64,000 bases of DNA, from the NCBI GenBank assembly GCA_963781585.1, contig CAWAGQ010000013.1, positions 448,001-512,000 of the forward strand. Direction: 5' to 3'. The DNA is from an uncultured Gemmatimonadaceae bacterium. GTDB lineage: Bacteria > Gemmatimonadota > Gemmatimonadetes > Gemmatimonadales > Gemmatimonadaceae. Under the pieces are notes generated by a model, which was not told the origin of the DNA, searched no databases, and was given only the letters and a program-made list of their open reading frames with translations. Shown in pieces: positions 1 through 64,000 of the stretch (positions are counted from its first letter, which is position 1; every line of letters begins with the position of its first letter). The position numbers were made by a program, and so were the translations under genes.

Positions 1-137
1 TTACCAGACGGCCCCATGCCGCCGGATTCGCCACGGCGTAGATTAGCGCCACTACGACCACCGCGCGGCGATGACATGCGAAGGCGCGTCCTCGCCGTGG
101 CCCACGCAGGCCCGTGTCGTTCCCGAGGAGCAATCTC

Positions 138-3100
138 ATGAATCGGCCGCGGTCACCGATGCGCATCGTGAGCCTGGCTGCCACGTTAGGCATGCTGTCG
201 TCGGGCGCGCGTGAGGTGTCCGGGCGGGGCCTCGGCGCCAGCCGGGTGCAGTCAGGCGCCACCGTCGACGTCACCATCCACGAGGGGACGTCGATGGCGG
301 TGGCCGCGTCGCCCGACGGACGCACCCTGGTCGTCGATCTCCAGGGGAGCCTGTACACACTGCCGGCTACCGGGGGCACGGCGACCCGCATCACCGACCT
401 GTTCAACGATGCGCGCCAGCCAGCCTGGTCGCCCGACGGACGGTGGATCGCCTTCCAGGGATATCGTGACGGCGGCTACGACGTCTGGGTCGTTGCCCCG
501 GACGGATCGGGACAGCACCAGTTGACGTGGGGTCCGTACGACGACCGTGAGCCCGTCTGGTCGCACGACGGCTCGCGCGTGGCCTTCTCGTCCGACCGCG
601 GTGGCAACTACGACATCTGGGTCCTGGACACGCGGACCGGCGAGATCCGCCAGGTCACCCGCGATCCGGCCGAAGACTACATGCCCACCTGGGCGCCGCA
701 CGACGACGAGATCGCGTTCATCTCCACCCGCGGAGGCGGTGCGGGTGTGTGGGCCGTGCGCCTGACCGACGAGTCCGAACGCCGACTCTCGGCGCCGGGT
801 GTGCGCGCCGACGCACCGTCGTGGGGCCCCGGCGGACAGATCGTCTTTCACGCCACCACCGCCGGTGCCAGTCAGTACGAGATCGACAGTACCGCGATCA
901 CCGGCGACGAGAACGTCTTCCCGTTCCGCGCCAGCTGGCTGTCGCCGACGGAATTCGTCTACGTCTCCGATGGAAAGATCCGGCGCCGCACGCTGGGTGT
1001 CGCCGCGGCGCAGACCATCGAGTTCTCGGCCACGCTGCAGGTCACCCGCGCCGGGTACCAGCACCGCAAGCGCGACTTCGACAGCCGCGCGCCGCGCCGG
1101 GTGGTGGGCATCAACACGCCGGCCATCTCGCCCGACGGCAGGCAGGTGGCGTTCACCGCACTCCACGATCTTTACGTGATGCCGGTAGGCGGCACGCCGG
1201 TGAACCTCACCAACGACCGCTTTCTCGACGCCGATCCGGCATGGTCGCCCGACGGCTCCCGGCTGGCGTGGTCCACCGATCGCGGCGGCCAGCTGCAGGA
1301 CCTCTGGATTCGCGACATGAAGACCGGCCGGGAGCGCCGCCTCACGAGTCTCCCGACTTCGGCACTGAAAGCGGCGTGGTCGCGCGACGGCAAACGCATT
1401 GCGTTCAGCGACGTGGACGCCATGTGGCGGCGCGCGACCGTGTCGGTGGTGGACGTGGCCTCCGGCAGGGTGACCCGGTTGCACGACGCCCTCTTCGCGC
1501 CGGGGACGGCGACCTGGTCGCCGAACGACCGGCGGGTGGCGATGACGTCGTTGATCCCGTTCTCGACCCGGTTCCGTGAGGGGACCAATCAGATCCTCAC
1601 CATGAACCCTGACAGCGCCGGCGACGAGCAGTGGTTCACGCCGGTGCCGAATCTGTCGATCGATTCGCGGGTGGGCGCCGGACCGGCGTGGTCTCCCGAC
1701 GGCACGAAGATGGCCATCGTGTACCAGGGCCTCCTCTCCGTGATCCCCGTGTCGTCCGCCGGCGAGCCGCTCGGCCCTCCCCGGCGCCTGACGAGTGAGA
1801 TGGCGTACGCGCCGACCTGGACCGGGGACTCGAAGCACATCCTGTACCAGTCGCTCGACCGGCTGCGGTTGGTGGACGTCGAGACCGGGCGGATTGCCGA
1901 CGTCCCGGTCGATCTCACCTACTCGGTGGACGTCCCCTCCGACCAATACGTGGTGCACGCCGGACGGCTGGTGGACGGCAAGAGCCCCACCGCGCGTTCC
2001 AACGTGGACATCGTCATCGCGGGGAATCGCATCCGCAGCGTCGCGCCCCATGGCGCGGCGGCTCACGCCGGCATGCGGGTCGTGGACGCGTCGAACTACA
2101 CGGTGATGCCGGGACTGGTCGAATACCACTCGCACCTGCAGCCGGACCTGGGCGAGGCCGGACTGCGCGCCTGGCTCGCGTTCGGCATCACCACCGTGCG
2201 CAGTCCGGGCGGCATGCCGTACGAGGCCGCCGAGTTTCGGGAGGCCAGTGACGCCGGCAGGCAGTGGGGACCGAGGGTCTTTTCCACGGGCTATCTGCTC
2301 GAATGGCAGCGCGTCTACTATCCCATGGCGGTGCCGGTCTCCAGTGTGGCGCAGCTCGAGATGGAGTTGCAGCGCGAGAAGGTGCTGCAGCTCGACCTCA
2401 TCAAGAGCTACGTCCGGATGCCCGATCTGCAGCAGCGACGGATCGTCGAATTCGCGCACAGCATCGGCGTTCCGACCTCGAGCCACGAGATCTACCCGGC
2501 GGCCTTCGACGGCAGTGACGGCACCGAGCACATCACGGGCACGAGCCGCCGCGGCTATTCGCCCAAGATCGCCACCTTGCAACGCAGCTACGACGACATC
2601 GCCCAGCTGTGGGGGGCAGCCCGGATGACCGTCTGTCCCACGCTCGCACTGGGCGGGGCGACGCTGCGTGCAATCGTGGCCGCCGACTCCACGCTCCGGA
2701 CCGATCCGCGGATGCGGCTCTACGCCGTCTGGAATCGCGCGTCGGTGACGGGGGAGACCGGGGGCGGGCGCGGCGAGGGCGGCTTCGGCGGCGTCGCGGG
2801 ACGAGGAGGCCGGGGACGCGGACAGGGGGGTGCGGCCGGCGCGGCGGGGCGATCAGGTGGAGGAGGAGCGCGAGGAACGGGACGTGGCAGTGCGTCCGAT
2901 TTCGACGGCCCGGGCGACCTCATCATGCGGGCGATGCGGGCCGGCACGCGCATCGTCGCCGGTACCGATACGCCCGATGCACTGAATCTGCACGCCGAGA
3001 TCGCGGCCTATGTCGCGGCGGGCATGACGCCGTTCCAGGCGCTGCAGACCGCCACGGTGAATCCCGCGGCGGCGCTGAACCTCGATGCCGGGAGCATCGA

Positions 3101-3236
3101 AGCGGGAACGCTGGCCGACCTGGTCGTGGTCGACGGCAACCCGCTGGTGGACATCAACGCCACCCGCCGGGTGAAGCAGGTAATCGTCAACGGGCGCCTG
3201 TACGACCTCGCCGAACTCCTTCGGGGGTCACGTTAG
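138..3236 (+). CDS. Secreted amidohydrolase-family protein with N-terminal PD40/TolB-like beta-propeller repeats
   Basis: Repeated 'PAWSPDG' motifs, then 'VMPGLVEYHSH', 'AGTD' and 'GSIEAGTLADLVVVDGNPL'. ATG 138 has GAGGAG 7 nt upstream. Confidence 0.85.
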   Translation: MNRPRSPMRIVSLAATLGMLSSGAREVSGRGLGASRVQSGATVDVTIHEGTSMAVAASPDGRTLVVDLQGSLYTLPATGGTATRITDLFNDARQPAWSPDGRWIAFQGYRDGGYDVWVVAPDGSGQHQLTWGPYDDREPVWSHDGSRVAFSSDRGGNYDIWVLDTRTGEIRQVTRDPAEDYMPTWAPHDDEIAFISTRGGGAGVWAVRLTDESERRLSAPGVRADAPSWGPGGQIVFHATTAGASQYEIDSTAITGDENVFPFRASWLSPTEFVYVSDGKIRRRTLGVAAAQTIEFSATLQVTRAGYQHRKRDFDSRAPRRVVGINTPAISPDGRQVAFTALHDLYVMPVGGTPVNLTNDRFLDADPAWSPDGSRLAWSTDRGGQLQDLWIRDMKTGRERRLTSLPTSALKAAWSRDGKRIAFSDVDAMWRRATVSVVDVASGRVTRLHDALFAPGTATWSPNDRRVAMTSLIPFSTRFREGTNQILTMNPDSAGDEQWFTPVPNLSIDSRVGAGPAWSPDGTKMAIVYQGLLSVIPVSSAGEPLGPPRRLTSEMAYAPTWTGDSKHILYQSLDRLRLVDVETGRIADVPVDLTYSVDVPSDQYVVHAGRLVDGKSPTARSNVDIVIAGNRIRSVAPHGAAAHAGMRVVDASNYTVMPGLVEYHSHLQPDLGEAGLRAWLAFGITTVRSPGGMPYEAAEFREASDAGRQWGPRVFSTGYLLEWQRVYYPMAVPVSSVAQLEMELQREKVLQLDLIKSYVRMPDLQQRRIVEFAHSIGVPTSSHEIYPAAFDGSDGTEHITGTSRRGYSPKIATLQRSYDDIAQLWGAARMTVCPTLALGGATLRAIVAADSTLRTDPRMRLYAVWNRASVTGETGGGRGEGGFGGVAGRGGRGRGQGGAAGAAGRSGGGGARGTGRGSASDFDGPGDLIMRAMRAGTRIVAGTDTPDALNLHAEIAAYVAAGMTPFQALQTATVNPAAALNLDAGSIEAGTLADLVVVDGNPLVDINATRRVKQVIVNGRLYDLAELLRGSR

Positions 3237-3401
3237 GCTGCCGGGCGGACCTCGTGTCCAATCGCGATGCGGCGGGCGGGTGCGAGGAGTTTGCGGACCA
3301 GATCGAGCGTCTCCGTCACCTGTCCAGGCTGCCGGGTTGGACGCCAGAGGCGGGAAAAGGATTGGCCGTCCGTCCGCTGGACGCGCGACCATCGCCGCGG
3401 T

Positions 3402-4469
3402 TCAGGGAACCATCACCGCTCGCCTGAGCAGCCCGCCATGGTGTGCCAGGTCGAACACCTCGTTGATCCGCTCGAGCGGATGCCGCTCGACGTACGGCTT
3501 CACCCGGATACGGCCCGCCAGAATCCACTCGAGGATCTCCGCGTAGAGCAGGGGATCGGCACCCCAGTTCCCCCGCGCCTCGGCGTCGTAGGCCATCAGG
3601 TTCGACAGGCAGATCTCGATGCGGTCCATGGTATAGCCAACGACCGCCAGCGCGGCGCCGAATCCAATGAGTCCGAACGCGGTTTCCTGCCCGGCGCGCG
3701 TGCCAGACGTCTCGAAGATCTTCCACAGGAAGGGCGGGGCATCGAGGGAGTCGGCCGCGCTTCGCACCTGCTTCCGAATGTCCCTGGGGGCGACGCCGGC
3801 CACGTCGAGCGCGACGCCGGCGCCGGCGCCGCGGGCCTGCTCCAGCTTCCGCTTGTCCACGTCCAGCGCGATGACCTTGGCCCCTGAGGCGACCGCGATC
3901 TGCACACCATGCACGCCGATTCCTCCGGCGCCGATGAACACGGCGAGGTCGCCGGCGGAAAGGCCTGAGCGCTTGACCGCCTGGAACGGTGTCGAGACCG
4001 CATCGGAGACGACCGCCAGCTCCCACAGCTCGTGGGTGGCGAGCAACTCGTCAGGCACGGGACAGAGAAAGCGCGCCGGCACCACCACATGCGACTGGTA
4101 CCCTCCGTGGCGGTCATTCCCCGGCATCACCTGACTTCGGCAGATCGTGCGTCGTCCGGCCCGGCACAGCGCGCACTCGCCGCACGGCAGCACGGCCGGC
4201 ACGATGACGGCCCGTCCGACCAGCCGCGCATCGATGCCAGGACCCACGTTGTGGACGTATCCGCTGATCTCGTGTCCCAGCACCAGCGGCAGCGTGCCCC
4301 GCGTCTTGACGCCATGATGGAGAAACGACAGGTCGGTGTGGCAGACGCCGCACCCCGACACCTGGACCACCGCCTCGCCCGGCCCGGGCGCCTGCGGTTC
4401 GAGCGCACGGCGCTCGAACGGTGCCCCGGGTGCCGTCATCAGCCATGCGTCCCACGTGGCTTCGGCCAT
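3402..4469 (-). CDS. had: 6-hydroxycyclohex-1-ene-1-carbonyl-CoA dehydrogenase (Zn-dependent MDR)
   Basis: 'CGVCHTDL', 'LGHEISG', 'PCGECALC...C', 'GNWG' motifs; last gene of the bcr operon; start ATG 4469 with GAGGAG RBS. Confidence 0.85.
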   Translation of the reverse strand: MAEATWDAWLMTAPGAPFERRALEPQAPGPGEAVVQVSGCGVCHTDLSFLHHGVKTRGTLPLVLGHEISGYVHNVGPGIDARLVGRAVIVPAVLPCGECALCRAGRRTICRSQVMPGNDRHGGYQSHVVVPARFLCPVPDELLATHELWELAVVSDAVSTPFQAVKRSGLSAGDLAVFIGAGGIGVHGVQIAVASGAKVIALDVDKRKLEQARGAGAGVALDVAGVAPRDIRKQVRSAADSLDAPPFLWKIFETSGTRAGQETAFGLIGFGAALAVVGYTMDRIEICLSNLMAYDAEARGNWGADPLLYAEILEWILAGRIRVKPYVERHPLERINEVFDLAHHGGLLRRAVMVP

Positions 4470-4486
4470 CGCCGTCTGGACTCCTC

Positions 4487-6388
4487 TCAGGACTCCGTGG
4501 TGTTGATGACGACCGTGTCGTCGCCGAATATGAAGCTTCCGCACTCGTGGCATCGATCGAGGGTACGATCCGCCCCCGCAAAACAGCGCCGGTCGTCAGG
4601 CGCCAGCCGCATCACCTTCCGCAGGAAGCGGCAGTCGCAGTCACCGCTGGGCTCGTAGACCGCGTCCAGGTACGACCCGGCGTCTTCCAGCACATTGCGC
4701 ACCCGGACCTTGAGCGACGGCGTGAGCTCCTGCTCGTCGATCGAGAGCTCCTTGCTGATCACCGCGAAGGCCTGGATGCGCTCGTACTTCACGGGATGCT
4801 CCCGATTGAAGGCGAGGATCGTCGCCCGCAACGAGTCCCGCACGACGCGCTCGGCGCGCGCCCGGTCGTCGCCGAACTCTTCGCCGATCCGGAAGAAGTC
4901 CGGGAAGATCAGGGCCGCGAGAAAGTCCCTTCCGCCGCCGGTCACGATGACGTGGCGGATGTACGAGTTCATCCCGGCAAGCCGGTTCTCGATGCCCGTC
5001 GGCACCACCTTCTCCGCGTTCAGCATCTTGAACACGCGATCCTTCCGCGCGACCAGCTTGAGTCCGGCGCCTGCCAGCTCGCCCAGGTCGCCGGTGTGAA
5101 ACCATCCGTCGCCGGGCAGCGCCGCGGCGGTTGCCGCCGGATTCCGGAAGTAACCGCGCATGACGTTAGGCCCCTGCACCAGGATCTCGCCGTCTTCGGC
5201 AATCCGGACCCGTACCCCCGGGATGGGATACCCGACCATGCCCGGAACCGTACGGGGCTCGCCGAGATCCGTGAGCGTGCAGCACGGCGATGTCTCCGTG
5301 AGCCCCCAGCCCTCGAGTACCGGGATGCGCCGCCCGGCGAAGAAGCCGGAGACATTTGCCGGTAGCGGCGCGGCGGCCGTGAAAACGAAACGCAACCCGG
5401 GGTGGAAGATCCGCGCCTCCTGCTCGGGGTGCGCCTGCGCGTACGCAACCAGTTGCTGGTAGACCTTCGGAACGCTGAAGTAGATCGTGGGCCGCACCTC
5501 GAGCCACTGATCCAGCAGCCGCTCGAAGTTCTTGCCGAGCGACTGGTCGATGTGCAGTGCGGCGCCGCTGTACAGCGCACCGTATTTCTCGAAGATGCCG
5601 CCGAAACTGTGGTGCCAGGGGAGGTACGACAGGAACCGGTCGTCGGGAGTGACCGACCAGATGGCGGACAGGGCACGCTGCTGCGAGAGAATGTTGTCGT
5701 GGGTGAGCAGCACGCCCTTGAGCGGACCGCTGGTGCCTGACGTGTACATCATCAGGCTCGCCGTCGCCGGGTCGACGTTGGCGGCGTCGTCGAGGAAAGC
5801 GGTCAGGCGCTGCGGATCGTGTTCCGGCACTGCGAAGTCATGAAGGACGGCTCCGAACGTGGTGGGCTCCGAGCGCCTTCCGCGGTGCCGGCCCGCACCG
5901 GTACCTGACACCACGCCGTCGAACACGACGACCGCGCGCACGTGGTCGGGCACGCCGATACGAAGGAGATGATCGGGAGTCGCGACGATGAGCACCGTTG
6001 GTTCGGCATGCTCCACTAGTGCGCGCGCCTGCTCGGCCGGATAGCCGGTAAAGATGGGGACGTAGATCGCGCCAAGGCACATCGTCGCCATCTCCGCCAC
6101 CAGCATCTCGCCTCGATTTGGCGACAGCAGCACCACCCGGTCGCCCATCCGCACCCCGGACGAGGCGAGAAACGTGCCGAACGCGGCAACGTCCCGTGCG
6201 AACTGATGCCAGGTCGTCGCGCGGAACGCACCGTCGTGTCGTTCGGCGAACGCGGTTCGCCCGTCCAGTGCTGCCACGTTGCGCGCCAGCATCGCACCGA
6301 CGGATTCCGGTTCGCCCAGCGGGGCGAGGCGCGAGAAGATCACGTCGCCCTCGCGCGCGGCGGCCCGGGAGGAGCCTCCGTCAGTCAT
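4487..6388 (-). CDS. AMP-forming acyl-CoA synthetase (long-chain ligase-like) with Cys-rich C-terminal extension
   Basis: 'YTSGTSG.LKG', 'EGWGLTET', 'GWFHTGDLG', 'ELTPSLK' motifs; start approximate (6388/6394/6406). Confidence 0.8.
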   Translation of the reverse strand: MTDGGSSRAAAREGDVIFSRLAPLGEPESVGAMLARNVAALDGRTAFAERHDGAFRATTWHQFARDVAAFGTFLASSGVRMGDRVVLLSPNRGEMLVAEMATMCLGAIYVPIFTGYPAEQARALVEHAEPTVLIVATPDHLLRIGVPDHVRAVVVFDGVVSGTGAGRHRGRRSEPTTFGAVLHDFAVPEHDPQRLTAFLDDAANVDPATASLMMYTSGTSGPLKGVLLTHDNILSQQRALSAIWSVTPDDRFLSYLPWHHSFGGIFEKYGALYSGAALHIDQSLGKNFERLLDQWLEVRPTIYFSVPKVYQQLVAYAQAHPEQEARIFHPGLRFVFTAAAPLPANVSGFFAGRRIPVLEGWGLTETSPCCTLTDLGEPRTVPGMVGYPIPGVRVRIAEDGEILVQGPNVMRGYFRNPAATAAALPGDGWFHTGDLGELAGAGLKLVARKDRVFKMLNAEKVVPTGIENRLAGMNSYIRHVIVTGGGRDFLAALIFPDFFRIGEEFGDDRARAERVVRDSLRATILAFNREHPVKYERIQAFAVISKELSIDEQELTPSLKVRVRNVLEDAGSYLDAVYEPSGDCDCRFLRKVMRLAPDDRRCFAGADRTLDRCHECGSFIFGDDTVVINTTES

Positions 6389-7223
6389 CGCCATCGTCCT
6401 TGCCATGGCGCGCGAGGGCAGCCTCACGAGTCGCGCCATCCGGGCCCACCGATACCGCGCCCTCGCGCGCGGCCAGTGCCGCGCCGAACGCGCCCATCTC
6501 CTGGGGATGTGGCGGGACGACGACTTCGCAGCGAAGCTCAGACGACAGCAGCGCGACCATGGTCGGATGAAACGCCACCACGCCGCCGGTGGCGACGACC
6601 TGCCCGTGAAAGACATCCATGGCTATCACCCGCTTCACCAGCGAGCGGTAGGCGGCCATTGCCAGGTCGGCCGGCCGGTTCCCGCTGCGAATGAGCGCCA
6701 GCAACTCGGTGCCGGCGAATACGGTGCAGAAGCTCGACAGCTCGAGCGCGTTGGAGGCCTGCTTCGCGAGAGCGTCCATCTCCTCCACGCGGATTCCGAG
6801 TCGAAGCGCGATCTCGTCGAGAAAGCTTCCGGTGCCGGCGGCACACTTGCGGTTCATGCGGTGCGACACGCGTTGCCCGGCGGCGTCGAACCGGATCACC
6901 TTGGCGTCCTGTCCGCCGATATCGATGACCGTCGCCGGACCGGGGATATAGAACGCAGCGCCGCGGCCGTGGCAGTCCAGCTCGGTGCGCGAGCCGTGGG
7001 CGAATGTCACCGCCTGACGCCCGAATCCCGTCGCCCAGATCGCGCGCACCTGGCCGGCCTCACACCCCGCGTCGGCCAGCGCGTTGGCGTAGACCCGCTC
7101 GGCGGCCGCGGCCAGATCTGCACCCGAGCGCACCACCGACATCCCGAGCACCCGCGCGCCGGCGTCGATGATGACCGCCTTCGTGTTCCACGAGCCGCTG
7201 TCGATGCCGGCGTAGAGCGTCAT
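6381..7223 (-). CDS. 2-hydroxyacyl-CoA dehydratase activase (ASKHA ATPase, HgdC/FldI/BcrAD family), canonical copy
   Basis: 'GIDSGS..TKA', 'ATGFGR', 'DIGGQDAK', 'KCAAGTGSFL', 'CTVFA', 'GAFGAAL'. Confidence 0.88.
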   Translation of the reverse strand: MTLYAGIDSGSWNTKAVIIDAGARVLGMSVVRSGADLAAAAERVYANALADAGCEAGQVRAIWATGFGRQAVTFAHGSRTELDCHGRGAAFYIPGPATVIDIGGQDAKVIRFDAAGQRVSHRMNRKCAAGTGSFLDEIALRLGIRVEEMDALAKQASNALELSSFCTVFAGTELLALIRSGNRPADLAMAAYRSLVKRVIAMDVFHGQVVATGGVVAFHPTMVALLSSELRCEVVVPPHPQEMGAFGAALAAREGAVSVGPDGATREAALARHGKDDGDD

Positions 7224-8512
7224 CGTCCTCCCGCCTGACGACTGGCCGAGCGCGCGTCCGCCAGCTGCTCGACGAATCCTTCGATGTTGGTGCGCGCCTG
7301 CTCGTCCGAGAAGCAGCGCAGGTCGTTCACGTCGCCGTCGACCACCAGCGCCGGAATCTGCAGACGTTCGGACAGCCGGCGCGGCATGCCGTAGCGTGTG
7401 TTCGTGTTGTTGGGGCAGGTGCGGCAGTCATGGAAGACAAGTCCGTCCACGCCGTAGTCCTCGATCATCCGTTCGATGTATCGCTCCTTTGCCGCCTCGG
7501 AGCGCACGATGAACAGCTCGAGCGATGCGCGCGCCATCGAGCGAATCGGGTCGGCCGCGTCGAGGGCGGAGAAGATCCAGCTGTTGCAGTAGGTGGAGGA
7601 GACCACCGCCGCGCGAAATTCGCCGAACAACGTCGACAGCGCGCGCAGTCGGCCCCAGATGGGCATCCCGTCCCAGTACAGGCGGAACGATTCTCCGGCG
7701 ACCGCGGCGATGCCGTCGTGGGCACGCTCCTCGAGTTCGCGCCTGAGGACCCGATAGTACGCACAGGCCTCCGGTGCGCCGCGCAGCACCACCGCCGGTC
7801 CCATGTGCACGGTGCCGTCGAAAAACGTCAGCGGCGCGGGCTGGTGCGCGGCAGTCCGCAGACACGCCTCCCAGAGATCCGAGCACTCGCGTGAACAGGA
7901 GACGGCGGACGCGAGGGACGCGTCATCGAGCCGTCTTCCGGCGACGGACTCGAGCGTCGGCACGAGCTGCTCCAGCTGTCGCGCGATCGCGTCGGTGTCG
8001 CCCTCCGACACCTCGTCGATACTCCGCGGCGAGTGGACGCCGACGACCGGGACGCTCCACTCTCTTCCGTACCACCCGAACCAGTCGGACACGTCGCGGC
8101 ATTGATTCGTGCTGAAGACCAGCACGTCCGCGCGCGGCACGCGGTGCAGCCCGTAGGCCGCGAGCGGCGTCTCGCCGGCGAGATATGCCCCGATGTCGCT
8201 GGTGAGGTACGAGCAGATCTCCGGTGAATACCCCTGTGCGTGCGCCAGCGGCAGGTACCGGCCGGCGCTCCGCGCCGTGCCCAGCATGGCGGCGTGGTTC
8301 TCGGGGAAGAAGACGCGGAAGCCAAGTGCGCGCAGCAGCTCGGCGGGTCCGACACTCGTGCACCACGCTACCGGCGACAGGTTGCGCTCGCTCTCGGCGA
8401 ACGAACGGTAGTACGCGCCCATCGTGTCGCGCAGGGCGCTTGTGCTGCGGATCTCCCTCCCGTTCGGGCCTGCCGCCCCCACGCCATCACCTCGTGCCCG
8501 GGTATCGCTCAT
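7220..8512 (-). CDS. 2-hydroxyacyl-CoA dehydratase family subunit (HgdA/FldB-like) with three Fe-S Cys
   Basis: 'FPENHAA', 'EICSY', 'NQC', 'HDCRTC', 'DGD..D.R' motifs; ATG 8512 overlaps upstream stop (ATGA). Confidence 0.85.
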   Translation of the reverse strand: MSDTRARGDGVGAAGPNGREIRSTSALRDTMGAYYRSFAESERNLSPVAWCTSVGPAELLRALGFRVFFPENHAAMLGTARSAGRYLPLAHAQGYSPEICSYLTSDIGAYLAGETPLAAYGLHRVPRADVLVFSTNQCRDVSDWFGWYGREWSVPVVGVHSPRSIDEVSEGDTDAIARQLEQLVPTLESVAGRRLDDASLASAVSCSRECSDLWEACLRTAAHQPAPLTFFDGTVHMGPAVVLRGAPEACAYYRVLRRELEERAHDGIAAVAGESFRLYWDGMPIWGRLRALSTLFGEFRAAVVSSTYCNSWIFSALDAADPIRSMARASLELFIVRSEAAKERYIERMIEDYGVDGLVFHDCRTCPNNTNTRYGMPRRLSERLQIPALVVDGDVNDLRCFSDEQARTNIEGFVEQLADARSASRQAGGR

Positions 8513-9336
8513 TGTACCGTTCCCGCGGCGACAGGGTGTTCGACGGTCTGCGGCAGTGGTCGCGCGGCCATTATCGCGGCGCCCAGGGCTCCTGTGAAGA
8601 TCGGTTCCGGCACTGCCTTGACGGTCATGCCGGTGAGCGACTCCAGCGCGCGGAGCACGCCAGGGAAGTACTCGGCCACGCCGCCGCACACCACGATGGG
8701 ATCCTGGAACCCGCCGATCTCGAGGACCCGCTCCGCGATCGAGTGCATGCAGCCGAACGCCACCTCCTCGCGGGTCGCGCCGTCGCGGAGCCGCTCGAGC
8801 ACGTCGGAGGCGGAGAACACCGAACAGTAGCTGCTCACCTGGGCGGGTCGCTCAGCGGCCGCGGCCAGCTCCTGAAGCCGGAGGGCGCTCACGTCCAGGT
8901 GCCGCGCGGTGAACATGAGGAAACTCCCCACGCCAAGCGCACAGCGGCGAACGCCCCGGGCCTCCAGCTGGTGTCCATCCGCGCTCACCTGGATCACGCG
9001 CGGGTCGCGCCCTCCGATGTTCACCAGCGTCATGGGTTCGCGCAGATGGTGGAATGCTCCCAGGGCGTGGCACGCCGTCTCCGATGCGGTGAGGGTTGCG
9101 TGCGGCACGCAGTTCATGGCGAACCCGGTGGCCCCGACGCCGACGAGGTCGTCCTCGCGCCGCTGCGCGTCGTCGAGCGCGGCCATCAGCACTTCGTAGA
9201 TGCAGGCCTGGAAGTAGCCGCGCGTGGGCAGCACCGCCCGCCCGAGCACACGCCCGTCCTCACTGGCCACCAGCGCCTTCACGCATTCGGTCCCCGCGTC
9301 CACGCCCGCGGCGATCCTCGGTTCAGCCGGTTGCAT
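8509..9336 (-). CDS. Second dehydratase activase, degenerate ATP-binding motifs, both Fe-S Cys retained
   Basis: 'GVDAGTECVKA', 'NIGGRDPR', 'RCALGVGSFL', 'YCSVFS', 'GALGAA'. Confidence 0.8.
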   Translation of the reverse strand: MQPAEPRIAAGVDAGTECVKALVASEDGRVLGRAVLPTRGYFQACIYEVLMAALDDAQRREDDLVGVGATGFAMNCVPHATLTASETACHALGAFHHLREPMTLVNIGGRDPRVIQVSADGHQLEARGVRRCALGVGSFLMFTARHLDVSALRLQELAAAAERPAQVSSYCSVFSASDVLERLRDGATREEVAFGCMHSIAERVLEIGGFQDPIVVCGGVAEYFPGVLRALESLTGMTVKAVPEPIFTGALGAAIMAARPLPQTVEHPVAAGTVQ

Positions 9337-11644
9337 AACCCGTATCTCCCGCCAGCGCCCGTTCCGACGCGCCGGCGTGTTGCGTGCGTTGTTCGACGAA
9401 ATCCGACAGCAGCGCCTGCACGCGTTCGAGCGAGAACAGGCGCGGGTCGTGGGAATCGGCTTCGATCACCAGCGCCGGGATCCCCGTGAGGCGTTGGGCG
9501 CGGACGGCGAGGCCGTACCGCACGTGGCTGGCTTCGGCGGTGGTGCGGCAGTCGTGATAGACTGCCGCGTCGACGCCGAAGCGTTCGAACTCTCGCGCGA
9601 GGTAGGCCGTCTTGTACTGCTCCGAGCGGTTGCCGAACACGCCGGTGTATGCCTCCGCCATGCTCGCGATCGGGTCGTGCGGACCGAGGCCCTTCAGCGC
9701 AAACACACTGCAGAATGTGGAGGCGACGACGGCGGTTCCCGTCCCGGCGAACAGTCCCGACAGGGCGCGCAGCGCACCCCAGATAGGCGGTCCGTCCCAG
9801 TAGACGCGATGAAATTCGCTGGGGACGGCCGCAACACCCTGAGCGACGCGCTGTTCGATTTCGGCCTTGAGCTCGCGGTAGTAGGCGACGGCCTCGGGCG
9901 TGCCGCGCAGCAGGAGCATCGGCGCGAGGTGGGTCACGGCGTCGAAGAAGGTCAGCGGTGCGGGGGTCGCCTGCCCCAGCTCGAGAATCTCGTTCCACAG
10001 CGCCGACGCCTGGGCGCTCCACTCCACGATCTCGGCCAGCCGGTCGGAGTCGAGCGGTCGTCCACTGACTCTGCGGAGTTGAATCGACAGGCGCGTCCAC
10101 TGGTCGATTGCGGCGTCGAGGTCGATCCGCTCGAGGTCGTGGAGCGCGGTCGGTGGATGCAGTCCGACGACCGGCACGCCATAGTGAGCGCCGTAATACT
10201 CGAACCAGCGACGCAGCTCGTGTCCGGTGTTGGTGCTGTACACCGCGACGTCGGGGCGGGGCGGTCCCTTGATGCCGTGGGCGGTCACGAGCGGGCTGCT
10301 CCCCTCCAGCAACGCGCCGACGTCGGCGCGCATGGCGGCGCTGGCGAACTGCGAGAACCCCTCGGCCGTGGCCCGGGCGATGAGCGGCGCCGCCTGACGA
10401 GTGGCACCGATCAGGGCGGCGTGGTTCTCCGGAAAGTACGGCAGCATGTCGAGGGCCCGAATGATCTCCACCGGGCCGAGCCCCGAGCAGGCCGCCACTT
10501 TCCGGTCGGGGTCATCCGACGCGGCCTCGACATCGAGATAGTACGCGTGGATCAGCTCCTTCAGGCGGCGGGTGGATTCGAGCCGCGGTCCGACGAACGG
10601 CAGACCGGCGTCGGCCCCTCTCGCTGTCGGCCGGGACGGCGCCCTCGGCCGGGCACGGTCGCCGCCATGCGCGGCGCCCGCGTCGAGCCCCAATCGTCGC
10701 GCGAGCTCCTGCTTGTTGAGAAACTTCTGGCGCTCACGGGAGTGGATGAAGTGGACGATCGCCGCGTTATGCGGCGCCGTCAGCCCCAGCCGGCGCGCCT
10801 CGGCCACGATCGCGCCGTTGAGCGCGTCCACTTCCGTGCGCGTGCCGCGGGACAGGTCCTGCCACATCGACGGCCGGTTCTTCGCCAGCGCTTTCAGCGA
10901 TCCGATGATCGGACGGAACGGATCCTCCTCGTCGACGATCGGGACGCCTCGCGCCCGCATCACGGCGATGATCTCCATGGCGAGATCGCGCATGAACGCG
11001 AGCAGCTCGTCGTCGCCGAGGATTTCGCGGCACGTCAGCCCGGTGAGCGCCGAGGTCGGGTTCACCACCGCGTTGTGCAGGAGCTTCTGCCAGACGGCGT
11101 GATCGACGTTGTCGACCACGGTCGTCTCGAGCCCGGCCCGCCGGAACATCGCGCCGATGGCCTCGATCTCGGGCGTGACGGTGCCGGCCATGGGCGCGAT
11201 CTGGACCGGCTTGATCCCGGCGCGGTAGTGCAGGCGGCTCGGACCGGCGTGCTGGATGCTGTGGTACGTGATGCCGCACAACACATGGTCCGGGGCCACG
11301 TGGCGCGCGATGGCCTCCACGTTGCCGATGCCGTTCTGCATCGAGAGGAACCAGGTGCCCGGATGAACGACCCCCATCACCGCCTGCACCGCGTCCTCGG
11401 TCTGATAGGTCTTGGTCGCGATGAAGACCAGGTCGAACGGCGCCGCACCCTCGACGGTGGTCACCGCCCGCACCGGATAGCAGCTCTCCTCCTCGCCCAC
11501 CCGGGTGATCGACAGACCGGATTCGTTCAGGAGCTGCACGCGGGCCTTGTTCACCTCGAGGAGCGTGACGTCCTCGCCATCGCGCGTCAGCAGAGCTCCC
11601 ACCAGCCCGCCCAGGGCGCCGGCACCCACGATCACGATTCGCAT
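9323..11644 (-). CDS. Fusion: ketopantoate reductase (PanE/ApbA) domain + 2-hydroxyacyl-CoA dehydratase-like domain
   Basis: N-half 'GAGALG', 'QNGIG', 'WQKLLHNAVVNP', 'SMWQDL', 'TEVDALNG'. C-half 'FPENHAA', 'WDGPPIWG', 'HDCRT', 'EADSHDPR'. One continuous 773-aa ORF with a Pro/Arg/Ala linker. Confidence 0.85.
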   Translation of the reverse strand: MRIVIVGAGALGGLVGALLTRDGEDVTLLEVNKARVQLLNESGLSITRVGEEESCYPVRAVTTVEGAAPFDLVFIATKTYQTEDAVQAVMGVVHPGTWFLSMQNGIGNVEAIARHVAPDHVLCGITYHSIQHAGPSRLHYRAGIKPVQIAPMAGTVTPEIEAIGAMFRRAGLETTVVDNVDHAVWQKLLHNAVVNPTSALTGLTCREILGDDELLAFMRDLAMEIIAVMRARGVPIVDEEDPFRPIIGSLKALAKNRPSMWQDLSRGTRTEVDALNGAIVAEARRLGLTAPHNAAIVHFIHSRERQKFLNKQELARRLGLDAGAAHGGDRARPRAPSRPTARGADAGLPFVGPRLESTRRLKELIHAYYLDVEAASDDPDRKVAACSGLGPVEIIRALDMLPYFPENHAALIGATRQAAPLIARATAEGFSQFASAAMRADVGALLEGSSPLVTAHGIKGPPRPDVAVYSTNTGHELRRWFEYYGAHYGVPVVGLHPPTALHDLERIDLDAAIDQWTRLSIQLRRVSGRPLDSDRLAEIVEWSAQASALWNEILELGQATPAPLTFFDAVTHLAPMLLLRGTPEAVAYYRELKAEIEQRVAQGVAAVPSEFHRVYWDGPPIWGALRALSGLFAGTGTAVVASTFCSVFALKGLGPHDPIASMAEAYTGVFGNRSEQYKTAYLAREFERFGVDAAVYHDCRTTAEASHVRYGLAVRAQRLTGIPALVIEADSHDPRLFSLERVQALLSDFVEQRTQHAGASERALAGDTGYATG

Positions 11645-11687
11645 CAGCGCCTCCCGCGCCGGATGATCCGTCGCATCATCGGGGCGC

Positions 11688-12461
11688 TCACCGGTTCTTC
11701 CACGCCGGGCGGCGCTTTTCGGTGAACGACGCGATGCCCTCGCGCACGTCCTCGGTCGCCATCAGTTCATCCAGGAAAACGCGTTCGGCCTCGCGCCGCG
11801 CTACCTCGAACGGCCGACCCTGCAGCCGTCGCGCGAGCCGGACGTTCATGCGCATGACGAGCGGGCTCGCGCGCCGCAGGTCGTCAAGCAGGGCGTCGAG
11901 GACGGCGGTCAGGTCCCCGGACGGCGCGACGCGCGAGACGAGCCCCATTGCCTGCATCTCGGCTGCCGAATACGTCCGGCCCGTGCACGTGACCTCGAGT
12001 GCGCGCGCGAGGCCGATTCGGGACGCCAGCCAGGTGACGCCGACCGGCGCGAAGAACCCCAGCCGGATCTCCGGCTGACCAAACGTGGCGCGGTCGCTGG
12101 CCACCAGCACGTCGGCCATGGCGGCCAGCTCGAATCCAGCGCCTAACGCCGCACCATCCACGACCATCACGAGAGGCAGCTCGCTCGCCCCCAGGGTGCC
12201 GAAGAGCGCGCTGAACGCGGCGATCATGCCCGGCGCCTGCCCGGGAGCGTGCTCGCCCACGTCGGCGCCGGCCGAAAAGGCGCGGGCCTCCGAGCTGAGC
12301 GTGATCGCCTTGAGCGTGCGATCGGCCAGGGCGCGCTCGAGGGCGTCGGTCAGGGCCCCCATCATCGCCGCGGTGAGGATGTTGAGCGGTGGTGAGTCCA
12401 GCGTCAGGTGCGCGACGTCCTCACGGACCTCGTACCGTACCAGACTTGCGCGGTCGGTCAT
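11688..12461 (-). CDS. dch: Cyclohexa-1,5-diene-1-carbonyl-CoA hydratase (crotonase fold)
   Basis: 'PPLNIL', 'FSAGADVGEH', 'GAGFEL', 'FGQPEIRLG'; bcr context. Alternative GTG start at 12470. Confidence 0.72.
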   Translation of the reverse strand: MTDRASLVRYEVREDVAHLTLDSPPLNILTAAMMGALTDALERALADRTLKAITLSSEARAFSAGADVGEHAPGQAPGMIAAFSALFGTLGASELPLVMVVDGAALGAGFELAAMADVLVASDRATFGQPEIRLGFFAPVGVTWLASRIGLARALEVTCTGRTYSAAEMQAMGLVSRVAPSGDLTAVLDALLDDLRRASPLVMRMNVRLARRLQGRPFEVARREAERVFLDELMATEDVREGIASFTEKRRPAWKNR

Positions 12462-12477
12462 CGTCGTCACGGTCTCC

Positions 12478-13227
12478 TCACATGCACTGGCCGCCGTCCA
12501 CCCGGATCACTTCACCCGTCACGTGACGGGCGCGATCCGAGCAGAGGAAGACCACCATCTGCGCGATATCCTCGGGGTCAGCGATGCGGCCGAGTGGGGA
12601 CTCGCGGATTGCGCCGTCGAGCACGCCGCGCGGCAGCGCGGCCGCCATGTCGGTGTGGACCATGCCCGGCGCCACGCAGTTCACGTTGACGCCGAACGCT
12701 CCCAGTTCGCGGGCGAGCGAGCGGGTGAACGCCATCACTCCCCCTTTCGACGCCGCGTAGTTCGACTGCCCGAACTTTCCGCGCAGCCCGTTGATCGACG
12801 AGATGGTCACGATCTTGCCACGCTGCTGGCCACGAAAGGGCGGTACGACCGCGCGGCAGTAGGTGAAGCATCCCTTCAGGTTCACGTCGAGTACGTCGTC
12901 CCACGCTTCCTCGGTCATTTTCCAGACCACGGCATCGCGCGTGATGCCGGCGTTGCAGACGAGGATGTCGAGACGCCCCAGCTCGCGGATGGTCGCGGCC
13001 ACGCTGTTCTCCGCCGCTTCCATGCTCGTGACGTCGGCGCCGAGCGCCACCGCCCGGCGGCCCGAGTGGCGCAGCTCGCCCGCAATCGACTCGGCGCCGG
13101 CGAGAGCGCCCAGGTCCACGAGCGCCACATCGCAGCCTTCGCGCGCGAATTCGCGCGCGATCGCTGCGCCGATGCCGCGTCCGGCGCCCGTGACCAGCGC
13201 CACCTGTCCCGCCATCCCGAGATCCAT
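12478..13227 (-). CDS. Short-chain dehydrogenase/reductase (FabG/BzdZ-like)
   Basis: 'TGAGRGIG', 'NAGITRD', 'YAASK', 'VDGG'. Confidence 0.85.
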   Translation of the reverse strand: MDLGMAGQVALVTGAGRGIGAAIAREFAREGCDVALVDLGALAGAESIAGELRHSGRRAVALGADVTSMEAAENSVAATIRELGRLDILVCNAGITRDAVVWKMTEEAWDDVLDVNLKGCFTYCRAVVPPFRGQQRGKIVTISSINGLRGKFGQSNYAASKGGVMAFTRSLARELGAFGVNVNCVAPGMVHTDMAAALPRGVLDGAIRESPLGRIADPEDIAQMVVFLCSDRARHVTGEVIRVDGGQCM

Positions 13228-13235
13228 CCGATGTC

Positions 13236-14210
13236 CTAGCCTGTCCGGCCCGCGCCATTCAGCGCCGCGCCGCAACTCCCGCAGAACGTGAAGTCGGCGG
13301 GAAGCCCCGTCGCGCCGCAGGACTCGCACGTCGTGGCGTATGGTCCCCACAGGAATTCGCTGCTGGCCCCCGACGCCGCCCGCTGGCGCAGCCCCGCGAA
13401 GTCGACCTTCCGCTTCTCGACGAACGCGCGCATCCCCTCGTACGGCTCCAGCGTGGTGAAGTGCGTGGAGAGCCAGTCACGCGCGTGCCCGATGGTGGCG
13501 TTCCAGGCGGACTCCTTCCAGTAGTTCACCTGCTGCTTGGTGTAGCGCGTGCACTCGGGGAACTTCTCCAGCGCCTGCTGCGCCAGCCCCTGCACCTCGT
13601 CATCGAGGCGGACCCGCGGCACCACGCGGTTCACCAGTCCCCACTCCAGGGCCTGACGGGCGGGGATCCGCGGGTTCAGGAAGAGCATCTCGCGCGCGCG
13701 CCGGTCGCCCACGTGAATCGACAGCCACTGCGTCGCTCCACCCGCGGCCACGCTGCCGACGCTCGATCCGACCTGCCCCAGGTACGTGTCGTCCGCCATC
13801 ACCGCCAGGTCGCACGCCAGCTGCGATTCGTTCCCGCCGCCCACCGCGATGCCGTTGAGCCGGGCGATGGTGATCTTCCCGCTGCGGAGGATGCTCTCGA
13901 TGTAGCGGCTGAACAGGCCCATGTACTTCCAGTAGTCGCGGGGGCGCTTGGTGTAGACGGCGGCGTACTCCTTCACGTCGCCGCCGGTGCAGAACGCCTT
14001 GTCGCCCGCGCCGGTGTACACGATGACCCCCACCGCGTCGTCGTTCGAGGCATCCTCGAAGGCGACGATCAGCTCCCGCAGCGTGTCGGTGGTGTACGCG
14101 TTGTACGACTCGGGGCGGTTGATGGTGATGCGCGCCACCATGTCGCGCTTTTCATAGAGAATGTCCTTGAACCCGAAGCAGGTCGCGTCCTTCGAAGGGA
14201 AATACTCCAT
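13236..14210 (-). CDS. oah: 6-oxocyclohex-1-ene-1-carbonyl-CoA hydrolase (ring-opening), with C-terminal CxxC..CxxC
   Basis: 'YNAYTT', 'TGAGDKAFCTGGDVKEYA', 'VGGGNESQLACD', 'FPECTRYTK', ends 'CESCG...FCGSCG'; bcr context. Confidence 0.78.
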   Translation of the reverse strand: MEYFPSKDATCFGFKDILYEKRDMVARITINRPESYNAYTTDTLRELIVAFEDASNDDAVGVIVYTGAGDKAFCTGGDVKEYAAVYTKRPRDYWKYMGLFSRYIESILRSGKITIARLNGIAVGGGNESQLACDLAVMADDTYLGQVGSSVGSVAAGGATQWLSIHVGDRRAREMLFLNPRIPARQALEWGLVNRVVPRVRLDDEVQGLAQQALEKFPECTRYTKQQVNYWKESAWNATIGHARDWLSTHFTTLEPYEGMRAFVEKRKVDFAGLRQRAASGASSEFLWGPYATTCESCGATGLPADFTFCGSCGAALNGAGRTG

Positions 14211-14285
14211 CCGTCGATACCTCAGTCGCAGTTGGTCACCGATGAGCGGTATGGTCGATCGTCTGATTGTTCGTCACGCTCCGCG

Positions 14286-15491
14286 TCATTCCACCTTCAC
14301 CACGATTGCCGCTGCGCTGTCGCCGGCCGCGCATCCGGTGAACAGTCCATAGCCGCCGCCCAGGAGCGTGAGGTCCTCGACCAATTCCATGATGGCACGG
14401 AGCCCCGTGGGTCCCTGCGGGTGTCCCCACACCAGCGAGCTGCCGTGGCGATTCATCATCTCCGGGTCGAGGCCGAGCTCCCGCGACAGGTACACATCGT
14501 TGACCGCGAACGGATTGTGCGTCGTCACACTCGTCAGGTCGCCGGCGCTGATTCCGGCACGCTCCAGCGCCTGACGCGCGGCCGGCGCCACCGCCATCGG
14601 CATGAATCCCTTCCTGACCCGTGCCTGTCCGTACGACAGCAGCCGGATCCCCACCGCGCCGTCGCGCGAGAGCGCCTGTGCGCGGTCCCGGCTCGCGGCG
14701 AGGATCATGGCCGCGCTGCCGTCGGCCGGGTGCGTCTGCGTGCCGAAGGTCACCGTGCCCCCGTCGATGACGGGGCGCAGTCCCTGCAGCCCCTGCGCCG
14801 TGGTCGGAAAGACGCCCTCATCGCCGGTGACGGTCGCCAGAACCTTCCTGCCGCGCGCGTCCTTCACCTCGACCGGCCGCACCAGGAACCGCGACAGGAA
14901 CGCGCCGTCGTCCGCGGTGGCGAGTTGGTACTGGCGGAAGCGCAGCAACGCCATTTCCTCCTGTGCCGCGCGGCTGATGCCTGCCTCACGCGCCACGTTC
15001 TCCGCCGTTTCCACCATCGAGTTCCTGGCGTATGGATCGTGGCCGAAGCTGTCGAGCACCCAGTTCTCGGCATCGCCCGTGCCGCCTGGGCCGGCGGGAT
15101 TCGGATAGTAGACGTGTGGTCCATTGCTCGTCCGATCGGCCGACGCAGCGAGGTAGACGGTGGCGCTCCCCGATTCCAGCTCCTGGGCGCCCTGCACCAG
15201 GGTCCGGACCGATGTCGCGCACGCCTGGTTGATGGTCGGCCCGGTCACGTGGCACAGTCCCGCGAGACCGGCAAACCACGGCGCCCCGTAGAACGACCCC
15301 TTGCTCGGCACGGTCGTGCCGAGACACATGCCGTCGAACGCGGAGACGTCGACGCCGCGCTCGGACAGCGCGCGTTTCGTGACATCGGCGGCGAAGGGAA
15401 TCGGCGCCAGCGGCGCGAAGCTCCCCTGCCATGCGCAGAACGGCGTCGACCAGTAGCCGCCGTACGGAATCCAGGTGTTCGTGAATTGCAT
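14286..15491 (-). CDS. Thiolase family protein
   Basis: 'QACATS' nucleophile, 'HNPF' in place of NEAF, 'GHPQGPTG', 'CAAGD'. Confidence 0.85.
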   Translation of the reverse strand: MQFTNTWIPYGGYWSTPFCAWQGSFAPLAPIPFAADVTKRALSERGVDVSAFDGMCLGTTVPSKGSFYGAPWFAGLAGLCHVTGPTINQACATSVRTLVQGAQELESGSATVYLAASADRTSNGPHVYYPNPAGPGGTGDAENWVLDSFGHDPYARNSMVETAENVAREAGISRAAQEEMALLRFRQYQLATADDGAFLSRFLVRPVEVKDARGRKVLATVTGDEGVFPTTAQGLQGLRPVIDGGTVTFGTQTHPADGSAAMILAASRDRAQALSRDGAVGIRLLSYGQARVRKGFMPMAVAPAARQALERAGISAGDLTSVTTHNPFAVNDVYLSRELGLDPEMMNRHGSSLVWGHPQGPTGLRAIMELVEDLTLLGGGYGLFTGCAAGDSAAAIVVKVE

Positions 15492-15549
15492 CGTCGTCCT
15501 CACACAGGGCGGGGGAGGCCGGCGGCCGACCCCGCGTCTTGGCTCGTGC

Positions 15550-16206
15550 TCATTGCCCGCGCCCGTCGTGGCGCAGCCCGTTGAGCACGAGGTCCAGCAT
15601 TTCCTCGCCGACCTGTTCCACCGGTCCATGGCGGGCCGGATCGTACCACATGAAGATCCAGTTCAGCATACCGAAGATGAACAGCGTGGCGTGGCGGCTC
15701 TCCCGCGATGCCCCGGCAGCGTTAGGCGGACCGTCCTTCACCTCCGCGACCACGTCCGTCATCAGCCGGTAGTAGCGCCGGCGCAGCGACTGGATGGTGT
15801 GGTAGGGCTCGCCCGTCAGCGATTCCAGCTCGTACGTGCACGCCTTGAGCTCGTTGCGATGGTGCGAGAAGAACCCGAGGTGTCCGATCAGCAGCCGTCG
15901 GAACCGCTCCTCCGGCGTGCCGGGCTGCTCGGCGACTTCCTCCTGCGCCTGCAGCAGTGAGCCGAAGGTCCGGTACTGGAGCTGATAGAGCAGGTCCTCC
16001 TTGCTGGCGAAATAATGGTACAGGCCCGCCAGGCTCACCCCCACCGCCTGGCTCACGTCGCGCATCGAGGTCGCCTCGAATCCCTTCTCCGCGATCAGCG
16101 CCGCCGCCCGGGCCAGCAGGTGATCGACCTTCTGCCGGGTCGTCGCCCGTGGGCGCTGGTGGCGTGCCGTGGCGGCGGGCATGGCGGGATCACGCGGGAT
16201 CGTCAT
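15550..16206 (-). CDS. TetR-family regulator, PaaR/KstR2-like (acyl-CoA sensing subgroup)
   Basis: HTH 'GFEATSMRDV...LYHYFASKEDLL'; C-terminal 'IFGMLNWIFMWY'; ATGA overlap with the upstream gene. Confidence 0.85.
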   Translation of the reverse strand: MTIPRDPAMPAATARHQRPRATTRQKVDHLLARAAALIAEKGFEATSMRDVSQAVGVSLAGLYHYFASKEDLLYQLQYRTFGSLLQAQEEVAEQPGTPEERFRRLLIGHLGFFSHHRNELKACTYELESLTGEPYHTIQSLRRRYYRLMTDVVAEVKDGPPNAAGASRESRHATLFIFGMLNWIFMWYDPARHGPVEQVGEEMLDLVLNGLRHDGRGQ

Positions 16207-19061
16207 GATGGCACCTCGTGCGCTAGCGCCAGCGGCGGCTGCTGGGCCGGTGATGGGCGGTCCTTGAGTCCCCGCAGAATCTTCTCCGGGGTGATCGGCA
16301 ACTCGGTCACGCGCACGCCGCACGCGTCGTACACGGCGTTGGCAATCGCGCCCAGCACCGGCAACAGTGAACCCTCCCCGATCTCCTTGGCACCGAACGG
16401 ACCGTGCGGCTCGTAGCTGTCCACCGCTGCGGTGCGAATGTCCGGAGTGTCGCAGATCGTCGGGATCAGGTAGTCATGCAGATTCGGGTTGGCGATCTCC
16501 CCGTTGGCCCCCACCACCGTGTCCTCGAACAGCGTTTCGCCGAGACCCATCACGATCGCACCCTCGACCTGTCCGTGGAACGTCACCGGGTTGATGACCG
16601 TGCCCGCGTCGCTGAAGTCGGTCACGCGGTCGACGGTCACGAAGCCGGTCTCGAGATCGACGGTCACCTCCGCCACCACCGTCGAGAAGGAGTACGCCGG
16701 CGAGGTCCCGACCGCGCTGCCCTTGAAATCCCCGCCCAGGCTCTGTGGCGGGCGGTACCATCCGGTGCCGACCACCGGTCCGGCGCGGCTGAACGCAAGC
16801 CGTGCCGCCGCGGCCCACTCGATGCCCATGGCCGGGTAGTCGCGCACGAAAATCCGCCCGGCGCGTGCGTCCAGTGCCCCGGCGTCGCACCCCAGTTCAC
16901 GCGCCGCCACCGCGAGCACTTGCTGCTTCACGCTCTGTGCGGCCATCCGGACCGCGTTGCCGCCCATCAACGTGAGGCGGCTCGAGTAGGCGCCCAGGTC
17001 GAGCGTGCTCGACACCGTGTCGCACTCCACCAGCCAGATCCACTCGTAAGGCACCCCCAGTTCCTCGGCGGCGATCTGCACCATCACCGTGTCCGACCCC
17101 TGGCCGATCTCGGCCGCCGCGATGTGAAGCGAGACGCCGGTGCCGTCTTCGTGCACCCGGATCATGGCGTTGGAGTGCGGAAAATCCGAGCGATAGATCG
17201 GATAGCCGGCACCGGAGACAAATCCTCCGCATCCCACGCCGATCCCCCTGCCACGCGCGAGCCGCCCTCGCTTCGTCCGCCACTCGGTTTCCTGGCGCGC
17301 GCGCCGCAGCGTCTGGCCGAACTCGCACGACGAAATGTCGAGCGCGTTGCAGGTGCGCGTGTTCGGTTCCATCGCGTTCTTCAGCCGCATCTCGATCGGA
17401 TCGATGCCGAGATCCTCGGCGATCATGTCGAGCAGCGACTCGAACGCGAAGCGTGGCTGCGGCGCCCCGTGGCCGCGGAACGCACCCGACGCAGGGAGAT
17501 TGGTGTAGACGCGCAGGCCGTCGTAGCGATAATGCGGAATCTTGTACAGGGTCGGGACCATCGAGCCGGCGTAGTACGCGGTGATCACGCCGAACGACGT
17601 GTACGCGCCGCCGTCGAGCACCACGCGCTGCTGTACCGCGGTGATGGTGCCATCCCGTTTCACGCCGATCCGCAGGTCGATGGTCTGCTTGTGACGCCCG
17701 CGGAAGTGCCGGAACATCTCCTCGCGCGAGTATTCCATCAGTACCGGCCGACCCGTCATCCTCGCCAGAATCGCCGCGCAGAAGTCCAGCGGCGTCGCCT
17801 CCGCCTTGGCGCCGAATCCACCGCCCACCGCCGGCCGGATCACGCGGATGTTCCCCATCGGGATGCCCAGCGTGCGGGACAACGACCGGTGCAGGTAGTG
17901 GGGTGTCTGCGTCGATGCCCAGATCGTGAGGCGTCCCGACGGATCCCATTGTGCCAGCGCCGCATGCGGCTCCATCGGCGTCTGGTACGGGCGATTGCCG
18001 ATGAATCGCTGCTCGCGGATGTGCTCGGCGGCAGCGAACCCTCGCTCGATGTCGCCGAAGTGCCACTCGACGCGCGTGTTGATGTTACCGGCATACCGGG
18101 GATTCTCGGGATGGATGAGCGGAGCGCCGGGCGCCATGGCCGATTCGGCGTCGAAGACGGCTGGAAGCGGCTCGTACTCCACCTCGATCAGCCGCAGCGC
18201 CCGCTCAGCCGTCTCCTCGTCGACCGCGGCCACCGCCGCCACCTCGTCGCCCACGTAACGCACCCGCTCCCTGGCGAGAATCTGCTCGTCCTCGCGCGCG
18301 GGGCTCACACCGTACCACGTATCGGGCACGTCGGCGCCGGTAATCACCGCGAGCACACCGGGTAGCGCACGCGCCTTCGAGACATCGATCCGCTTGAGAA
18401 GTCCGTGCGGAATCGGACTGCCAAGAATCTTCCCGTGAATCATCCCTGGCAGCCGGAGGTCAGCCGTGTACTTCGCGCGGCCGGTAACCTTGTCCGGCGC
18501 GTCGTACCGCGTGACTCCGTGACCGACGATCGAGTGGTCGCGTTCCTGATCGCGCTCTCCGCGCCCGTGCGGCCGCGCATCCAGCGGAACGTCGCGATAC
18601 TCCTTCCACCCCTCCACCGCGCTGAGCACGCGCGGATACGTCGCACAGCGACAGAGGTTGCCACTGAGCGCCTCGCGAATCTCCCCAGTCGAGGGATCCG
18701 GATTGCTGTCGACGAGGGCTTTCGCCGCCATCAGCATGCCCGGTGTGCAATAGCCGCACTGCAGCGCCCCGTGCTTCACGAACGCCTTCTGCAGCGGATG
18801 CAACTCGCCGCCCCGTGCCATCCCTTCAATCGTCGTGATCGACCTTCCCGACGCCGCGGCAGCCGGTACCAGGCACGAGGTGACGGGCGCACCATCCATC
18901 AGCACGGTACAGGCACCGCAATCGCCGGTGCCGCACGCCTTCTTGGTCCCCGTGAGGTCGAGCAAGTCGCGCAACACCGCCAGCAGGGTGGTGTCCGGCT
19001 TCACGGCAAGCGCGTGCTCCTCGCCGTTCACCGTTAGGCGGACGAGCATCTCGTCGCTCAT
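16203..19061 (-). CDS. hcrC-hcrA: 4-hydroxybenzoyl-CoA reductase-like molybdoenzyme, fused [2Fe-2S] (gamma) and Mo-cofactor (alpha) subunits
   Basis: N-terminal 'CGTGDCGACT', 'QCGYCTPG', 'CRC'; then 'GGGFGAKAE', 'AFRGHG', 'GPFGAKEIGEG' (RGHG and KE as in HcrA); inside the bcr operon. Confidence 0.75.
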   Translation of the reverse strand: MSDEMLVRLTVNGEEHALAVKPDTTLLAVLRDLLDLTGTKKACGTGDCGACTVLMDGAPVTSCLVPAAAASGRSITTIEGMARGGELHPLQKAFVKHGALQCGYCTPGMLMAAKALVDSNPDPSTGEIREALSGNLCRCATYPRVLSAVEGWKEYRDVPLDARPHGRGERDQERDHSIVGHGVTRYDAPDKVTGRAKYTADLRLPGMIHGKILGSPIPHGLLKRIDVSKARALPGVLAVITGADVPDTWYGVSPAREDEQILARERVRYVGDEVAAVAAVDEETAERALRLIEVEYEPLPAVFDAESAMAPGAPLIHPENPRYAGNINTRVEWHFGDIERGFAAAEHIREQRFIGNRPYQTPMEPHAALAQWDPSGRLTIWASTQTPHYLHRSLSRTLGIPMGNIRVIRPAVGGGFGAKAEATPLDFCAAILARMTGRPVLMEYSREEMFRHFRGRHKQTIDLRIGVKRDGTITAVQQRVVLDGGAYTSFGVITAYYAGSMVPTLYKIPHYRYDGLRVYTNLPASGAFRGHGAPQPRFAFESLLDMIAEDLGIDPIEMRLKNAMEPNTRTCNALDISSCEFGQTLRRARQETEWRTKRGRLARGRGIGVGCGGFVSGAGYPIYRSDFPHSNAMIRVHEDGTGVSLHIAAAEIGQGSDTVMVQIAAEELGVPYEWIWLVECDTVSSTLDLGAYSSRLTLMGGNAVRMAAQSVKQQVLAVAARELGCDAGALDARAGRIFVRDYPAMGIEWAAAARLAFSRAGPVVGTGWYRPPQSLGGDFKGSAVGTSPAYSFSTVVAEVTVDLETGFVTVDRVTDFSDAGTVINPVTFHGQVEGAIVMGLGETLFEDTVVGANGEIANPNLHDYLIPTICDTPDIRTAAVDSYEPHGPFGAKEIGEGSLLPVLGAIANAVYDACGVRVTELPITPEKILRGLKDRPSPAQQPPLALAHEVPS

Positions 19062-19936
19062 CGCTGCGTCTCGCGTGCCCGCGCGACCGCCTGGGCGAGC
19101 GCACGACGGGTGAGCACATTCACCAGCTCGCGACGGAAACCGGCCGATCCCCGGATATCGGTCACCGGCAACGCCTCCTCGGCGCATAGCGCGCCCGCGA
19201 GCGCAAACAGCTCGTCCGAGACGGACTCCCCCTCCAGGACCTTCATCGCGCGCACCGCCAGGAGGGGCACCGGCGCCGCCGCACCTAACGCTATCCGGGC
19301 GCCCGAGATGCTCGCGCCGTCCAGCACCACGCGCGCCGCGACCGCCGCGACCGCAAGCGCTGCGCCGCGCCGGCGGGCGAAGCGCTGGTAACTCGCCCCC
19401 GAACGCGCCGGTTGCGCGGGAACGATTACCTCCACGAGCACTTCACCAGGACCGAGCACCGTGCGACGTGGACCGATGAAGAAGTGCTCGGCGTCGATCT
19501 CGCGCCCACCATCGGGGCTCATCGTCCGGACGCGCGCCTCGCCGACGATCGCCACGGGGGGCGTGTCCGCGCACGGCACGGCCCGGCAGAAATTCCCGCC
19601 GATCGTCGCCAGGCTCCGGATCTGCGGGCTGCCGAGCACGCGCGCCGCTTCGGCCAGCGCCGGAAACCAGGAGCCAACAAGCGGCGACCTCGCCACCTCG
19701 GCGATGGACGTCAGGGCGCCGATGCGGAGCAGCCCGTCCGCCGCGCGAATGCCGCGCAACTCGGCGACGCCGTCGAGCGCGATCAGGTGCCGGGCCGACT
19801 CCCGCTCTCTATGGTAGTCCGGCAACAGTTCGGTCCCGCCGGCCAGGAATGCGCCATCGGGTCCCAAACGCCGACCGAGCGCGCAGGCTTCGGCCAGGCT
19901 GTTGGGGCGATAATAGGCGAGCGCCCCGTTGCTCAT
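19058..19936 (-). CDS. hcrB: FAD-binding subunit of xanthine oxidase-family enzyme (HcrB/HbaD-like, no [4Fe-4S] insert)
   Basis: 'LAGGTEL', 'QIRSLATIGGN', 'DIRGSA.FR'; ATG 19936 overlaps the GNAT stop. Confidence 0.72.
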   Translation of the reverse strand: MSNGALAYYRPNSLAEACALGRRLGPDGAFLAGGTELLPDYHRERESARHLIALDGVAELRGIRAADGLLRIGALTSIAEVARSPLVGSWFPALAEAARVLGSPQIRSLATIGGNFCRAVPCADTPPVAIVGEARVRTMSPDGGREIDAEHFFIGPRRTVLGPGEVLVEVIVPAQPARSGASYQRFARRRGAALAVAAVAARVVLDGASISGARIALGAAAPVPLLAVRAMKVLEGESVSDELFALAGALCAEEALPVTDIRGSAGFRRELVNVLTRRALAQAVARARETQR

Positions 19937-20418
19937 TCCGTCGCCCTCCACTGGGTCCGCACCGGCATTTCGAGCACCAGCCGCGGAACCGGCGCGAAGC
20001 CGGACCGGGCGAAGAACCCCATCAGCTCGAGCTCGTCCCAGGCCACCTCCGTGCGCAGTCGCTCAATGCGCAGCGCGACGAGGTTGAGCATGAGCTGCTC
20101 GAGCAATGCCGCGCCGATGCCACGCCGCACGAACGAGCGATCGACCAGCACCGTGTCGAGGATCGCCACCGGTTCCGGCTGGCCGAACTCGCCGTAGTGC
20201 ACCGATGCGAGCAGCGCGCCAACGAGCGTGCCGTCCACCTCGGCGCCCAGCGATATGTTCACGTCGGTATCATCGAGGGCCCGCCGGACCTTCCCCTGGT
20301 ACCAGGTCTGACGGCTCCGGCCGCTGATCTCGAGGTCCATCTTCACGAGACGCGGGCAGTCCTCGAGCCGGAGCGTCCGGATCGAGGGTTCGGCGCCTAG
20401 TTCGACGATGCGGTCCAT
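19933..20418 (-). CDS. GNAT acetyltransferase, BadL-like single domain
   Basis: 'YGEFG', 'RRGIGAALL', 'LRTEVAW', 'FFARSGF'; lies between bcrD and the hcr genes. Confidence 0.75.
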   Translation of the reverse strand: MDRIVELGAEPSIRTLRLEDCPRLVKMDLEISGRSRQTWYQGKVRRALDDTDVNISLGAEVDGTLVGALLASVHYGEFGQPEPVAILDTVLVDRSFVRRGIGAALLEQLMLNLVALRIERLRTEVAWDELELMGFFARSGFAPVPRLVLEMPVRTQWRATE

Positions 20419-21248
20419 GCCACGCTTCCCTGTCCGAGCTTTCGATAGCGGAACCCGCCCCACAACGCCGCGCCCAATGCGCCGGCGAAGATCGCCATTT
20501 CGTGCGTGACAACCTCGCGGGTCGCGGTCGGTCCCGGCTTCTTCTCCAGTGCATCGCGCAGCGCCTGGATCATCCCGATATCCGACGCCAGCCCGCCGCT
20601 CACGAACACCGCACCGTCGCCCGGCAGCGATCGCAGCAGGCGCGCGAACCGGTCGGCCATGCTCTCGTGCACGCCGCGCAGGATGTCGGCGGTCGTGATG
20701 CCGCGCGACACCATGTTGATCACGTCCGTCTCGGCCAGCACGGCGCAGATCGAGCTGACCTTCTCCGGACGCTGCGCCTGCAGCGACAGTTCCCCGATCT
20801 CGTCGTGCGAGACGCCGAGGTAGCGGGCGATGTTCTCGAGGAACTGTCCCGATCCTGACGCGCACTGGCTGGTCATCTTGTAGTCCAGCACGCGGCCGCG
20901 GTCGTCCATCGCGACCGCCCGCGTGTGCAGCGCGCCCACATCGAGGACCGCGCGGGCCCGGACGTCGAGATAGAGGGCGCCGCGGGCGTGCGTCGTCATG
21001 CCGTAGAAGTGACCCGTGGCGTACGGGAAGTCGCCCCCCTCGCCGGTAGTGGCGATGTAGTGGATTTCGTCGACGCCGGATCCTTCCACGACCTCCCGGA
21101 ACACTTCGTCGACCACCTTCGCCACCTCGCGACGGCGGAGCCGCGCCGCGCCGTGCGCCAGCAGCGTCTCTTCGCCGGCACCGTCAGTGCGCATCAGGGC
21201 AGCCTTCACCGCGCCGCTGCCGACGTCGAGTCCGGCCGTGATGTGCAT
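20397..21248 (-). CDS. bcrD: Benzoyl-CoA reductase subunit D
   Basis: 'ATTGEG', 'GHFYGMTTHARGA', 'MTSQCASGSGQFLENIARYL', 'SSICAVLAETDVIN'. Confidence 0.93.
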   Translation of the reverse strand: MHITAGLDVGSGAVKAALMRTDGAGEETLLAHGAARLRRREVAKVVDEVFREVVEGSGVDEIHYIATTGEGGDFPYATGHFYGMTTHARGALYLDVRARAVLDVGALHTRAVAMDDRGRVLDYKMTSQCASGSGQFLENIARYLGVSHDEIGELSLQAQRPEKVSSICAVLAETDVINMVSRGITTADILRGVHESMADRFARLLRSLPGDGAVFVSGGLASDIGMIQALRDALEKKPGPTATREVVTHEMAIFAGALGAALWGGFRYRKLGQGSVAWTASSN

Positions 21249-22516
21249 CAGCTCACCATCCGGCTCGCGAACAGCGCCGCGCCCAGCGCACCGGTATAGA
21301 TGCTGTCGGGCGAGATGTTGAGCGTCCGTTCGCCATAGTTTTCCCGCACCAGATCGTGGATCGCGCGCACCGCGGCGGGATTCTTCGCCACGCCGCCGGT
21401 GAACGTGAATTCGTCGAACACGCCGCCCGAGCGCGCCAGCAGGCTCATGGCCCGGATCACGATCGCCCGGTGCAGGCCGGCCAGGATGTCCTCGCGGCGC
21501 TCACCTAACGACAGTCGCTCGCGCAGCTCGGCGCCGGCGAACACCGTGCAGGTGGAGTTGATCTTGACCCGCCGCTTCGCCTGCTCGGCCAGCGGACCCA
21601 GCTCGTGCAGGCCGAGGTTCATCTCGTCGGCGATGTACCCCAGATAGCGGCCGCACCCCGCGGCGCAGCGGTCGTTCATCTGGAAGCTGGTAACGATGCC
21701 CTGGCCGTCCACCTGGATCGCCTTGGTGTCCTGCCCGCCGATGTCCAGCACGGTCCGCGTGGCCGGGAACATCGCGTGCGCGCCCAGTCCATGGCACAGG
21801 ATCTCGGAGCGGATCTGCTCCTTGGGGAAGGGCAGCCGCGCGCGGCCGTATCCGGTTCCCACCGTCGCCGCCGGCGTGAGGTCCATGGTCGCCGCGAATT
21901 CCACCGCCTCCGCCAGCGCCGGCCGATCGACCCGCTTGAGGGCCGATCCGATATGGTCGCGGAAGTCCAGCTCGAGCGGTTCATTCTCCACGCGGATGAT
22001 GCACTTGTCGTAGGCGCCGACCAGCCGCTCGTGGCTGGCCCCACCCGGGTCCGCCAGCTGCTCGGCGAAACGCATGAACGCCGAGCCCGCGGCGTCGCGG
22101 AAGAAGTCCGAGCGCAGCATCGGTGGCTGCCTGAAACGCGCCTCCTCCTCGCTCGCGATCCGCCGGCAGATCTCGGAGAGCGTCGCCGACAGGGGCGCCT
22201 TCAACGCCGCCGGTGCGGACTTCTCGACCTCGTCCAGCATCAGCTGATCGAGCCGGCGAAGCTGATGGAGCATCTGCTCCAGTACGAACGCCCGCCGCAG
22301 CCGACTGACCGCCGCCGCCGCGCGGTCGTCGCCCGCGCGTTGCTCCACCAGCGCGAACCGGGCGTTGATGAACGCCTCGGTCTTGGCGACTGCGGCCGCG
22401 AGGTCGTAGTTCGATCGTGAGTTGGTGATGCCACGCCCCAGCACCTGGCGGTGCTCGTCGAGAATGAGCGCCTTGGTGGTGGTGGAGCCGAGGTCGATTC
22501 CGACGACGCAGCTCAT
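21248..22516 (-). CDS. bcrA: Benzoyl-CoA reductase subunit A
   Basis: 'GIDLGSTTTKA', 'GITNSRSNYD', 'SEILCHGLGAH', 'MNDRCAAGCGRYLGYIADE'. Confidence 0.93.
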   Translation of the reverse strand: MSCVVGIDLGSTTTKALILDEHRQVLGRGITNSRSNYDLAAAVAKTEAFINARFALVEQRAGDDRAAAAVSRLRRAFVLEQMLHQLRRLDQLMLDEVEKSAPAALKAPLSATLSEICRRIASEEEARFRQPPMLRSDFFRDAAGSAFMRFAEQLADPGGASHERLVGAYDKCIIRVENEPLELDFRDHIGSALKRVDRPALAEAVEFAATMDLTPAATVGTGYGRARLPFPKEQIRSEILCHGLGAHAMFPATRTVLDIGGQDTKAIQVDGQGIVTSFQMNDRCAAGCGRYLGYIADEMNLGLHELGPLAEQAKRRVKINSTCTVFAGAELRERLSLGERREDILAGLHRAIVIRAMSLLARSGGVFDEFTFTGGVAKNPAAVRAIHDLVRENYGERTLNISPDSIYTGALGAALFASRMVS

Positions 22517-23787
22517 GCGGTCTTCCCCAGACGACGCGCGTCGATCATCTGGAAGTAGCTCTCGAGACGGTTCTTGATGTTCGCCGCCGAGAAGTAGCGC
22601 GGATCCACCAGGTCCGACTCGATGAACGCCCCCGGTATTCCGGTCCGCTTCTCGACTTCCCGCAGGATCACGAGCTGCCCCGCGGAGAACGAATTGCACG
22701 ACTTCACCGAATTGATCAGGAATCCGTCAGCGTCGTACTCGCGCACGTAGTTCGAGAGCATGTCGATTCGCGACGGCAGGTTGAGGTTCGTGTAGCAGCC
22801 GCTGCAGTAGTCAGCCAGCGTGCCGAGCGGATCGGCGGCATTGTGGCGGAATCCGAAATCGTAGGTCCCGCCCACCTTCGTATAGGTGGAGGCGACCACC
22901 ACCGCAGCTTCGTCGGTGAACATCTTCCAGAAGTCGCGGAAGTGGGTCCAGTTGGGCGGTCCCTCGACCACCAGCCGATACCGCTGGTCGTTGAGCGGCC
23001 CGTCGGGAGTGACCGGTCCCAGTCCCGATGCCACACGCGCGTCGATCTCCTCTCGCAGCGCGCGATAGTACTCGACGCCTTCCGGCGTTCCGCGAAAGGC
23101 ACTGAAGATCGGCCCGACGTAGTACACGGTGCCGAAGTACCCATCGATCGGACTCGGCTTGTGCTTCGCCGACTGCAGCACCGCAACGAGGTCGTCCTCC
23201 GCCTGTGCGGCGAGCGACAGTCCCGCCCGGAGCTTGTCCTCATCGTACCTGCGGCCGGTGGCGCGCTCGAGTGCGGGGATCACCTGCTCGCGAAGCTGCC
23301 GCAGCATGTACTCGCGGTGCTCGGGCTCGAGCTTGCCGTCGCCCTGATAGGGCACGTGGAAGAACACCGCCGGACAGTCGTACTCCTGGCGCAACAGCTC
23401 GAACCACTTCATGAACGTGTAGCAGCCGGTGTACGACAGCAGAAGCAGATCGGGCTTGGGCAGCCTCGTGCCCGCCGGACTGATGTTGCCCGATTTCAGC
23501 ATGCCGATGTCGCACTTCACATAGGTGCACACGTCCTCCGAGTGCCCGGCGCGCTCGGCCTCGGCGATGTAGTCGCCCGAGAGCTTCCGCATCCCCGACT
23601 GCAGCGCGTTGATCTCGGGCAGCACGGGGAGTGCGCCGAACGAGCGAATCAGCTCGGTGAGATTGCCCGGTACGAACGTGTAGACCACCGGCTGGCCCGT
23701 CTCCGGCGCCTGTTCCAGCTCGGCGAAGTGGCGGGCGATCATCTCCTTCTGGAGCACCATCGAGCGGTCCTTCTGGGCCACGGTCAT
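22513..23787 (-). CDS. bcrB: Benzoyl-CoA reductase subunit B
   Basis: 'TFVPGNL.EL', 'HSEDVCTYVK.DIG', 'YTGC', 'KSCNSFSAGQ', 'DLVDPRYFS'. Confidence 0.93.
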   Translation of the reverse strand: MTVAQKDRSMVLQKEMIARHFAELEQAPETGQPVVYTFVPGNLTELIRSFGALPVLPEINALQSGMRKLSGDYIAEAERAGHSEDVCTYVKCDIGMLKSGNISPAGTRLPKPDLLLLSYTGCYTFMKWFELLRQEYDCPAVFFHVPYQGDGKLEPEHREYMLRQLREQVIPALERATGRRYDEDKLRAGLSLAAQAEDDLVAVLQSAKHKPSPIDGYFGTVYYVGPIFSAFRGTPEGVEYYRALREEIDARVASGLGPVTPDGPLNDQRYRLVVEGPPNWTHFRDFWKMFTDEAAVVVASTYTKVGGTYDFGFRHNAADPLGTLADYCSGCYTNLNLPSRIDMLSNYVREYDADGFLINSVKSCNSFSAGQLVILREVEKRTGIPGAFIESDLVDPRYFSAANIKNRLESYFQMIDARRLGKTA

Positions 23788-24954
23788 CAGGCGGTCCCCC
23801 AGAGTTTTATGGAATCGGAGAAGGTCCCCGCCTGTTCGCGGAATTGCTGGAATTGCCCGGTGTTCTCCGCGTACTTGAAGGCGATGCACGGGATGCCGGA
23901 CTGCTCCGCGCCGGCGCGCAGCATCGGCTGGTCGAGCAACGACGGATCGCAGAAGCTCGGCGCCGCGAAGATGATGCCGTCGGCCCGGGCCGCATCGACC
24001 CGTTCTTTCATCAGGCGTTTCTTGCCGCCTGCGTCGCCTTCATACAGGATCGAGGTCCGCAGCTCCGTATGTACGAACGACTCGGCCAGCGCGCGCACCG
24101 GGTCGTCGTCCAGGGCCACCGGGCGGGTGAGAAACCGATTCCCCAGCATGAAGTCGTCGTCGACGATGTAGCACCCGGCGCGTTCGATCGACATGATGAG
24201 ACCGAGCGGAGGCTGCTCGCAGAACGCCCCCGCAATCACTACCCGGCTGTTGTCGCGCGGGCGGCGCGGATCCGCTTCCACCGCGGTCAGAAAGCGACGC
24301 GCCATCGCCAGGAACTCGTCAGGCGGCACGACCTCGCCGGCCCGAAGCAACAGGTACAATTCCTCGGTCGACACATCCCAGGGACGATCCCGCCGCACGC
24401 GGTACAACGCGCGTATCATCTCCCGCATCTCGTTGTAGACCGCGATCGAACGGCGGAGGTCGTCGTCCGACGCGGGCTGACCGGCCACCCGCTCGAAGAT
24501 CCTGCCGCAGCCGCCGCAGCTCGCTCTCCCAGAAGTCGGCTGCCGCCGCGGGATCGGGCACCTGTGGTACGTCGAGGTAGCGCACGTACAGATCGGGGTA
24601 GAGCAACTTCCAGATCCCCGACAGATTGCGGATGACGTCGCAGGTGGAAGGGAAGAGGACCGCCGAGAGCATGTCGAGTCGACCCGACTGCGCCAGCTCG
24701 ATCACCGACCGCGGCAGGTGACAGATATACGATTGATAGAAGGCGTCCCCGCGGATGATCTCGAGGCGGTCGCCGCCGCCGTGAATCCCCACCGGGAGAA
24801 ACCCGCAGGCGTGCAGGATCTCGCGCGGCGCGTAGACGGGGAGGTAGCCACCCGCCTTGCGACCGGGATGCTCGCCCAGCCACCGCCTGACCGCGGTGAA
24901 ATCCAGGTCCTCGTACAGATCCCGCGCCCAATCGACGATCTCAGCGCGCGTCAC
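23787..24954 (-). CDS. bcrC: Benzoyl-CoA reductase subunit C, split by a +1 frameshift at ~24496 (probable sequence error)
   Basis: N-part 'GDAFYQSYICHLPRS', 'FPSTCDVIRNL'; C-part 'FCEQPP', 'SFCDP', 'KYAENTGQFQ'. Removing one A at 24496-24497 gives ...RQDLERVAGQ... and a 388-aa ORF from GTG 24954 (GGAGG RBS). Confidence 0.88.
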
Positions 24955-25068
24955 CGTCGCCTCCAGGCTGGCTGGGGCCGGCCGGCGTCCCGATGCGTCA
25001 GGAGCCAGCCAGAAGAACTCGAGATGGTGCGATCTTCGGTATTTGTACGGCTTCCCGTGAGTCAAAAC

Positions 25069-25082
25069 CGAACGAACGTTCC
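25069..25082. promoter_or_regulatory. Putative TetR (PaaR-type) operator 1, CGAACGAACGTTCC
   Basis: One mismatch to CNAACGNNCGTTNG; immediately downstream of the predicted bcr promoter. Confidence 0.6.
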
Positions 25083-25091
25083 ATAGGCGCT

Positions 25092-25119
25092 AGCATAGAA
25101 CTGCATCCTCCTGCGTCAA
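25092..25119 (-). promoter_or_regulatory. Sigma70-type promoter of the bcr operon (TTGACG-N16-TATGCT)
   Basis: -35 at 25119-25114, -10 at 25097-25092 on the minus strand, in a relatively AT-rich intergenic region. Confidence 0.6.
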
Positions 25120-25170
25120 GAGGGAGGAAGCTGACACGTGGAATTCCGCCGACTGCGGACGCGAATTTTG

Positions 25171-25184
25171 CGATCGAACGTTCG
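25171..25184. promoter_or_regulatory. Putative TetR operator 2, CGATCGAACGTTCG
   Basis: One mismatch to CNAACGNNCGTTNG; flanked by imperfect inverted AATTT..AAATT; 24 nt before the GTG at 25209. Confidence 0.6.
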
Positions 25185-25208
25185 GCAAATTCCTGAAGGG
25201 GCCAAACC

Positions 25209-27230
25209 GTGGGTTTTCGCTTCAAGGGTCTCGCCTTCGAGCGCGTCGGGGTCGTCGGGTCCGGTCAAATCGGTCCCGACATCGCGCTCTATTTCGCCAA
25301 GGCATTGCACGAATACGGCGTGTCAGTGGTGGTGGTCGACGTCTCTGGCGACGCGTTGGCGCGGGGGCGATCGAAGCTCGAGCAGAAGGTCACGAAGGGG
25401 AGGGAATCGGGCGCCTTCTCGCCAGCCGCCGCCGAGGCGATCCTGAGCAGCGTCACCTTTACCACCGACGACGAATCGATTCGCGGTGCGGGTCTGATCG
25501 TGGAGGCCGCGACCGAGAACCTCGACGTCAAGCGCCGGATTTTCGCCCGACTCGAGGACCTCACGGACCCAGCGGCGATCCTCGCCTCGAACTCATCGCA
25601 CATCGAGCCGGACGAGATCTTCACCGGGCTCCGCCACCAGGACCGGGCGCTGGTCATCCACTACTTCTTCCCGGCCGAGCGGAACCCACTCGTTGAAATC
25701 GTCCCTTCCCGGCACGTGGGCGATGCGCTCGTCCGCCAGGTGATGGCGCTGTACGAGGCGATCGGGAAGGTCCCCGTTCGCGTGGCGAGTCGGTACGGCT
25801 ACGCCGTGAATCCGGTGTTCGAAGGACTCTTTCTCGCCGCCGCGCTCGCGGTCGAAGCGGGACTGGGAACGACGAAGGAGGTCGACATCGCCGCGCGCGG
25901 TGCGCTGGGCCTCGGTGTGGGGCCGTTCACGGCGATGAATCTCACCGGCGGCAACCCGATCACTGATCACGCGCTCGACGAGATGCACCTGCGCTTCGGC
26001 GCCTGGTGGCGCTCGCCCGCCCTCATGAAGGAGGCAATGTCGTCGGGGCGGCCGTGGGACGTCGCGAAACGGGACGAGCGCGTCTCGATCCCGGAAGAGC
26101 GCGAACGCAGAATCGTCGGCGTCATGCAGGGAGCGTACCTCGGTCTTGTCGGACAGATCCTCGACACCGGCATCATCACCCCTGGTGACATGGAGTTGGC
26201 GGTGGAGGTCGGCCTCGTAATGCGTCCGCCGCTCGCGTTCATGAACGAACTTGGCGTGGACCGTGCGCTGTTGCTGGTCGAGGCGTATGCCGCGGACCAT
26301 CCCGGGTTCCCGGTGCCGCGATTCCTCGTCGACCAGGCACGCACCGCCCGGCCATTCCCCGTCGAGCACGTCGTGAGGCGCGACGACCGCGACGTGGCCG
26401 TGCTCACGATACGCCGGCCGCAGGTTCTGAACGCGCTCAGCGACGACGTGTACGCCGAGCTGTACGATCGGTTTGCTGCGCTGCGCGATGACCCGGCGAT
26501 TGCGGCGGTTGTGCTCACCGGCTTCGGTACCAAGGCCTTCGTTTCCGGCGCTGACGTCAAATTCCTGTCGAGCATCGATTCGCCACAGGTCGGGTTGGAG
26601 ACGTCGGAGCGCTCGAAGCGAACTGGCGATCTCATCGAGCATCTCGGCAAGCCGGTGATCTGCGCGCTCAACGGCTTTGCGATGGGCGGCGGCAACGAGC
26701 TGGCGATGTGCTGCTCGGCGCGGCTGGTGAAGAAGGGGCTGAAGCTCGCCGTCTCGCAACCCGAGGCGAATCTGGGCATCATCCCGGGCGCCGGGGCAAC
26801 GCAGCGCCTCCCGAGACTGGTGGGCGTCGAACGGGCGGCCGGGCTGCTCCGGACCGGTCGTGGATTGTCGTCGCGTGAGGCAGTGGAGTGCGGTCTCGCG
26901 CGTGAAGAGGTCGAGGGGGACGTGGTGGAAGCGGCGGTATCGCTGGCGCGCGCTGCGGCGCGTGGCGACATCTGCCTGACGACGATCGATCCGGCGCCGC
27001 TCGACACGCCGGCGTCAGTCCCGCCGGTCGACATCGGTCACCTGAGTCGCGCGATCGATGCGCTCCTGTGCCGCGCCGTCATCGAAGGGTGCCGGAAGCC
27101 GCTGGCCCAGGGGCTGCGCTTCGAGTCGGAGCTGTTCGGTGCGTGCTGCGCGACTGAGGATATGCGGATCGGCGTGCGCAATTTCCTCGAGAACGGACCC
27201 CTGGTGAAAGCCGTGTTCGTGCATCGGTGA
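25209..27230 (+). CDS. Bifunctional 3-hydroxyacyl-CoA dehydrogenase / enoyl-CoA hydratase (dehydrogenase domain first)
   Basis: 'GVVGSGQIG', 'EAATE', 'ASNSS', 'HYFFPA'; C-half 'FVSGAD', 'GGGNEL', 'PE.NLGIIPGAG.TQRLPR'. Divergent from bcrC. Confidence 0.88.
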   Translation: MGFRFKGLAFERVGVVGSGQIGPDIALYFAKALHEYGVSVVVVDVSGDALARGRSKLEQKVTKGRESGAFSPAAAEAILSSVTFTTDDESIRGAGLIVEAATENLDVKRRIFARLEDLTDPAAILASNSSHIEPDEIFTGLRHQDRALVIHYFFPAERNPLVEIVPSRHVGDALVRQVMALYEAIGKVPVRVASRYGYAVNPVFEGLFLAAALAVEAGLGTTKEVDIAARGALGLGVGPFTAMNLTGGNPITDHALDEMHLRFGAWWRSPALMKEAMSSGRPWDVAKRDERVSIPEERERRIVGVMQGAYLGLVGQILDTGIITPGDMELAVEVGLVMRPPLAFMNELGVDRALLLVEAYAADHPGFPVPRFLVDQARTARPFPVEHVVRRDDRDVAVLTIRRPQVLNALSDDVYAELYDRFAALRDDPAIAAVVLTGFGTKAFVSGADVKFLSSIDSPQVGLETSERSKRTGDLIEHLGKPVICALNGFAMGGGNELAMCCSARLVKKGLKLAVSQPEANLGIIPGAGATQRLPRLVGVERAAGLLRTGRGLSSREAVECGLAREEVEGDVVEAAVSLARAAARGDICLTTIDPAPLDTPASVPPVDIGHLSRAIDALLCRAVIEGCRKPLAQGLRFESELFGACCATEDMRIGVRNFLENGPLVKAVFVHR

Positions 27231-27236
27231 GCCGGT

Positions 27237-29864
27237 TCAGTCCGACCGCAATGCCGTCAGCGGGTCGGTCCGCACGGCGCGTCGCGCCGGCATCCAGATG
27301 GCACCGACTGCCACGCCGAACAGCAACGCCGGCGCCGCCACCAGAGTCAGGCCGTCCAGCGCCGTCACCCCGTAGAGCAGCCCGGCGAACACGCGCGCAA
27401 CCGCGAACGTCGCGGTGAGGCCGATGCCGATCCCGGCGCCCGCCAGGACAGCGCCCCGCGTCAGCACCTCACGAAACACCTGGCGCGGTGAGGCGCCGAG
27501 GGCCATGCGCACGCCGAGCTCGCGAGTTCGCTGCGCAACCGTGAACGAGACCACGCCATAGATTCCGACCGCGCCCAGGCCTAACGCCAGCAGGGCGAAG
27601 CCGGTCAGCAGCAGGGCCGTGAACCGCGCCCGCGCGACCGAGGACGATACGATCTCGCCCATGGTCCGCACGTCGGTGACCGGAGCGGTCGGGTCGAGTG
27701 CCGCCACCGCCGCGCGCAGCGTCGACGCGAATGCGGTCGCCTCACCCGCCGTGCGGGCGACGATGGTGAGATCGGTCTCCGGAAGCTGGGCCAGCGGCCG
27801 GTAGATCGTCATCTCGTTGGTGCCGTTGACGCTGTCCTGCTTGACCTCCCGCGCAACGCCCACGATGGTGATCCACGTGCTGGTGTCGGCGGGTGGGCTG
27901 ATGCGTTTGCCGACCGCGTCCTCGTCAGGCCAGAAGTGACGAGCCACCGATTCGCTGACGATGGCCACCGGAGGTGCATGGGCACGATCGGCGCTGGTGA
28001 ATGGGCGCCCGCGCGCGATCGGGATGGACATGGTCTCGAAGTATCGCGGCGTGATGTGCTGCTCGTGTTCGATCATCGGCAGCTCATGCCGCGCATCCTC
28101 ATACTGTCCCTCGACCCGCACGGCCATCCCGTACACGGGTCCGCGGAGCGGCGGCCGGTCGATCGCCGCCACCGCCGTGATCCCCGCGGCCGACTCGAGG
28201 CGCGCAAGAAGGGCGTCGAGGAACGCGGCCCGCCGCGCCGGTTCGCGATAGCTGCCGATCGACAGCGTGACCCGGCCGGCGATCACCCGGTCGCCGCGGA
28301 ATCCCGGATCGACCCGCCGCAGGGCGTCGAAGCTGCGCAGCAGCAACCCCGATGCCGCGACCAATACCACCGCCAGCGCCAGCTGCAGCGCGGTCAGCCC
28401 GCCCGCCAGACGGCGATGCTCGACGTTGGCGGACCCGCCCCGCGCAGCGAGCGCGGCCCCCGGATCGTGGCGCGCCGCCCGCTGGGCCGGGAGGAGTCCG
28501 AACGCGATCCCGCATGAGGCGGTGAGTGCCGCGGTGAACAGGAGCACCCGTCGGTCCACAGCGACTGGCGCCGTGCCGCCGATTTGCGCGGGAAGCCCGG
28601 TGACCAGGGCGTGCACGCCGGCCCAGGCGAGCACAATGCCCACCGCGCCCCCGATGCCCGCCAGCACCAGATTCTCGGTAAGGAGCTGCCGGGTCAATCG
28701 CGCCCCGCTGCACCCCAGCGCCGTGCGGACCGCGAACTCACGGGCGCGGCCGATCGACCGGACCAGCACCAGATTCGCCACGTTGGCGCATGCGATGAGC
28801 AGCAGCGCGAGAACGACGCCAAGCAGGACCAGGAGAGTGGTGCGCGCTGGCCCGGCGATTTCGGACTGAAGCGGCACGACGGTAGCGTCGTCACCGAAGG
28901 TCGGACCGGCGTCCCATAGCGGATTCTCGCGCCGCATGAGGTGTGCGGCGGCCTTCGCGTCACGCTCGGCCTGGGCGAGCGATGCGCCGGCGCGGAGCCG
29001 CGCGAGCGCGTGGTATTTGTACCATCCCCAATAGTTGCCCGCGTTGGTGGGATCGAACGTCGACTGGATCCAGAGTTGTGTCGCGACGGTCGGGAAGTAG
29101 AACGACGGCGGCATAATGCCCACGATGGTGAACCGCACCCCTTCCACCAGAATCGTGCGCCCCACAAGGCCCGTGTCGCCGCCGAATTGCGCGCGCCAGA
29201 AGGCATCGCTCAGGATCGCTTCGCGCGGTGACCCGGGCTTGTTGGCGCCGGGCGAGAAATCGCGGCCCCGCGCCGGCGATACGCCCAGGGTGGTGAAGAG
29301 GTTCTCCGAGACGTCCATGCCCTCGGCGCGCACCGCGGTTGCATCGTCGCCCACGTTCATCTGCCACCCCGAGTAGGTGGCGAACTGCGAGAACGATCGG
29401 GCATGATCGCGGATGCCGAACAGCACACCGGCGGACATGTTGCTCCACACGCTGACCAGCCGGGCGGGCCGTCGGTACGGGGGTGGACGAAACAGCAGCG
29501 CATCGGCGACGCTGAAGATGGCTGTGTTGGCCCCGATGCCCAGCGCCAGCGTGACCACGACCGACGCGGCGTAGCCGGGTCGGGTGACGAGGGCCCGAAG
29601 CGCGAATCGCACGTCCCGCTGCAGATCGCCCATCCATTCCCGGGCCGCGCGACGCTCACGCGCCGACTCATCGAGGTGCTGGAGCTCCGACCGCACCGTG
29701 GTGCCGTCGCCAAACCGGCGCACGGCTTCCCGTTCGGCGTCTTCGCGCGTCATCCCGCGTGCCACGAAGTCGTCGATGCGCCCCTCGACGTGAAAGGCCA
29801 GCTCGTCGTCGATGTCGCGGCGGACGCCGCGGCGTGTGAGGGGAAGACGAAACAAGCGCTTCAC
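27237..29864 (-). CDS. ABC transporter permease, duplicated MacB/FtsX (ADOP-type)
   Basis: 'DDELAFH', 'LALGIGANTAIFS', 'LIACANVANL', 'RTRELGVRMALGA', 'PARRA..DP..ALRSD'; GTG 29864 overlaps the PadR stop. Confidence 0.9.
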   Translation of the reverse strand: MKRLFRLPLTRRGVRRDIDDELAFHVEGRIDDFVARGMTREDAEREAVRRFGDGTTVRSELQHLDESARERRAAREWMGDLQRDVRFALRALVTRPGYAASVVVTLALGIGANTAIFSVADALLFRPPPYRRPARLVSVWSNMSAGVLFGIRDHARSFSQFATYSGWQMNVGDDATAVRAEGMDVSENLFTTLGVSPARGRDFSPGANKPGSPREAILSDAFWRAQFGGDTGLVGRTILVEGVRFTIVGIMPPSFYFPTVATQLWIQSTFDPTNAGNYWGWYKYHALARLRAGASLAQAERDAKAAAHLMRRENPLWDAGPTFGDDATVVPLQSEIAGPARTTLLVLLGVVLALLLIACANVANLVLVRSIGRAREFAVRTALGCSGARLTRQLLTENLVLAGIGGAVGIVLAWAGVHALVTGLPAQIGGTAPVAVDRRVLLFTAALTASCGIAFGLLPAQRAARHDPGAALAARGGSANVEHRRLAGGLTALQLALAVVLVAASGLLLRSFDALRRVDPGFRGDRVIAGRVTLSIGSYREPARRAAFLDALLARLESAAGITAVAAIDRPPLRGPVYGMAVRVEGQYEDARHELPMIEHEQHITPRYFETMSIPIARGRPFTSADRAHAPPVAIVSESVARHFWPDEDAVGKRISPPADTSTWITIVGVAREVKQDSVNGTNEMTIYRPLAQLPETDLTIVARTAGEATAFASTLRAAVAALDPTAPVTDVRTMGEIVSSSVARARFTALLLTGFALLALGLGAVGIYGVVSFTVAQRTRELGVRMALGASPRQVFREVLTRGAVLAGAGIGIGLTATFAVARVFAGLLYGVTALDGLTLVAAPALLFGVAVGAIWMPARRAVRTDPLTALRSD

Positions 29865-30202
29865 GCGCCGGCTCCCCGCGCCGACAGAATGAGGGTGGCA
29901 GCGCGCACGTAACGCTGCCAGAGCGACGTCTGGCCCACGAGCTGCGCGCGCCCGCGGCGCGTCAGGCGATAGAACTTCGCCCGGCGTCCCTGGTCGGTGA
30001 GCCCCCATTCCGACTCGAGCCAGCCCTTCTGCTCCATACGGTGCAGGGCGGGGTAGAGCGCGCCTTCCTCCACCTCGAGGTTTGCTTCGCTGGTGCGTTC
30101 GATCCAGCGCACGACGGCAAGTCCGTGCATGGCACCCCAGCTCAGCGCCTTGAGGATGAACAGGTCGAGCGTTCCGCGAACCAGATCGAGGGTCTGCGCC
30201 AC
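29861..30202 (-). CDS. PadR-family transcriptional regulator
   Basis: 'GTLDL.ILKAL', 'EEGALYPALHR', 'RRAKFY.LT'. Confidence 0.9.
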   Translation of the reverse strand: MAQTLDLVRGTLDLFILKALSWGAMHGLAVVRWIERTSEANLEVEEGALYPALHRMEQKGWLESEWGLTDQGRRAKFYRLTRRGRAQLVGQTSLWQRYVRAATLILSARGAGA

Positions 30203-30211
30203 CGGCGGCTC

Positions 30212-30234
30212 CTATCCTAAGGTTCTTAGGTTAG
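30212..30234. promoter_or_regulatory. Inverted repeat CCTAAG-N3-CTTAGG, putative PadR operator
   Basis: Perfect 6-bp arms at 30216-30221 and 30225-30230, extended by CTA/TAG, directly upstream of the padR RBS. Confidence 0.6.
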
Positions 30235-30439
30235 ACGCGCGGCGCTGGAAAAAGGTTGGCGGGGGTACCGGGCGTGGTGCGGCGTGGCGTACCGGGCGGG
30301 GAACGAGGAGACGCCGGACGGAAGATCCCGGCGTTCACCCGCCCTGGCGAGGATTGGCGTCGCAGATGCCGGCCATCATATTGGCCGTAGTGACGCGACC
30401 TGCCCGCGAAGCCCCGGCGCGACTTCGGACCCCCGTCGA

Positions 30440-30952
30440 ATGACAACCGACTGGCCCGGCAGCGTCCATCGCGTGCTTCGCACCGCACACGTGCACCAGG
30501 TCGGCGTCGTACCCGACGCAGGTCACGCGCGGTTGATCGCGCTCTGCGAGGCGGACCGTGCCATACGGGTCGTCAGGCTCACCAGCGAGGAACAGGGCGT
30601 CGCGTTGCTGGCCGGAGCCTGGCTCGGCGGCGGGAAAGGCGTGCTGCTCATGCAGAGCAGCGGCACCGGCAACTGCATCAACATGCTCTCGCTCGCGCAG
30701 GCATGCCGGTTTCCGATCGTGATGCTCGTGACCATGCGCGGCGAGCCCGGAGAGACAAACCCGGCGCAGCTCCCGATGGGAGGCGCGACGCAGCGCGTGC
30801 TGGAGGCGATGGGCGTCGCGGTGTCCCGCGTGGACCAAGCCGATGATGTCGCGCCTACGGTCGCGGCAGTGCTCGAACGCGCGTATTTACTCGAGCGCGC
30901 GCACGCGGTACTCATCGCGCAGCAGGTGCTTGGCTTCAAGGAGTTCAAATGA
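30440..30952 (+). CDS. Thiamine-diphosphate decarboxylase alpha subunit (sulfopyruvate/phosphonopyruvate decarboxylase-like)
   Basis: 'VPDAGH', 'EEQGV', 'LMQSSGTGNCIN', 'TMRG', 'Q.PMG'. Confidence 0.8.
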   Translation: MTTDWPGSVHRVLRTAHVHQVGVVPDAGHARLIALCEADRAIRVVRLTSEEQGVALLAGAWLGGGKGVLLMQSSGTGNCINMLSLAQACRFPIVMLVTMRGEPGETNPAQLPMGGATQRVLEAMGVAVSRVDQADDVAPTVAAVLERAYLLERAHAVLIAQQVLGFKEFK

Positions 30953-31638
30953 GCGCGGGTATGTCCGCACGGGGAACACCGCCGAAGCGCGACGCGGCCG
31001 GGAAGGGCGAGCGGGGAGCCGCGCTGCACCGTCGCGACGTGGTGCAACGCCTCCTCACCGAACGCGGCGACCTGCTCGTGATCGCGGGGCTGGGAGCGCC
31101 GGCGTGGGACGTCGCCGCCGCGGGCGACCGCGCGCTCGATTTCCCGATGTGGGGCGCGATGGGCGGCGCATCCATGGTGGGGCTCGGCCTCGCCCTCGCG
31201 CAGCCGAAACGCGGAGTGCTGGTGATCACCGGGGACGGCGAGATGCTCATGGGGCTCGGTGCGCTGGCGACGATTGCCGTGCAGCGGCCGCGGAATCTCG
31301 CTATCGTCGTCCTGGACAACCAGCGGTACGGCGAGACGGGCATGCAGCGGACCCACACCGCGTACGGCGTCGATCTCGCGGGGATGGCGAAGGCGGCAGG
31401 ATTCCGGCAGGTGCGGCGCGTGCGCACGCGTTCGGGGGTGGCGCGATTGGCCAGACTCGTGCTTCGCGGTGCCGGACCGGTATTCGGCGTGGTCACGGTG
31501 AGGGCGGAGAGGCCGCCGCTCGTTCTTCCGTCGAAGGATGGAGTGTGGCTCAAGCAGCGATTCCGCGCGGCGCTGGGCGCGAGCGTTGTGCCTACGCGCG
31601 GAGCCAGTCGGCCCGCCAGGTCTGAATCGCCTCCTTGA
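30949..31638 (+). CDS. Thiamine-diphosphate decarboxylase beta subunit
   Basis: 'GAMG', 'GDGEMLMGLG', 'DN..YGETG.Q'; ATGA-coupled to the alpha subunit. Confidence 0.8.
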   Translation: MSAGMSARGTPPKRDAAGKGERGAALHRRDVVQRLLTERGDLLVIAGLGAPAWDVAAAGDRALDFPMWGAMGGASMVGLGLALAQPKRGVLVITGDGEMLMGLGALATIAVQRPRNLAIVVLDNQRYGETGMQRTHTAYGVDLAGMAKAAGFRQVRRVRTRSGVARLARLVLRGAGPVFGVVTVRAERPPLVLPSKDGVWLKQRFRAALGASVVPTRGASRPARSESPP

Positions 31639-32032
31639 TCGACTTCTGATCGGCTAGTTCCCCCCCCGCCGCGCGCCTGACGAGACCGGGGAGCTCGGCA
31701 TCCGAGGCAAACCGCAGCGCCACGATCTGCCCCCGCGAGAGCTTCGCGATGTCGCCGACCATATCGGCAGGCAGCAGACGTTGCATGCGCAGCGTCTCCT
31801 CGAGTCGGATGACCCGGTCCTGTACACTCACGGCCATCGTCCGGGACGCCACCACCGCGGCAACGATCGCCAGGGCCCACAGCGCGGAGCTGACGGTGGC
31901 CACGCTCGGCTCCTGGAAGGCGGTGGAGATGGCCAGCGCCGCGTACCCCGATGTCACGGGAAGCGCGAAGAAGTGGTACAGAGGGAAGTACCGCGCGTGA
32001 CGGCGCGCGCTCTGAGTGCGTTGAGGTGTCAT
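31592..32032 (-). CDS. Small membrane protein (DUF6526-like)
   Basis: 'YHFFALP', two hydrophobic segments, 'QDRVIRLEE', 'ALRFASD.EL', 'IK.AI..WRAD..R'. Confidence 0.7.
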   Translation of the reverse strand: MTPQRTQSARRHARYFPLYHFFALPVTSGYAALAISTAFQEPSVATVSSALWALAIVAAVVASRTMAVSVQDRVIRLEETLRMQRLLPADMVGDIAKLSRGQIVALRFASDAELPGLVRRAAGGELADQKSIKEAIQTWRADWLRA

Positions 32033-32166
32033 GCGGTGTTCCGGGTTGAGGGCTCCGGCGGTCCGGCGCGCGCCGCGGGCGGGCGGTCTGTCGTGGGCGA
32101 CAGGGCCGAAAGATGCGGCCTGGAAATCTGAGCCGCGAGAATCAACTGCTGATGGAACGCTCTCGG

Positions 32167-32449
32167 CTAGCGCCGTCCCTCGAGCTCTTTCACGTCGGCG
32201 CGATCGCGGTCGCGGCCCGAAGCCACCTTGTTGGTCACCAGATCGGCGTTCACCGAACCGCGGACGTGCTACTGCTCGGCCAGCGTCGTGAGCGTCACGG
32301 GCATCGTGCGCCGTGTGTAGGACGGGAGCGGCCGCTGAGTCAGCGCCCGCATCCGACGGCTGAGCTCAGCGAGCAATGCCAGCCGCTCTTCGGCCGAGCC
32401 AGCCACCCGGGCATCACTCGCTCCGCAGCGGCACGACGCGCGCTTTCAT
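32167..32449 (-). pseudogene. Decayed small protein + nucleotidyltransferase pair
   Basis: ATG 32449 'MKARVVPLRSE*' shifts frame into 'DARVAGSAEERLALLAELSRRMRALTQRPLPSYTRRTMPVTLTTLAEQ*' (stop 32269). Then 32247-32167 'ADLVTNKVASGRDRDRADVKELEGRR*', the K..SGR..D..D C-terminal motif of minimal nucleotidyltransferases. Confidence 0.55.
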
Positions 32450-32575
32450 TCGCCTTCTATCGGTCGGCATGCGTTGGAATCTAGGCGTCCGCTGCGTGGC
32501 GCACAGCACCTCCTTGTGAACTGCCAGGCCGGAGCCGTGTGCGGGAATCCATGCTCAGCGCGCCGGCGAATTCGT

Positions 32576-33877
32576 TCACCGGTCGGCTCTCCCCTGCCCG
32601 AGAGATCGCCGGTGCGTCTCCGGCGCGAACCACGTTGCAACCACGCTGATCGCGCTCGACCCCGCCATGTACCACGCCACCGCGTGCGCCCCGTCGCGCG
32701 CCAGGAGCAGGGTGGCGATGAATGGCGCGAGGCCCCCGGAAAAGACCGACGCGAGCTGGTAGATGAGGGACGCGCCGCTGTATCGCACGCGGGTCGAGAA
32801 CAGCTCCGCGAAGTAGGCCGCCTGCGGCCCGTACATCATGTCCTGTCCGACGTTCAACCCCAGAATGATCGCGATCGGCACGAACGCGGCGCCGAGGCCG
32901 ATGAGCGGGAAGAACAGGAACGAGTAGACGAGCGACAGCACCGCGCCGGCCAGGTACACCGGACGTCGCCCAATGCGGTCGGAGAGCGCGCCGAAAATCG
33001 GATTCGAGAACAGGCCCACCACCGCCGCCACCGCCACGCCGGCGAGCATCGCCTTCCTGGAGTAGCCGAGAGTCTTTTCTCCGTAGCTCAGCACGAAGAC
33101 GGTGTAGATGTAGAAGAGCATGTTCTGCGCGAAGCGCATGCCCATGCCGACCACGATCTCCCGCGGATGGGCGCGAAAGACCTCGAGCAGCGGCGCGCGC
33201 ACCGTGTCGCGACGCTCCTGGAGATCGGTGAATGCCGGAGTCTCGAGCAGGCGGAGCCGCACGAACAGGCCGACGGCGACGAGCACCGCGCTCAGGAGAA
33301 ACGGGATGCGCCAGCCCCACGCCACGAACTGCTCGTCAGGCAGGGTTCCCGAGAAGAAGGCGAAGACGCCGGTGGAGAGGAGGAGTCCGGCCGGTACGCC
33401 CATCTGCGGCCAGCTTCCGTGAAGGCCTCGCCGGCCCGTGTCGCCCGAGTGCTCCACTGCCATCAGCACCGCGCCGCCCCACTCGCCGCCGACGCCAATT
33501 CCCTGCAGGAAGCGCAGCACCACCAGGATGACCGGCGCCCAGTAGCCGATGGCGTCGTATCCCGGCAGGATGCCCATCAGCATCGTAGCCACGCCCATGA
33601 TCAGGAGCGACCAGACGAGCGTCTTCTTACGCCCCACCCGGTCGCCGTAGTGGCCGAAGATCGCGCCGCCTAACGGACGGGCGACGAAGCCGACCGCGAA
33701 GGTGCCGTACGCGCTCAGCGTCCCGGCCAGCGGATCCAGCGTCGGGAAGAAAAGGCGGTTGAAGACCAGCGCCGCGGCGGTGCCGTAGAGGAAGAAGTCG
33801 TACCACTCAATGGTAGTGCCGATGAAGCTGGCGAAGATGACCGCGCGCAGATTCTGGCGGGTGGCTGGTTTCGTCAC
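32576..33877 (-). CDS. MFS transporter, MHS family (ShiA-like)
   Basis: 'GTTIEWYDFFLYG', 'GHYGDRVGRK', 'GGEWGGA', 'RVRYSGAS'; GTGA overlap with the kinase stop. Confidence 0.9.
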   Translation of the reverse strand: MTKPATRQNLRAVIFASFIGTTIEWYDFFLYGTAAALVFNRLFFPTLDPLAGTLSAYGTFAVGFVARPLGGAIFGHYGDRVGRKKTLVWSLLIMGVATMLMGILPGYDAIGYWAPVILVVLRFLQGIGVGGEWGGAVLMAVEHSGDTGRRGLHGSWPQMGVPAGLLLSTGVFAFFSGTLPDEQFVAWGWRIPFLLSAVLVAVGLFVRLRLLETPAFTDLQERRDTVRAPLLEVFRAHPREIVVGMGMRFAQNMLFYIYTVFVLSYGEKTLGYSRKAMLAGVAVAAVVGLFSNPIFGALSDRIGRRPVYLAGAVLSLVYSFLFFPLIGLGAAFVPIAIILGLNVGQDMMYGPQAAYFAELFSTRVRYSGASLIYQLASVFSGGLAPFIATLLLARDGAHAVAWYMAGSSAISVVATWFAPETHRRSLGQGRADR

Positions 33878-36156
33878 GCCTGCCGCCTCCGCTCCCACTC
33901 GACGACCGCCTCCCACCGCGGCTTCACCCGGGCAAGCAGCTGCTGGAAGCCGGGCTCCTGGCGCACGTCGTCGAGGAAAGCCCCGTACTCTGCGAGGAAC
34001 GGGTAGTTGATGAACCCGCGTTCCACCGCCTTCCCGACCCAGCGCACAGCATCGTCGCGCCGCCCGATCAGCGCATAGGCTTCGGCGGCAAACATGGAGG
34101 CGAATTCGTTCTGGAGCGCGGCCTCCATCACCGGAGTCGCGAATCGCAGGGCTCCGTCCCGATCACCCATCACCGCGTGCTGCAGGAACGACGCCCCCGA
34201 TCCCAGCGGCGTTCCCGCGAGCAGGGCGCCGGTGCGCCCCAGGATTTCGCCGGCCTCGTCCCGGAGCCCGGCGGCCGCGATCTGCATGCCGGCGATGAAG
34301 GGAACCATCGACGCCGCCGGAGCCATGGCGCACGCGCGGCGCCCGGCATCGACCGCCTCCGGAAAGCGCCCGTTCACCCACTGGTAGGAGCTGACCACGA
34401 GGTGCGTAATCGCGCTCAGGGGGTCGTCCCGGACCAGCCGATCCACAAACCGTCCGTGGTGTTGAAGCCCGGACGTGTTCGAGTACCGACAGAGTTCGGC
34501 GAGGAGGTTCGAATCGCCCGGCCACACTTCCTGTGCGTGGTAGAGGTCGGGTAGCGCGACTTCCGACAGGCCTCGACAGCCGGCTATCAGGCCGCGCACG
34601 AAGATGGCCAGCGCGTACTCCGGGTCGAGCGCGAGGGCACGCCCCACGTAGTCGGTCGCGCGAGGAAGCCCGACCTCCGCCGTCACGAGATTCATGTTGA
34701 CTTCGTTCCAGAACAGCTGCGCCTTGCTCGCGAGCAGCAGCGGCGTATCGCCGACGATCGCCAGCGCACTGTCCACGAGTTGCAGGGCACGGCCCGACGC
34801 CTCCGGCGTCCAGTTGTACATCTCCCGGCGTGAGCGCAGGTAGCAGTCGTACGCCACCGGGTTCTCGATGGGACGCGCGGCAACCTGGCGCTCCTCGCGC
34901 TCGGTCAGCGTCACCTTCAGCGCCGCGACGATCTTCCGCGCGATCTCCTCCTGAATGCCGAAGACGTCGTCCAGCGTGCCGCTGTACTTGTCACTCCAGA
35001 CCGGCTTGTCGGTGCGGGCTTCCACAAGCTCCGCGGTGACGCGTAGCGCGTTGCCGGCGCGCCGCACAGAGCCCGTGACGACGTGGCTCACTCCGAGTTC
35101 CTTCGCGAGCGTGGGAGTGTCCTTCGTCGTGCCCTTCAGCGTCATCGCTGAATTGCGCGAGATGACCCGGAGCGCGGCGACCTTCGAGAGGTCGGCGATC
35201 ACCTCTTCGGTAAGGCCGTCGACGAAATACTCGTTGTCGGAATCCTGGCTGCGGTTCACGAACGGCAGCACGACAATGGCAGCCTGGTCGCCGGTGTGCG
35301 AGGGCGACTCCGCGCGCAGCGCTGTGGCGAAGGCCTCGGCGCTCGGGGGCCGGTCTGCCGGCAGCTTGTTGAGCGCTCGCGCCAGCGCATCCGCCACTGC
35401 TGCGCTCACCGTACGCCGCGCCGTGGTGATGGGTGGAGCGGGGTCGGTGAGATGTCGTGCAATCACTGTGGCCGGATTCGAGGAGACGAACGGCGGGTCG
35501 CCGGCAAGCATCTCATACGTCAGGCACCCGAGCGCATAGACGTCGCTGCGTGCGTCGATCTCACGTTCTCCCAGGGCCTGTTCGGGGCTCATGTACGACG
35601 GGGTGCCCAGGGAGAGGCCGGTCTGTGTGAGCCGGTCGCCACCGGCGGTCGACACTGCCACGGCGATCCCGAAATCGGCCACGAGCGGTACGCCGTCCTG
35701 CAGCAGGATGTTCTCGGGCTTGATGTCGCGATGAATCACCCCGCGCCTGTGCGCGAAGTCGAGTGCGCCGGCGATGACACAGGCGATGTCCAGGGCCTCG
35801 CTCATGGAGAGCTGTCGTTCGCGCCTGAGTTTGTCGCGGAGCGTCTCCCCTTCGATGTAGGGCATGACATAGAACAGCAACCCATCCGCGGTCCCCGAAT
35901 CGAAAAGGGGAAGGATGTGCGGATGCTGCAACGACGCCGTGGTCTTGATCTCCGCCAGGAAGCGCTCGGCGCCCAGCACGGCCGCGAGCTCGGGCTTCAG
36001 GACCTTGAGCGCGACCCTGCGGCCGTGCTTCAGGTCCTCGGCGAGATACACGGTCGCCATGCCGCCCTGCCCCAGCTCGCGCTCGATGCGGTAGCGTTCG
36101 GCGAGGGCCAAGGTCAGGCGGACTGGGGACGCGGACACCGCGCGAACTTGCGACAT
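33874..36156 (-). CDS. Ser/Thr protein kinase with TolB-N-like and TPR domains
   Basis: 'LGQGGMATVY', 'HRDIKPEN', 'DFG', 'GTPSYMSPE', 'IVVLPF.N.S', TPR-like helices. Confidence 0.9.
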   Translation of the reverse strand: MSQVRAVSASPVRLTLALAERYRIERELGQGGMATVYLAEDLKHGRRVALKVLKPELAAVLGAERFLAEIKTTASLQHPHILPLFDSGTADGLLFYVMPYIEGETLRDKLRRERQLSMSEALDIACVIAGALDFAHRRGVIHRDIKPENILLQDGVPLVADFGIAVAVSTAGGDRLTQTGLSLGTPSYMSPEQALGEREIDARSDVYALGCLTYEMLAGDPPFVSSNPATVIARHLTDPAPPITTARRTVSAAVADALARALNKLPADRPPSAEAFATALRAESPSHTGDQAAIVVLPFVNRSQDSDNEYFVDGLTEEVIADLSKVAALRVISRNSAMTLKGTTKDTPTLAKELGVSHVVTGSVRRAGNALRVTAELVEARTDKPVWSDKYSGTLDDVFGIQEEIARKIVAALKVTLTEREERQVAARPIENPVAYDCYLRSRREMYNWTPEASGRALQLVDSALAIVGDTPLLLASKAQLFWNEVNMNLVTAEVGLPRATDYVGRALALDPEYALAIFVRGLIAGCRGLSEVALPDLYHAQEVWPGDSNLLAELCRYSNTSGLQHHGRFVDRLVRDDPLSAITHLVVSSYQWVNGRFPEAVDAGRRACAMAPAASMVPFIAGMQIAAAGLRDEAGEILGRTGALLAGTPLGSGASFLQHAVMGDRDGALRFATPVMEAALQNEFASMFAAEAYALIGRRDDAVRWVGKAVERGFINYPFLAEYGAFLDDVRQEPGFQQLLARVKPRWEAVVEWERRRQA

Positions 36157-36384
36157 GGGTGTTCAGTGCGCCAGCGGTGCGGTCAGGTCGCGCTATCGCG
36201 CCTGATGTTGCGCGATCCCGCAACGTGCCCCTTCATCACGCGCGTCGCAATGGAGTCGGCGGGCGTCCGACATTACTCACGCAGCACACACCCCCCGACC
36301 GCGCCGCGACGGCCGCATGCAGCGACGCGCGGTCCATTAGTATGATGGGGCGCCGCGTGCGCGGCCACGACACCTCACGTATCC

Positions 36385-37500
36385 ATGAAGACTGCGTTCG
36401 GCGCCCGGCCGCGGGGCGCTAGCCTCGAACGGATGATGGCCTCGCCGCGCTGGGTGGACGGCGCGTTTCGCAACGTGCACCCGATGATCCCGAATCTGCG
36501 TGCGCCGGTGCGGATGCCGACCATCACCGAGTTCCTGATGAGCAACGGCCGGCGGGTGCCGCCCGCACCGCTGCCAGTCAGCGATCCCCGCCCGGCATGG
36601 CGTATCCCGAGCGAGTCCGGTCTTCGTGTCACGTGGATCGGGCACTCGACGCTGCTGATCGAGATGGACGGCGTCACGGTGCTCACCGATCCCGTGTGGG
36701 GCTCGCGCGCGTCCCCGTTTCGGGTCGCCGGCCCGAAACGGTTTCAGCCGCCTCCAGTTGCGCTCGAAGAGCTTCCGCCCATCGACCTGATCGTGCTCTC
36801 GCACGACCACTTCGACCATCTCGACTTTCCCACCTTCCGCAAGCTCGCGTCATGGAAGACGCCAGTCGTGACCTCGCTGGGCGTCGGTGCTCACCTGGAG
36901 GCGTGGGGCGTGCACCGCTCGCGAATCACGGAGCTCGACTGGTGGGAGAAGGCGAACGTTCCCGGCGTGGATCTCGAGATCGCCGCCACGCCGGCTCAGC
37001 ACTTCAGCGGCAGGACGATCCACGGTCGCAACTCGACGCTCTGGTCGTCATTTGTACTCCGCGGCGCCACGCACACCGTCTTCTTCGGTGCCGACACGGG
37101 ACTGACGACTCTCTATCGCGACATCGCCGCGCAGTTCGGACCGTTCGACGTGGCGATGCTCGAGGTCGGCGCCTATCACCCGGCGTGGGGCGACATCCAC
37201 CTCGGCCCGGATAACGTGATCAAGGCGCTGGGGATGCTCGGCAACCCGCCGTTCCTGCCCGTGCACTGGGGAACGTTCAACCTCGCGATGCATGCGTGGG
37301 ACTGGCCGGTCGAGCGGCTGATGGAGCTGGCGCCGCCGGCAGGGATCACGATGATGATCCCGAGGCTCGGCGAGGCGATCGAGCCGGCGATGGGAGCGCG
37401 CGTGGATCCCTGGTGGCGCCGCGTGGCGAAACGCCGATCGCCAGACGGGAAGGGCGGGGTCCGCAAAGCGGCCTCACGCGCCAGTTGGCCTCTCGACTGA
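36385..37500 (+). CDS. MBL-fold metallohydrolase (RomA/NAPE-PLD-like)
   Basis: 'WIGHST', 'SHDHFDHLD', 'PAQHFSGR', 'PVHWGTF'. Confidence 0.88.
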   Translation: MKTAFGARPRGASLERMMASPRWVDGAFRNVHPMIPNLRAPVRMPTITEFLMSNGRRVPPAPLPVSDPRPAWRIPSESGLRVTWIGHSTLLIEMDGVTVLTDPVWGSRASPFRVAGPKRFQPPPVALEELPPIDLIVLSHDHFDHLDFPTFRKLASWKTPVVTSLGVGAHLEAWGVHRSRITELDWWEKANVPGVDLEIAATPAQHFSGRTIHGRNSTLWSSFVLRGATHTVFFGADTGLTTLYRDIAAQFGPFDVAMLEVGAYHPAWGDIHLGPDNVIKALGMLGNPPFLPVHWGTFNLAMHAWDWPVERLMELAPPAGITMMIPRLGEAIEPAMGARVDPWWRRVAKRRSPDGKGGVRKAASRASWPLD

Positions 37501-37613
37501 CTCAATCCGGATCACCCTGTCCGGAGTCGTCACCCTCAAACGTTGTCATGGCGACCACCGTCGCGGCACGCTGCCGCCCCGGATGACATCTTACCACGAA
37601 CAGCGAGGTCCCC

Positions 37614-37967
37614 ATGGCCGACTTCATCTACCTCTACCGCAACTCCACCAGCGCCCGCAACGCCGCGATGGGCACGCCCGAGGCTCGTCAGAAGAGCATG
37701 GAGCGCTGGATGGCGTGGCTCCGCGACCTCGAGAACAGGGGCCACGTCCGTTCGGGCGGCCAGCCGCTCGAGCCCGCGGGCAAGATCGTGAAGGGCGGGA
37801 CGCGTGCCATTGTGGATGGCCCGTTCGTCGAGGCGAAGGACGTGATTGGCGGCTACTCGATCATCATCGCCAAGGACGCCGCGGAAGCCGCGGAGCTCGC
37901 GAAGGGCTGCCCCGCGCTCGACGACCCGGAGGGCTCGGTCGAGGTTCGTCCAGTCGCCGCGATGTAG
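37614..37967 (+). CDS. YciI/DGPF-family protein
   Basis: 'DGPFVEAKDVIGGY', 'VEVRP'; directly upstream of an ECF sigma factor. Confidence 0.88.
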   Translation: MADFIYLYRNSTSARNAAMGTPEARQKSMERWMAWLRDLENRGHVRSGGQPLEPAGKIVKGGTRAIVDGPFVEAKDVIGGYSIIIAKDAAEAAELAKGCPALDDPEGSVEVRPVAAM

Positions 37968-37983
37968 CGCACGCGTGAGTGCG

Positions 37984-39252
37984 ATGGAAACGGCGCCCCT
38001 GCACGAACACCTCTTCCGGCACGAGTCGGGCCGGATGATCGCCTCTCTCACGCGACTCTTCGGGGTTCAGAACCTGGCGCTGGCGGAAGACGTGGTGCAG
38101 GACGCCTTCTGCCGCGCCCTCGAAGTCTGGAAGCTGCGCGGCGTGCCGCCGAACCCGTCGGCCTGGCTGATGACCACGGCCAGAAACCGTGCGCTCGACG
38201 TCATTCGCCGCGAGCGCACGGCGCGCACGTTCGCGCCGGAGCTGACGAGGCTCCTCGAAAGCGAGTGGACCGCGGCGGCCGTCGTGGACGAGGCCTTCTC
38301 GAGCGACGTCGTCCTCGGCGAGCAGCTCCGCATGATGTTCTCGTGCTGCGATCCCGGCCTCGCGGAACCCGCACAGATCGCCCTCATCCTGAACGTGCTG
38401 TGCGGGTTCGGTGCGGCGGAAATCGCGGCCGCGTTCCTCACGGGACGCGCGGCGATCGAGAAACGCGTCACGCGGGGCAAGAAGGCGCTCGCCCGGTCCC
38501 CGACGCTGTTCGACCTCTCCGACGCCGATTTCACCGAGCGGCTCTCGGCCGTTCATCGCGCGCTCTACCTGCTGTTCAACGAGGGGTATCACGGCGCCTC
38601 GGCGAAGGACACGGTTCGCGCCGAGTTGTGCGACGAGGCGATGCGGCTCGCGGCGCTGCTGCGTGAACATCCCGCCACCCGGACGCCGTCGACCTGCGCG
38701 CTGTTGGCGCTGATGGCGCTGCACGCCGCGCGACTCCCCGCGCGTCTCGATGAAGCCGGCGAACTGCTGTCGCTCTGGGAGCAGGATCGCGCGACGTGGA
38801 ACCAGGACCTGATTGCCGACGGACGCGCGCTGCTGGAGGAATCCGCGACGGGCGACGAGGTGACAACCTACCACCTCGAAGCGGCGATCGCGGCGGTGCA
38901 TGCCACCGCGCCGTCGCTCGCCGATACCGACTGGGACGCGATCGTCAGATTCTACGACCAGCTGGTGAGAATCGCGCCTTCGGCGGTGGTCGAACTGAAT
39001 CGCGCGATCGCCATCGCGCAGCGGGACGGCCCGGACGCGGGCATCGACGCCATCGCGCGCATCGCCGACCGCGAGCGGCTGGACGCCTACCCGTTTCTGC
39101 CGGCCGCGCTTGGCGAAATGGAACGCCGGCGCGGCAATGCCGCCGAGTCGAGTCGCCACTTCAAGCTGGCGCTGTCACTCGCGCGGAGTGACGCGGAGCG
39201 GCGCTTCCTGGAGCGGCGTTCCACTGGTTGTGTCGAGCACCGTCATCAGTAG
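37984..39252 (+). CDS. ECF sigma factor with C-terminal TPR extension (ECF42-type)
   Basis: 'AEDVVQDAF', 'LRMMFSCC.P', 'LYLLFNEGY', 'EQDR..W', 'LNRAIA'; paired with DGPF protein. Confidence 0.88.
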   Translation: METAPLHEHLFRHESGRMIASLTRLFGVQNLALAEDVVQDAFCRALEVWKLRGVPPNPSAWLMTTARNRALDVIRRERTARTFAPELTRLLESEWTAAAVVDEAFSSDVVLGEQLRMMFSCCDPGLAEPAQIALILNVLCGFGAAEIAAAFLTGRAAIEKRVTRGKKALARSPTLFDLSDADFTERLSAVHRALYLLFNEGYHGASAKDTVRAELCDEAMRLAALLREHPATRTPSTCALLALMALHAARLPARLDEAGELLSLWEQDRATWNQDLIADGRALLEESATGDEVTTYHLEAAIAAVHATAPSLADTDWDAIVRFYDQLVRIAPSAVVELNRAIAIAQRDGPDAGIDAIARIADRERLDAYPFLPAALGEMERRRGNAAESSRHFKLALSLARSDAERRFLERRSTGCVEHRHQ

Positions 39253-39338
39253 CTCGCGCTCGAGGCGTGTATCGGTCGGACAGGGCCGTCGCCAAGCGGG
39301 AGTGATCTGTCATCGGGAGGGTGAGGGCGGTCGTGGCG

Positions 39339-40340
39339 TCACAGCTTCAGCTTCACGAGATCCACACCGGCTTCCTTCAGCATTCGCACCGCGGTGTCGT
39401 TGAGCGGATAGGCCTCGTTGTAGACCACCCGCCGGATTCCGGCATTGATGATCATCTTGCTGCACATCAGGCAGGGCGAGTAGGTGGTGTACAGCGTGGC
39501 GTCCTTGATGGCGATGCCGTGATAGGACGCCTGCACGATGGCGTTCTCCTCCCCGTGTGAGCAGAGGCACTCCTCGAGGTTCCTGCCGCTCTCGCTGAAG
39601 CCGTTGCAGCGCGGGCATCCCCCCTCGTTGCAGTTCTTCACGCCCCGCGGCGTGCCGTTGTAGCCTGTGCTGATGATGCGCCGGTCGGAGACGACCACCG
39701 CCGCCACCTGTCGCTTCATGCAGTTGCTGCGCGCGGCCACCTGTCTGGCGATGTCCATGAAGTACTGGTCCCACGAAGGCCGGGAGAACGACACCCGAAG
39801 TTCCTGCAGCGCGGCCCCCAGCTTGTCGGCGAATTCCTCCAGGGTGCCGCTGTTCTCGATCGTGCGGTTGGCCAACCGTTCCGTTTCCAGGAGCTGCTGG
39901 GCGGCGGCGTTGCTGCTGGCGAACTCGCGTTCCTCCTGGCGGATGAAGTCCTGTAGCGTTTGCGCGTCGCCTGCGCGCTTCCGCGCCATGGATCGTTCGA
40001 ACCGGGCCTCGAGCGGGGCGAAGATGTGGAAGAGCGAGAATGATCCCGCTTTCTTGAGCGCCATGGCTTCCGCTGGATGACGGATGCTGTCCACAGCGTA
40101 GTTCCTGTCGGACTGCATCCGCGCGACGGTCAGTTGCGCCAGTGCCGCCGGACCATGGCGCTCGCGCAGCTCGTTGCCCAAGGCAGTCAGGTTCTCTCGC
40201 GTCTCCGGCAGGCCCCGTTGCCTCGCTTCCTCGCGAATGACGTCCGACAGCGAGAGGGAGGAGAACCCCTTGGTGGCAAGCACCTCGCATGCCGTCGTTT
40301 TGCCGCCGGCGTTCCTGCCCGTGAGTCCGATGATGATCAT
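39339..40340 (-). CDS. P-loop kinase-like domain fused to dCMP deaminase
   Basis: 'IGLTGRNAGGKTT', 'DSIRHP.E'; then 'RPSWDQYFM', 'TGYNGTP', 'HGEENA', 'PCLMC'. Confidence 0.88.
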   Translation of the reverse strand: MIIIGLTGRNAGGKTTACEVLATKGFSSLSLSDVIREEARQRGLPETRENLTALGNELRERHGPAALAQLTVARMQSDRNYAVDSIRHPAEAMALKKAGSFSLFHIFAPLEARFERSMARKRAGDAQTLQDFIRQEEREFASSNAAAQQLLETERLANRTIENSGTLEEFADKLGAALQELRVSFSRPSWDQYFMDIARQVAARSNCMKRQVAAVVVSDRRIISTGYNGTPRGVKNCNEGGCPRCNGFSESGRNLEECLCSHGEENAIVQASYHGIAIKDATLYTTYSPCLMCSKMIINAGIRRVVYNEAYPLNDTAVRMLKEAGVDLVKLKL

Positions 40341-40495
40341 GGTGGCGTTCGGTGTCCCGTCAATGCGTGAAAAGATGCTGTGCACGCATCCTCGCGTAAC
40401 CCCGGCGGACCGCGGGCAATCAGAGAGAAGACGGCTGGCCGCGACAGACTGGTCGTGCGCCGAGATTAACTGTCGGTAGTACTGGCCTTTAGTAT

Positions 40496-40510
40496 CGTAA
40501 GCAGCTTACG
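40496..40510. promoter_or_regulatory. Perfect palindrome CGTAAGC-A-GCTTACG, putative operator
   Basis: 7-bp arms ending 7 nt before GTG 40518, between divergent genes. Confidence 0.55.
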
Positions 40511-40517
40511 TTCATCG

Positions 40518-40919
40518 GTGTCGAGCATTCGAGACTATCTCGCCGAAATCGGTCGACGCGGGGGCATCAGAAGCCGCCGTGTTCTCGAACCCGGGACGGC
40601 GCGCCGCATGGTGCAGATTCGCGAGGCGAGGCGAGCCGCCAGAAACGCGAGCGCTGCGCCGGCGCGCGCCAGTGGCACTCCCGCCGACACCACCAACGCC
40701 GCGCAGGCCGTCCAGGATGCGCTCCTGAAGCGCACATCACCGGCCGACAAGCTGGCGCAGGTGGCACGACTCTCCCGCATGGTGGACCAGCTTGCGATGG
40801 CGGGACTCAAGCAACGACACCCGGCTGAGGACGAGGAGATGATTCAGGATCGCCGGGCAGAACTTCGGCTGGGCCGCAGGCTGGCCACCACGCTGCACCG
40901 CGCGCGACATGACGCCTGA
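40518..40919 (+). CDS. Putative antitoxin (KGG-like N-terminus + MenA1/Rv0078B-like domain)
   Basis: 'YLAEIGRRGG', then 'SPADKLAQVARL....LAMAGLKQRHP'; overlaps the downstream nucleotidyltransferase. Confidence 0.55.
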   Translation: MSSIRDYLAEIGRRGGIRSRRVLEPGTARRMVQIREARRAARNASAAPARASGTPADTTNAAQAVQDALLKRTSPADKLAQVARLSRMVDQLAMAGLKQRHPAEDEEMIQDRRAELRLGRRLATTLHRARHDA

Positions 40920-41478
40920 CGATGTGCAGGATCCCGTGACGATCGCGCTGAATATCGGCGCCCGGTTGGATGCGCTTGGTGTTGCCTGGGTCACGGGAGG
41001 GTCCATCGCGAGCTCGGTGCATGGGGAGCCGCGGGCCACGCAGGACGTGGACATGGTCGTGGCCCTGCGCCCCCGACACGTGAAGCCTTTGGTGGAGGCA
41101 CTCGGGCGCGACTACTACGTCGACGCAGACGAGCTGCGCTCCGCCGTGAAGTCTGCCGCCTCATTCAACGCCATTCACTTCGCCAGTGCCATCAAGGTGG
41201 ACTTCTTCGTCGCCGGAAACGACCCATTCGAGGCGGAGCGGCTGGCGTGCCGCCAGCCGGTGGGGACGCCGGGCGGGGTACTGTACGTGGACACGGCGGA
41301 GCACACACTGCTCAGGAAACTCGAGTGGTATCGTCGCGGCGGTGAGGTGTCGGAACGGCAATGGCGCGATGTGCAGGCCATCGTGCGCCTGCAGGGCGAG
41401 CGGCTCGATCGCCAGCGGCTGCGGAAGTGGGCGCGGCGACTCGGAGTCACCGACCTGCTCGTGCGGATCCTGCAGTAG
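40909..41478 (+). CDS. Nucleotidyltransferase-fold protein (MenT1/DUF6036-like), putative toxin
   Basis: 'GGSIASSVHGEPRATQDVD', 'KVDFF', 'KLEWYR.GG..SERQWRD'. Confidence 0.7.
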   Translation: MTPDDVQDPVTIALNIGARLDALGVAWVTGGSIASSVHGEPRATQDVDMVVALRPRHVKPLVEALGRDYYVDADELRSAVKSAASFNAIHFASAIKVDFFVAGNDPFEAERLACRQPVGTPGGVLYVDTAEHTLLRKLEWYRRGGEVSERQWRDVQAIVRLQGERLDRQRLRKWARRLGVTDLLVRILQ

Positions 41479-41598
41479 ATCGCGAGATGACGCTGCCAGC
41501 CTTGATCGCCCTCTCCACCGACGTCACCTTGAGCTCTTCCGGCAACGAGAACCAGGCGACGCCAGGCACCCGATGAAGGTGACGCAGGAGATCCGACA

Positions 41599-42492
41599 AT
41601 GGAACGGAAGAACGCCCGCGAATACCCACAGGAACTGCTCGACCTGTTCGACCGCTTCGTGCACGGCGACATCGATCGCCGTGGCTTTCTGGATCGCGCA
41701 ACGCGGTTTGCGGTTGGTGGCGTCACCGCGCAAGCGATCCTCGAAAGCCTGTCGCCCAACTTCGCCTGGGCCCGGCAGGTCGACGCGCAGGATCCGCGCA
41801 TCACGACCGAAACCGTCACCGTGCCGTCGCCCCAGGGCAATGGGAGCATCAAGGGCCACTTCGCGCGCCCAAGGACGTCGAACGGGAAACTGCCGGTCAT
41901 CCTCGTGATCCATGAGAACCGGGGACTCAACCCGTACATCGAAGACGTTGCGCGACGGCTCGCCGTGGCGAACTTCATCGCCTATGCTCCCGATGGCCTG
42001 ACGAGCGTAGGCGGCTATCCGGGCGACGAGGACAAGGCGCGTGCGCTCTTTCCGACCGTCGACCGCGAGAAGATGACGGAGGACTTCATCGCCTCGGCGC
42101 GGTGGCTCAAGGCGCGGCCTGACAGCAACGGCCGGTTGGGAGCCGTGGGCTTCTGCTTCGGCGGGGGGATAGTCAACACGCTGGCCGTGCGCATGGGCGC
42201 CGACCTGGCGGCCGGCGTGCCATTCTACGGCGGACAACCCGCCGCGGCCGACGTCGCAAAGATGAAGGCGCCACTCCTCATTCATTACGCGGGGCTCGAC
42301 ACCCGCATCAACGAAGGGTGGCCCGCCTTCGAAGCGGCGCTCAAGGCCAACCGCGTCTCGTACGAAATGCACATGTACGAGGGCGCCAACCACGGCTTCC
42401 ACAACGACACCACCCCGCGCTACGACGAAGCGGCGGCAACGCTCGCCTGGCAGCGCACGCTGGCGTTCTTCAACAAGCACCTGCGCGTGTAA
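41599..42492 (+). CDS. Dienelactone hydrolase family protein (YghX-like)
   Basis: 'IDRRGFL', 'HENRGLNP', 'GFCFGG', 'HGFHNDTTPRYD'. Confidence 0.9.
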   Translation: MERKNAREYPQELLDLFDRFVHGDIDRRGFLDRATRFAVGGVTAQAILESLSPNFAWARQVDAQDPRITTETVTVPSPQGNGSIKGHFARPRTSNGKLPVILVIHENRGLNPYIEDVARRLAVANFIAYAPDGLTSVGGYPGDEDKARALFPTVDREKMTEDFIASARWLKARPDSNGRLGAVGFCFGGGIVNTLAVRMGADLAAGVPFYGGQPAAADVAKMKAPLLIHYAGLDTRINEGWPAFEAALKANRVSYEMHMYEGANHGFHNDTTPRYDEAAATLAWQRTLAFFNKHLRV

Positions 42493-42577
42493 CCGCGGAG
42501 AGGCACGCGTCGTGGGAGACCTGCTCGCGCATTCCGGGGACTCGGGCCAGCTTGCGCAACGGCAACGAGCGAACGGG

Positions 42578-44536
42578 TCACACCGCCCGCGCCGCCGCAC
42601 CGCGCCGCAACATCCATCGGTAGAGCCACAGGACAGCCCCGCCGAAGCCCAGCAACCCGAGCCAGGGCGCCGCAGCGAACGACTCCGGAACGAGGCCGAC
42701 CGGCGCGTCGTTCGATGTCGCCACGATGAGCCCCGCGTTGATCACGCCCCAAAGACTCTCGCCGACGATCAGTCCCGAAGCCACCAGTGTCCCCAGCCGC
42801 TCCGTGCGATCGGGGTTGGGTGTTCCCCTGGCGCGACGGCGGAACCAGTGGCCGATCACCGCGCCGACGATCACCGCAAACGTCGCCGACATCGGCAGGT
42901 AGATCCCGATTCCGACGGCGAGCGGGGGAATCCGCATTTTCTTCATCGCGCCGAGCGCCGAGTCGAGCAGAATCATCGTCACGCCGATGACGGCGCCGAT
43001 GCCGATCATCTGCCAGTCCAGCGCGCCACCGATCACTCCCTGCGCGAGCGCCGAAATGAGCGTCGCCTGCGGTGCCGGCAACGGGTTTGGCGCCACCACG
43101 CCGACGTTGGCGGCTCCGGCGAATCCATACGCCTTCGCGAGCAGGTTGAGCACCGAGGGGATCACCGCGGCACCGGCCGCCACACCGACGATGAGCGCGA
43201 CCTGCTGGCGCATCGGCGAGGCACCGACGAGCTGGCCCGTCTTCAAATCCTGGAGGTTGTCGTTGGAGATCGTGGCGCAGGCGAAAACGATCGCGGTGAC
43301 GAAGAGCGCGAACGCGACGAGCGCGGGCCGCGTCGCCTCGTCAGGCGGAACCGCGAGCACCAGAAGCGACGCGCAGATCACGATCGACAGGATGCCGACG
43401 CCCGACACCGGGCTGTTCGACGCCCCGATCAGCCCCGCCATGTAGCCGCAGATGCCCGCGATCAGGAAGCCCACCAGCAGCACGAACGGCACCGCGACCA
43501 GCGTGAGCCGCGCGGCGCTTGCCGCCAGCGGCGTGGACCGCGCGAACGTGTACGCGAGCACGCCGGCCATCGCCAGGCACGCGACCGTCAGCGCGAGGAT
43601 CCACGATGGACCGATGTCGCGATCGAGGTCGTCGGCGCGAGTCGCGGCGCGAGACGCGGCGAGCGTGCTCACGAGGCCGCCGACGACCGGCTTGGCGAGC
43701 GTGGCGAGGGTGTAGATCGCCGCGATGCCGATCGTGCCGGCCCCGATGAATCGCACCTGCCTGCTCCAGATCGTCGCCGTGTGGGCGGCCAGCGTCACCC
43801 CCTGGGCGGCGGGGTGCAGTGCGGTGAGGATCGGTACCGCGGCGCCCCAGGCAATGATCATTCCCACCAGGAACGCGACGCCCACCGAAAGGCCGACCAG
43901 GTGTCCCGCGCCGAGCAGCGCGAGCGACCACGCGATGTCGTAGCCGCTGGAGGCACTCGCGCCGAGACCCAGGAAGCCGCTCACTTCCGCCGCGGCGATG
44001 CGCGTCGCGGTGAGAATCGCCAGGCCGCCGGACGCGACCGAGCCGAGGATGACGGCGACAAGCCCTTCGCGGGCCTCACCCGTTTCGTCCTTGACCTCTC
44101 CGCGCGCACCCGATCCGACCTTGAGCACCTCGGCCGCCGCAACGCCCTCCGGATAGGGGAGGTCGGACGTGGTGACGAGCGCGCGACGCAGCGGAATCGT
44201 GAACAGCACGCCCAGCACGCCACCGCTCACGCAGATCAGGAACGACTGCCAGAACGGAAAGCTGGTCCACCAGCCGACGATGACGAGTCCGGGGAGGACG
44301 AAGATGATCGCCGAAAGGGTCCCGGCCGCGGAGGCGACGGTCTGGACGATGTTGTTCTCGAGGATCGACGAGTCCTTGACGGCGCTCAGCACGGCCATCG
44401 AGATGACCGCCGCCGGGATCGACGAGGCGAAGGTGAGCCCGACCTTGAGCCCGAGGTAGATGTTGGCGGCGGTGAACCCGGTGGTGATCAGCGCGCCGAG
44501 GACCAGGCCGCGGAGCGTGAGTTCTCTGGGCGTCAT
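42578..44536 (-). CDS. OPT-family oligopeptide transporter
   Basis: 'YLGLKVGLTFASSIPAA', 'ENNIVQT', 'YPEG', 'NLQDLKTG', 'APQA'. Confidence 0.92.
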   Translation of the reverse strand: MTPRELTLRGLVLGALITTGFTAANIYLGLKVGLTFASSIPAAVISMAVLSAVKDSSILENNIVQTVASAAGTLSAIIFVLPGLVIVGWWTSFPFWQSFLICVSGGVLGVLFTIPLRRALVTTSDLPYPEGVAAAEVLKVGSGARGEVKDETGEAREGLVAVILGSVASGGLAILTATRIAAAEVSGFLGLGASASSGYDIAWSLALLGAGHLVGLSVGVAFLVGMIIAWGAAVPILTALHPAAQGVTLAAHTATIWSRQVRFIGAGTIGIAAIYTLATLAKPVVGGLVSTLAASRAATRADDLDRDIGPSWILALTVACLAMAGVLAYTFARSTPLAASAARLTLVAVPFVLLVGFLIAGICGYMAGLIGASNSPVSGVGILSIVICASLLVLAVPPDEATRPALVAFALFVTAIVFACATISNDNLQDLKTGQLVGASPMRQQVALIVGVAAGAAVIPSVLNLLAKAYGFAGAANVGVVAPNPLPAPQATLISALAQGVIGGALDWQMIGIGAVIGVTMILLDSALGAMKKMRIPPLAVGIGIYLPMSATFAVIVGAVIGHWFRRRARGTPNPDRTERLGTLVASGLIVGESLWGVINAGLIVATSNDAPVGLVPESFAAAPWLGLLGFGGAVLWLYRWMLRRGAAARAV

Positions 44537-45412
44537 TTGTCCTCACGATTGCAGAACGCCGCCGGCTTCGTGACGATCGCGTGGCCGGCCAGCGCCTGCG
44601 CGAACGCGCTCGCGGTTTCGAACCGATCGGCCGACAGTTTCTTCAGCGCGGTCATCACCGCTGCCGCCACGTTCGGCGGCACCGCCCTTTCGCAGCTCGC
44701 TCACCGGCCGAGGCGTGTCTGCGATAATTCGCATCATCGTCTGCTGCGCCGACCCGCCCTCGTGTGGCGGCACACCCGCCAGCATTTCGTACAGCACTGA
44801 CGCGAGCGAGTAGACGTCGCTGCGCGCCGTGATGTCTTTCTCCGCTGTCGCCTGCTCGGGGCTCATGTAGTGCGGCGTCCCTAACGAGAGCCCGGTCTCG
44901 GTCATCCGCCCGCCCGCCGCCGCACTCACCGCCAGCGCAATGCCAAAGTCCATCACCATCGCCCGCCCGTCGTGCAGCAGGATGTTCTTCGGCTTGATGT
45001 CTCGGTGGATCACCCCGTGCCGGTGCTCGTAGTCCAGCGCGTCCGCCACCTCGGTCGTGATCTTTACGGCCTCGTCGATCCCGAACTGCGTCTCCCGGTT
45101 CAGCTTCTCCCGGATCGTCTCCCCTTCGATGAAGGGCATGACGTAGTAGAGGAACCGGCCCGCCTCGCCCGAGTCGAACAGCGGGAGGATGTGCGGATGG
45201 CTCAGCGCCGCGGTGGTCTTGATCTCCTGCACGAAGCGCTCGGCGCCTAACACCGCCGCAAGCTCGGGCTTCAGGACCTTGATGGCGACCTTCCGGTCGT
45301 GCTTGAGGTCCGCGGCGAGATACACGGTCGCCATGCCGCCCGCGCCCAGCTCCCGCTCGATGCGATATCGGTCCGCGAGGGCCGCGGACAGACGGTCGGT
45401 GGGATCAGCCAT
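44533..45412 (-). pseudogene. Truncated Ser/Thr kinase (kinase domain only), +1 frameshift at ~44686
   Basis: 'LADRYRIERELG', 'HRDIKPKN' (E->K), 'DFG', 'YMSPE'. Deleting one C at 44685-44687 restores 'RKAVPPNVAAAV..ALKKL.ADRF' and ends at a TGA overlapping the OPT ATG. No sensor domain. Confidence 0.65.
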
Positions 45413-45530
45413 GTGGCGCCAACATGCAGGAGCGCATGGCAAGGAGCAAGGCGACGGGAGACGAGGCCGTCGCTTCCACGGGCGTCTCATCCCCTTCTCA
45501 CCACGCCGCGATTCAGGCGAGATTCCGCGA

Positions 45531-47769
45531 ATGATCCCATTACCTTGGACCTTCCGAACTGCCGGTGTCGTCTTCGTGCTTGGCAGCGTTCTCGCGGCCA
45601 TGCACCAAGCGCCGACGGCGCGCCCCGTGGACCTCGCCGCCGCGCGTGCCCTGTTAACACGCGTGGTGCCTGGCAACGCCCACGCGTTCGAGGTCGCGGC
45701 GATTCCCGACAGCGCCGGCCGCGACGTGTTCGAGGTGGAGAGCCGTGGCTCGAGCGTGATCCTCCGCGGTTCGTCCGGTGTGGCCATCGCCTCGGCGCTC
45801 AACTGGTATCTGGAGCATGTGGCCGGCGTGAACGCCTCGCTCCCACTGAAACCGATCACGCTTCCCACCTCTCTTCCACGTGTGCCGGCCAAAGTGCGGG
45901 TCGCGACGCCGTACAATGTCCGCTACTTCTTCAACTACTGCACCTTTTCCTACTCCATGGCATGGTGGCGCTGGAGCGACTGGCAGTCGATGATCGACTG
46001 GATGGCGCTCAAGGGGATCAACGCGCCGCTCGCCGTCACCGGCCAGGAAGCCGTGTGGCGGCTCGTCCTCGAGGACTTCGGATTCAGCCGAAAACAGGTC
46101 GCTGACTTCCTGGTGGGGCCGGCCTATCTGCCGTGGGGCTGGATGGCCAACATCGACGGCCTGGGCGGCCCGCTCCCGGACAGCTGGATCGACAGCCACG
46201 TCGAGCTGGAGCGTCAGATTCTCGCGCGTGAGCGCTCGCTCGGCATGACGCCGGTGCTGCAGGGCTTCACCGGCCACGTGCCGCAGTCGATCACGCAGGT
46301 CATTCCCGGTGCACGCATCCACCAGACCGGCGACTGGTCGGCGGGATTTTCCGGCACCTGGTTCCTCGACCCGCACGATTCGCTCTTCCAGCGCATGGGA
46401 CGGCGGTTCATCGAGCGGCAGACGGAATTGTTCGGCACCGACCACCTCTACGCGGCCGATCCGTTCAACGAGATCAATCCGCCGTCGAATGACTCGACTT
46501 TCCTGGCCGGGATGGGCGGGGCGATCTACGACGCCATGCGTTCGGCCGATTCCAGCGCGACCTGGGTGATCCAGGCGTGGTTCCTCGTGTACGGCGCAAA
46601 GTTCTGGCAGGATCCGCAGGCGGAGGCGCTGCTCGGCGCGGTGCCTGACGAGCGAATGCTGGTGCTGGACCTCTGGGGTGACCGATCGCCGGGATGGAAG
46701 GCGCGCCGCGGTTTCTACGGCAAGCCGTGGATCTGGAACGTGCTGTACAACTTCGGTGGCAAGGTCAGCGTCAACGGCGACCTGCCACGGATCGCCGCCA
46801 ATCTCGACAGCGCGATCCGGAGCCCGGACAAGGGACGCATGGAAGGTCTCGGGATGACGATGGAGGGGCTGGGCACCAATCCGATCGTCCCCGATTTCGT
46901 GATGGACCAGGTGTGGCGCGACAGCGTCCCCGATGTGGCGGCGTGGACGCACGAATACATCGCGCGCCGCTACGGGCGGTTCAATGCGTCCGCGTGGAAC
47001 GCCTGGCAGCTATTGCTCGCCACCGCGTTCCGCTCGCCGGCCCAGACCGGGAACTTCCTGGCCGAGCGGCCGCAGTTCTATATGAAGGGGCGCGCGTACC
47101 GGACCGAGCCGATCGCCCCTTACGACCACCGGATCCTGGACCGCGCCCTGGATTCGCTGCTCGCGGCCGCGCGGGTGCTCGGGGCCAGCGACGCCTATCG
47201 CTACGACGTGGTGAATCTGACACGGCAGGTGCTCGGGCCAGCTGGGACTGCCGCTCGTCAATCGCGTGCAGGAGGCGTACGAGCGGAAGGACCGGTCGGC
47301 ACTGATGGCGGCGGAGGGACAGATCAGGTCACTGCTCCGCGATATCGACACGCTGGTGGGGACGCGGCCGGAGTTCCTGCTGGGACGCTGGATTGCAGAC
47401 GCGAAGCGCTGGGGAACGACGGACGCGGAGCGGCGCCTCTACGAGTGGAATGCCCGCAACATCATCACCCTGTGGGGCACCAAGTGCACCGAAGGTCAGA
47501 ATGACGACCTGAATCTCTACGCGTTCAAGGAGTGGGAGGGGATGTTCACCTCGTACTTCCTGCCGCGGTGGGAGGCGTTCTTCAAGCAGCTGAACGCGTC
47601 GCTCGAGACCGGCGCGCCCTTCGATCGCGCGCCGTTCGCCGCGGCGTCGTGCGAATGGGAGCAGCGGTGGTCACGTGATACGAGCACGTTTCGTACCGAG
47701 CCAGTGGGCGACGCTGTGGAGACGGCGCGGGGGCTCCTGCACACGTGGCGCGCCGAGCTTCCGCGTTAG
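45531..47769 (+). CDS. Alpha-N-acetylglucosaminidase (GH89), split by a +1 frameshift at ~47236
   Basis: 'YFFNYCTFSYS', 'IDWMALKGIN', 'DPFNE', 'MEG', 'NARNIITLWG'. Removing one G at 47235-47237 joins both ORFs (..VLGQLGLPLVNRVQEAY..). Confidence 0.88.
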
Positions 47770-47790
47770 GCGTGCACGCCAACGCCCGCG

Positions 47791-48909
47791 TCAGTGAATC
47801 GACGTCGGCTCGGCGACCGAGCGGTCGAAGTGGTTTTTCGTCAGGTCGAGCGGGTCGGCACGCAGGGCGATGACGCCGTAGTGCTCGTTGCTGATCTGGT
47901 TGCCGGAGATGACGGTGCCACGAATCGGGACGACGGCGCTGAAGATGCTGATTCCGGCCGGGTGCTTGTCGGCCGGATTCAGGACGTCGGTGCCGTTGTC
48001 CGCGAGGATATTGTCCTTCAGGACGTTGCCATCCAGGTTCTGAAAGGGAGCGTGCCCGTGGATCATGAGGCCCGCATACAGGTTCCCGGTGGACGTGTTC
48101 CCTTCCACGAGGTTCCCCCACGCCGCCGATCCGGGGCTTGCGGCAAAAATGCCGATCCCGGCGCCCCCGCTGGCGGACACCGTGTTTCGCACCACGACGA
48201 TGCGATAGACGCCGCCCACCTCAGGTGCCGCCGCGGCCGTGGTATCGATCCAGTGTGAGGCCAGCGTGATACCGCAGTCCTTCGGGTTGTCGGCAATGAT
48301 GTTCTCACTGATCGTGTCGTCCGCGACGGGGCCATCTTCGTCCGTCAGCAGGATGCCGCCGAGGTTGTGCCGTATCGTGTTGCCGCGCACGACCGCGCCG
48401 GTCACCGTCTGCAGGTGGATCGCCTCGCCGCAATCCGATTGGTGCTTGGTACACAGCGGGTTGTCGATCCCGTACGCGTCATTGTCCTCGAGGATGTTGT
48501 TCTCAACTGTCACGTGCGAAGTCTTCAGGACGGAGATTCCTTCGAGACCCGCGTTCCGGATCGTGAACCCGGTGACCTTCGTTCCCGCCCCGCTGTCGCC
48601 GGTGACCAGGAAGCCGTTGGGCGGCGATGCCTGTCCCCCGGCGTCGATCGTGGCATGATGGCCGAGCAGCGCCAGGCGCTTCGACACCACGACGGCCTCG
48701 TGGTACGTCCCGCTGTCCACGGAGATCGTATCGCCGGGGGTCGCCTGGCGCACCGCGTAGGCAATCGTGCGGCAGGACGCCGCCTTGCAGTCGCCGGCGT
48801 CCTTTCCGGATGCCGCGACGCGCCGACCGGGAGTGCGGCCGGCGCATGCCCCGATACTCATGAGAGAGCACAACGTGGCAAGCGCGGGAAGCGATCGGCG
48901 GTACGGCAT
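47791..48909 (-). CDS. Exported right-handed beta-helix (pectin lyase/NosD-like) protein, possible lipoprotein
   Basis: Signal-like N-terminus with Cys, 'TIAYAV..A.PGDTI.V..GTY.E', Asn/Gly-rich parallel beta-helix repeats. Confidence 0.75.
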   Translation of the reverse strand: MPYRRSLPALATLCSLMSIGACAGRTPGRRVAASGKDAGDCKAASCRTIAYAVRQATPGDTISVDSGTYHEAVVVSKRLALLGHHATIDAGGQASPPNGFLVTGDSGAGTKVTGFTIRNAGLEGISVLKTSHVTVENNILEDNDAYGIDNPLCTKHQSDCGEAIHLQTVTGAVVRGNTIRHNLGGILLTDEDGPVADDTISENIIADNPKDCGITLASHWIDTTAAAAPEVGGVYRIVVVRNTVSASGGAGIGIFAASPGSAAWGNLVEGNTSTGNLYAGLMIHGHAPFQNLDGNVLKDNILADNGTDVLNPADKHPAGISIFSAVVPIRGTVISGNQISNEHYGVIALRADPLDLTKNHFDRSVAEPTSIH

Positions 48910-49049
48910 GCGGGTCCCCGTGTGGAGGGCGCGGGAGGATGGCCGGCGTGGGGCGGAATGTCAACCGCTTCGTCTAACAGCATCGGTCGGCCGAGCAGGT
49001 CGCCGACGGCGGCAGCGCCGGCTGGCGCGAAGCGCCGGCAGCTTCGGCG

Positions 49050-49344
49050 TCACGTCCTCGCCTTCGAGTTCAGCAACGTCAGGAAGTCCTCGACATGCAC
49101 GAGCTGACCGGGCGTGCCAGAGCCATTCACGCGGACCATCAGGAATCGCTGGTCATCGGGAGCAACGTCGTACATCCGGTGGGTTCACGGCACTCACGTA
49201 CGGCTCCGCGGAGAAGAGCGGCCTCGGCGTGCCTGACGTGAATGTGGCCTCGGTCCCGACGACGACGGACATGAGCATGCCATCGCCGCTCTTGTAGAAC
49301 AGTTCCCGCCCGCTGCGCGCCCATCGCGGCTCGGTGCCTCCGTT
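49050..49344 (-). pseudogene. C-terminal remnant of a PD40-type (kinase-associated) beta-propeller gene
   Basis: 'GGTEPRWARSGRELFYKS...GTPRPLF...', +1 shift at 49181-49183, then 'YDVAPDDQRFLMVR...LVHVEDFLTLL'; no start region. Confidence 0.65.
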
Positions 49345-49362
49345 GCACCTCGGTGGCGAGCT

Positions 49363-49908
49363 TCACACCCTGTCGCGCGCGGCGCCGCGTTCCTCCAGGT
49401 AGAGCGCGGTCCCGATGATCGCGCCCGCGAGCGCGTTCGCGAGCAGTACGCGCGGGAGGCCCAGCACGTCGATGGCGACGGGCGTGCCGGCGTACCAGCG
49501 GAGCACGTACAGCAGCCCCGTGCACACAATGCTGGTATAGGCAACACCGCCGGCGAGGCTCTTCCAGAAGGCCGAGGCGTTCAGAATGAAGGCGGCGGTT
49601 GCGCCGACTGCCGCGAAGGTCAGCAGATGCAGGACGGTGTAGCCGAGGACTTGGAGGACGAGCACGACGAACGACTGCACCTGGCTGATCATCCCCGGAC
49701 TGTTTCCTGCTCCGCCGAACAGCGCCGACGCGAGAGCCGTCGGGATGACGAGCGGCTGCAGCCTGAGCGCTCCCTCCACGAAGAAGAGGCCCGCGACCGC
49801 GGCCGCGGCGAGGAGCCCGCCCGCGACACCCGCCTGAACGCGATGCGCGACTCGCATGGCACTGTGGCGCAGGCGGCTCGCTGCGGTCCGATCAGGTCCG
49901 TCGCTCAT
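49363..49908 (-). CDS. Hypothetical membrane protein (about 4 TM segments)
   Basis: Hydrophobic segments, 'GYTVLH'; GGAG upstream of ATG 49908. Confidence 0.65.
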   Translation of the reverse strand: MSDGPDRTAASRLRHSAMRVAHRVQAGVAGGLLAAAAVAGLFFVEGALRLQPLVIPTALASALFGGAGNSPGMISQVQSFVVLVLQVLGYTVLHLLTFAAVGATAAFILNASAFWKSLAGGVAYTSIVCTGLLYVLRWYAGTPVAIDVLGLPRVLLANALAGAIIGTALYLEERGAARDRV

Positions 49909-50332
49909 CGAGCGCTCCGGTTTGGGGTGTGAAGGAGGTGGCAACTCTCTGTGCGTTCATTGGCCGTCGGTGGCGAGGCATTTCAGGAGCGCGCCGACTT
50001 TCGTGGGAGATGAGTCATAGGGCGAGGTCAACATGCCGGGGACGCACAGGTGCTCCCATGCACTGGCGGAGCACGAATGACCGAATTCCGTTGGGTCCGT
50101 AGACGTTTTCGCACCTGAAGGTGCGCACCGTGCGGCAGGCGCGTCAGGTGCGATCCGGAGGGATTGGCGCCGACGATCCCTGTTCTGTCGGAACGGTCGT
50201 CCGGCGGGCCTCGGTTCACGATGGTGCGCACCACTCTTACGCGCTCGCGCAGCGTCGGAGCGCGGTGTCTGCCTGACGAGCGACCAGGTGCTCGGATCAG
50301 TGGCGCCCGCGCCCCTGGCCACACTGACCTCC

Positions 50333-50848
50333 TCAGTTACCAGCTGGCTCGAGATTGGAGAAGTGCGAGTGGACGATCTTCCAGCCGCCATCCCGCTTCT
50401 CCAGCACGAGCGTAACTACGGCCGGCGGAGTCGGCTGGAACTGCGCCGCGATGTCCTTGGGAGTGTCGGCGGGAAGGATCGTCGTGGTGTAGCGATAGAA
50501 GCTCGCCACCGCCACCGACCCGTTGCCGTAGAGCTTGATCAGTCGGTCGCGGTCCTCCGTGAAGGTCCGGATTCCGGGAACGAGCTTCTTGAGTTGATCC
50601 ATTCCCGCCTGTTGAATCCGCATGTTCGCCGCCTGGTCGGTGCGACGCCCGGCTCCATTGCCGATCCAGACGCGGTCGGCGGTCATCAGCTGTGCCTGGC
50701 CGCTCATGTCCATCCCATCTTCGAGAGCGCCGTAGTGATCGATCAGCTGATTCACCGCGTCGATGTCCGCCTGACGCTGCGCGTTGGCGAGTGTCGGAGC
50801 ACCGAACCCCAGGACCACGGCCAGGGCACTATGCAGGATCGTTCTCAT
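50333..50848 (-). CDS. Exported SnoaL/NTF2-like protein
   Basis: Signal peptide 'MRTILHSALAVVLGFGAPTLANA', C-terminal 'TLVLEKRDGGWKIVHSHFS'; GGAGGAG RBS. Confidence 0.8.
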   Translation of the reverse strand: MRTILHSALAVVLGFGAPTLANAQRQADIDAVNQLIDHYGALEDGMDMSGQAQLMTADRVWIGNGAGRRTDQAANMRIQQAGMDQLKKLVPGIRTFTEDRDRLIKLYGNGSVAVASFYRYTTTILPADTPKDIAAQFQPTPPAVVTLVLEKRDGGWKIVHSHFSNLEPAGN

Positions 50849-51055
50849 GGACTTCTCCTCCGCCGTTGAGGGTTGGTTGAGTACATCCTGGAATGGGTGC
50901 TGCGGCTGGCCTCTGGCGCGCGCGTACGACGCCCCGGACCCCTGGCCCGCCGGTTTCCGTGTTCGCTGCGCTCTCGAACGTGCGTATCGACGGCGCGAAG
51001 CCAGTGCGCGGGCTAACCGGTTGACGCGCGGCACCGCTCTCGCGGCTATCGGTCG

Positions 51056-51124
51056 CCCGACCTCGTGCTCGATGCGGTGGCGGTTGGCCAGGACGGCGGC
51101 GAGGCGGGTAGCGATCTCACCCAT
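51056..51124 (-). pseudogene. N-terminal remnant of a Ser/Thr kinase gene
   Basis: 'MGEIATRLAAVLANRHRIEHEVG' parallels 'MADPTDRLSAALADRYRIERELG' at 45412; similarity stops before the Gly loop. Confidence 0.5.
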
Positions 51125-51291
51125 CTTGCCCAACATACGGCGCCTCTCGCGCAATGTCGAACCGAGGGCCTCGCCTTTGTCCGATTGGTGGGTGCTCGGA
51201 TCACCGTTGCCAACGCCGATGAGTCGGCCGCTGCCGGTGACAATCGCGTGATCATCGCGCTCTTCCGGATGTGCGGCGAGGCGCGGCCCAC

Positions 51292-51338
51292 AAAAACGGT
51301 CGAGGTCCAGCGTGCTCCCTTGTGCACGCTGGACCTCG
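51292..51338 (-). terminator. Intrinsic terminator: 15-bp perfect stem, 8-nt loop, followed by ACCGTTTTT
   Basis: CGAGGTCCAGCGTGC (51301-51315) pairs with GCACGCTGGACCTCG (51324-51338). Confidence 0.7.
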
Positions 51339-51391
51339 CCTTCTAAATGACCGATCGGCGCAGATGCGTCGGTCAGCCGACTAATGAAGCG

Positions 51392-51436
51392 CTAGCGGCT
51401 TCCGGCGATCCACGCCGTAGTAGGGTCACTGGACAC
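51392..51436 (-). CDS. 14-aa small ORF MSSDPTTAWIAGSR behind a 15-nt extended Shine-Dalgarno (rreB-like small mRNA)
   Basis: AAGGAGGTGATCCAG (51450-51436) runs into the GTG start; TAG at 51394-51392; own promoter and terminator. Confidence 0.62.
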   Translation of the reverse strand: MSSDPTTAWIAGSR

Positions 51437-51479
51437 TGGATCACCTCCTTGTTGTAGGGTGGAAGCGAAAGGGCGTTTC

Positions 51480-51508
51480 ACGATACAACGGCGACACGCC
51501 GGTCTCAA
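51480..51508 (-). promoter_or_regulatory. Sigma70-type promoter TTGAGA-N17-TATCGT for the small mRNA
   Basis: -35 at 51508-51503, -10 at 51485-51480. Confidence 0.55.
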
Positions 51509-51543
51509 CCCGGGTACAGCCTTGGGGGCGGCGGCCGCCCGTT

Positions 51544-52530
<987 letters not shown>

Positions 52531-52700
52531 TGCGACCTCCATACGAACGTTGACGTCCCGCGTCGAGCGCGACGTCCCTGGTTCCGATTCCCCGCGCTGC
52601 GATTCGACTACTTCGGCGCGGGCCCCGCGATCCACCGCGGCGGGCGATCGATGCACCCTGTGTGACGTTAGAGGACGCGCAGTCCGCGAGGTACCCCCGG

Positions 52701-54326
52701 TCAGCGCTCCATGAGCGGCGGTGTCTCGCGGAAGCTGCGCGTCCGGCTGAGCACGACGAACAGCGTCGCGAGCCCCAGATACGCCACCGCCCAGTGGTAT
52801 GGCAGACGCGACGATGTCTCCCATGGCAGATAGATGTTTGCGGCCGGCATCACCGAGTGAATGAACCCGAAGAAGGACAGCGTGGCGCAGGCGACGAGAA
52901 TGGCCGCCGCTCGCGCGATCTGGCGGTCGATCAGGAAGGCGAGCGCCCCGCCCCAGAGCAGCGCGGTGAGAATGAACCCGTTGGCGAGCATGACCACTAC
53001 CCCACAGGTCTGAATGAAATCGGGGTTGGTGATCCCGCTTGCGGCCATGGCCCCCGCCGGGTCGAGCGCCGCCGACATCAGGGCGCCGTTGTGCACCTGG
53101 GAGAGGAAGATCGAGACCAGGTACGCCACCGACGGCATCACGGCCAGGGTGACGGCCGCGACGTGACGCCGGGGTGACGCCAGGAAACTCTGACCGGTGA
53201 TCTCGAGGCCGATGAAGAAGAGCACCGGGGCGAGGGCGGGTCGGGGCAGGGCGCCGGCCAGAAAGGCGATGTATCCGAAGATCCCGCCGAGGCCAATCAC
53301 GAGGCCGGTCGCGAGCGTGTAGGCGGCCCGGCCGCCCATGTCCTTGTACGCCGGGTGGCCGATGTACGGCGTGGTCTGGCTGATGCCGCCGCACACCCCG
53401 GCCAGCAACGTCGCCACCGCCTCGGTGAGGAGGATGTCGCGGGTGCGATAGTCGTCTCCGGCCACGCGCGCGCTTTCCGTGACGTCGATACCGCCCACGA
53501 TCGTCAGCACCGCAAACGGCAGCGCCAGCGGCAGATACTGGGTCACCGCGAGATGGAATCCCGAGAGAAAGCCGAGCGTGGGCATGGGAAACGCGAGCGG
53601 GAACGTTGCCGCCGGAATCGACACCGGGTGGGTGGACAGGCCCGCCACCCCCATGCCGTAGTACAACAGGGCCCCCACCACTACCGCGGCCAGGACCTGC
53701 GGGGCGCGGAACGGCAGCCTGATCTTCGCCACCAGCGCGTAGAGAATGATGCCTAACGCGATCATCCCCACCACCGGTTCGCTGTAGATTTCGGTCAGCT
53801 GCAGCGTGCCCAGGAGCGCGATCCCCACGCCACCGATCGAACCCAGCAGACCGGCGCGCGGAATCCAGCGTCGCAGGCGTTCCCCCACGAACGCCATGCC
53901 AAGCTTGAAGAGGCCGATCACGACCATCGTCGCCATGCCCACCTGCCAGGCGAGCACCGCGGCGTCCGCCTCGGCCATCCGGGTCTTCGCCGCGACGAAC
54001 GCCGGGCCGAGCACCGCGAACGCCATGCCGATGGTGGACGGCGTGTCGGTCCCCAGCGGCATGGCGGTGACATCGTCGCGGCCGGTACGTCTGGCCAGCC
54101 GGAACGCCAGCCAGGTGTAGACCAGGTCGCCGAACATCACGCCCAGCGCGGTGCCGGGAAACATCCGCCGGTACACCAGATCGGCCGGGAAGCCGAACCC
54201 GGCCACCAGAATCCCGGCGAGGATCGCCAGGTTGACGATGTTGTCGAGGATGAGCCCGAAGAAGGCGTTGACGTCGCCTAACGTGGCCCATCGATACACG
54301 GGCCGGGGAGCGGCGGTGGCGGTCAT
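52701..54326 (-). CDS. NCS2/AzgA-like nucleobase permease
   Basis: '[11 protein letters not shown]', 'TAMPLG.DTPS', 'ESA..AGD.Y', '[10 protein letters not shown]'; many TM segments. Confidence 0.8.
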
Positions 54327-54374
54327 CGCGCGCCGGCGGCCCTCGGCGACCTCGCGATCCGGCCCTTCACCGCA

Positions 54375-54687
54375 TCATGGCGTATCGGTGTTGTCGATGT
54401 CGCGCACGATCTTCCAGGTCCCGTCGGGCTGACGCTTCCACACGGTGAGGTATTTGCCCTTCTCCGGCGTCGGCTTGCCCTTCTTCGGTACCATCGTGAG
54501 CTGATAGCTTCCCGTCTCGACGGCCAGGTCACCGGCCACCATCAGGTCGTTGGTGGTTGCCTTCATGTCGGTGATCGTGCCGGCCGCCATCATCTCGACG
54601 AAGCCGTGCATCACCTCCGACGAGGGCACCGGACCGGACGACCACAACCATCGGGAGCGCGGCCAGCAATGATGCCCTCGTGCGCAT
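54375..54687 (-). pseudogene. DUF4440/NTF2-like exported protein with internal deletion and frameshift
   Basis: Signal 'MRTRASLLAALPMVVVV' from ATG 54687 is out of frame with the C-half 'GDLAVETGSY...GKYLTVWKRQPDGTWKIVRD'; N-terminal part of the domain is missing. Confidence 0.6.
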
Positions 54688-54803
54688 GATGGGTCCCTCG
54701 CTTCAGCTTGATGTGGGGGAGCGGATGCCGGGCAGCGATCGGCGCGGCGCCCGACTGGAGGGGCCGCGCCGTCACGAACAGAATGTTGCCGGGAGCCGCG
54801 GGG

Positions 54804-55055
54804 CTAAGCGCCTTCGCGCACCTCGACGACCTCGTCGGGAATGAGACCGTGCGCTTCCCGGTGGACGGCGATGGCCGATTCCTTGTCCGGGGCTTCGGAG
54901 AGACAGAACACGTCGCCGGTCGCCTCGTTGAACCAGTACTTGAGATACTTCACCTGGTACTTGTCCTGTACCGACAGGTCCTTCTTGTGCGCCCCCGCGA
55001 CCGCGTCGGCCGTCAGTCCCGGCACGTGCTTGTGTACATCCATGAACAATGGCAT
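54804..55055 (-). CDS. DUF4242 / SCO4226-like small nickel-binding protein
   Basis: 'MPLFMDVH', 'AH.KDL..Q', 'VFCL.EAPD', 'VHREAHG'; AAGGAGG RBS. Confidence 0.85.
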   Translation of the reverse strand: MPLFMDVHKHVPGLTADAVAGAHKKDLSVQDKYQVKYLKYWFNEATGDVFCLSEAPDKESAIAVHREAHGLIPDEVVEVREGA

Positions 55056-55353
55056 GCGCGTTTCCTCCTTACGGTGATTCCAGACTGCTTGTGTTCCACG
55101 ATGCGGCACCCAGCGTCCTGCAAACCTCGGACCCGCCGGCGGTCTCCGGAGGAGGCCCGCCACCGCCGGACCGCGTGGCGAGTGCCAAAGAACGACCTCA
55201 CGGTCTCCGCGAACGCGTTGTGCCTCTCGTCGCCTAGAAATGACGTGGGGCGGACTGGAACCGCAAGAGTGGACAAGCGCCGCGATCGCAGCGAACCAGG
55301 GACTGGCACCGACCAGGCGGCTGCCCGCTGATCGCTGAAACCTGTCCCTTCAC

Positions 55354-56211
55354 CTAACGCGGGCGGTCGCTCCCTTCCGCCGTCGGCTGATCGAAGATGT
55401 CGCGCATGACGGCTTCGAGTGCGGTGCGGAGCTCGGCGGCGGTGGCCCCCAGATGAAAACCCGACACCGCCACCGGACGCAGCAGTCCGGCAAGCGTCTG
55501 GGGTCGTTCTGCGTCGGGCATGCCCGGAGGCTTCTGCGCCGCAACCCGCGTGCCCCGCGCGCCTTCGGTCACGACCACCCCCAACCGCTCGAGCTCTCCG
55601 TAGGCCCGTGCCACCGTCCCGGGCGCGATGTCGAGGTCGTCGGCCAGGCGGCGCACCGTCGGCAATCGATCACCCGCATTCAACTGGCCCGTCGCCACGC
55701 CCTCCTGGATCCGCGCCACGATCTGTTCGTAGATCGAGCGATCCGAGGTGTCGTCCACCTGGATCTGAAACGGCGCGGGCAGGTCACCGCTCAACGCGGA
55801 CCGCGCGCGCTCCGCCGTCACCCCGAGGGCGTTCAACACCTGCGCGGCGACCCCCTTCTCTTCGTCGAGCAGTCCGAGCAACAGATGCTCGGTGCCAACG
55901 TAGTTGTCGTTGCGTTCGCGCGCGGCAGACATCGCAAGCTCGAGGACTTTCTTCGCACGCGATGTATAGGGAAGATCAGGGCCGGTCGTCATTGTCCGGC
56001 CCTCCTTCACCGCTGCCAGAACCTCGCGACGGATCACGTCGGGCGTAGTCCCCAGCCGGGCGAGCAACCTGGTCGTCTCGTCGGACGGTTCGCGAGTCAA
56101 TCCGAGCAGGAGGTGCTCGGTGCCGACGTACTCGTGGCGCTGGCGCTTCGCCTCAGCTCGCGCATGGACCAGCGCGACACGAACCCCCTCGGTGAAGTTG
56201 TAGGCGTTCAT
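55354..56211 (-). CDS. Double Clp-N (ClpC N-terminal) domain fused to GntR-type HTH
   Basis: Two 'YVGTEHLLLGL' repeats and 'LPYTSRAKKVLE'; then 'IYEQI', 'GDRLPTVRRLA', 'TVARAY.ELE..G', 'GTRV'. Confidence 0.85.
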   Translation of the reverse strand: MNAYNFTEGVRVALVHARAEAKRQRHEYVGTEHLLLGLTREPSDETTRLLARLGTTPDVIRREVLAAVKEGRTMTTGPDLPYTSRAKKVLELAMSAARERNDNYVGTEHLLLGLLDEEKGVAAQVLNALGVTAERARSALSGDLPAPFQIQVDDTSDRSIYEQIVARIQEGVATGQLNAGDRLPTVRRLADDLDIAPGTVARAYGELERLGVVVTEGARGTRVAAQKPPGMPDAERPQTLAGLLRPVAVSGFHLGATAAELRTALEAVMRDIFDQPTAEGSDRPR

Positions 56212-56310
56212 CGTGCCAGTGACGCGTCTCCCCCAGCTGTAGCGCAGCATGACTGCCTCCGACGAAGTGCCTTCAGGACACTGGCTTGCAGCTTGTACCA
56301 GTCTCGCTGA

Positions 56311-56339
56311 ACAATGGGGCAGGGTCGATCTTGTGTCAA
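56311..56339 (-). promoter_or_regulatory. Sigma70-type promoter TTGACA-N17-CATTGT upstream of the Clp-N/GntR gene
   Basis: -35 at 56339-56334, -10 at 56316-56311; overlaps an imperfect TGTACCA-N6-CTGAACA box (56294-56313). Confidence 0.55.
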
Positions 56340-56482
56340 TAGCGGTAGAACAAGATTTTCGATGGCCACCGCGTCAGCCTGCCGCGTTCGTGAACGCGGG
56401 AGCGTCGAGATGAAATCGGTCGACGCAGGGGGCGCCGCGCTGCCGGCGTGGCGCGGACTGCCGGCCGGCCCTGCGGCCCTCC

Positions 56483-56830
56483 TCACTTCTTCTTGCGACG
56501 CGCCCGGGGCTTCTTCTTCGCCGGCTCCTCGTTAGGCTCGAGCTGGATGTTGATGCTGCTGATCTCGTCCTTGAAGTGGTCGGCCAGCCGGCCGATGAAC
56601 GCCGACAGCAGTTGCCACTCCTTCGACGGTGGACGGCACCGCACCGTGACCAGCAGCGGACCGGGAGTCTGTTCCAGCCGCAGTTCGCCCGGATACCGCT
56701 TGTGCTGGAGACGCACACCGCCGCGCACCTGCGTCACCTCAAACGAGCGGATGCGTCCCTCGGCGATCGCCGAGCGGAGCTCCGTCTGGAGAGTGGGACC
56801 GTGACGACCGACGATCTGCACGTGGACCAT
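56483..56830 (-). CDS. Hypothetical protein with basic C-terminal tail
   Basis: GGAGG RBS, coherent 115-aa ORF ending 'KKKPRARRKKK'. Confidence 0.65.
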   Translation of the reverse strand: MVHVQIVGRHGPTLQTELRSAIAEGRIRSFEVTQVRGGVRLQHKRYPGELRLEQTPGPLLVTVRCRPPSKEWQLLSAFIGRLADHFKDEISSINIQLEPNEEPAKKKPRARRKKK

Positions 56831-56965
56831 GACGCCCTCCGGAAGGTCGACGATGCGGCTGCCGCGAAGACGCTGCACGCGCCCGTCCGGCGCGCGACCA
56901 TAACGTTAGGCGTCCGGCGCCCCGCGCGCCATGCCCGATTTGCGCGGCGCGGGCGCGGGCGTGAA

Positions 56966-57802
56966 TCAGCCGGCAGTCGCCGGCTCCGGCGCCGGACGCT
57001 TCATCACGAATCCCATCGGGGCCAGTTCGCAGCCCAGACGCTGGAAGAACCCCACGCTGTCGCTGGTGGCGCCGATCATCAGCGTGCCGCCCGGCGCCAG
57101 CGCCAGCGCCCGATTCATCAGTTCCCGCCCAATGCCGCGCCCGCGATACGCGGGATCGACCATCACCTCGGGGATGATCGTGAACAGGTAGCCGTCGGTG
57201 AGCATGCGCAGCACGCCCACCAGCCGCGTGCCATCCCAGGCGCCGATGTTGCGCGTCCGGCGGATCGCGGCCGACGTCGGCAGCACGTCATAGCGGTGCG
57301 GCCAGACCCGCGCTGCGAGGGCAATGAAGTCGGGGGCCGACAGTCCGGAGGTGTCGTACCGGATTCCCGCGTGGTCCACGCCGGTCTCGCCGCGCGCATC
57401 GCGGCCGTCGGTCGACGGGATGGCCACCGCCGCTGGCCCTCCGACTTCCGCCAGGCGCGACGCCGCGTCGGCGGCCGCAACGCCGGCGAGATGGTCGGCG
57501 ACCTCCTTCCGGCGGCGCCGCCGCAGGTGAAAACGCTCCCACGACATCCCCACGATGTAGCCCGCGCCAATGCCGATCACACCGCCCAGCAGCCCCCACC
57601 ACAGCATCATCTTCGCGAAATCGTAGACCGCACGCGCGAAGTTGCCGTGACGGAAATTCACGTTGAGGATCTGCCACCGCAGCGCCACCGCGGCCATCAG
57701 CCCGATGGCGAATCCGATGAACGCGACCCCGTCGGTTATCCGGTTGCGCCGGATCGTGTAGTAGTCAGACAGGCTCCGCTCCTCGCGTCCGCGACGCCTC
57801 AC
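56966..57802 (-). CDS. Two-TM N-terminal region fused to GNAT acetyltransferase
   Basis: Two hydrophobic helices; 'LVG..R..TDG', 'VDPAYRGRGIGRELM', 'GFFQRLG'. Confidence 0.7.
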   Translation of the reverse strand: MRRRGREERSLSDYYTIRRNRITDGVAFIGFAIGLMAAVALRWQILNVNFRHGNFARAVYDFAKMMLWWGLLGGVIGIGAGYIVGMSWERFHLRRRRRKEVADHLAGVAAADAASRLAEVGGPAAVAIPSTDGRDARGETGVDHAGIRYDTSGLSAPDFIALAARVWPHRYDVLPTSAAIRRTRNIGAWDGTRLVGVLRMLTDGYLFTIIPEVMVDPAYRGRGIGRELMNRALALAPGGTLMIGATSDSVGFFQRLGCELAPMGFVMKRPAPEPATAG

Positions 57803-57805
57803 CGC

Positions 57806-59044
57806 TCATTGGTCATCCGGGGAGCCCGGCAACAGGGGTTCGAGATCGGGCGTGGTGGCCCCATTCTCCGTGCAGAGCGCGAACTTCGTCTCCCCGGCGT
57901 GGTACATGCACACGCCGGCGTGCTCCCCTCGCTTGTCGAGGACGAAGAAGCGGATGTTGAAGTTCGGATTTCCCCTGGCATTGAGCAGGCGCGCTTCGAT
58001 CGTGTTCGCCTTGATCCGCTTCAACGCATCCATGCCGGCGTCCTTCGGCGACATTCCCCGTCGCATGTTCTCGACGATGAGATACGAGCTGAGGTTGTAG
58101 AGATTCGCCTCGCCGCGTCCGGTGGAACCGGCCGCTCCCACGTCGTTGTCCACGTACAGGCCCGCGCCCAGGATGGGCGAGTCTCCCACCCGACCGGGAA
58201 TCTTCCAGGCCAGTCCGCTGGTGGTGGTCGTGCCGCAGATGTCGCCGGTGGGACTGATGCCGTTGCAGTTGATCGTCCCCCAGAAGCTCCCTTCCGGAAT
58301 CAGGCCGTCCCGCACCATCGACCTGCCCGCCGCCAGCGCCCGCTGCTCCCACGCCGCGTCGCGGACGCCCGACTCCGGCGTGCCTGGCCGTCCGGTCGGC
58401 GGCTTGGGGGGCTTTCGACCCGGTCCATTCGGGTCGAGCCAGTGTTCGGGGTCGATGCGGCGCCGCCACTCCAGCCACAGTTGTCGGGAACGCGCCGTGT
58501 TCAGGTCCGGCTCGATCGTGAACCCCATCTGGCGCGCGAAATCCTGCGCCCCCTGGCCCACCAGCAGATGGTGGTCGGTCATGTCCATGACCGCCTGGGC
58601 GACCAGCGACGGCGTCCGTACCCCTTCGATCGCCGCCACCGCCCCGGCCCGACGCCGGGGCCCGTGCATGCACGACGCGTCCAGCTGAATGACGCCGTCG
58701 GCGTTAGGCAGCGCGCCGTAGCCGATGCCGGTTTCCTCGGGATCGAGTTCCGGAATGTTGACGCCGGCAATCAGGGCGTCGAGCACATCCTTCCCTTCGG
58801 TGATGAGCCGGAAGGCGCGCTCGACCGCGTTCTCGGGACCGCCGTTCCTGAACTCGAAGCCACTGTAATCGGACACGACCACCGGCCGCACGGCACTTCG
58901 AAGGAACAGTGCCGGCGCTCCGAGGCGCCTGCTGGCGGCGGCCGGGTCGCTGGTGATGCGTTGGAGCGCGTCGACGGGCGATCCCGCCGCGCCGGCAGCG
59001 AGCCCGGCCGCGGCAAAACGGACGAAATCGCGGCGATCTGGCAT
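57806..59044 (-). CDS. N(4)-(beta-N-acetylglucosaminyl)-L-asparaginase (Ntn hydrolase), Tat-exported
   Basis: 'DRRDFV' Tat motif, 'GYGALPN', 'LDASCM', 'WGTI', 'TTSGLAWKIPGRVGDSPI'. Confidence 0.88.
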   Translation of the reverse strand: MPDRRDFVRFAAAGLAAGAAGSPVDALQRITSDPAAASRRLGAPALFLRSAVRPVVVSDYSGFEFRNGGPENAVERAFRLITEGKDVLDALIAGVNIPELDPEETGIGYGALPNADGVIQLDASCMHGPRRRAGAVAAIEGVRTPSLVAQAVMDMTDHHLLVGQGAQDFARQMGFTIEPDLNTARSRQLWLEWRRRIDPEHWLDPNGPGRKPPKPPTGRPGTPESGVRDAAWEQRALAAGRSMVRDGLIPEGSFWGTINCNGISPTGDICGTTTTSGLAWKIPGRVGDSPILGAGLYVDNDVGAAGSTGRGEANLYNLSSYLIVENMRRGMSPKDAGMDALKRIKANTIEARLLNARGNPNFNIRFFVLDKRGEHAGVCMYHAGETKFALCTENGATTPDLEPLLPGSPDDQ

Positions 59045-59259
59045 GGGAACGAGGGGGCGTGTGAGTCCGGCGGGCGCGGGAAGGCCCGGCGAACAAGCCG
59101 GTCGGAGCGAACGATTGGACCATGCTCCCGCTCAATGTACGGCGGAGCGATCGACGCCGCTGCGGCGGCAGGCGGCGTCCGGAGACACCGGTCGTTAGCC
59201 GAGAGCCGGTGCGCGATGTAGGCTAGTGCTGTCTCCATACCCTTTTCCGCCCGCCCGCC

Positions 59260-60033
59260 ATGCCGAAATATCCCGCCCTTGCACCGCTCACGATGTCGGT
59301 TCCCGCCGCTGACGGACTCGTGCTCCGCGGGTCGCTCACGTATCCGCACGGTCTCACCGGCGCGCGGTATCCCCTGGCCGTGCTCGCCCACCAGTATCCG
59401 TCGGCGCGCGAGAGCTACGCGCCGCTGGCCACCGACCTTCATGCGTTAGGCGTGGCGACGTTGTCGTTCGACCTGCGCGGTCACGGCGACTCGATCTGGA
59501 CACCGACCGGCGTGCGGGTGGTCGACACACCGGCCCTGCCCACGATGGAAGCCTTCGCCACGGCCTTCATGGCGAGCTTCGCCAAAGCCGGCTTTGCGCA
59601 CATCTCCGACGATATCGTGCGCGTATCGGCGTGGGGAATGACCCAGAATTACGTGGACCACGGTCGCGTGCTGCTGGTAGGATCGAGTGTGGGTGGCACC
59701 GGCGCCCTGCTGGCCGCCGCGAGTATCGGGAACGGGCTGCGTGGCGTGCTCACCTTCTGCGCGGCCGGCGCCCCGGCGCACGGATCCGATGCCGACCAGC
59801 GAATCCGGCGCAACTGCGAGCGCCTCACCGTGCCTGTCCTGCTGGCGTCGTCGGAGAATGATCCGTTCGATGGCGCGGCCAACGCGCGAGCGTGGAGCGA
59901 CAAGTTGTCCCACGTGCACGCCACCATCGTGAAGGGCGCGGATCACGGAATGGCCATCTACTACGCGGTTCGGAAGGAAGTCCAGGGCTTCGCGGCCCGC
60001 GCGCTGGGCATCAAGCGGCCGCGCGCGAAATAG
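59260..60033 (+). CDS. Alpha/beta hydrolase
   Basis: 'FDLRGHGDS', nucleophile 'GSSVG', Asp in 'SEND', His in 'DHG'. Confidence 0.82.
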   Translation: MPKYPALAPLTMSVPAADGLVLRGSLTYPHGLTGARYPLAVLAHQYPSARESYAPLATDLHALGVATLSFDLRGHGDSIWTPTGVRVVDTPALPTMEAFATAFMASFAKAGFAHISDDIVRVSAWGMTQNYVDHGRVLLVGSSVGGTGALLAAASIGNGLRGVLTFCAAGAPAHGSDADQRIRRNCERLTVPVLLASSENDPFDGAANARAWSDKLSHVHATIVKGADHGMAIYYAVRKEVQGFAARALGIKRPRAK

Positions 60034-60193
60034 CGGGCGGCGCAATTCGCGCGGACCGCATGCGGGTCGGGACGACGAGGCAATCTTCCGGTGCTCCCGG
60101 ACGGCCCGGTGGCGAGGTGCGCTGTCCCTTCCCCGATGCCATACCCGCGAGCGAGTTTCCCTCGATCATCCATACCGCGGCGGGGGAGTCGAG

Positions 60194-60712
60194 ATGCATC
60201 CTGCGAACAGCAAGTGGGAGAGGGCCGGAACCATCGATCCGGGCGCGGACATCGGCCACGCGCACCTCAAGGTGGCCGATCTCGATCGTGCGCTCGACTT
60301 CTACTGTGGCGTGCTGGGCTTCGAGCTGATGCAGTACTACGGCGATTCGGCGGCGTTCGTCTCGGCCGGCGGATACCATCACCACATCGGTCTCAACACC
60401 TGGCACAGCAAGGGTGGATCGCCCCCGCCGCGCAACGCGACCGGCCTGTATCACGTGGCGATCCGATACCCGACCAGAGCGGCGCTGGCCCAGGCAGCGC
60501 GGCGTCTGGTGGATGCCGGGGTGCGGTTGCACGGGGCCAGCGACCACGGAGTGAGCGAAGCGCTCTACCTCGCCGATCCCGATGGGAACGGTCTCGAGCT
60601 GTACCGGGATCGGCCGCCGGATGAGTGGCCTCGCGCCGCCGGCGGGGAGATCGCGATGGTCAGCGAGCCGCTCGACGTGGATGCCCTGCTGGCGGAGGCC
60701 GGCATATCGTGA
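60194..60712 (+). CDS. VOC/glyoxalase family protein (CatE-like single domain)
   Basis: 'IGH.HLKVADL', 'GGYHHHIGLNTW', 'SDHGVSEALYL.DPDGNG.ELY'. Confidence 0.88.
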   Translation: MHPANSKWERAGTIDPGADIGHAHLKVADLDRALDFYCGVLGFELMQYYGDSAAFVSAGGYHHHIGLNTWHSKGGSPPPRNATGLYHVAIRYPTRAALAQAARRLVDAGVRLHGASDHGVSEALYLADPDGNGLELYRDRPPDEWPRAAGGEIAMVSEPLDVDALLAEAGIS

Positions 60713-61989
60713 TGGGCGCAGCCGGCGCCACGGTTGCGGCGGTTCCCTGGTATCGCACCATCACGCGGGCGCAGTGGCGGGCTCTGGTCGCGGCCAAGCT
60801 GGGGTGGATGCTGGACTCGATGGACTTCATGCTGTACGTGATGGCCGTCGGGCGGCTCAAGAGCTACTTCGGGTTCAGCGACGCCACGGCCGGATTGCTC
60901 GGCACCGTGACGCTGCTGACGTCGGCGGTAGGGGGAATTCTGTTCGGTCTGGTGGCCGACCGGATCGGGCGGGCCCGGGCGCTGATCGTGACCATCCTGA
61001 TCTTCTCCGTATGCTCGTTAGGTGCGGCCACCTCGCAGGCGGTCTGGCAACTGATGCTCTGGCGTACGGTCCTCGGGATCGGGATGGGCGGCGAATGGGC
61101 CTCGGGGGCGGTGCTGGTGAGCGAGACCTGGCCGGCGGAGCATCGCACCAAGGCGGTGAGCATCATGCAGTCGGGGTGGGCGCTGGGGTACATCCTTGCC
61201 GCCCTGATCGCCGCCCTGGTCCTCGACGTACTGCCGTTAGGCGATGCGGCGTGGCGATGGCTGTTCGTGGCAGGCGTGCTGCCGGCGCTGTTCACGCTCT
61301 GGATCCGTCGCCAGGTCGCCGAACCCGAGGCCTGGGTGCAGCGGCAATCCGGCAGGCGCCAGTCGGGCCGCCCGTTTGCGACGCTGTTCAGCCAGACGTT
61401 CCGGCGCCGGACGGTGCTCGCCACCCTGCTCTCGGCGTTCGTCCAGTTCGCGAACTGGGGGCTCTTCTTCTGGCTCCCGGGTTTTCTGGCCAGGCCCCTG
61501 GAACAGGGCGGCGCGGGGATGTCGATCATCCGCTCCACGGGCTGGATCATTCCGGTGCAGATCGGCGCCTACATCGGTTACAACTCGTTCGGCTTCATTT
61601 CCGACCGGCTCGGGCGCCGTCGCACGTTCATCGGCTATCTGGTCACGGCCGCGATCCTGGTGCCGCTCTACGGCCAGATGGCGCGGAGCCCGCTGGTGCT
61701 GATGGCGCTCGGCCCGCTGCTCGGCTTCGTCGGCTACGGCTACTTCAGCATGTTCGGATCGTTCCTGGCCGAGTTGTTCCCGACCGCGGTTCGCGCCACC
61801 GGCCAGGGACTCACCTACAACCTCGGACGCGGGCTGGGCGCGCTTGCGCCGTACACCATCGGCTACGTGGCCACCCTGCCTAACGTCGGGATCGGATCCG
61901 CGCTCGGCCTCACCTCGGCCTTCTTCCTGGCCGGTGCCCTGCTGAGCCTGGCCTTTCCGGACCGGAGCCGACAGCCTCTGGATGACTGA
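60712..61989 (+). CDS. MFS transporter (sialate/carboxylate symporter-like)
   Basis: 'GWMLDSMD', 'ADRIGR', 'GMGGEW', 'ELFPT.VRATGQG'. Confidence 0.88.
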   Translation: MGAAGATVAAVPWYRTITRAQWRALVAAKLGWMLDSMDFMLYVMAVGRLKSYFGFSDATAGLLGTVTLLTSAVGGILFGLVADRIGRARALIVTILIFSVCSLGAATSQAVWQLMLWRTVLGIGMGGEWASGAVLVSETWPAEHRTKAVSIMQSGWALGYILAALIAALVLDVLPLGDAAWRWLFVAGVLPALFTLWIRRQVAEPEAWVQRQSGRRQSGRPFATLFSQTFRRRTVLATLLSAFVQFANWGLFFWLPGFLARPLEQGGAGMSIIRSTGWIIPVQIGAYIGYNSFGFISDRLGRRRTFIGYLVTAAILVPLYGQMARSPLVLMALGPLLGFVGYGYFSMFGSFLAELFPTAVRATGQGLTYNLGRGLGALAPYTIGYVATLPNVGIGSALGLTSAFFLAGALLSLAFPDRSRQPLDD

Positions 61990-62013
61990 GCGCGCCTTGG
62001 GCCGGAGCTCGCG

Positions 62014-64000
62014 ATGAACCGCCGACGTGTTCGTTCTTCCGCCCGTGTGATCGGGCTCGGGATCACGGCCCTCGTGCTGTGCGGCGACGCGGTGGTTGCG
62101 CAACGGACCAGGCCGCCGCGGCCAACGGCGGCAGCGCCCGTGCCGCCGCCGCCGCGGGTCGCGCCACTCACCACGTACCTCGACCAGGAATTCCTCGGCG
62201 GGCTCCGCTATCGGATGGTCGGGCCGGCGCGCGGAGGGCGCGTCACTGCGGTCACCGGCGTTCCACGGGAACCGCTCACGTTCTACATGGGCTCGACCGG
62301 GGGCGGAGTCTGGAAGACGACCGACGCCGGCCAGACGTGGACGAACGTCAGCGACGGGTTCCTCGCGGTGGGTTCGATCGGCGCCATCGACGTGTCGAAG
62401 TCCGATCCGAACGTGATCTACGTTGGTACGGGGTCAGATGCGCTGCGGTCGAACGTGTCGATCGGGAAGGGTGTGTACCGTTCCACCAACGCTGGCCGGA
62501 CCTGGCAGTTTGTCGGTCTCGACCGCGCGGGGAATATCGGCGCGGTGGCAATTCACCCCGGAACGCCCCGCATCGTATTCGTGGCCGCACTCGGAAATCC
62601 GTTCGCCGCGAATCCGGAACGCGGTGTATATCGGACCACGAACAGCGGCGATACCTGGGAGCGGGTGCTGCACGTGTCGGACAGCACGGGCGCGGTGGAC
62701 GTGGAATTGCAGCCCGGCAATTCCCGGGTCGTGTACGCATCCATGTGGCGTGCCGAGCGAAAGCCGTGGACGATCATCTCCGGGGCGCGCGAAGGGGGCA
62801 TCTACAAGAGCGCCGACGGCGGCACGACGTGGCGGAAGCTGACCAACGGGCTGCCCGATGGTCTGGTCGGGAAGAGCAACATCGCCGTCACTCCCGCCGA
62901 TTCGGACATCGTCTACGTCCTCATGGAAGCGAGGCCCGGCGGCGGGCTGTATCGCTCTGACGACGCCGGTGAGTCGTTTCACCTGGTGAGCGACTACCCC
63001 CCGCTGCTCTCCCGCCCGTTCTACTACACGGACCTGGCGGTCGATCCGCACGACCCGGACATCGTCTGGGTGGGCACCGAGGACCTGTATCGCAGCGGAG
63101 ACGGTGGCCACACCTGGCGGGTGCAGCAGAATCCGCACGGCGACAACCACGATCTGTGGATCAATCCCAACGCCGCCGACATCATGATCCAGGCGAACGA
63201 CGGCGGCGCCACGGTGACGCTCAACGGCGGCGGGACGTGGTCCAGCCTCTACAACCAGCCGACCGCCGAGATCTATCAGGTGGCAGCCGACAACCAGTTT
63301 CCGTACCGGCTGTACGGCGCGCAGCAGGACAACACCACGCTCATCGTCCCGAGTCTGCCGCTCTCGTCAGGCAGCGCCGACAGTCCGGTGCAGACATGGC
63401 GGGCGGGCCCGGGGTGCGAGACCGGTCCGATTCTGCCGCACCCGGTCGATCCCGACACGGTGTATGGCTCCTGCAAGGGGCGGTTCTCGCGAATGAACCT
63501 GAGGACGGGGCAGGAGAAGCAGTACTGGGTGGGAGCGCAATCACTGTACGGAAACACCGGGGCGGCGCTGATCTACCGGTTTCAGCGGGTCGCGCCGATG
63601 GAGATCTCTCCCCACGATCCGCGGGTGATCTACTACGGATCGCAGTACGTCCATCGGACGCGCGACGAAGGCGTGACCTGGGAGCGCATTTCGCCGGATC
63701 TGACCTGGAATCCCCCGGAGCGACAGAACCGTCCCAGCGGTGAGCCCATCACGATCGACGTCACCGGTGAGGAGACCTACAGCGCGCTGTACGCCATCCG
63801 CGAATCACCCCGGGAGGCCGGCGTGATCTGGACCGGCGCGAACGATGGCCCGTTCTACGTGACCCGAGACGATGGCAGGCACTGGACGAACGTCACCCCC
63901 GCCGGGCAGCCTCCCGGCTGCCGGGTGCAGAACATCGAGCCGTCGCCTGCCAGCCGGGGGTCCGCGTATTACGCGGTGACCTGCTACCTGACAGGCGACT
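62014..64000 (+). CDS. Exported VPS10/BNR-repeat glycosyl hydrolase-like protein, partial (runs off window end)
   Basis: Not in the ORF track. From ATG 62014: signal peptide, 'LRYRMVGPARGGRVTAV', 'GGVWKTTDAGQTW', repeated S.D.G..W Asp-boxes. Confidence 0.88.
   Translation, partial: MNRRRVRSSARVIGLGITALVLCGDAVVAQRTRPPRPTAAAPVPPPPRVAPLTTYLDQEFLGGLRYRMVGPARGGRVTAVTGVPREPLTFYMGSTGGGVWKTTDAGQTWTNVSDGFLAVGSIGAIDVSKSDPNVIYVGTGSDALRSNVSIGKGVYRSTNAGRTWQFVGLDRAGNIGAVAIHPGTPRIVFVAALGNPFAANPERGVYRTTNSGDTWERVLHVSDSTGAVDVELQPGNSRVVYASMWRAERKPWTIISGAREGGIYKSADGGTTWRKLTNGLPDGLVGKSNIAVTPADSDIVYVLMEARPGGGLYRSDDAGESFHLVSDYPPLLSRPFYYTDLAVDPHDPDIVWVGTEDLYRSGDGGHTWRVQQNPHGDNHDLWINPNAADIMIQANDGGATVTLNGGGTWSSLYNQPTAEIYQVAADNQFPYRLYGAQQDNTTLIVPSLPLSSGSADSPVQTWRAGPGCETGPILPHPVDPDTVYGSCKGRFSRMNLRTGQEKQYWVGAQSLYGNTGAALIYRFQRVAPMEISPHDPRVIYYGSQYVHRTRDEGVTWERISPDLTWNPPERQNRPSGEPITIDVTGEETYSALYAIRESPREAGVIWTGANDGPFYVTRDDGRHWTNVTPAGQPPGCRVQNIEPSPASRGSAYYAVTCYLTGD

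Follow-up and report, generated by a model that had tools for sequence, protein, structure and literature searches.

We found that an asymmetric 8-mer, CGTTAGGC, occurs at about one copy per 4,000 bases in the genome of this soil bacterium, mostly in ordinary genes. The attC sites in the integrons of this order, those of this genome among them, have exactly this sequence as their conserved R' end, an identity that is new. The first-pass annotation of the DNA had offered an uptake sequence, a HIP1-like or methylation-linked motif, and a nucleoid or segregation protein site as explanations. These options are separated only in part by the present results, and the anatomy of CGTTAGGC appears to fit best with uptake sequences. 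We tentatively propose, at somewhat less than an even chance, that CGTTAGGC is a DNA-uptake-sequence-like tag, perhaps favouring cassette-bearing DNA.

The window analysed here is a stretch of 64,000 nucleotides, for which the heptamer CGTTAGG/CCTAACG had been reported in 22 copies. All of them were located exactly, 12 on the plus strand and 10 on the minus strand, as was a CCTAAC at 45246. The reported excess was real, but the expectation of about seven copies was too high, since dinucleotide-preserving shuffles gave a mean of 2.44 (sd 1.69, maximum 7) and 22 copies were reached in none of 100 shuffles, and the enrichment is therefore stronger than described. The heptamer itself, however, is not the real unit. 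Seventeen of the 22 copies are the 8-mer CGTTAGGC, which is one base longer, while four are CGTTAGGT and one is CGTTAGGG, and in the whole genome (5.7 Mb) 1,442 of the 1,706 heptamers belong to CGTTAGGC.

Based on our own gene calls for the window, CGTTAGGC is found in the sense direction at 184..191 (+) in the PD40/amidohydrolase gene 114-3236 and at 12141..12148 (-) in the enoyl-CoA hydratase gene 11688-12470, both in the frame xCG-TTA-GGC. Further sense copies are located at 27579..27586 (-) in the MacB/FtsX-type permease gene 27237-29864, at 33668..33675 (-) in the MFS transporter gene 32576-33916, at 53751..53758 and 54276..54283 (both -) in gene 52701-54326, at 59444..59451 (+) in the hydrolase gene 59260-60033, and at 61235..61242 (+) in the MFS gene 60709-61989. 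The last gene also contains an antisense copy at 61878..61885 (-). The other antisense copies are at 5164..5171 (+) in the AMP-binding gene 4487-6439 and 15720..15727 (+) in the TetR gene 15550-16206 (both xxG-CCT-AAC-G), at 19032..19039 (+) in the Mo-dehydrogenase gene 16203-19061 (xGC-CTA-ACG), at 56530..56537 (+) in gene 56483-56878, and at 58702..58709 (+) in the asparaginase-family gene 57806-59044. The copies at 47764..47771 (+) and 56904..56911 (+) are intergenic, and that at 3231..3238 (+) overlaps the stop of gene 114-3236 as CGT-TAG. Among the one-off variants, CGTTAGGT is in sense at 19283..19290 (-) in gene 19058-19951, at 21503..21510 (-) in gene 21248-22516 and at 61016..61023 (+) in the MFS gene 60709-61989, and overlaps the CGT-TAG stop of gene 55354-56250 at 55352..55359 (-), whereas CGTTAGGG is in sense at 44879..44886 (-) in the kinase gene 44543-45412. 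Two of the three gene stops claimed earlier (3231 and 55353) were thus recovered, while the third, at 47764, ends a mechanical open reading frame only.

The excess is not limited to the window. When we compared the 1,442 genome-wide copies (724 on the plus and 718 on the minus strand) with order-2 and order-3 Markov models, only about 44-51 were expected. Within called genes, 1,142 copies were present against about 47-49 in synonymous-codon shuffles, which corresponds to about 24-fold enrichment; over 30 such shuffles, sense copies numbered 800 against 21 ± 5 and antisense copies 342 against 28 ± 5. Another 200 copies are intergenic. The excess survives both the dinucleotide-preserving and the synonymous-codon shuffles, and it extends through the entire genome and to some of the relatives. 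GTTAGG accounts for 1,916 of the 3,056 TTAG tetramers genome-wide, in agreement with the earlier impression that the heptamer makes up most TTAG/CTAA. Weak flanks extend the word to D-CGTTAGGC-R, and CGTTAGGT, TGTTAGGC and CGTCAGGC are weaker accepted forms. The one-off neighbours of CGTTAGGC are mostly depleted, but C>T changes at position 1 or 8 give enriched forms. For neighbours that contain TTA, part of the depletion is an artefact, in that the shuffle redistributes the words' own TTA codons.

Proteins accommodate the word. Of the 1,377 TTA codons in the genome, 767 lie inside CGTTAGGC, and all open frames are enriched (59x, 5.6x, 17.6x and 10.9x). Stop codons likewise show an excess of the word, 91 of the 1,361 TAG-ending genes closing with CGT-TAG. 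Among [SPTA]-L-G sites 15.7% contain the word, as do 32% of x-P-N-[VADEG] sites. In rpoB of word-rich genomes, CGTTAGGC arises via D>N, F>L and D>P replacements. Where the word now stands, the ancestral codon is CTC or CTG, two changes distant, and such copies were made by point substitution without indels. That the word occurs in several reading frames, in both orientations and also intergenically bears out the earlier view of a DNA-level signal kept against codon bias.

With respect to replication, no polarity was observed: positive-skew bins contain 455 plus and 423 minus copies and negative-skew bins 264 and 288, respectively, and the orientation of CGTTAGGC tracks gene orientation. The earlier argument from lack of polarity against Chi or KOPS is therefore upheld. 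The gap test indicated that the spacing is more even than random, with close pairs being scarce (8 gaps below 100 bp against 36 expected, 68 against 172 below 500 bp, and 211 against 322 below 1 kb) and very long gaps slightly in excess. The largest CGTTAGGC-free stretches are core regions rather than foreign islands, namely recA-ftsK-alaS and a stretch of arg genes and gidA close to an origin-like switch in skew, and the homologous contigs C5 and C8 both dip in CGTTAGGC around the origin-like region near gidA. When these two contigs, which are 88.9% identical over 329 kb, were compared, 67 words were shared, 13 were specific to C5 and 16 to C8. CGTTAGGC was kept in 81-84% of cases compared with 43% for 8-mers generally, and its flanks were no better conserved than random places. 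No rise in C5/C8 identity was seen around shared words, and there is thus no trace of recent word-centred recombination tracts.

Word-rich genomes are clade-patchy within Gemmatimonadales, and the same CGTTAGGC is hyper-abundant in patches of Chthoniobacterales (Verrucomicrobiota), an unrelated soil phylum. In one genus, two genomes contain about 4,000 copies each and a third contains 66, indicating that fast gain or loss is needed. No alternative word, or dialect, was found in samples of two word-poor relatives (130 kb and 200 kb). The patchy distribution fits the presence or absence of a reader. Temperate phages carry CGTTAGGC at host-like density, and a complete 45.6-kb phage contains 35 copies, in portal and capsid genes. 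Both this phage and one provirus have an integrase gene and may have a common fate with the host, and those word-rich phages that we examined are temperate or proviral.

The consensus of the integron core site is GTTRRRY, and GTTAGGC, which lies inside CGTTAGGC, fits this core and forms with the leading C the 3' attC end. CGTTAGGC is also the R' end of the four attC-like sites that the genome studied here (G000) carries beside its intI. Two arrays hold roughly a dozen copies, and the array copies fold as attC hairpins (z -4.4 to -5.1). In contrast, about 99% of the copies are lone 8-mers without R''/L''/L' arms or hairpin. A crude fold scan detected five hairpin-flanked copies, while the dispersed copies showed no flank information and no attC-like flanks of the R''-L''...L'-R' type, and they do not adjoin intI. 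In published work, an attC-targeted degenerate primer ending CGTTAGSC matches CGTTAGGC (PMC2669170), an attI1 oligonucleotide contains AGTTAGGCA and carries GTTAGGC (PMC2811028), and a CRGM motif stands right of attG hotspots (bioRxiv 10.1101/2022.09.11.507474).

These resemblances raise the question of whether CGTTAGGC serves as a double-stranded R-box of attI- or attG-like type that is read by an integron integrase or a different tyrosine recombinase. The dispersed copies would then not be uptake tags but would act in cassette recombination as landing pads, decoys or binding sites. Such a role would be in line with the R' box identity, with the attI1 oligonucleotide, with the R preference at +8, which resembles the CRGM motif, and with the enriched variants, in that CGTTAGGT fits GTTRRRY and TGTTAGGC is the R'' complement. 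However, the other GTTRRRY variants GTTAAGC, GTTAGAC and GTTGGGC are not enriched, and CGTCAGGC, which breaks GTT, is. Although intI is common, being over cut-off in 26 of the 41 genomes of the order, it does not track word richness among them: many word-poor genomes have an intact intI, whereas the word-rich G005, G015 and G024 have none over cut-off and the richest, G009, has frameshifted fragments only. In addition, thousands of in-gene insertion sites should do harm, recombination does not account for copies made by indel-free point substitution, and IntI1 genomic insertion needs only GWT, as described in the same preprint (bioRxiv 10.1101/2022.09.11.507474). We therefore regard reading by an integrase as unlikely.

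In the uptake proposal, CGTTAGGC would be a genome-wide recognition word read on DNA. Point substitutions would write it into genes in whichever frame tolerates it, and selection or molecular drive would then keep it in place. We infer that a putative DNA receptor of the type IV pilus/ComEC machinery would prefer word-bearing fragments, as in Neisseriaceae and Pasteurellaceae, and that biased uptake followed by homologous recombination would spread the word and maintain it at about one copy per few kb. Since CGTTAGGC is the R' end of attC, the same preference would favour DNA with integron cassettes, and the sharing of one word by two unrelated soil phyla may stem from this attC preference. 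With regard to the machinery, ComEC is present in 40 of the 41 relatives including G000 (C4:402177), and a full-length PilQ-like secretin is also present in 40 of 41; the PilQ-like gene of G000 at C12:20249 scores 268 bits, below the 284-bit cut-off. G000 has nine pilin-like ORFs, and two pilin-like queries compared across rich and poor genomes revealed no pattern. Since word-poor relatives have ComEC and PilQ-like genes just as often, these genes do not explain which genomes have the word.

Similar to the DUS of Neisseriaceae, whose receptor is ComP, and the USS of Pasteurellaceae, CGTTAGGC is a short non-palindromic word that occurs hundreds to thousands of times, equally on either strand, is spaced more evenly than chance, is common to related genomes and resides in a host encoding type IV pilus and ComEC genes. 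It also lies mostly in genes, in least-cost frames and with proteome changes, as stated for USS and DUS in one study (PMC2817400). Unlike DUS and USS, CGTTAGGC is found in Gemmatimonadota and Verrucomicrobiota as one word across phyla, is patchy within a genus, coincides with the integron attC core, and has its largest word-free stretches in core genes. Known uptake sequences are clade-specific and have dialects, whereas the identical CGTTAGGC is rich in two phyla. Observations that sit uneasily with uptake are this single word with no dialect in the sampled word-poor kin, the core-gene location of the word-free stretches, the host-like density in phages, which pure uptake drive does not predict, the unraised C5/C8 identity near shared words, and the within-genus swing from about 4,000 to 66 copies. 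A more far-reaching and rather doubtful version is that two unrelated soil lineages, in the Gemmatimonadales and Chthoniobacterales patches, each gained an uptake preference for the attC end, fishing for cassettes and for each other's DNA, with the copies in their own genes as a by-product; CGTTAGGC would then be a cross-phylum tag coupling transformation to the cassette pool.

Other readers of the word also need to be considered. If an abundant sequence-specific chromosome protein (nucleoid, segregation or replication-linked) bound CGTTAGGC, the word would be selected in cis on every resident replicon, which is consistent with the orientation-neutral, evenly spread and conserved sites, their presence in resident phages and the dip on both homologous contigs at the origin-like region by gidA. 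However, we are not aware of a protein for nucleoid organisation or segregation whose 8-bp sites, in the thousands, are imposed on coding sequence at such cost. A core factor of this kind would have to have been transferred repeatedly for one word to be shared by two phyla and yet be patchy within genera, and no candidate gene was found. We consider this explanation quite unlikely. A Chi-like or other 'self' mark, which would regulate a nuclease or defence system at DNA ends and be selected to recur regularly on the chromosome and resident phages, seems very unlikely to us. The density of Chi in E. coli is close to one per 4 kb, and CGTTAGGC resembles Chi (RecBCD/AddAB) and KOPS/architecture-imparting octamers as an over-represented 8-mer at about one per few kb; close pairs are scarce, which fits a need for no more than one copy per segment, phage structural genes hold it at host-like density, and the site is conserved while its flanks are not. 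On the other hand, CGTTAGGC has no strand polarity beyond gene orientation, its enrichment, at 24- to 60-fold and at the price of rare codons and residue changes, is far above that of Chi, and, as noted, the word-rich phages looked at here are temperate or proviral. At the thresholds used, RecC was found in one of the 41 relatives and the AddAB/RecB-type nuclease domain PDDEXK_1 in 14, neither of them in G000 and the latter in none of the eight richest genomes including G000, and neither tracks word richness.

A methylation- or repair-linked drive (HIP1- or very-short-patch-like) that turns near-words into CGTTAGGC is highly improbable. The enriched C>T forms among mostly depleted neighbours could reflect deamination of methylated cytosines, and G000 does contain an adjacent pair of C5-methylase and Vsr genes (C7:477177-478451). 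Each of these genes, however, occurs in five of the 41 genomes, among which only G000 is word-rich, apart from a methylase fragment in G015; the ancestral CTC or CTG is two changes distant, and the TTA-neighbour depletion is partly the shuffle artefact described above. CGTTAGGC shares with HIP1, the highly iterated palindrome of cyanobacteria, its form as a hyper-abundant octamer in coding DNA, but it is no palindrome and no methylase association was found among the 41 relatives, so the methylation-linked or HIP1-like option of the first-pass annotation gained no support. The NTS/dRS3 repeats described in PMC11893778 are 28-nt hairpins clustering around genes and read by Ssn single-strand nucleases; they are likewise genome-wide repeats tied to transformation with a dedicated protein reader, while CGTTAGGC is a bare 8-mer in genes with no flanking structure.

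To our knowledge, only two families, both proteobacterial, have established uptake sequences. Among the matches listed in our literature searches, partly the top-ranked ones only, no description of CGTTAGGC or of an uptake sequence in these phyla was found. The initial annotation was right in recognizing a DNA-level signal but missed the 8-mer unit, the match to the attC R' core and the hyper-abundance in a second phylum. If CGTTAGGC is not an uptake sequence, some protein would still read the 8-mer and impose rare codons and residue changes on thousands of genes, rpoB included. A word of uptake-type anatomy in both Gemmatimonadota and Verrucomicrobiota would mean that DNA exchange selective for sequence also reaches soil phyla that are dominant and mostly uncultured. 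Its match to the attC core offers a concrete and testable reason for one word in two phyla, and points to a possible connection of transformation with the pool of environmental gene cassettes.

The first-pass annotation had listed 22 copies of the heptamer CGTTAGG/CCTAACG in the window (G000:C13:448001-512000), and every position was exact, with 12 copies on the forward and 10 on the reverse strand. Its claim of over-representation was upheld by dinucleotide-preserving shuffles, in which the mean was 2.44 copies and the maximum 7. Across the assembly of the uncultured Gemmatimonadaceae genome under study (G000; 5.72 Mb, 17 contigs, 67% GC), the heptamer occurs 1,706 times and carries C at +7 in 85% of the copies, indicating that the true unit is the 8-mer CGTTAGGC, hereafter the word. 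The word was found 1,442 times (724 forward, 718 reverse), against 44 and 51 copies expected from order-2 and order-3 Markov models, and the best 24 8-mers by observed/expected ratio were all the word, a shifted word or a one-off variant. Within the window, 17 of the 22 heptamers extend to the full CGTTAGGC, with CGTTAGGT in four cases and CGTTAGGG in the last. When one-off forms in G000 genes were compared with a codon shuffle, CGTTAGGT was enriched 11-fold, TGTTAGGC 3.7-fold and CGTTATGC 2.1-fold, and the remaining forms were mostly without enrichment; the apparent depletion of one-off forms is in part produced by the shuffle itself, which moves the TTA codons of the words to other sites. 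The form CGTCAGGC, which differs from the word at position 4 only, is a second over-represented word of G000, with 1,519 copies on both strands. Its 1,198 copies within genes amount to 3 times the codon shuffle (3.2-7.0-fold in four of the five open frames and 1.3-fold in the fifth).

A frame-aware codon model called 4,515 genes covering 85% of G000. On the sense strand, 767 copies are read as xCG-TTA-GGC and 33 as xxC-GTT-AGG-C, and on the antisense strand 276 as xxG-CCT-AAC-G and 66 as xGC-CTA-ACG; another 99 overlap gene ends as CGT-TAG or GCC-TAA stops, one overlaps a gene start, and 200 are intergenic. Synonymous codon shuffling within each gene gave 21 ± 5 sense copies against 800 observed and 28 ± 5 antisense copies against 342, the excess by frame being 59-, 5.6-, 17.6- and 10.9-fold. 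More than half of the TTA codons of the genome (767 of 1,377) lie inside the word. The word occupies 15.7% of [SPTA]-L-G sites, compared with 32% of the antisense x-P-N-[VADEG] sites, and its sense bias is a matter of opportunity, not of strand. It also ends 91 of the 1,361 TAG genes as CGT-TAG and 51 of the 346 TAA genes as GCC-TAA. The share of TAG-ending genes itself (30%), of which the word accounts for only those 91, seems high for a genome of 67% GC. Since antisense, stop-overlapping and intergenic copies are all enriched, the signal acts at the DNA level, as had been proposed from the sequence, and an RNA-level or translational signal is ruled out, the most heavily used compatible site being antisense. 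Flank preferences (non-C at -1, purine at +8) are identical in intergenic, sense and antisense copies. The flanks are otherwise without conservation, which rules out a repeat element, MITE or RNA gene; Rfam gave no family in the window and one tRNA only in the cassette arrays described below.

The lack of polarity noted at first reading holds genome-wide with respect to replication, with 455 forward and 423 reverse copies in positive-skew bins and 264 and 288 in negative-skew bins, and polarity of the Chi or KOPS type is ruled out because orientation does not follow GC skew. Word orientation correlates with gene orientation (Spearman 0.43) and less with skew (0.25), which is itself correlated with gene orientation. 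The copies are spaced apart, with 8 gaps below 100 bp against 36 expected, 68 below 500 bp against 172 and 211 below 1 kb against 322, together with a slight excess of very long gaps. We found no preference for a position in genes; copies are even along genes, and counts per gene are near Poisson. The genes of the window have everyday functions in metabolism and transport or encode kinases. The word is missing from two 38-kb stretches that belong to the core and are not foreign islands: C4:866742-905435 carries alaS-recX-recA-ftsK-accBC-lptD-tatC, and C8:283862-322251 carries arg genes, hisA, murB and gidA. A third, C5:276646-324259, is among the longest in G000 and holds core housekeeping genes. 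GC is lower in the C5 and C8 stretches (0.62-0.64), which are both located at an origin-like skew switch, and at the C8 stretch the skew switch and lower GC suggest a putative replication origin.

Contigs C5 and C8 are syntenic homologues of about 440 kb each, with a mean identity of 88.9% (82-96%) over 329 kb. They show the same GC-skew switch near gidA, and assembly contamination is given as 7.19%; these sequences suggest that the assembly combines two related genomes or replicons. In the alignment, 67 words are common to both contigs, 13 are found in C5 only and 16 in C8 only, so that 84% and 81% of words are kept against 43% of all aligned 8-mers, a comparison set that is not codon-phase-matched. 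At 7 of the 29 non-shared sites the partner is CGTTAGGT. Identity at 1-10 bp beside shared words was 0.884, compared with 0.894 at random places, and farther away it was at most 0.9 points higher. As flank identity is not raised, the kept unit is the 8-mer itself and not the surrounding tract, and no word-centred recombination tracts were seen between the two contigs.

Word counts in the 40 nearest genomes ranged from 4 to 6,360. The richest, G009, reaches its 6,360 copies in 5.1 Mb, and G024, G001 (of the same genus as G000) and G005 hold 953, 915 and 605 copies, respectively. Most of the 40 have fewer than 50 words, though the reversed word used as control gives about 50-450; the tallies include G008, G086, G204 and G125, all four word-poor. 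Across 301 genomes sampled from the phylum, the rich ones were confined to patches of three families of the order to which G000 belongs, and none was seen in the other orders or classes sampled. Two genomes of one genus have 3,896 and 4,141 copies and a third has 66, and the complete 7.5-Mb genome G305 has 4,469. The counts for both phyla together cover about 380 genomes. Dialects in poor relatives were rejected: a test that picked out the word immediately from a 200-kb sample of G000 yielded no alternative dispersed word in samples of G002 (200 kb) and G294 (130 kb). When rpoB was aligned by codon, rich genomes proved to carry xCG-TTA-GGC at conserved x-L-G sites where the poor G294 has CTC, and they have gained further word sites via D>N, F>L and D>P replacements. 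The word occupies 6 of 8 [SPTA]-L-G sites of rpoB in G241 and 0 of 4 in G294, and two rpoB word sites are common to G000, G009 and G241. At the degree of saturation seen here (G241 and G294 share 92% protein identity and 71% at third positions of shared codons), shared word sites can arise by convergence. In G001, which is 64% complete, rpoB (C8:72190-76838) is broken up among several frames and interrupted by in-frame TAG stops, most likely through an assembly error. Four loci of G294 (L141, L142, L145 and L146) contain (CTGCTTT)n heptamer arrays with inverted pairs about 50-130 bp apart. At the nucleotide level, G000 was 65-73% similar to 9 of the 11 named Gemmatimonadaceae/Gemmatimonadales loci compared, in keeping with the phylum assigned to it. 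Among the sequencing runs listed, none was of RNA, and the contigs of one soil DNA run carried 6% of sampled words.

A scan for two copies within 30 bp, with one genome per species, returned at least 125 loci. Named Gemmatimonadaceae loci and MAG loci of Chthoniobacterales, the Verrucomicrobiota order compared, had 6-15 dispersed copies per 4 kb on both strands, and the Chthoniobacterales copies had T at -1 in 103 of 118 cases (the word is written TCGTTAGGC for soil Verrucomicrobia). In the order of one Chthoniobacterales genome, 6 of 81 genomes were rich (5,186, 2,512, 2,140, 948, 472 and 352 copies). Five genomes from other groups caught by the scan (Acidobacteriota, Terriglobia, Cyclobacteriaceae, Pirellulales and an alphaproteobacterial MAG) were rejected as rich on their low whole-genome counts, their copies lying in local same-orientation arrays. 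In the Acidobacteriota MAG G408 (C4:0.99-1.38 Mb), dozens of word pairs exactly 25 bp apart form single-orientation runs and are possibly of an attC type with a doubled box. Period-7 (CGTTAGG)n arrays turned up across many unrelated taxa, among them Thioalkalivibrio (where 11 units stand at the end of a contig), Yersinia, Desulfacinum and Bacteroidetes (L001, L008, L010, L043, L048, L051/52, L075, L078, L082, L087, L094 and L116), and may be ordinary microsatellites caught by the pattern. Applied to IMG/VR, the two-copy scan found 119 loci. Most were isolated pairs or tandem arrays, but dispersed copies were present on five contigs of high GC: a 45.6-kb contig rated 100% complete (35 copies), contigs of 41 kb (43), 41.7 kb (16) and 13.5 kb (6), and a 49-kb provirus (18). 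The phage copies lie within portal, prohead protease/major head, terminase and tape-measure genes and use the frames seen in the host. Tyrosine integrases are encoded by both the provirus and the complete phage, so these word-rich elements may simply share the fate of the host chromosome, and the phage data are compatible with a drive by uptake and with selection within the cell alike.

In word-poor relatives, the few copies cluster in one orientation at a spacing of 500-700 bp, and each clustered copy forms the end of a conserved site that lies between small ORFs, measures roughly 90-105 nt and is laid out as GCCTAACA...GCGCCTGAAGCTGC...GCAGCTTAGGCGC..CCGTTAGGC. In the predicted fold of its bottom strand, an unpaired spacer separates two stems, the second with single bulges (z -4.4 to -5.1), and the arrays adjoin integron-integrase matches, for example on G027:C80 and G025:C26. 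Integron core sites follow the consensus GTTRRRY. By their layout, predicted fold and neighbouring integrase matches, the array sites belong to the attC sites of integrons, with CGTTAGGC as the R' end; Rfam held no matching attC model for the arrays. The standard degenerate attC primers are TCSGCTKGARCGAMTTGTTAGVC and GCSGCTKANCTCVRRCGTTAGSC (PMC2669170), and an attI1 oligonucleotide contains AGTTAGGCA (PMC2811028). A given 7-mer is expected in an 8-mer on either strand with a chance of about 2e-4, so a coincidental identity of the word with the attC core is unlikely. G000 has an intI of its own (C7:185858-186859; 434 bits, cut-off 265 bits), which lies upstream of four adjoining attC-like sites that end in the word and share its orientation (integron C7:170000-187000), and a second attC-like array without integrase at C13:310-317 kb. 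The attC type accounts for no more than about a dozen of the 1,442 copies, the rest being lone 8-mers in genes. A two-gene element (a 302-aa tyrosine recombinase and a 390-aa ORF) was observed three times in or beside the cassette arrays (C7:172353-174475, C7:182952-185074 and C13:307783-309905), with a word copy 3 nt past the recombinase stop; it is also present in G001.

Several candidate readers of the word were surveyed over the 41 relatives, G000 included, and co-occurrence singled out none of them. The word's identity with the attC end fits direct reading by the integron integrase less well than a preference for cassette-bearing DNA, since integrase presence does not follow word richness: 26 of 41 genomes are over the cut-off, among them many poor ones, while the rich G005, G015 and G024 lack it and G009 has frameshifted fragments only. 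A Chi-like reading is a lesser rival. RecC, present in 1 of 41 genomes and not in G000, does not track richness, and the AddAB/RecB-type nuclease domain PDDEXK_1 occurs in 14 of 41 and in none of the eight richest. Also lesser rivals are a nucleoid-protein reading and the methylation-linked reading raised in the first-pass annotation. G000 does carry an adjacent C5-methylase and Vsr pair (C7:477177-478451), and the other rich genomes are without it; the two families were each found in 5 of 41 genomes and neither follows richness. Dcm-Vsr-type pairs were also seen in the word-poor G007 and G019. ComEC (40 of 41) and a full-length PilQ-like secretin (40 of 41; 225-275 bits, under the cut-off) are near-universal, so that uptake hardware is present but does not discriminate. 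Of nine pilin-like ORFs found in G000, two were compared across rich and poor genomes together with a single genome of Chthoniobacterales, and no pattern was seen.

An uptake-like mechanism behind the word is the reading that we favour over its rivals, though tentatively and with the odds somewhat against it. As in DNA uptake sequences, the word is exact and asymmetric, occurs about once per few kb, is orientation-neutral and non-polar, is imposed on genes at the expense of codon and residue choice, is spaced more evenly than chance, is conserved as a site, and is common to related genomes that encode pili and ComEC. The objections are real: poor relatives have the same machinery equally, one identical word without dialects is found in two phyla, turnover is fast within a genus, the word-free stretches are core regions, and phages are word-rich. 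No description of the word was found in a literature search for the 8-mer, whose top-ranked matches were primers and oligonucleotides, and none of uptake sequences in Gemmatimonadota or Verrucomicrobiota in searches on these phyla or integrons, partly among top-ranked matches only. The closest system in the literature, Ssn/NTS, differs in that its repeats are 28-nt hairpins (PMC11893778). The identity of the word with the attC core is new here, and under an uptake-like mechanism it would offer a possible reason for the sharing of the word across phyla, in that cassette-bearing DNA may be preferred.

What the first reader, a model, noticed from the sequence alone, without database searches (positions are those of the whole stretch)
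4487..11644. Five-gene radical-dehydratase module inside the benzoyl-CoA operon: candidate new entry route into anaerobic aromatic catabolism
Seen: five overlapping genes (PanE-dehydratase fusion, activase', dehydratase, activase, AMP-forming ligase) lie between dch and had, in addition to a complete bcrCBAD. Known: clostridial Fld/Had/Hgd systems convert 2-oxoacid to (R)-2-hydroxyacid, then the CoA ester, then enoyl-CoA, using a D-2-hydroxyacid dehydrogenase, a CoA transferase, an alpha/beta dehydratase and a homodimeric activator. Some PanE-family enzymes are D-2-hydroxyacid dehydrogenases. Inference: the same chemistry is rebuilt here from different parts (PanE as reductase, ATP-dependent ligase instead of transferase). 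It could turn aryl-pyruvates from Phe/Tyr into cinnamoyl-/coumaroyl-CoA, which the thiolase and the 25209-27230 enzyme could beta-oxidise to benzoyl-/4-hydroxybenzoyl-CoA for Hcr and Bcr. Alternative: a second aryl-CoA reductase or dehydroxylase for a substituted ring.
Basis: partly seen in the sequence, partly recalled or inferred. Interest (0 to 1): 0.9.

Follow-up and report, generated by a model that had tools for sequence, protein, structure and literature searches.

The report
Reductase-fused radical enzyme gene module
Five conserved, unstudied genes inside an anaerobic benzoate-degradation operon encode an ATP-primed iron-sulfur radical enzyme of unusual build that probably feeds an imported 2-oxo or 2-hydroxy acid, perhaps derived from tyrosine or phenylalanine, into that pathway.

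Summary
They are F (PanE reductase fused to an HGD-D domain), a1 (activase), H2 (HGD-D), a2 (activase) and Lig (AMP-forming ligase).

New points:
- Both HGD-D units are HadB/BcrB-type "alpha" paralogs. H2 keeps the three [4Fe-4S] cysteines (47/47), while F's domain lacks them (0/74, 0/74, 7/74) yet stays conserved.
- No beta/gamma-type subunit is present.
- The two activases form a canonical/divergent pair, as BcrA/BcrD do.
- The fusion occurs in at least 125 places in species-representative genomes from about seven phyla, all uncultured. It is almost always embedded in Hcr–TetR–SDR–thiolase–hydratase–F–a1–…–Had operons.
- H2–a2 travels with an acid–CoA ligase of three unrelated kinds, and sometimes with a symporter.

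In a tree, H2 and F form their own subfamily, separate from HadB; no BcrB or BzdO equivalog was found among H2's nearest relatives.

The best reading is a 2-oxoacid → (R)-2-hydroxyacid → CoA ester → enoyl-CoA feeder route of new subunit design. The aryl-pyruvate substrate is plausible but unproven. A substituted aryl-CoA reductase remains a serious rival. My searches found no publication. This is a new variant of a known kind, interest 0.72.

The parts
10721..11644 (-). F, N-terminal PanE/ApbA-type NAD(P)H 2-oxoacid reductase domain (aa 1-308)
   Evidence: Pfam ApbA 3.9e-36 and ApbA_C 6.7e-33. TIGR00745 scores 254.7 against a cut-off of 141.35. The best PDB matches are ketopantoate reductases, e.g. 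5hws_A at 128.8 bits. K78, N104, K187, N191 and E271 are invariant in 74/74 sequences. Mean pairwise identity is 0.67.
10589..10720 (-). F, variable linker (aa 309-352)
   Evidence: Mean pairwise identity is 0.30 among 74 sequences, against 0.67 and 0.59 for the flanking domains.
9323..10588 (-). F, C-terminal HGD-D domain: an alpha-type paralog of H2 without [4Fe-4S] ligands
   Evidence: Pfam HGD-D 1.4e-45. The best PDB match is HadB 3o3m_A at 107.6 bits, against MbdO 60.8 and BzdO 55.3. It is about 41-44% identical to H2 orthologs. At the positions of the three HadB/BzdO cluster cysteines it has S435, G474 and T702, with Cys in 0/74, 0/74 and 7/74 sequences. The domain is still conserved, with mean identity 0.59.
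8509..9336 (-). a1, divergent activase-type ATPase subunit
   Evidence: BcrAD_BadFG 2.5e-34. TIGR00241 scores 145.1 against 125.4. PDB matches are MbdQ 109.5 and HgdC 109 bits. The bridging-cluster cysteines C132 and C171 are present in 70/70 sequences. The phosphate-2 motif is degenerate, with Q->R in 60/70 and D106 kept in only 41/70, as in the window's BcrD. It follows F directly in 70/70 loci.
7220..8512 (-). H2, catalytic-type HGD-D subunit with one [4Fe-4S] site
   Evidence: HGD-D 6.3e-57. PDB matches are HadB 157.7 bits, MbdO 96.5 and BzdO 75.5. NCBIfam scores are all below cut-off: HadB model 182.5, BcrB 124, BzdO 74.4, double-cubane 47.7. C100, C138, C366 and E71 are invariant in 47/47 sequences. 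The position of BzdO His131 is Val in 46/47.
6381..7223 (-). a2, canonical activase-type ATPase subunit
   Evidence: BcrAD_BadFG 5e-44. TIGR00241 scores 204.1. PDB matches are MbdQ 157.8 and HadI 151.6 bits. C127 and C166 are present in 38/38 sequences. The DxGxS, DIGGQD and GGV motifs are canonical.
4487..6388 (-). Lig, AMP-forming acyl-CoA ligase (FadD11/FAA1-like); start uncertain (6388-6406)
   Evidence: AMP-binding 1.6e-71 plus AMP-binding_C_3. Only generic fatty-acid and acyl-CoA ligase models hit, all below cut-off, and no benzoate-CoA ligase model appears among the 25 shown of 30 hits at E<=1e-25. In other loci it is replaced by an ADP-forming acyl-CoA synthetase or by a different AMP ligase.
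3402..4553 (-). had, 6-hydroxycyclohex-1-ene-1-carbonyl-CoA dehydrogenase (flank)
   Evidence: TIGR03201 scores 426.9 against a cut-off of 338.65. It lies downstream of F in 38/39 loci with at least 9 kb held.
11688..12470 (-).
   Evidence: ECH_1 2.4e-49. TIGR03189 scores 146.2 against a cut-off of 292.5. It is directly upstream of F in 63/68 loci. It is absent in L049, which instead carries a Dch-like gene scoring 256.7.
12478..15629 (-). SDR (12478-13350 as listed), BadI/Oah-like crotonase Eb (13236-14210), thiolase (14286-15629)
   Evidence: Pfam and NCBIfam. Eb scores 197.8 on the Oah model and 190.4 on the BadI model, both below cut-off. In other loci Eb is replaced by canonical Oah, and the thiolase by an SCPx-type thiolase plus a DUF35 protein.
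15550..19951 (-). TetR regulator (15550-16323), HcrCA fusion (16203-19187), HcrB-like FAD subunit (19058-19951)
   Evidence: TIGR03194 scores 915.7 against 994.55. HcrCA lies upstream of F in 40/45 loci and TetR in 39/45.
20397..25065 (-). bcrD, bcrA, bcrB, bcrC (bcrC read in two frames, shift near 24,495)
   Evidence: TIGR02261 scores 342.2, TIGR02259 572.9 and TIGR02260 676.9. TIGR02263 scores 275.6 on the C-terminal part only. The N-terminal part lies in another frame. blastx against intact orthologs shows the frame change.

Best explanation
The module encodes a four-protein, ATP-primed ketyl-radical enzyme of the BCR/HAD family, together with its substrate-activating ligase.

The proposed parts are:
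- H2 is the catalytic subunit. It holds one [4Fe-4S] cluster with an open iron site, like HadB.
- F is its paralog. It has lost the cluster, takes the place of the usual beta/gamma subunit, and carries a PanE-type NAD(P)H-dependent 2-oxoacid reductase.
- a2 (canonical) and a1 (divergent) form a heterodimeric activase. It shares a bridging [4Fe-4S] cluster and uses ATP to inject a low-potential electron into H2.

The proposed flow is:
1. An imported 2-oxo acid is reduced by the PanE domain to the (R)-2-hydroxy acid.
2. Lig turns this into the CoA thioester. In other lineages an ADP-forming synthetase or another ligase does this step.
3. H2/F dehydrates the thioester to the 2-enoyl-CoA.

The product enters the (4-hydroxy)benzoyl-CoA pathway encoded around the module. 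The most likely substrates are 4-hydroxyphenylpyruvate or -lactate and phenylpyruvate or -lactate. These would give 4-coumaroyl- or cinnamoyl-CoA, which are beta-oxidised to 4-hydroxybenzoyl- or benzoyl-CoA for Hcr and BCR.

What is shown: domain content, conserved residues, paralogy, synteny and the ligase replacements. What is inferred: complex formation, the direction of the reaction, dehydratase chemistry and, most weakly, the aryl substrate.
For: H2 looks like a HAD alpha subunit:
- It keeps the three cluster cysteines and Glu71 in 47/47 sequences.
- It scores best against HadB, both in the PDB (157.7 bits against 96.5 for MbdO and 75.5 for BzdO) and in NCBIfam (182.5 against 124 for BcrB).
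- At the position of BzdO His131 it has Val, as HadB does. The window's BcrB and MbdO have Phe there.
- Among 90 full-length representatives taken from H2's best 150 relatives, four reach E<=1e-90 on the HadB model and none on the BcrB or BzdO models.

Phylogeny: H2 and F-HGD lie in one clade of 34 rows (SH-aLRT 100), apart from the HadB clade; the window's BcrB was used as the rooting outgroup.

The PanE domain looks catalytically intact, with its catalytic residues present in 74/74 sequences. PanE relatives include D-mandelate dehydrogenases and broad alpha-keto acid reductases (PMC4230899, passages; 10.1101/2024.01.05.573888, abstract).

A second, independent PanE fusion exists. P0122 joins PanE to a cluster-bearing H2-type domain, which points to a functional link between reductase and radical subunit.

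The ligase pattern fits activation of a free acid:
- H2-a2 is followed by an acid-CoA ligase in 43 of 49 loci that hold H2; the other 6 loci are short.
- Three unrelated kinds of ligase fill this place, and 9 loci also carry an SSF symporter.
- None of the ligases matches an aromatic-acid CoA ligase equivalog at the thresholds used.
- The window's aromatic island has no other ligase among the ORFs I scanned. That fits (hydroxy)benzoyl-CoA arising directly as a thioester.

Linkage to the aromatic pathway is tight: Hcr 40/45, had 38/39, Ed 63/68.
Against: - No studied HAD has a cluster-less partner or lacks a beta subunit, so dehydratase activity cannot be assumed.
- Two activase paralogs, one of them degenerate, resemble BCR (stoichiometric ATP use) rather than HAD systems (PMC11971306, Introduction).
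- Ed, SDR and the thiolase can be fully assigned to the lower benzoyl-CoA pathway. Oah and Had equivalogs are in the same operons. The one locus with a near-canonical Dch lacks Ed. This leaves no dedicated aryl beta-oxidation set in the minimal loci.
- 9 of 39 loci with at least 9 kb held downstream show no H2.
- L040 has the ADP-forming synthetase without H2, and L017 and L059 each have two ligases, so the ligase-H2 link is not exclusive.
- I saw no aminotransferase or other Tyr/Phe-specific gene in the window.
- The PanE domain matches true ketopantoate reductases best.
Confidence: 0.45

Rival explanations
1. The module is a second, BCR-style ATP-dependent reductase or dehydroxylase for a substituted (for example hydroxylated) benzoyl-CoA. 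Lig or the ADP-forming synthetase activates the aromatic acid. H2 performs the one-electron chemistry with stoichiometric ATP use through a1/a2. The PanE domain reduces a ring ketone that arises by tautomerisation of the reduced hydroxy-ring.
For: - The four-protein make-up, two HGD-D plus two ATPases with one canonical and one degenerate, mirrors BcrCBAD.
- The module is embedded between ring-pathway genes in 63/68 loci (Ed upstream) and 38/39 loci (had downstream).
- Minimal loci encode Hcr, Had, Oah and beta-oxidation genes but no BCR within 10 kb.
- The ADP-forming synthetase can sit next to Oah without H2 (L040).
Against: - No BcrC/BzdN-type subunit with the six-cysteine [8Fe-9S] site is present, and F has no cluster at all (PMC11971306, section 8).
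- H2 scores below the BCR equivalog cut-offs and lower than it does on HadB.
- No BCR model hits H2's nearest 90 representatives at E<=1e-90.
- The ligases do not resemble known aromatic-acid ligases.
- A canonical bcr set already sits in the same operon in the window and in at least 15 of 28 loci with both flanks held.
- A PanE enzyme acting on a ring ketone has no precedent that I know of (recalled).
Confidence: 0.2
2. The chemistry is the same HAD-type chemistry, but on a non-aromatic 2-oxo or 2-hydroxy dicarboxylate such as 2-hydroxyglutarate, -adipate or -pimelate. The resulting enoyl-CoA would join the pimelyl/glutaryl-CoA part of the pathway through Ed, SDR and the thiolase.
For: - The domain logic is the same as in the best explanation.
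- The neighbouring hydratase, SDR and thiolase fit C7/C5 dicarboxyl-CoA beta-oxidation.
- The ligases are of the aliphatic type.
Against: - Conserved linkage to Hcr (40/45) and Had (38/39), rather than to glutaryl-CoA enzymes, is not explained.
- No glutaconyl-CoA decarboxylase was seen in the ORFs I scanned.
- 2-oxopimelate and 2-oxoadipate are not common growth substrates (recalled).
Confidence: 0.12
3. The system runs in the opposite direction. It hydrates an enoyl-CoA to a 2-hydroxyacyl-CoA, and the PanE domain oxidises that to the 2-oxo compound. This would be an alpha-oxidation branch.
For: HAD reactions are reversible in principle, and PanE-type enzymes are reversible dehydrogenases (recalled). 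No call supports this reading directly.
Against: - No 2-oxoacid:acceptor oxidoreductase or decarboxylase that could use the product was found in the window or in the loci I annotated.
- A ligase and a symporter next to H2-a2 point to uptake of a free acid.
Confidence: 0.05
4. F is simply the cell's ketopantoate reductase for CoA synthesis, fused by accident to a decayed dehydratase paralog. The five genes are not one functional unit.
For: Sources annotate the fusions as 2-dehydropantoate 2-reductase. The best PDB hits are ketopantoate reductases.
Against: - The fusion, its a1 partner (70/70) and its operon context are kept across about seven phyla.
- The cluster-less domain is conserved at 0.59 mean identity, against 0.30 for the linker.
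- The starts and stops of the five genes overlap.
Confidence: 0.03

Closest known systems
(R)-2-hydroxyisocaproyl-CoA dehydratase HadBC with activator HadI (Clostridioides difficile; PDB 3o3m, 4eht)
   Same: H2 is the best PDB match of HadB (157.7 bits). It has the same three cluster cysteines and the conserved Glu, and Val at the BzdO-His131 position. a2 matches HadI at 151.6 bits and has both bridging-cluster cysteines.
   Different: - H2 is not an ortholog: it scores 182.5 against the 750 cut-off and falls in a separate clade.
- There is no HadC-type beta subunit. The partner is an alpha paralog without a cluster, fused to PanE.
- There are two different activase genes instead of one.
- A ligase replaces the family III CoA-transferase; that the clostridial systems use a transferase is recalled.
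   Same: It has the same proposed sequence of steps: aryl-pyruvate to (R)-aryl-lactate, then the CoA ester, then aryl-acrylyl-CoA. It is also a precedent for an accessory enzyme physically attached to the dehydratase.
   Different: - Here the attached enzyme is the reductase, not the CoA-transferase.
- The reductase belongs to the PanE family, not the D-LDH-like family.
- Activation is ATP-dependent.
- The product would be oxidised to benzoyl-CoA rather than reduced to aryl-propionate.
- No Fld sequence could be compared here.
Class I benzoyl-CoA reductases (BcrCBAD, BzdNOPQ, MbdONQP; PDB 8s02, 9g87, 9gai)
   Same: Both have two HGD-D proteins plus two activase-type ATPases, one canonical and one divergent. 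Both belong to the BCR/HAD radical enzyme family, and the module sits in the same operon as a bcr set.
   Different: - There is no [8Fe-9S]-bearing gamma/N subunit.
- H2 and F score far below the BcrB and BzdO cut-offs (124 against 486.55; 74.4 against 448.6).
- A PanE domain is present.
- The gene order alternates as HGD-ATPase-HGD-ATPase.
PanE/ApbA family: ketopantoate reductases and D-mandelate / alpha-keto acid reductases
   Same: The N-terminal 308 residues of F pass the family models and keep the catalytic Lys, Asn and Glu set.
   Different: F is fused to an HGD-D domain and sits in a catabolic operon. Its substrate is unknown.
Double-cubane cluster proteins (DCCP, PDB 6eno)
   Same: Same superfamily and the same activase-type reductase partner.
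   Different: H2 scores 47.7 against the 350 cut-off. Neither H2 nor F has a six-cysteine site.

Membership tests
2-hydroxyacyl-CoA dehydratase (HAD) systems | Alpha subunit with HGD-D fold, three-cysteine [4Fe-4S] site and an open iron | tested here: met
   H2 has C100, C138 and C366 in 47/47 sequences, aligned to the HadB and BzdO ligands (PMC11971306, section 8). The same feature is not met by the F domain (0/74, 0/74, 7/74).
2-hydroxyacyl-CoA dehydratase (HAD) systems | Beta subunit (HadC/HgdB type) with its own [4Fe-4S] cluster | tested here: not met
   Both HGD-D units match alpha-type models and chains (HadB, BcrB, BzdO, MbdO). No beta-type hit was found within the five-gene module. F-HGD has no conserved cysteine triad.
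2-hydroxyacyl-CoA dehydratase (HAD) systems | Single homodimeric ATP-dependent activator with a bridging [4Fe-4S] cluster | tested here: inconclusive
   The bridging cysteines are kept in a1 (70/70) and a2 (38/38). However, two paralogs about 33-38% identical to each other are present, one with a degenerate phosphate-2 motif. Oligomeric state is not testable here.
2-hydroxyacyl-CoA dehydratase (HAD) systems | Orthology to a characterised dehydratase (equivalog score) | tested here: not met
   On NF052455 (HadB), H2 scores 182.5 and F 140.2 against a cut-off of 750. They fall in a separate clade from the HadB equivalog P0242.
2-hydroxyacyl-CoA dehydratase (HAD) systems | Dehydration of an (R)-2-hydroxyacyl-CoA with catalytic (sub-stoichiometric) ATP use | not testable with these tools
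   This needs anaerobic biochemistry.
Class I benzoyl-CoA reductase | Heterotetramer of two HGD-D and two activase-type subunits | tested here: inconclusive
   The gene count and the canonical/divergent ATPase pair fit.
Class I benzoyl-CoA reductase | BzdN/BcrC-type subunit with a six-cysteine double-cubane [8Fe-9S] cluster | tested here: not met
   No such subunit is in the module, and F has no cluster site. The feature is taken from PMC11971306, section 8.
Class I benzoyl-CoA reductase | Equivalog-level similarity to BcrB/BzdO and BcrA/D | tested here: not met
   H2 scores 124 against 486.55 on TIGR02260 and 74.4 against 448.6 on TIGR03191. a1 and a2 score 62-118 against cut-offs of 313-578.
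PanE/ApbA 2-dehydropantoate 2-reductase family | ApbA and ApbA_C domains above threshold, with the catalytic Lys/Asn/Glu set | tested here: met
   Pfam hits and TIGR00745 at 254.7 against 141.35. The residues are kept in 74/74 sequences. Their equivalence to E. coli Lys176, Asn98 and Glu256 is recalled.
PanE/ApbA 2-dehydropantoate 2-reductase family | Ketopantoate as the physiological substrate | not testable with these tools
   All equivalog models remain below cut-off, for example NF005092 at 181.4 against 500. An enzyme assay is needed.

The most novel reading that the evidence does not exclude
The module would be a previously unrecognised anaerobic entry route that converts tyrosine- and phenylalanine-derived aryl-pyruvates or aryl-lactates into 4-coumaroyl- or cinnamoyl-CoA, and from there into 4-hydroxybenzoyl- or benzoyl-CoA. 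It would operate in widespread uncultured soil and sediment phyla: Gemmatimonadota, Acidobacteriota, Myxococcota, Krumholzibacteriota and Eiseniibacteriota. The enzyme would be a new design in the BCR/HAD radical family: a single-cluster catalytic subunit, paired with a cluster-less paralog that carries its own NAD(P)H reductase, and served by a BCR-like heterodimeric ATPase.
Probability: 0.35. Interest if true: 0.85.

Novelty: new variant of a known kind. Interest (0 to 1): 0.72.

Why it matters
The BCR/HAD radical enzymes are a small, mechanistically remarkable family, known from a few clostridial dehydratases and from the benzoyl-CoA reductases. This module would add a third architecture: one cluster in the core, no relay cluster, and a fused pyridine-nucleotide reductase. 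That would test current ideas on how the activase electron reaches the active site.

It also marks a conserved, unexplained step in the anaerobic aromatic pathway of abundant uncultured soil phyla. Automatic annotation currently hides the key gene under the name '2-dehydropantoate 2-reductase'.

If the aryl-lactate route is right, it would give a new link between protein (Tyr/Phe) turnover or fermentation products and anaerobic ring degradation. It would also give a marker gene set for it.

Tried and rejected
- **Complex prediction** (F-HGD with H2): not available, so nothing was folded. Whether F and H2 bind stays untested.
- **Structure prediction** for F: not accepted at that time and not repeated.
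- **The listing of cluster members** for ten H2-like representatives: switched off, so their names and taxa stayed unknown, except for P0122 through.
- **Genome scan cap**: The context of P0122 and of the Bacteroidota H2-like proteins could therefore not be fetched. Nor could I check whether genomes whose locus lacks H2 carry it elsewhere.
- **Literature searches**:
  - '2-hydroxyacyl-CoA dehydratase' + 'ketopantoate reductase' gave 0 papers.
  - '2-dehydropantoate 2-reductase' + 'benzoyl-CoA' gave 2 papers that looked irrelevant from their titles and abstract starts.
  - 'Gemmatimonadota' + 'benzoyl-CoA reductase' gave 8 papers, none about this module judged from the listing.
  - 'phenyllactate dehydratase' with benzoyl-CoA terms gave 34 papers, of which 15 were listed. 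None describes it by title or abstract.
  - PMC10936416 (Krumholzibacteriota) does not contain the word 'dehydratase'.
- **BzdO His131 as a BCR marker**: rejected, because the window's own BcrB and MbdO have Phe at that position.
- **An alternative cysteine triad in F** of loci without an adjacent H2: searched for and not found.
- **Promoter and terminator scan** of 3000-16500: no more sites than in shuffles.
- **ESM Atlas look-up** of H2: only generic 'HGD-D' clusters.
- searches failed on my coordinate or frame errors and were corrected.

Full report
**Observation.** The window has about 68% G+C. The span 4487-11644 holds five consecutive minus-strand genes with strong family matches:
- F, 11644->9323, 773 aa: ApbA, ApbA_C and HGD-D.
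- a1, 9336->8509: BcrAD_BadFG.
- H2: HGD-D.
- a2, 7223->6381: BcrAD_BadFG.
- Lig: AMP-binding plus AMP-binding_C_3.

Start-codon inspection shows tight coupling. a1 overlaps the end of F by 14 nt. H2 most likely starts at ATG 8512, in an ATGA overlap with the a1 stop, which gives 430 aa rather than the 489 aa listed from GTG 8689. a2 starts in an ATGA overlap with the H2 stop. Lig most likely starts at ATG 6388-6406. A pattern scan found no more promoter-like or terminator-like sites than in shuffled sequence.

**Surroundings.** All neighbours from 3402 to 25065 are on the same strand. Read in the direction of transcription they are:
- bcrC, bcrB, bcrA, bcrD.
- A GNAT gene.
- An HcrB-like FAD subunit.
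- A fused HcrC-HcrA (TIGR03194, 915.7 against a cut-off of 994.55).
- A TetR regulator.
- A thiolase.
- A BadI/Oah-like crotonase (Eb).
- An SDR.
- A crotonase (Ed).
- The five genes.
- had (TIGR03201, 426.9 against 338.65).

A FadB-like dehydrogenase-hydratase fusion lies divergently at 25209-27230.

Ed reaches only 146.2 on the Dch model (cut-off 292.5). bcrC is read in two frames, with the change near 24,495, when compared with intact orthologs. A second split gene, NAGLU, suggests indel errors or pseudogenes. The rest of the window (27-64 kb) holds unrelated genes.

**Anatomy of the core.** Both HGD-D units are of the alpha type (HadB, BcrB, BzdO).
- H2's best solved relative is HadB (157.7 bits). 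MbdO scores 96.5 and BzdO 75.5.
- F's domain gives 107.6, 60.8 and 55.3 against the same three.
- The two are about 41-44% identical to each other.

I used the ligands given for BzdO (Cys95, Cys128, Cys380; HadB has the same coordination; PMC11971306, section 8) together with the HMMER alignments. H2 keeps all three cysteines and the neighbouring Glu in 47 of 47 sequences. F has Ser/Asn, Gly and Thr/Ala/Ser at those positions, with Cys in 0/74, 0/74 and 7/74. No other conserved cysteine triad exists in F, whether or not H2 is adjacent (41 and 25 sequences).

The cluster-less domain is nevertheless conserved, with mean pairwise identity 0.59. The linker stands at 0.30, and the PanE domain and H2 at 0.67 each. 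The PanE domain keeps its GxGxxG motif (65 of 74, the other nine being truncated at the N-terminus) and the Lys/Asn/Lys/Asn/Glu set in 74/74.

Both activases keep the two cysteines that bridge the [4Fe-4S] cluster in HgdC (70/70 and 38/38). a2 has canonical ATP motifs. The phosphate-2 motif of a1 is degenerate, in the way BcrD differs from BcrA in this same window.

**Distribution and synteny.** The fusion protein has many relatives at 61-74% identity with the same domain set. Sources either leave them unnamed or call them 2-dehydropantoate 2-reductase.

One scan of species-representative genomes found 125 places that encode a relative, and 80 loci were kept. By record title they are 36 Gemmatimonadota, 8 Myxococcota, 7 Acidobacteriota, 5 Krumholzibacteriota, 5 Fibrobacterota, 2 Eiseniibacteriota, 1 Pseudomonadota and 16 unclassified. 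Seventy-nine of the 80 titles begin with "MAG"; the other (L075) is an uncultured-bacterium bin.

Counts, with denominators limited to loci that hold enough flank:

| Feature | Count |
|---|---|
| a1 directly after F | 70/70 |
| had downstream | 38/39 |
| Ed directly upstream | 63/68 |
| HcrCA upstream | 40/45 |
| TetR | 39/45 |
| A bcr subunit at 45% identity or more | 15/28 |
| H2 directly after a1 | 38/63 |
| H2 anywhere in the locus | 30/39 |

The arrangement varies:
- Gemmatimonadota almost always have F-a1-H2-a2-Lig-had (28 of 29).
- Many other lineages have F-a1-had. In these a convergent operon H2-a2-(ADP-forming acyl-CoA synthetase)-(SSF symporter) ends next to had (L017, L029, L050, L058, L065). 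L046 has H2-a2-ACD in the same order on the plus strand, without the symporter.
- Three loci carry a different AMP-forming ligase (L069, L074, L078); in L069 it lies directly after a2.

Of 49 loci with H2, 43 have one of these three unrelated ligases. The other six are short. None of the ligases hits an aromatic-acid ligase equivalog at the thresholds used.

Exceptions are L040, which has the synthetase next to Oah without H2, and L017 and L059, which each have two ligases. Nine loci with at least 9 kb held downstream have no H2. Two of those nine show the synthetase or the symporter: in L062 at the locus edge, in L040 inside the locus.

**What the neighbours say.** In the minimal loci the operon is ACAD-Oah-HcrB-HcrCA-TetR-(MobA-XdhC)-SDR-SCPx thiolase-DUF35-Ed-F-a1-had. 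Oah and Had are at equivalog level there (L066: 570.9 against 464.45 and 445.2 against 338.65). Canonical Oah is also found in L040, L049, L055 and L058.

Eb and canonical Oah replace each other, as do the two thiolase types. L049, the one locus with a near-canonical Dch (256.7), has no Ed next to F.

Ed, SDR and the thiolase may thus simply be the lower benzoyl-CoA pathway. Even so, F-a1 is clearly tied to the (4-hydroxy)benzoyl-CoA pathway.

**Family placement.** A full-library search with H2 gave 1619 relatives at E<=1e-3 and 243 at E<=1e-30. Of 90 full-length representatives among the best 150, four hit the HadB model at E<=1e-90 and one of them is at equivalog level. None hit the BCR models.

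I built a 101-row tree (IQ-TREE quick search, LG+G4, rooted on the window's BcrB). F-HGD (13 rows, support 100, long stem 0.46) and H2 (support 98) lie in one clade of 34 rows (support 100), together with standalone proteins. This clade is apart from the HadB clade.

One singleton protein, P0122 from a Myxococcota MAG, fuses PanE to an H2-type domain that keeps the cysteines. Its HGD part is 58-65% identical to about 412-aa standalone proteins. Where a source names them they come from Bacteroidota, Ignavibacteria and Chlorobi. A PanE fusion to this subfamily has therefore arisen, or persisted, in two forms.

**Interpretation.** The parts fit an ATP-primed ketyl-radical enzyme made of H2 (catalytic), F (a structural paralog carrying a 2-oxoacid reductase) and an a1/a2 heterodimeric activase, fed by an acid-CoA ligase.

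Three points favour the chain 2-oxoacid to (R)-2-hydroxyacid to CoA ester to enoyl-CoA:
- It is the only reading that gives every domain a role.
- It matches the D-specific 2-hydroxyacid chemistry known in the PanE family (PMC4230899, passages; 10.1101/2024.01.05.573888, abstract).
- It matches the HadB-like traits of H2.

Two arguments point to aryl substrates, and both rest on context alone. One is the constant linkage to Hcr and the ring pathway. The other is the lack of any aromatic-acid ligase in an island that holds Hcr and BCR, which is what one expects if 4-hydroxybenzoyl-CoA arises by thiolysis.

Against this reading, the four-subunit BCR-like composition, the missing relay cluster and the pathway-complete minimal operons keep a substituted aryl-CoA reductase or dehydroxylase alive as a rival. 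Class I BCRs use ATP stoichiometrically and HADs use it catalytically (PMC11971306, Introduction). That difference gives a clean experimental discriminator.

**Novelty.** My searches found no paper that describes a PanE-HGD fusion or this module. Supplements were not examined. By sequence it is neither a HAD nor a BCR ortholog, and it fails one defining feature of each: the beta subunit with its cluster, and the double-cubane subunit. I rate it a new variant within the BCR/HAD radical enzyme kind, with unknown substrate.

**Limits.** The following remain untested:
- Subunit contacts.
- Whole-genome co-occurrence of F and H2.
- The context of P0122.

Noticed in passing
window 23787-25065 (-): bcrC is split between two reading frames, with the change near 24,495. 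Intact orthologs in L003 and L039 align across the break. It is either an indel error in the assembly or a pseudogene.
   Followed up: yes
window 45150-47769 (+): An alpha-N-acetylglucosaminidase (NAGLU) gene is also split into two overlapping ORFs (45150-47504 and 47221-47769). This is a second frame break in the window.
   Followed up: partly
window 16203-19951 (-): The 4-hydroxybenzoyl-CoA reductase-like enzyme has its 2Fe-2S (gamma) subunit fused to the Mo (alpha) subunit (994 aa). Its FAD subunit scores only 118.6 against 404.55 on the HcrB model, so it may lack the HcrB-specific features and use another electron donor.
   Followed up: partly
window about 19933-20400 (-): A GNAT acetyltransferase domain gene lies between bcrD and hcrB. 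It recalls BadL of Rhodopseudomonas palustris (PMC6191541, seen only as a search listing and abstract start).
   Followed up: no
window 15550-16323 (-), and 39 of 45 related loci: A TetR-family regulator sits in the middle of the operon, directly after hcrCA, and is conserved across phyla.
   Followed up: partly
L066 1101-2249; L040, L049, L055, L058; window 13236-14210: There is non-orthologous replacement inside the same operon frame. A BadI/Oah-like 324-aa crotonase (about 80% conserved) stands in Gemmatimonadota and Acidobacteriota where other lineages have canonical Oah. Likewise, a classical thiolase stands where other lineages have an SCPx-type thiolase plus a DUF35 protein (31 loci against 24, with 1 holding both).
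   Followed up: partly
P0122 (protein from a Myxococcota MAG; no locus held): This singleton 728-aa protein fuses PanE to an H2-type HGD-D domain that keeps all three cluster cysteines. Its HGD part is 58-65% identical to a large set of standalone proteins of about 412 aa; those that carry a source name are from Bacteroidota, Ignavibacteria and Chlorobi, and their function is unknown.
   Followed up: partly
L048 14162-18529: Directly after had lies a further four-gene set of two HGD-D and two activase-like genes. They are only 23-40% identical to the window's Bcr proteins. This may be another BCR/HAD-family enzyme.
   Followed up: no
L036 14253-20603: Two further xanthine-dehydrogenase-family Mo enzyme gene sets follow had in a Krumholzibacteriota locus. 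MobA and XdhC maturation genes sit inside the operon.
   Followed up: no
19 Gemmatimonadota loci, e.g. L027 15380-16930 (-): A conserved hemerythrin-domain protein gene lies downstream of had in many Gemmatimonadota loci. In the window a PD40/amidohydrolase gene (114-3236) lies there instead.
   Followed up: no
L056 529-1809 (-): A family III CoA-transferase lies divergently upstream of one minimal operon. Its best model is succinate-glutarate CoA-transferase, at 408.7 against a cut-off of 750. I did not check how often this recurs.
   Followed up: no

Follow-up and report, generated by a model that had tools for sequence, protein, structure and literature searches.

The window analysed here, a stretch of 64,000 nucleotides from an uncultured Gemmatimonadaceae bacterium, contains on its minus strand a unit of four genes, the first of which encodes a KPR-family (ApbA/PanE) reductase domain joined through a linker to an HGD-D domain, referred to here as alpha′ (Table 1). 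It is followed by an ATPase gene (ATPase2), by a second HGD-D protein, alpha, and by a further ATPase gene (ATPase1). The junctions within the unit all overlap start-to-stop, with ATGA where alpha meets each ATPase and 14 nucleotides shared between the fusion and ATPase2. Both bridging-cluster cysteines are retained in ATPase1 and in ATPase2; the nucleotide motifs of ATPase2 (D.GTECVK and IGGRDP) are divergent yet conserved, and this protein could be aligned to MbdQ and HgdC in the PDB. The start of the neighbouring acyl-CoA ligase is uncertain, Met codons being present at 6439, 6406, 6394, 6388, and 6292.

Table 1. Features of the four-gene unit and its surroundings, with positions in the window.
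Feature	Position	Strand	Remarks
Fusion gene	9323..11644	−	773 aa; KPR-family (ApbA/PanE) domain, linker, and cluster-less alpha-type HGD-D domain (alpha′)
KPR-family reductase domain, residues 1–305	10730..11644	−	GxGxxG, N104, K187, N191, S259, D263, E271
Linker, ~residues 306–355 (about 50 aa)	10580..10729	−	Variable, Ala/Arg/Pro/Gly-rich; gapped, weakly conserved alignment columns 320–355
alpha′ HGD-D domain, residues 356–752	9389..10579	−	Pfam HGD-D; E406, H408, C386 kept, cluster ligands gone
Ser435 codon	10340..10342	−	Column of cluster ligand Cys1 (alpha Cys100)
Gly474 codon	10223..10225	−	Column of cluster ligand Cys2 (alpha Cys138)
Thr702 codon	9539..9541	−	Column of cluster ligand Cys3 (alpha Cys366)
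ATPase2, BcrAD/HgdC-type, 275 aa	8509..9336	−	Pfam, NCBIfam; start overlaps fusion stop by 14 nt
alpha, Cys-bearing alpha-type HGD-D subunit, 430 aa	7220..8512	−	Overlaps the ATPase1 and ATPase2 genes, ATGA at each junction
ATPase1, BcrAD/HgdC-type, 280 aa	6381..7223	−	Canonical DIGGQD.K and KCAAGTG motifs
AMP-forming acyl-CoA ligase, Cys-rich C-terminal tail	4487..6616	−	Conserved directly 3′ of ATPase1
6-Hydroxycyclohex-1-ene-1-carbonyl-CoA dehydrogenase (Had)	3402..4553	−	TIGR03201 426.9 bits, cut-off 338.65
Dch-like crotonase	11688-12470	−	Best NCBIfam match under cut-off
SDR	12478-13350	−	Best NCBIfam match under cut-off
Oah/BadI/MenB-like crotonase	13236-14210	−	Best NCBIfam match under cut-off
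Atypical thiolase	14286-15629	−	Best NCBIfam match under cut-off
TetR regulator	15550-16323	−	
4-Hydroxybenzoyl-CoA-reductase-like Mo enzyme, 2Fe-2S and Mo subunits fused	16203-19187	−	hcr-like
FAD subunit of hcr-like Mo enzyme	19058-19951	−	
bcrD	20397-21248	−	BcrD 342.2 vs 312.85
bcrA	21248-22699	−	BcrA 572.9 vs 578
bcrB	22513-23889	−	BcrB 676.9 vs 486.55
bcrC, in two frames	23787-24488 and 24319-25065	−	

The frame that the first-pass annotation had called a fusion is open over 773 codons, and the domain models agree with it: Pfam places ApbA at residues 3–152, ApbA_C at 179–303, and HGD-D at 391–751, and NCBIfam model TIGR00745 (apbA_panE), at 254.7 bits, clears its cut-off of 141.35. As that annotation had also proposed, alpha′ is a paralogue of alpha, with 43% identity over 412 residues and 2 gaps (E = 6e-112), and the motif FPENHAA is seen in both. 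The three-domain architecture is not unique to this assembly, being shared by no fewer than 119 other clusters (90% identity) from several sources and in 15 of 401 Gemmatimonadota genomes. The fusion is thus real and conserved, far beyond chance.

In alpha, Cys100 (EICSY), Cys138 (NQCRD), and Cys366 (RTCPN) align with the ligand cysteines of HadB and BzdO. According to an excerpt of PMC11971306, the cluster ligands of BzdO are Cys95, Cys128, and Cys380, with equal coordination in HadB. The corresponding columns of alpha′ hold Ser435, Gly474, and Thr702, and the earlier claim that the fusion lacks the three cysteines present in its neighbour is correct; only the assignment of Ala to the first position did not stand, the alignment giving Ser435 or the adjacent Ala, which is a trivial difference. 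Alignment of homologues showed the loss to be conserved. Among 122 fusion homologues, Cys was found in none at the first ligand column or at either neighbouring column, the second column was Gly throughout (122/122), and Cys occupied the third in just 9. The 18 alpha′ sequences taken from loci lacked Cys at each of the three positions, against a full set in 86 of the 89 alpha sequences of related loci. When alpha-type proteins were clustered at 50%, 52 of the 57 representatives kept all three.

Despite this loss, alpha and alpha′ share 61 conserved alignment columns, with group-specific columns numbering 8 only. NG86 dN/dS values, a check proposed at the outset, were 0.085–0.37 for alpha′ and 0.08–0.29 for alpha, those of other parts of the system being similar; because alpha′ equals its intact paralogue in this respect, it is under purifying selection and is not decaying. 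The conserved residues of alpha′ comprise C386 (119/122), E406 (120/122), H408 (121/122), and, less strictly, C699 (103/122), the two partly conserved cysteines lying close to the old cluster site. In the alpha sequences, the WC-Cys, PEN-Glu, and His are each found in 89/89, and the equivalent of C699 in 17/89 (alpha of other systems). Such a set of active-site residues exceeds the needs of a pure scaffold. That the fusion or the Cys loss might reflect faulty assembly or a pseudogene in decay was considered, as the source genome is a MAG with an estimated contamination of 7.19% and bcrC of the same window is split over two frames. This explanation is refuted by the open frame, the architecture common to many other clusters and genomes, the low dN/dS, and the invariance of catalytic and scaffold residues, and we assign it practically no probability.

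Both HGD-D proteins had been read as alpha-type copies rather than as an alpha/beta pair, and the database matches agree. In the PDB they matched alpha-type references only (HadB alpha, 3o3m_A; MbdO, 9g87_A; BzdO, 8s02_A), and in NCBIfam they matched HadB, BcrB, BzdO, and double-cubane models; the beta-type NCBIfam models HadC, BcrC, and BzdN gave no match to either protein at E ≤ 0.001. The closest solved relative of alpha is HadB alpha (E = 3.2e-45, against 1.2e-26 and 2.9e-20 for the BcrB/BzdO-type references), which is also the best solved match of alpha′ (E = 1.8e-29). In phylogenetic trees, alpha′, ATPase2 (21 rows), and the alpha of four-gene systems each formed one clade, with supports of 99, 100, and 98, respectively. 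The inner topologies of the alpha′ clade and the partner alpha clade mirror each other. Alpha′ did not come out as the sister of its partner alpha in the tree (AU test of that grouping, p = 0.043, the group having been named post hoc).

The N-terminal domain matches solved 2-dehydropantoate 2-reductases with E values down to 1.3e-35, and it shares the fold and family of PanE/ApbA and of KPR-family D-2-hydroxyacid dehydrogenases, retaining GxGxxG and the Asn, Lys, Asn, Ser, Asp, and Glu of the active site. Lys187 (WQKL) and Glu271 (TEVD), which we take from the literature on the E. coli enzyme to be catalytic, align with the Lys and Glu of solved 2-dehydropantoate 2-reductase 5hws; as reported before, they are intact, and together with N104 each is invariant in 122/122 fusion homologues. 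The whole set of active-site residues, presumably including those that bind the substrate carboxylate, is invariant across fused and free forms. In Rossmann folds, an acidic residue following strand 2 generally marks a preference for NAD over NADP, and Glu30 at this place suggests that the domain is NAD-linked. The label "ketopantoate reductase" stands for family membership but not for specific function, as no PanE equivalog model of NCBIfam reached its cut-off on the fusion (best, 181.4 against 252). The domain also differs from PanE/ApbA in being joined to a radical-enzyme subunit and in lying in a catabolic island, not among pantothenate genes. D-2-hydroxyacid dehydrogenases are among the members of the KPR family, according to an excerpt of bioRxiv 10.1101/2024.01.05.573888.

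The surroundings of the unit, a context absent from the first-pass annotation, are those of a benzoyl-CoA pathway, an island for the anaerobic degradation of aromatic rings. Upstream on the strand of the fusion, the order of the Dch-like, SDR, Oah-like, and thiolase genes (11688..15629) is conserved across Gemmatimonadota loci. These are followed by an hcr-like enzyme, below its cut-off (TIGR03194, 915.7 against 994.55), and, 9 kb from the unit, by bcrDABC (20397..25065), the genes of a Thauera-type class I benzoyl-CoA reductase. With a true bcrCBAD set in the same window, the four-gene enzyme is additional to benzoyl-CoA reductase. The island showed no aminotransferase, and its ligase, thiolase, crotonases, and dehydrogenases are already accounted for by the benzoyl-CoA pathway and indicate no particular 2-oxoacid.

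The fusion is accompanied throughout by a Cys-bearing alpha and two ATPases. Alpha was found in all 15 fusion-bearing Gemmatimonadota genomes, on the same contig in 14, and at 7 of 8 genome loci the four genes stood side by side in the order alpha′–ATPase2–alpha–ATPase1; in the eighth (G001), alpha (57% identity) and ATPase1 (48%) lie on a separate contig from the fusion pair. BcrB exceeded its cut-off in 15/15 fusion-bearing genomes and the fusion occurred in 0/382 genomes without BcrB, figures that derive from MAGs or metagenome contigs whose kin are not independent and in which the island may be inherited as a block. The module is missing from 4 of 19 BcrB-bearing Gemmatimonadota genomes and is hence not required for benzoyl-CoA reduction itself.

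A related three-part module was found in benzoyl-CoA operons of MAGs labelled Bacteroidota, Ignavibacteriae, Chlorobi, and Calditrichaeota. It combines a single Cys-bearing alpha with a PanE-family protein and one ATPase, and genes for an acyl-CoA ligase and a thiolase usually lie next to it. Its alpha belongs to the same family as that described here (45–65% identity), it has the same kinds of gene around it (ligase, thiolase, had, oah, dch, bcr, and hcr-like), and the KPR-family reductase to which it is likewise tied shows no variation at the active-site residues. At locus L097, for example, the order is bcrCBAD-ligase-alpha-PanE::ATPase-thiolase-had-oah-dch-fadB, with Had and Oah over their cut-offs. 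A PanE-family gene was present in 37 of 80 metagenome loci, and in 21 of the 25 with at least 3 kb on each side of alpha; it shared a single ORF with the ATPase at 12 loci and with alpha′ at 8, and was an adjacent but separate gene at 5. PanE::ATPase fusions abound, with both domains in every one of the best 120 clusters (591–649 aa), and a Myxococcota MAG encodes a single protein in which PanE is joined to a Cys-bearing alpha. The link to the reductase is thus not peculiar to the cluster-less subunit, PanE being also free, fused to the ATPase, or, once, carried on a Cys-bearing alpha. Compared with the three-part module, the four-gene unit adds a second HGD-D gene, from which the cluster has been lost, and a second, divergent ATPase, and its reductase is on alpha′ instead of the ATPase. 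The PanE domains of the two systems belong to different KPR lineages, which implies at least two separate recruitments of the reductase.

In the portions of PMC11574389 and PMC11971306 consulted, characterised relatives hold a cluster in each subunit, as the first-pass annotation had stated, and the electron enters via the cluster of the partner; in HadBC, the two [4Fe-4S] clusters are 12 Å apart and entry is through beta (PMC11574389). A dimer with one cluster would thus need a different electron path. The present unit resembles HadBC/HadI and the clostridial 2-hydroxyacyl-CoA dehydratases in that its HGD-D proteins match HadB alpha best, its alpha has three Cys ligands, and its ATPases are of the HadI/HgdC type with a bridging cluster; as in the clostridial pathway (excerpt of PMC11574389), enzymes of D-2-hydroxyacid-dehydrogenase type and CoA-activating type accompany it. 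Unlike in HadBC, the partner is a second alpha-type copy without a cluster and not a beta-type subunit, and there are two different ATPases where a HadI-type activase is one homodimer. The dehydrogenase belongs to the KPR family and forms one polypeptide with an enzyme subunit, CoA activation falls to a ligase instead of a CoA-transferase, the system occurs in Gemmatimonadota and in MAGs labelled Acidobacteria, in the setting of a benzoyl-CoA island, and the NCBIfam HadB score of alpha (182.5) is far under the cut-off of 750. Class I benzoyl-CoA reductases (BcrCBAD, BzdNOPQ, and MbdONQP) also have two HGD-D-type subunits and two different BcrAD-type ATPases, in a genomic neighbourhood that is likewise that of the benzoyl-CoA pathway, and Glu65 of BzdO, whose role is described in PMC11971306 (excerpt), aligns with the Glu of the PEN motif. 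Alpha scores far under the class I cut-offs, however (BcrB, 124 against 486.55; BzdO, 74.4 against 448.6), and alpha′ is not BcrC/BzdN-like and, judged from its sequence, has no [8Fe-9S] or other cluster.

The best reading of the whole, and on balance a probable one, is that the 773-residue protein functions as one subunit of an ATP-dependent Fe-S radical enzyme which is encoded by four genes and belongs to the 2-hydroxyacyl-CoA dehydratase/benzoyl-CoA reductase superfamily. The four products would probably form a heterotetramer. Alpha′, an alpha-type paralogue with the family fold and most of the family-conserved residues but no longer the [4Fe-4S] site, would most likely be the non-catalytic dimer partner, or scaffold, of Cys-bearing alpha and would carry the reductase, giving a dimer with one cluster, not two. 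We infer that ATPase1 and ATPase2 form an asymmetric activator, like BcrA/BcrD, which would pass the electron directly to the cluster of alpha. With the N-terminal domain as an active 2-oxoacid/(R)-2-hydroxyacid dehydrogenase, the most likely route would lead from a 2-oxoacid to an (R)-2-hydroxyacid (KPR domain), a 2-hydroxyacyl-CoA (ligase), and a 2-enoyl-CoA (alpha and ATPases), followed by beta-oxidation. Arylpyruvates from phenylalanine or tyrosine, converted via cinnamoyl-CoA-type intermediates to benzoyl-CoA or 4-hydroxybenzoyl-CoA, are our leading guess for the substrates. As counterpoints, it is odd to find a high-flux dehydrogenase on an activator that clostridia need just catalytically, and in G001 the gene pairs are unlinked.

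The activator-dehydrogenase fusion and the two distinct ATPases would also fit stoichiometric, reductase-like use of ATP, and a benzoyl-CoA-reductase-like enzyme acting on substituted aryl- or alicyclic-CoA, rather than a dehydratase, is a less probable candidate. Such an enzyme would spend electrons and ATP in each turnover, with the KPR domain reducing a keto group of the product, for example a tautomerised hydroxybenzoyl-CoA product. Two ATPase genes interleaved with two HGD-D genes are the layout of benzoyl-CoA reductases that have been solved or curated (matches to MbdP/MbdQ and BcrA/BcrD), the module is set among bcr, dch, had, and oah genes and co-occurs strictly with BcrB in the sampled Gemmatimonadota, and PanE-ATPase fusions in many lineages would suit a stoichiometric complex; activases of dehydratases, moreover, are homodimers (PMC11574389, excerpt). 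On the other hand, alpha favours HadB over BcrB and BzdO both in bits and in E values, the ATPase gene is single in the three-part relatives, and the invariant KPR residues, presumably carboxylate-binding, favour a free 2-oxoacid over a CoA ester. The unit also has no double-cubane partner of the BcrC/BzdN type, which in solved BzdNO is the electron relay (PMC11971306, excerpt).

The residues kept in alpha′ bear on an unlikely alternative, in which it is not cofactor-less and C386, E406, H408, and, in most homologues, C699 bind another metal or ligand. Alpha′ might then serve the KPR domain by binding a substrate or a CoA ester, act in sensing, or hold a mononuclear metal site. The conservation of these residues, the invariant Gly474 at the former Cys2, the retained family columns, and a dN/dS as low as that of alpha would be consistent with this, but the WC-Cys, PEN-Glu, and His are equally kept in cluster-bearing alpha, where they may be structural or shape a shared substrate channel. 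Poor conservation of C699 in the alpha of other systems also counts against it. Still more doubtful is a division into two separate systems sharing one island, alpha′ with ATPase2 and alpha with ATPase1, in which alpha would be a homodimer, as the three-part relatives imply for theirs, and alpha′-PanE would have a non-redox task with an ATPase of its own. The unlinked pairs of G001, related systems running on one alpha gene and one ATPase gene, and the branching of alpha′ outside the alpha clade would agree with it; yet ATPase2 keeps both bridging-cluster cysteines although alpha′ offers no cluster as electron acceptor, the four genes are translationally coupled and mostly contiguous, alpha′ occurs without alpha in 0/15 fusion-bearing Gemmatimonadota genomes, and the two topologies are mirrored. 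It is very improbable that electrons come in at the KPR domain, with NAD(P)H oxidised there to feed the ATPase cluster and ATP hydrolysis raising the pyridine-nucleotide electrons to a very low potential in the absence of ferredoxin. PanE is repeatedly fused to electron-injecting parts (the ATPase in 12/80 loci and at least 120 clusters, and alpha′ here), and among the longer ORFs of the island none was noticed to encode a ferredoxin. The 2-oxoacid-binding residues are fully conserved, however, and no domain able to switch from two-electron to one-electron transfer is present; to our knowledge, KPR-family enzymes work by hydride transfer and have no flavin or metal to split a hydride into single electrons.

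The main new point is that the four-gene system, in which one alpha-type subunit is without a cluster, is a derived variant of the widespread three-part module.

The minus-strand fusion, in which a KPR-family (ApbA/PanE) reductase domain is joined by a linker to a C-terminal HGD-D domain (alpha'), was compared with Pfam and NCBIfam models. Pfam placed ApbA at residues 3–152, ApbA_C at 179–303, and HGD-D at 391–751, with a variable, gapped, Ala/Arg/Pro/Gly-rich linker at approximately residues 306–355. The fusion passed the model for the apbA_panE subfamily (TIGR00745; 254.7 bits, cut-off 141.35), and none of the NCBIfam PanE equivalog models reached its cut-off on it (top score 181.4 against 500 and 252 for NF005092 and NF005091). 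Both the fusion and alpha, the 430-aa Cys-bearing neighbor, passed the HGD-D gathering cut-off of 28.4 (PF06050; 156.8 and 194.1 bits, respectively), and alpha' is 43% identical to alpha over 412 residues with two gaps. Among solved structures, alpha and alpha' matched alpha-type subunits alone, namely HadB alpha (3o3m_A), MbdO, and BzdO. Their NCBIfam matches were to HadB, BcrB, BzdO, and double-cubane models, with no match to the beta-type models HadC, BcrC, and BzdN at E ≤ 0.001 for alpha or the fusion. The first-pass annotation, which had read the two as alpha-type copies and not as an alpha/beta pair, is therefore correct on this point. Scores of alpha and the fusion lay below the cut-offs for HadB (NF052455; 182.5 and 140.2, cut-off 750), BcrB (TIGR02260; 124 and 127.7, cut-off 486.55), and BzdO (TIGR03191; 74.4 and 51.5, cut-off 448.6).

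For the reductase domain, the same annotation had described the PanE Lys and Glu as intact, and Lys187 and Glu271, as well as Asn104, were each found in 122/122 fusion homologues. Asn191, Ser259, and Asp263 were invariant among the fused and free PanE-family forms compared. By analogy with the E. coli enzyme, Lys187 and Glu271 are presumably catalytic, and the Asn, Ser, and Asp residues presumably bind substrate. As judged from the alignments, the residues for a 2-oxoacid are intact. In Rossmann folds, an acidic residue after strand 2 goes with NAD(H); Glu30 or an Asp occupies this position, which suggests that NAD(H) is the likely cofactor.

The [4Fe-4S] ligands of BzdO are Cys95, Cys128, and Cys380, and coordination in HadB is identical, according to PMC11971306. 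In HMMER alignments, Cys100, Cys138, and Cys366 of alpha align with the corresponding cysteines of HadB, MbdO, and BzdO, and the fusion carries Ser435, Gly474, and Thr702 in these columns. An alpha-type alignment combined both domains from the window with 55 proteins that each represent a cluster at 50% identity (57 rows; another four, whose matches were shorter than 350 aa, were left out), and 52 rows kept all three cysteines. The five exceptions were the fusion itself and two of its family members, one Cys/Asp/Cys protein, and P0175, an unfused 413-aa alpha-type HGD-D protein with Gln/Gly/Asn at the ligand positions that may represent a second, independent cluster-less lineage. Within the fusion family the loss proved to be conserved: Cys was seen in 0/122 members at ligand position 1 and both flanking columns, Gly in 122/122 at position 2, and Cys in 9/122 at position 3. 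Of the remaining alpha' cysteines, Cys386 is kept in 119, Cys699 in 103, and Cys645 in 75 of the 122 homologues. Because the equivalent of Cys386 is equally invariant in Cys-bearing alpha proteins (89/89) and that of Cys699 is present in 17/89, these residues are not obvious substitutes for the lost ligands.

The fusion is not unique to this assembly. Its best 120 clusters are all 705–785 aa in length with PF06050, PF02558, and PF08546, carry source labels of Gemmatimonadota and Acidobacteria, and (the window's own entry excepted) are 61–74% identical to it; a copy from a Pseudomonadota-labeled MAG (59% identity) likewise lacks the cysteines. Selection was separated from decay by pairwise dN/dS (NG86), which gave 0.085–0.37 for alpha' against 0.08–0.29 for alpha, 0.10–0.26 for the reductase domain, and similar values for the ATPases; dS was 0.5–1.6 for informative pairs, near saturation, so the ratios are rough. 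One ATPase1 pair with an incomplete locus gave a meaningless value and was set aside. Sixty-one alignment columns are conserved in alpha and alpha' alike, including the Glu and His of the PENH motif, and eight are conserved but differ between the two, two of these being lost cysteines. A pseudogene or assembly artefact was rejected as an explanation on the basis of the homologous clusters, conserved residues, and low dN/dS.

The fusion is followed in order by ATPase2, alpha, and ATPase1, with one 14-nt overlap and two ATGA overlaps at the junctions. Both ATPases are BcrAD/HgdC-type (BcrAD_BadFG) and share 33% identity; the interleaving of two different ATPase genes with HGD-D genes is a feature of class I benzoyl-CoA reductases that is found here. 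The bridging cysteines of the activator [4Fe-4S] cluster (two per monomer) are present in both, which predicts binding of such a cluster. Motifs of ATPase1 are canonical. ATPase2 has conserved variants of its own (D.GTEC[VI]K, IGGRDP), and its sequences group in one clade (21 rows, support 100). Species-representative genomes yielded eight loci, seven of which have the four genes side by side; in the remaining genome, hcr-like genes and had adjoin the fusion and ATPase2, and alpha (57% identity) and ATPase1 (48%) lie on a separate contig.

Trees were made with FastTree and quick IQ-TREE runs and contain long branches. With IQ-TREE, alpha' forms one clade with a long stem (support 99) and the alpha proteins of four-gene systems another (support 98), and the inner branching of the first mirrors that of the second. 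The alpha' clade did not group as sister to partner alpha, a constraint to that effect costing 27.5 log-likelihood units (AU p 0.043, for a grouping chosen after tree inspection). Recent duplication of the local alpha as the source of alpha', which has no tree support, was dropped on the same p value. By the trees, alpha' could be a paralogue of old standing or, alternatively, a duplicate whose evolution sped up once the cluster was lost.

Five HGD-D matches were found in the genome, all within the window: alpha, the fusion, bcrB, and bcrC in two frames. The only beta-type gene is the bcrC of a separate bcrCBAD set, and a cluster-bearing beta partner for alpha was not found. BcrC/BzdN-type partners have a double-cubane site, as described in PMC11971306; the partner of alpha here is alpha-type, without even the three canonical cysteines, let alone the six of a double cubane.

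Features of the window, with model scores in bits against cut-offs
Feature	Coordinates	Strand	Remarks
Large secreted-looking protein	114-3236	+	PD40/beta-propeller repeats, C-terminal amidohydrolase domain; flanks the island
Acyl-CoA ligase	4487-6616	-	Cys-rich C-terminal tail, CxC...C...CxxC
ATPase1	6381-7223	-	
alpha	7220-8512	-	
ATPase2	8509-9336	-	
Fusion ORF	9323-11644	-	773 codons open
Oah/BadI/MenB-like crotonase	13236-14210	-	C-terminal tail, CxxC-x12-CxxC
Thiolase	14286-15629	-	Atypical; TIGR01930 191.8 vs 240.55
4-Hydroxybenzoyl-CoA-reductase-like Mo enzyme	16203-19951	-	Alpha model 915.7 vs 994.55, below cut-off
bcrCBAD, Thauera-type	20397-25065	-	BcrB 676.9 vs 486.55; BcrD 342.2 vs 312.85; BcrA 572.9 vs 578
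bcrC	23787-25065	-	Overlapping frames: profile 2-152 in ORF 24319-25065, 155-380 in ORF 23787-24488

The surrounding island holds genes of benzoyl-CoA metabolism, in an order conserved across Gemmatimonadota loci. The ligase gene downstream of the four genes is followed by Had (426.9 bits; cut-off 338.65, passed), and a TetR regulator, an SDR, and a Dch-like crotonase accompany the genes tabulated here. The frame of bcrC changes near 24488–24495, which may reflect an assembly frameshift or a broken gene. In the Mo enzyme, the 2Fe-2S and Mo subunits are joined in one 994-aa protein; its FAD subunit has XdhB as top match (199.8 bits) and matches 4-HBCR beta weakly, in two stretches (118.6 against 404.55), and the enzyme may not be a true 4-HBCR. 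By tblastn, matches to the Oah/BadI/MenB-like crotonase and the ligase in related Gemmatimonadota loci extend nearly to the C-terminus, suggesting that their Cys tails are conserved; these may be zinc-ribbon-like additions. A thiolase 51–54% identical to that of the window lies directly upstream of alpha in unrelated loci (L040–L042, L046, L048, L053, L055, and L096) and may therefore be a component of the module instead of serving general beta-oxidation. Comparison of the ligase and thiolase with PDB entries gave no clue to substrate. Oligopeptide transporter and asparaginase-family genes lie farther along the window.

Co-occurrence was examined in 401 Gemmatimonadota genomes; here, as in all comparisons, the genomes were MAGs or metagenome contigs. 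The full-length fusion was found in 15, the source genome included, all 15 with alpha (on the same contig in 14). BcrB scored above cut-off in 19 genomes, covering all 15 with the fusion, and the fusion was found in 0 of the 382 genomes without BcrB. In the remaining four BcrB genomes, BcrB itself is the sole alpha-type protein. The co-occurrence is an association and does not imply necessity, since related genomes are not independent samples and the island perhaps moves as a block; the module as an obligatory BCR helper was dropped on account of its absence from 4 of the 19 BcrB-bearing genomes. Approximately 40 of the 401 genomes contain another HGD-D protein of ∼435–460 aa, far under the BcrB cut-off at 206–231 bits and unrelated to this island. 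Among sequencing runs, one soil metagenome was listed as sharing a minor part of the words (0.14), and no RNA run was listed.

To place the fusion in a wider setting, 80 metagenome loci from a contig scan with alignment of alpha relatives were mapped by tblastn, Pfam, and NCBIfam. Alpha proteins 45–65% identical to that of the window are widespread as a lone HGD-D gene besides bcrB/C, accompanied within benzoyl-CoA operons by a PanE-family gene and one BcrAD ATPase (the three-part module). One locus, L097, has the layout bcrCBAD-ligase-alpha-PanE-ATPase-thiolase-had-oah-dch-fadB, with Had and Oah above their cut-offs; a second layout is bcrAD-(ADP-forming acyl-CoA synthetase)-PanE-had-oah-dch-alpha-ATPase-thiolase. 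In a further locus (L041, 9301–16833) the module is interrupted by a CCG/4Fe-4S protein, an AFOR-family W or Mo enzyme (592 aa), and a PadI-like ferredoxin subunit, placing PanE and the ATPase ∼6 kb downstream of alpha. A PanE-family match was obtained in 37/80 loci; where at least 3 kb was available on both sides of alpha, PanE-family genes were seen in 21/25 and benzoyl-CoA genes in 17/25. The four-gene form belongs to this widespread, uncharacterized module of the anaerobic benzoyl-CoA pathway.

The reductase is found joined to different partners. Among the 80 loci, PanE and the ATPase form one ORF in 12 and are separate but adjacent in 5, and PanE and alpha' form one ORF in 8. The PanE::ATPase fusion is very common: its best 120 clusters are all 591–649 aa with both domains, are labeled Bacteroidia, Saprospiraceae, Chitinophagaceae, Cytophagales, Ignavibacteriae, Chlorobi, and Calditrichaeota, and are usually annotated as "2-dehydropantoate 2-reductase." In P0123, a protein from a Myxococcota MAG, PanE is joined to an alpha with all three cysteines, the sole fusion among its best 120 relatives. 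In a reductase-domain tree, module PanE, ATPase-fused PanE, and the N terminus of P0123 form one clade (support 100), and the alpha'-fused domains cluster with ordinary PanE-family representatives, which were picked as top matches of the window's domain and are biased toward it. This split, together with the 20–25% identity between alpha'-fused and module reductases, indicates that two distinct KPR lineages supplied the reductase, which was thus joined on at least two occasions. Every PanE form keeps GxGxxG, Lys78, Asn104, Lys187, Asn191, Ser259, Asp263, and Glu271 (window numbering). A further tie of KPR-family reductases to CoA-ester metabolism is P0200, 460 aa in length, with a PanE-family and a 4HBT thioesterase domain.

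Characterized dehydratases are alpha-beta heterodimers with a [4Fe-4S] cluster per subunit, 12 Å apart; their homodimeric activase delivers the ATP-energized electron to beta, whose cluster hands it on to alpha (PMC11574389). In BzdNO, the BzdO subunit carries a [4Fe-4S] cluster and BzdN an [8Fe-9S] cluster (PMC11971306). The window form, in contrast, would pair two alpha-type subunits with one cluster, and its ATPases are two different subunits. With one alpha gene, the three-part relatives imply an alpha homodimer with two equal clusters. In the window form, alpha' would stand in place of one alpha, leaving a single cluster, and the homodimeric ATPase would be replaced by two different subunits. 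We infer that the complex is asymmetric, with ATPase1 and ATPase2 docked so as to turn their bridging cluster toward alpha, and that alpha' completes both the dimer and the CoA channel and carries the reductase.

The KPR family includes D-2-hydroxyacid dehydrogenases (bioRxiv 10.1101/2024.01.05.573888). With the conserved ligase, the reductase would give a textbook sequence from 2-oxoacid to (R)-2-hydroxyacid, 2-hydroxyacyl-CoA, and enoyl-CoA, and the complex most likely dehydrates an (R)-2-hydroxyacyl-CoA. A benzoyl-CoA-reductase-like enzyme, with stoichiometric ATP use and the KPR domain acting on the keto product, would fit the two ATPases and the PanE-ATPase fusions; we regard it as doubtful given the HadB-like scores and a complex devoid of a relay cluster. 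It is rather unlikely that alpha' instead holds a non-canonical cofactor. Two gene pairs acting independently are unlikely, since ATPase2 keeps its electron-carrying cluster site and alpha' has no acceptor, and NAD(P)H as the electron source via the KPR domain, for which a one-electron switch is absent, is very unlikely.

For the dehydratase reading, the most economical guess at a substrate is arylpyruvates, as the module sits among beta-oxidation, bcr, hcr-like, and dch/had/oah genes; the benzoyl-CoA pathway itself also accounts for the accessory island genes, and possible alternatives are 2-oxoglutarate/glutaconyl-CoA or other acids. An arylpyruvate would be converted via aryllactyl-CoA and cinnamoyl-CoA-type intermediates to benzoyl-CoA or 4-hydroxybenzoyl-CoA. 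Taken as a whole, a new class of ATP-driven ketyl-radical enzyme, comprising a single-[4Fe-4S] alpha/alpha' heterodimer with a built-in 2-oxoacid reductase and providing the missing entry from Phe/Tyr through arylpyruvate to the benzoyl-CoA pathway, is put forward tentatively.

The protein families and chemistry are known; the one-cluster alpha/alpha' pair, a heterodimeric activator in a HadB-like system, and the built-in reductase would be unreported. Neither a cluster-less alpha-type partner nor a PanE fusion to the 2-hydroxyacyl-CoA dehydratase/benzoyl-CoA reductase family was found in the literature searched, with most subscription journals outside reach. A hypothetical phenyllactyl-CoA dehydratase is discussed for a benzene degrader in PMC13416013, and an orphan activase in Geobacter in PMC1924859.

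That KPR-family reductases have been fused repeatedly, and to three different components of this system, marks an uncharacterized module, which lies within benzoyl-CoA operons of Bacteroidota-like, Gemmatimonadota, Acidobacteria-labeled, and other MAGs. In the accepted view of dehydratases and class I benzoyl-CoA reductases, the partner's cluster takes the ATP-energized electron and hands it to the active-site cluster. If the proposal is true, this second, electron-relaying or -storing cluster would be dispensable, and a natural, conserved, cluster-less partner would be a ready-made test of the need for a relay and of where the activator docks. Together with the three-part relatives, it would place a Phe/Tyr route in several phyla from which anaerobic breakdown of aromatics is not known. 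Identification of the substrate would allow hundreds of "2-dehydropantoate 2-reductase" database labels to be corrected and would tell how anaerobic and facultative soil and sediment bacteria supply the benzoyl-CoA pathway.
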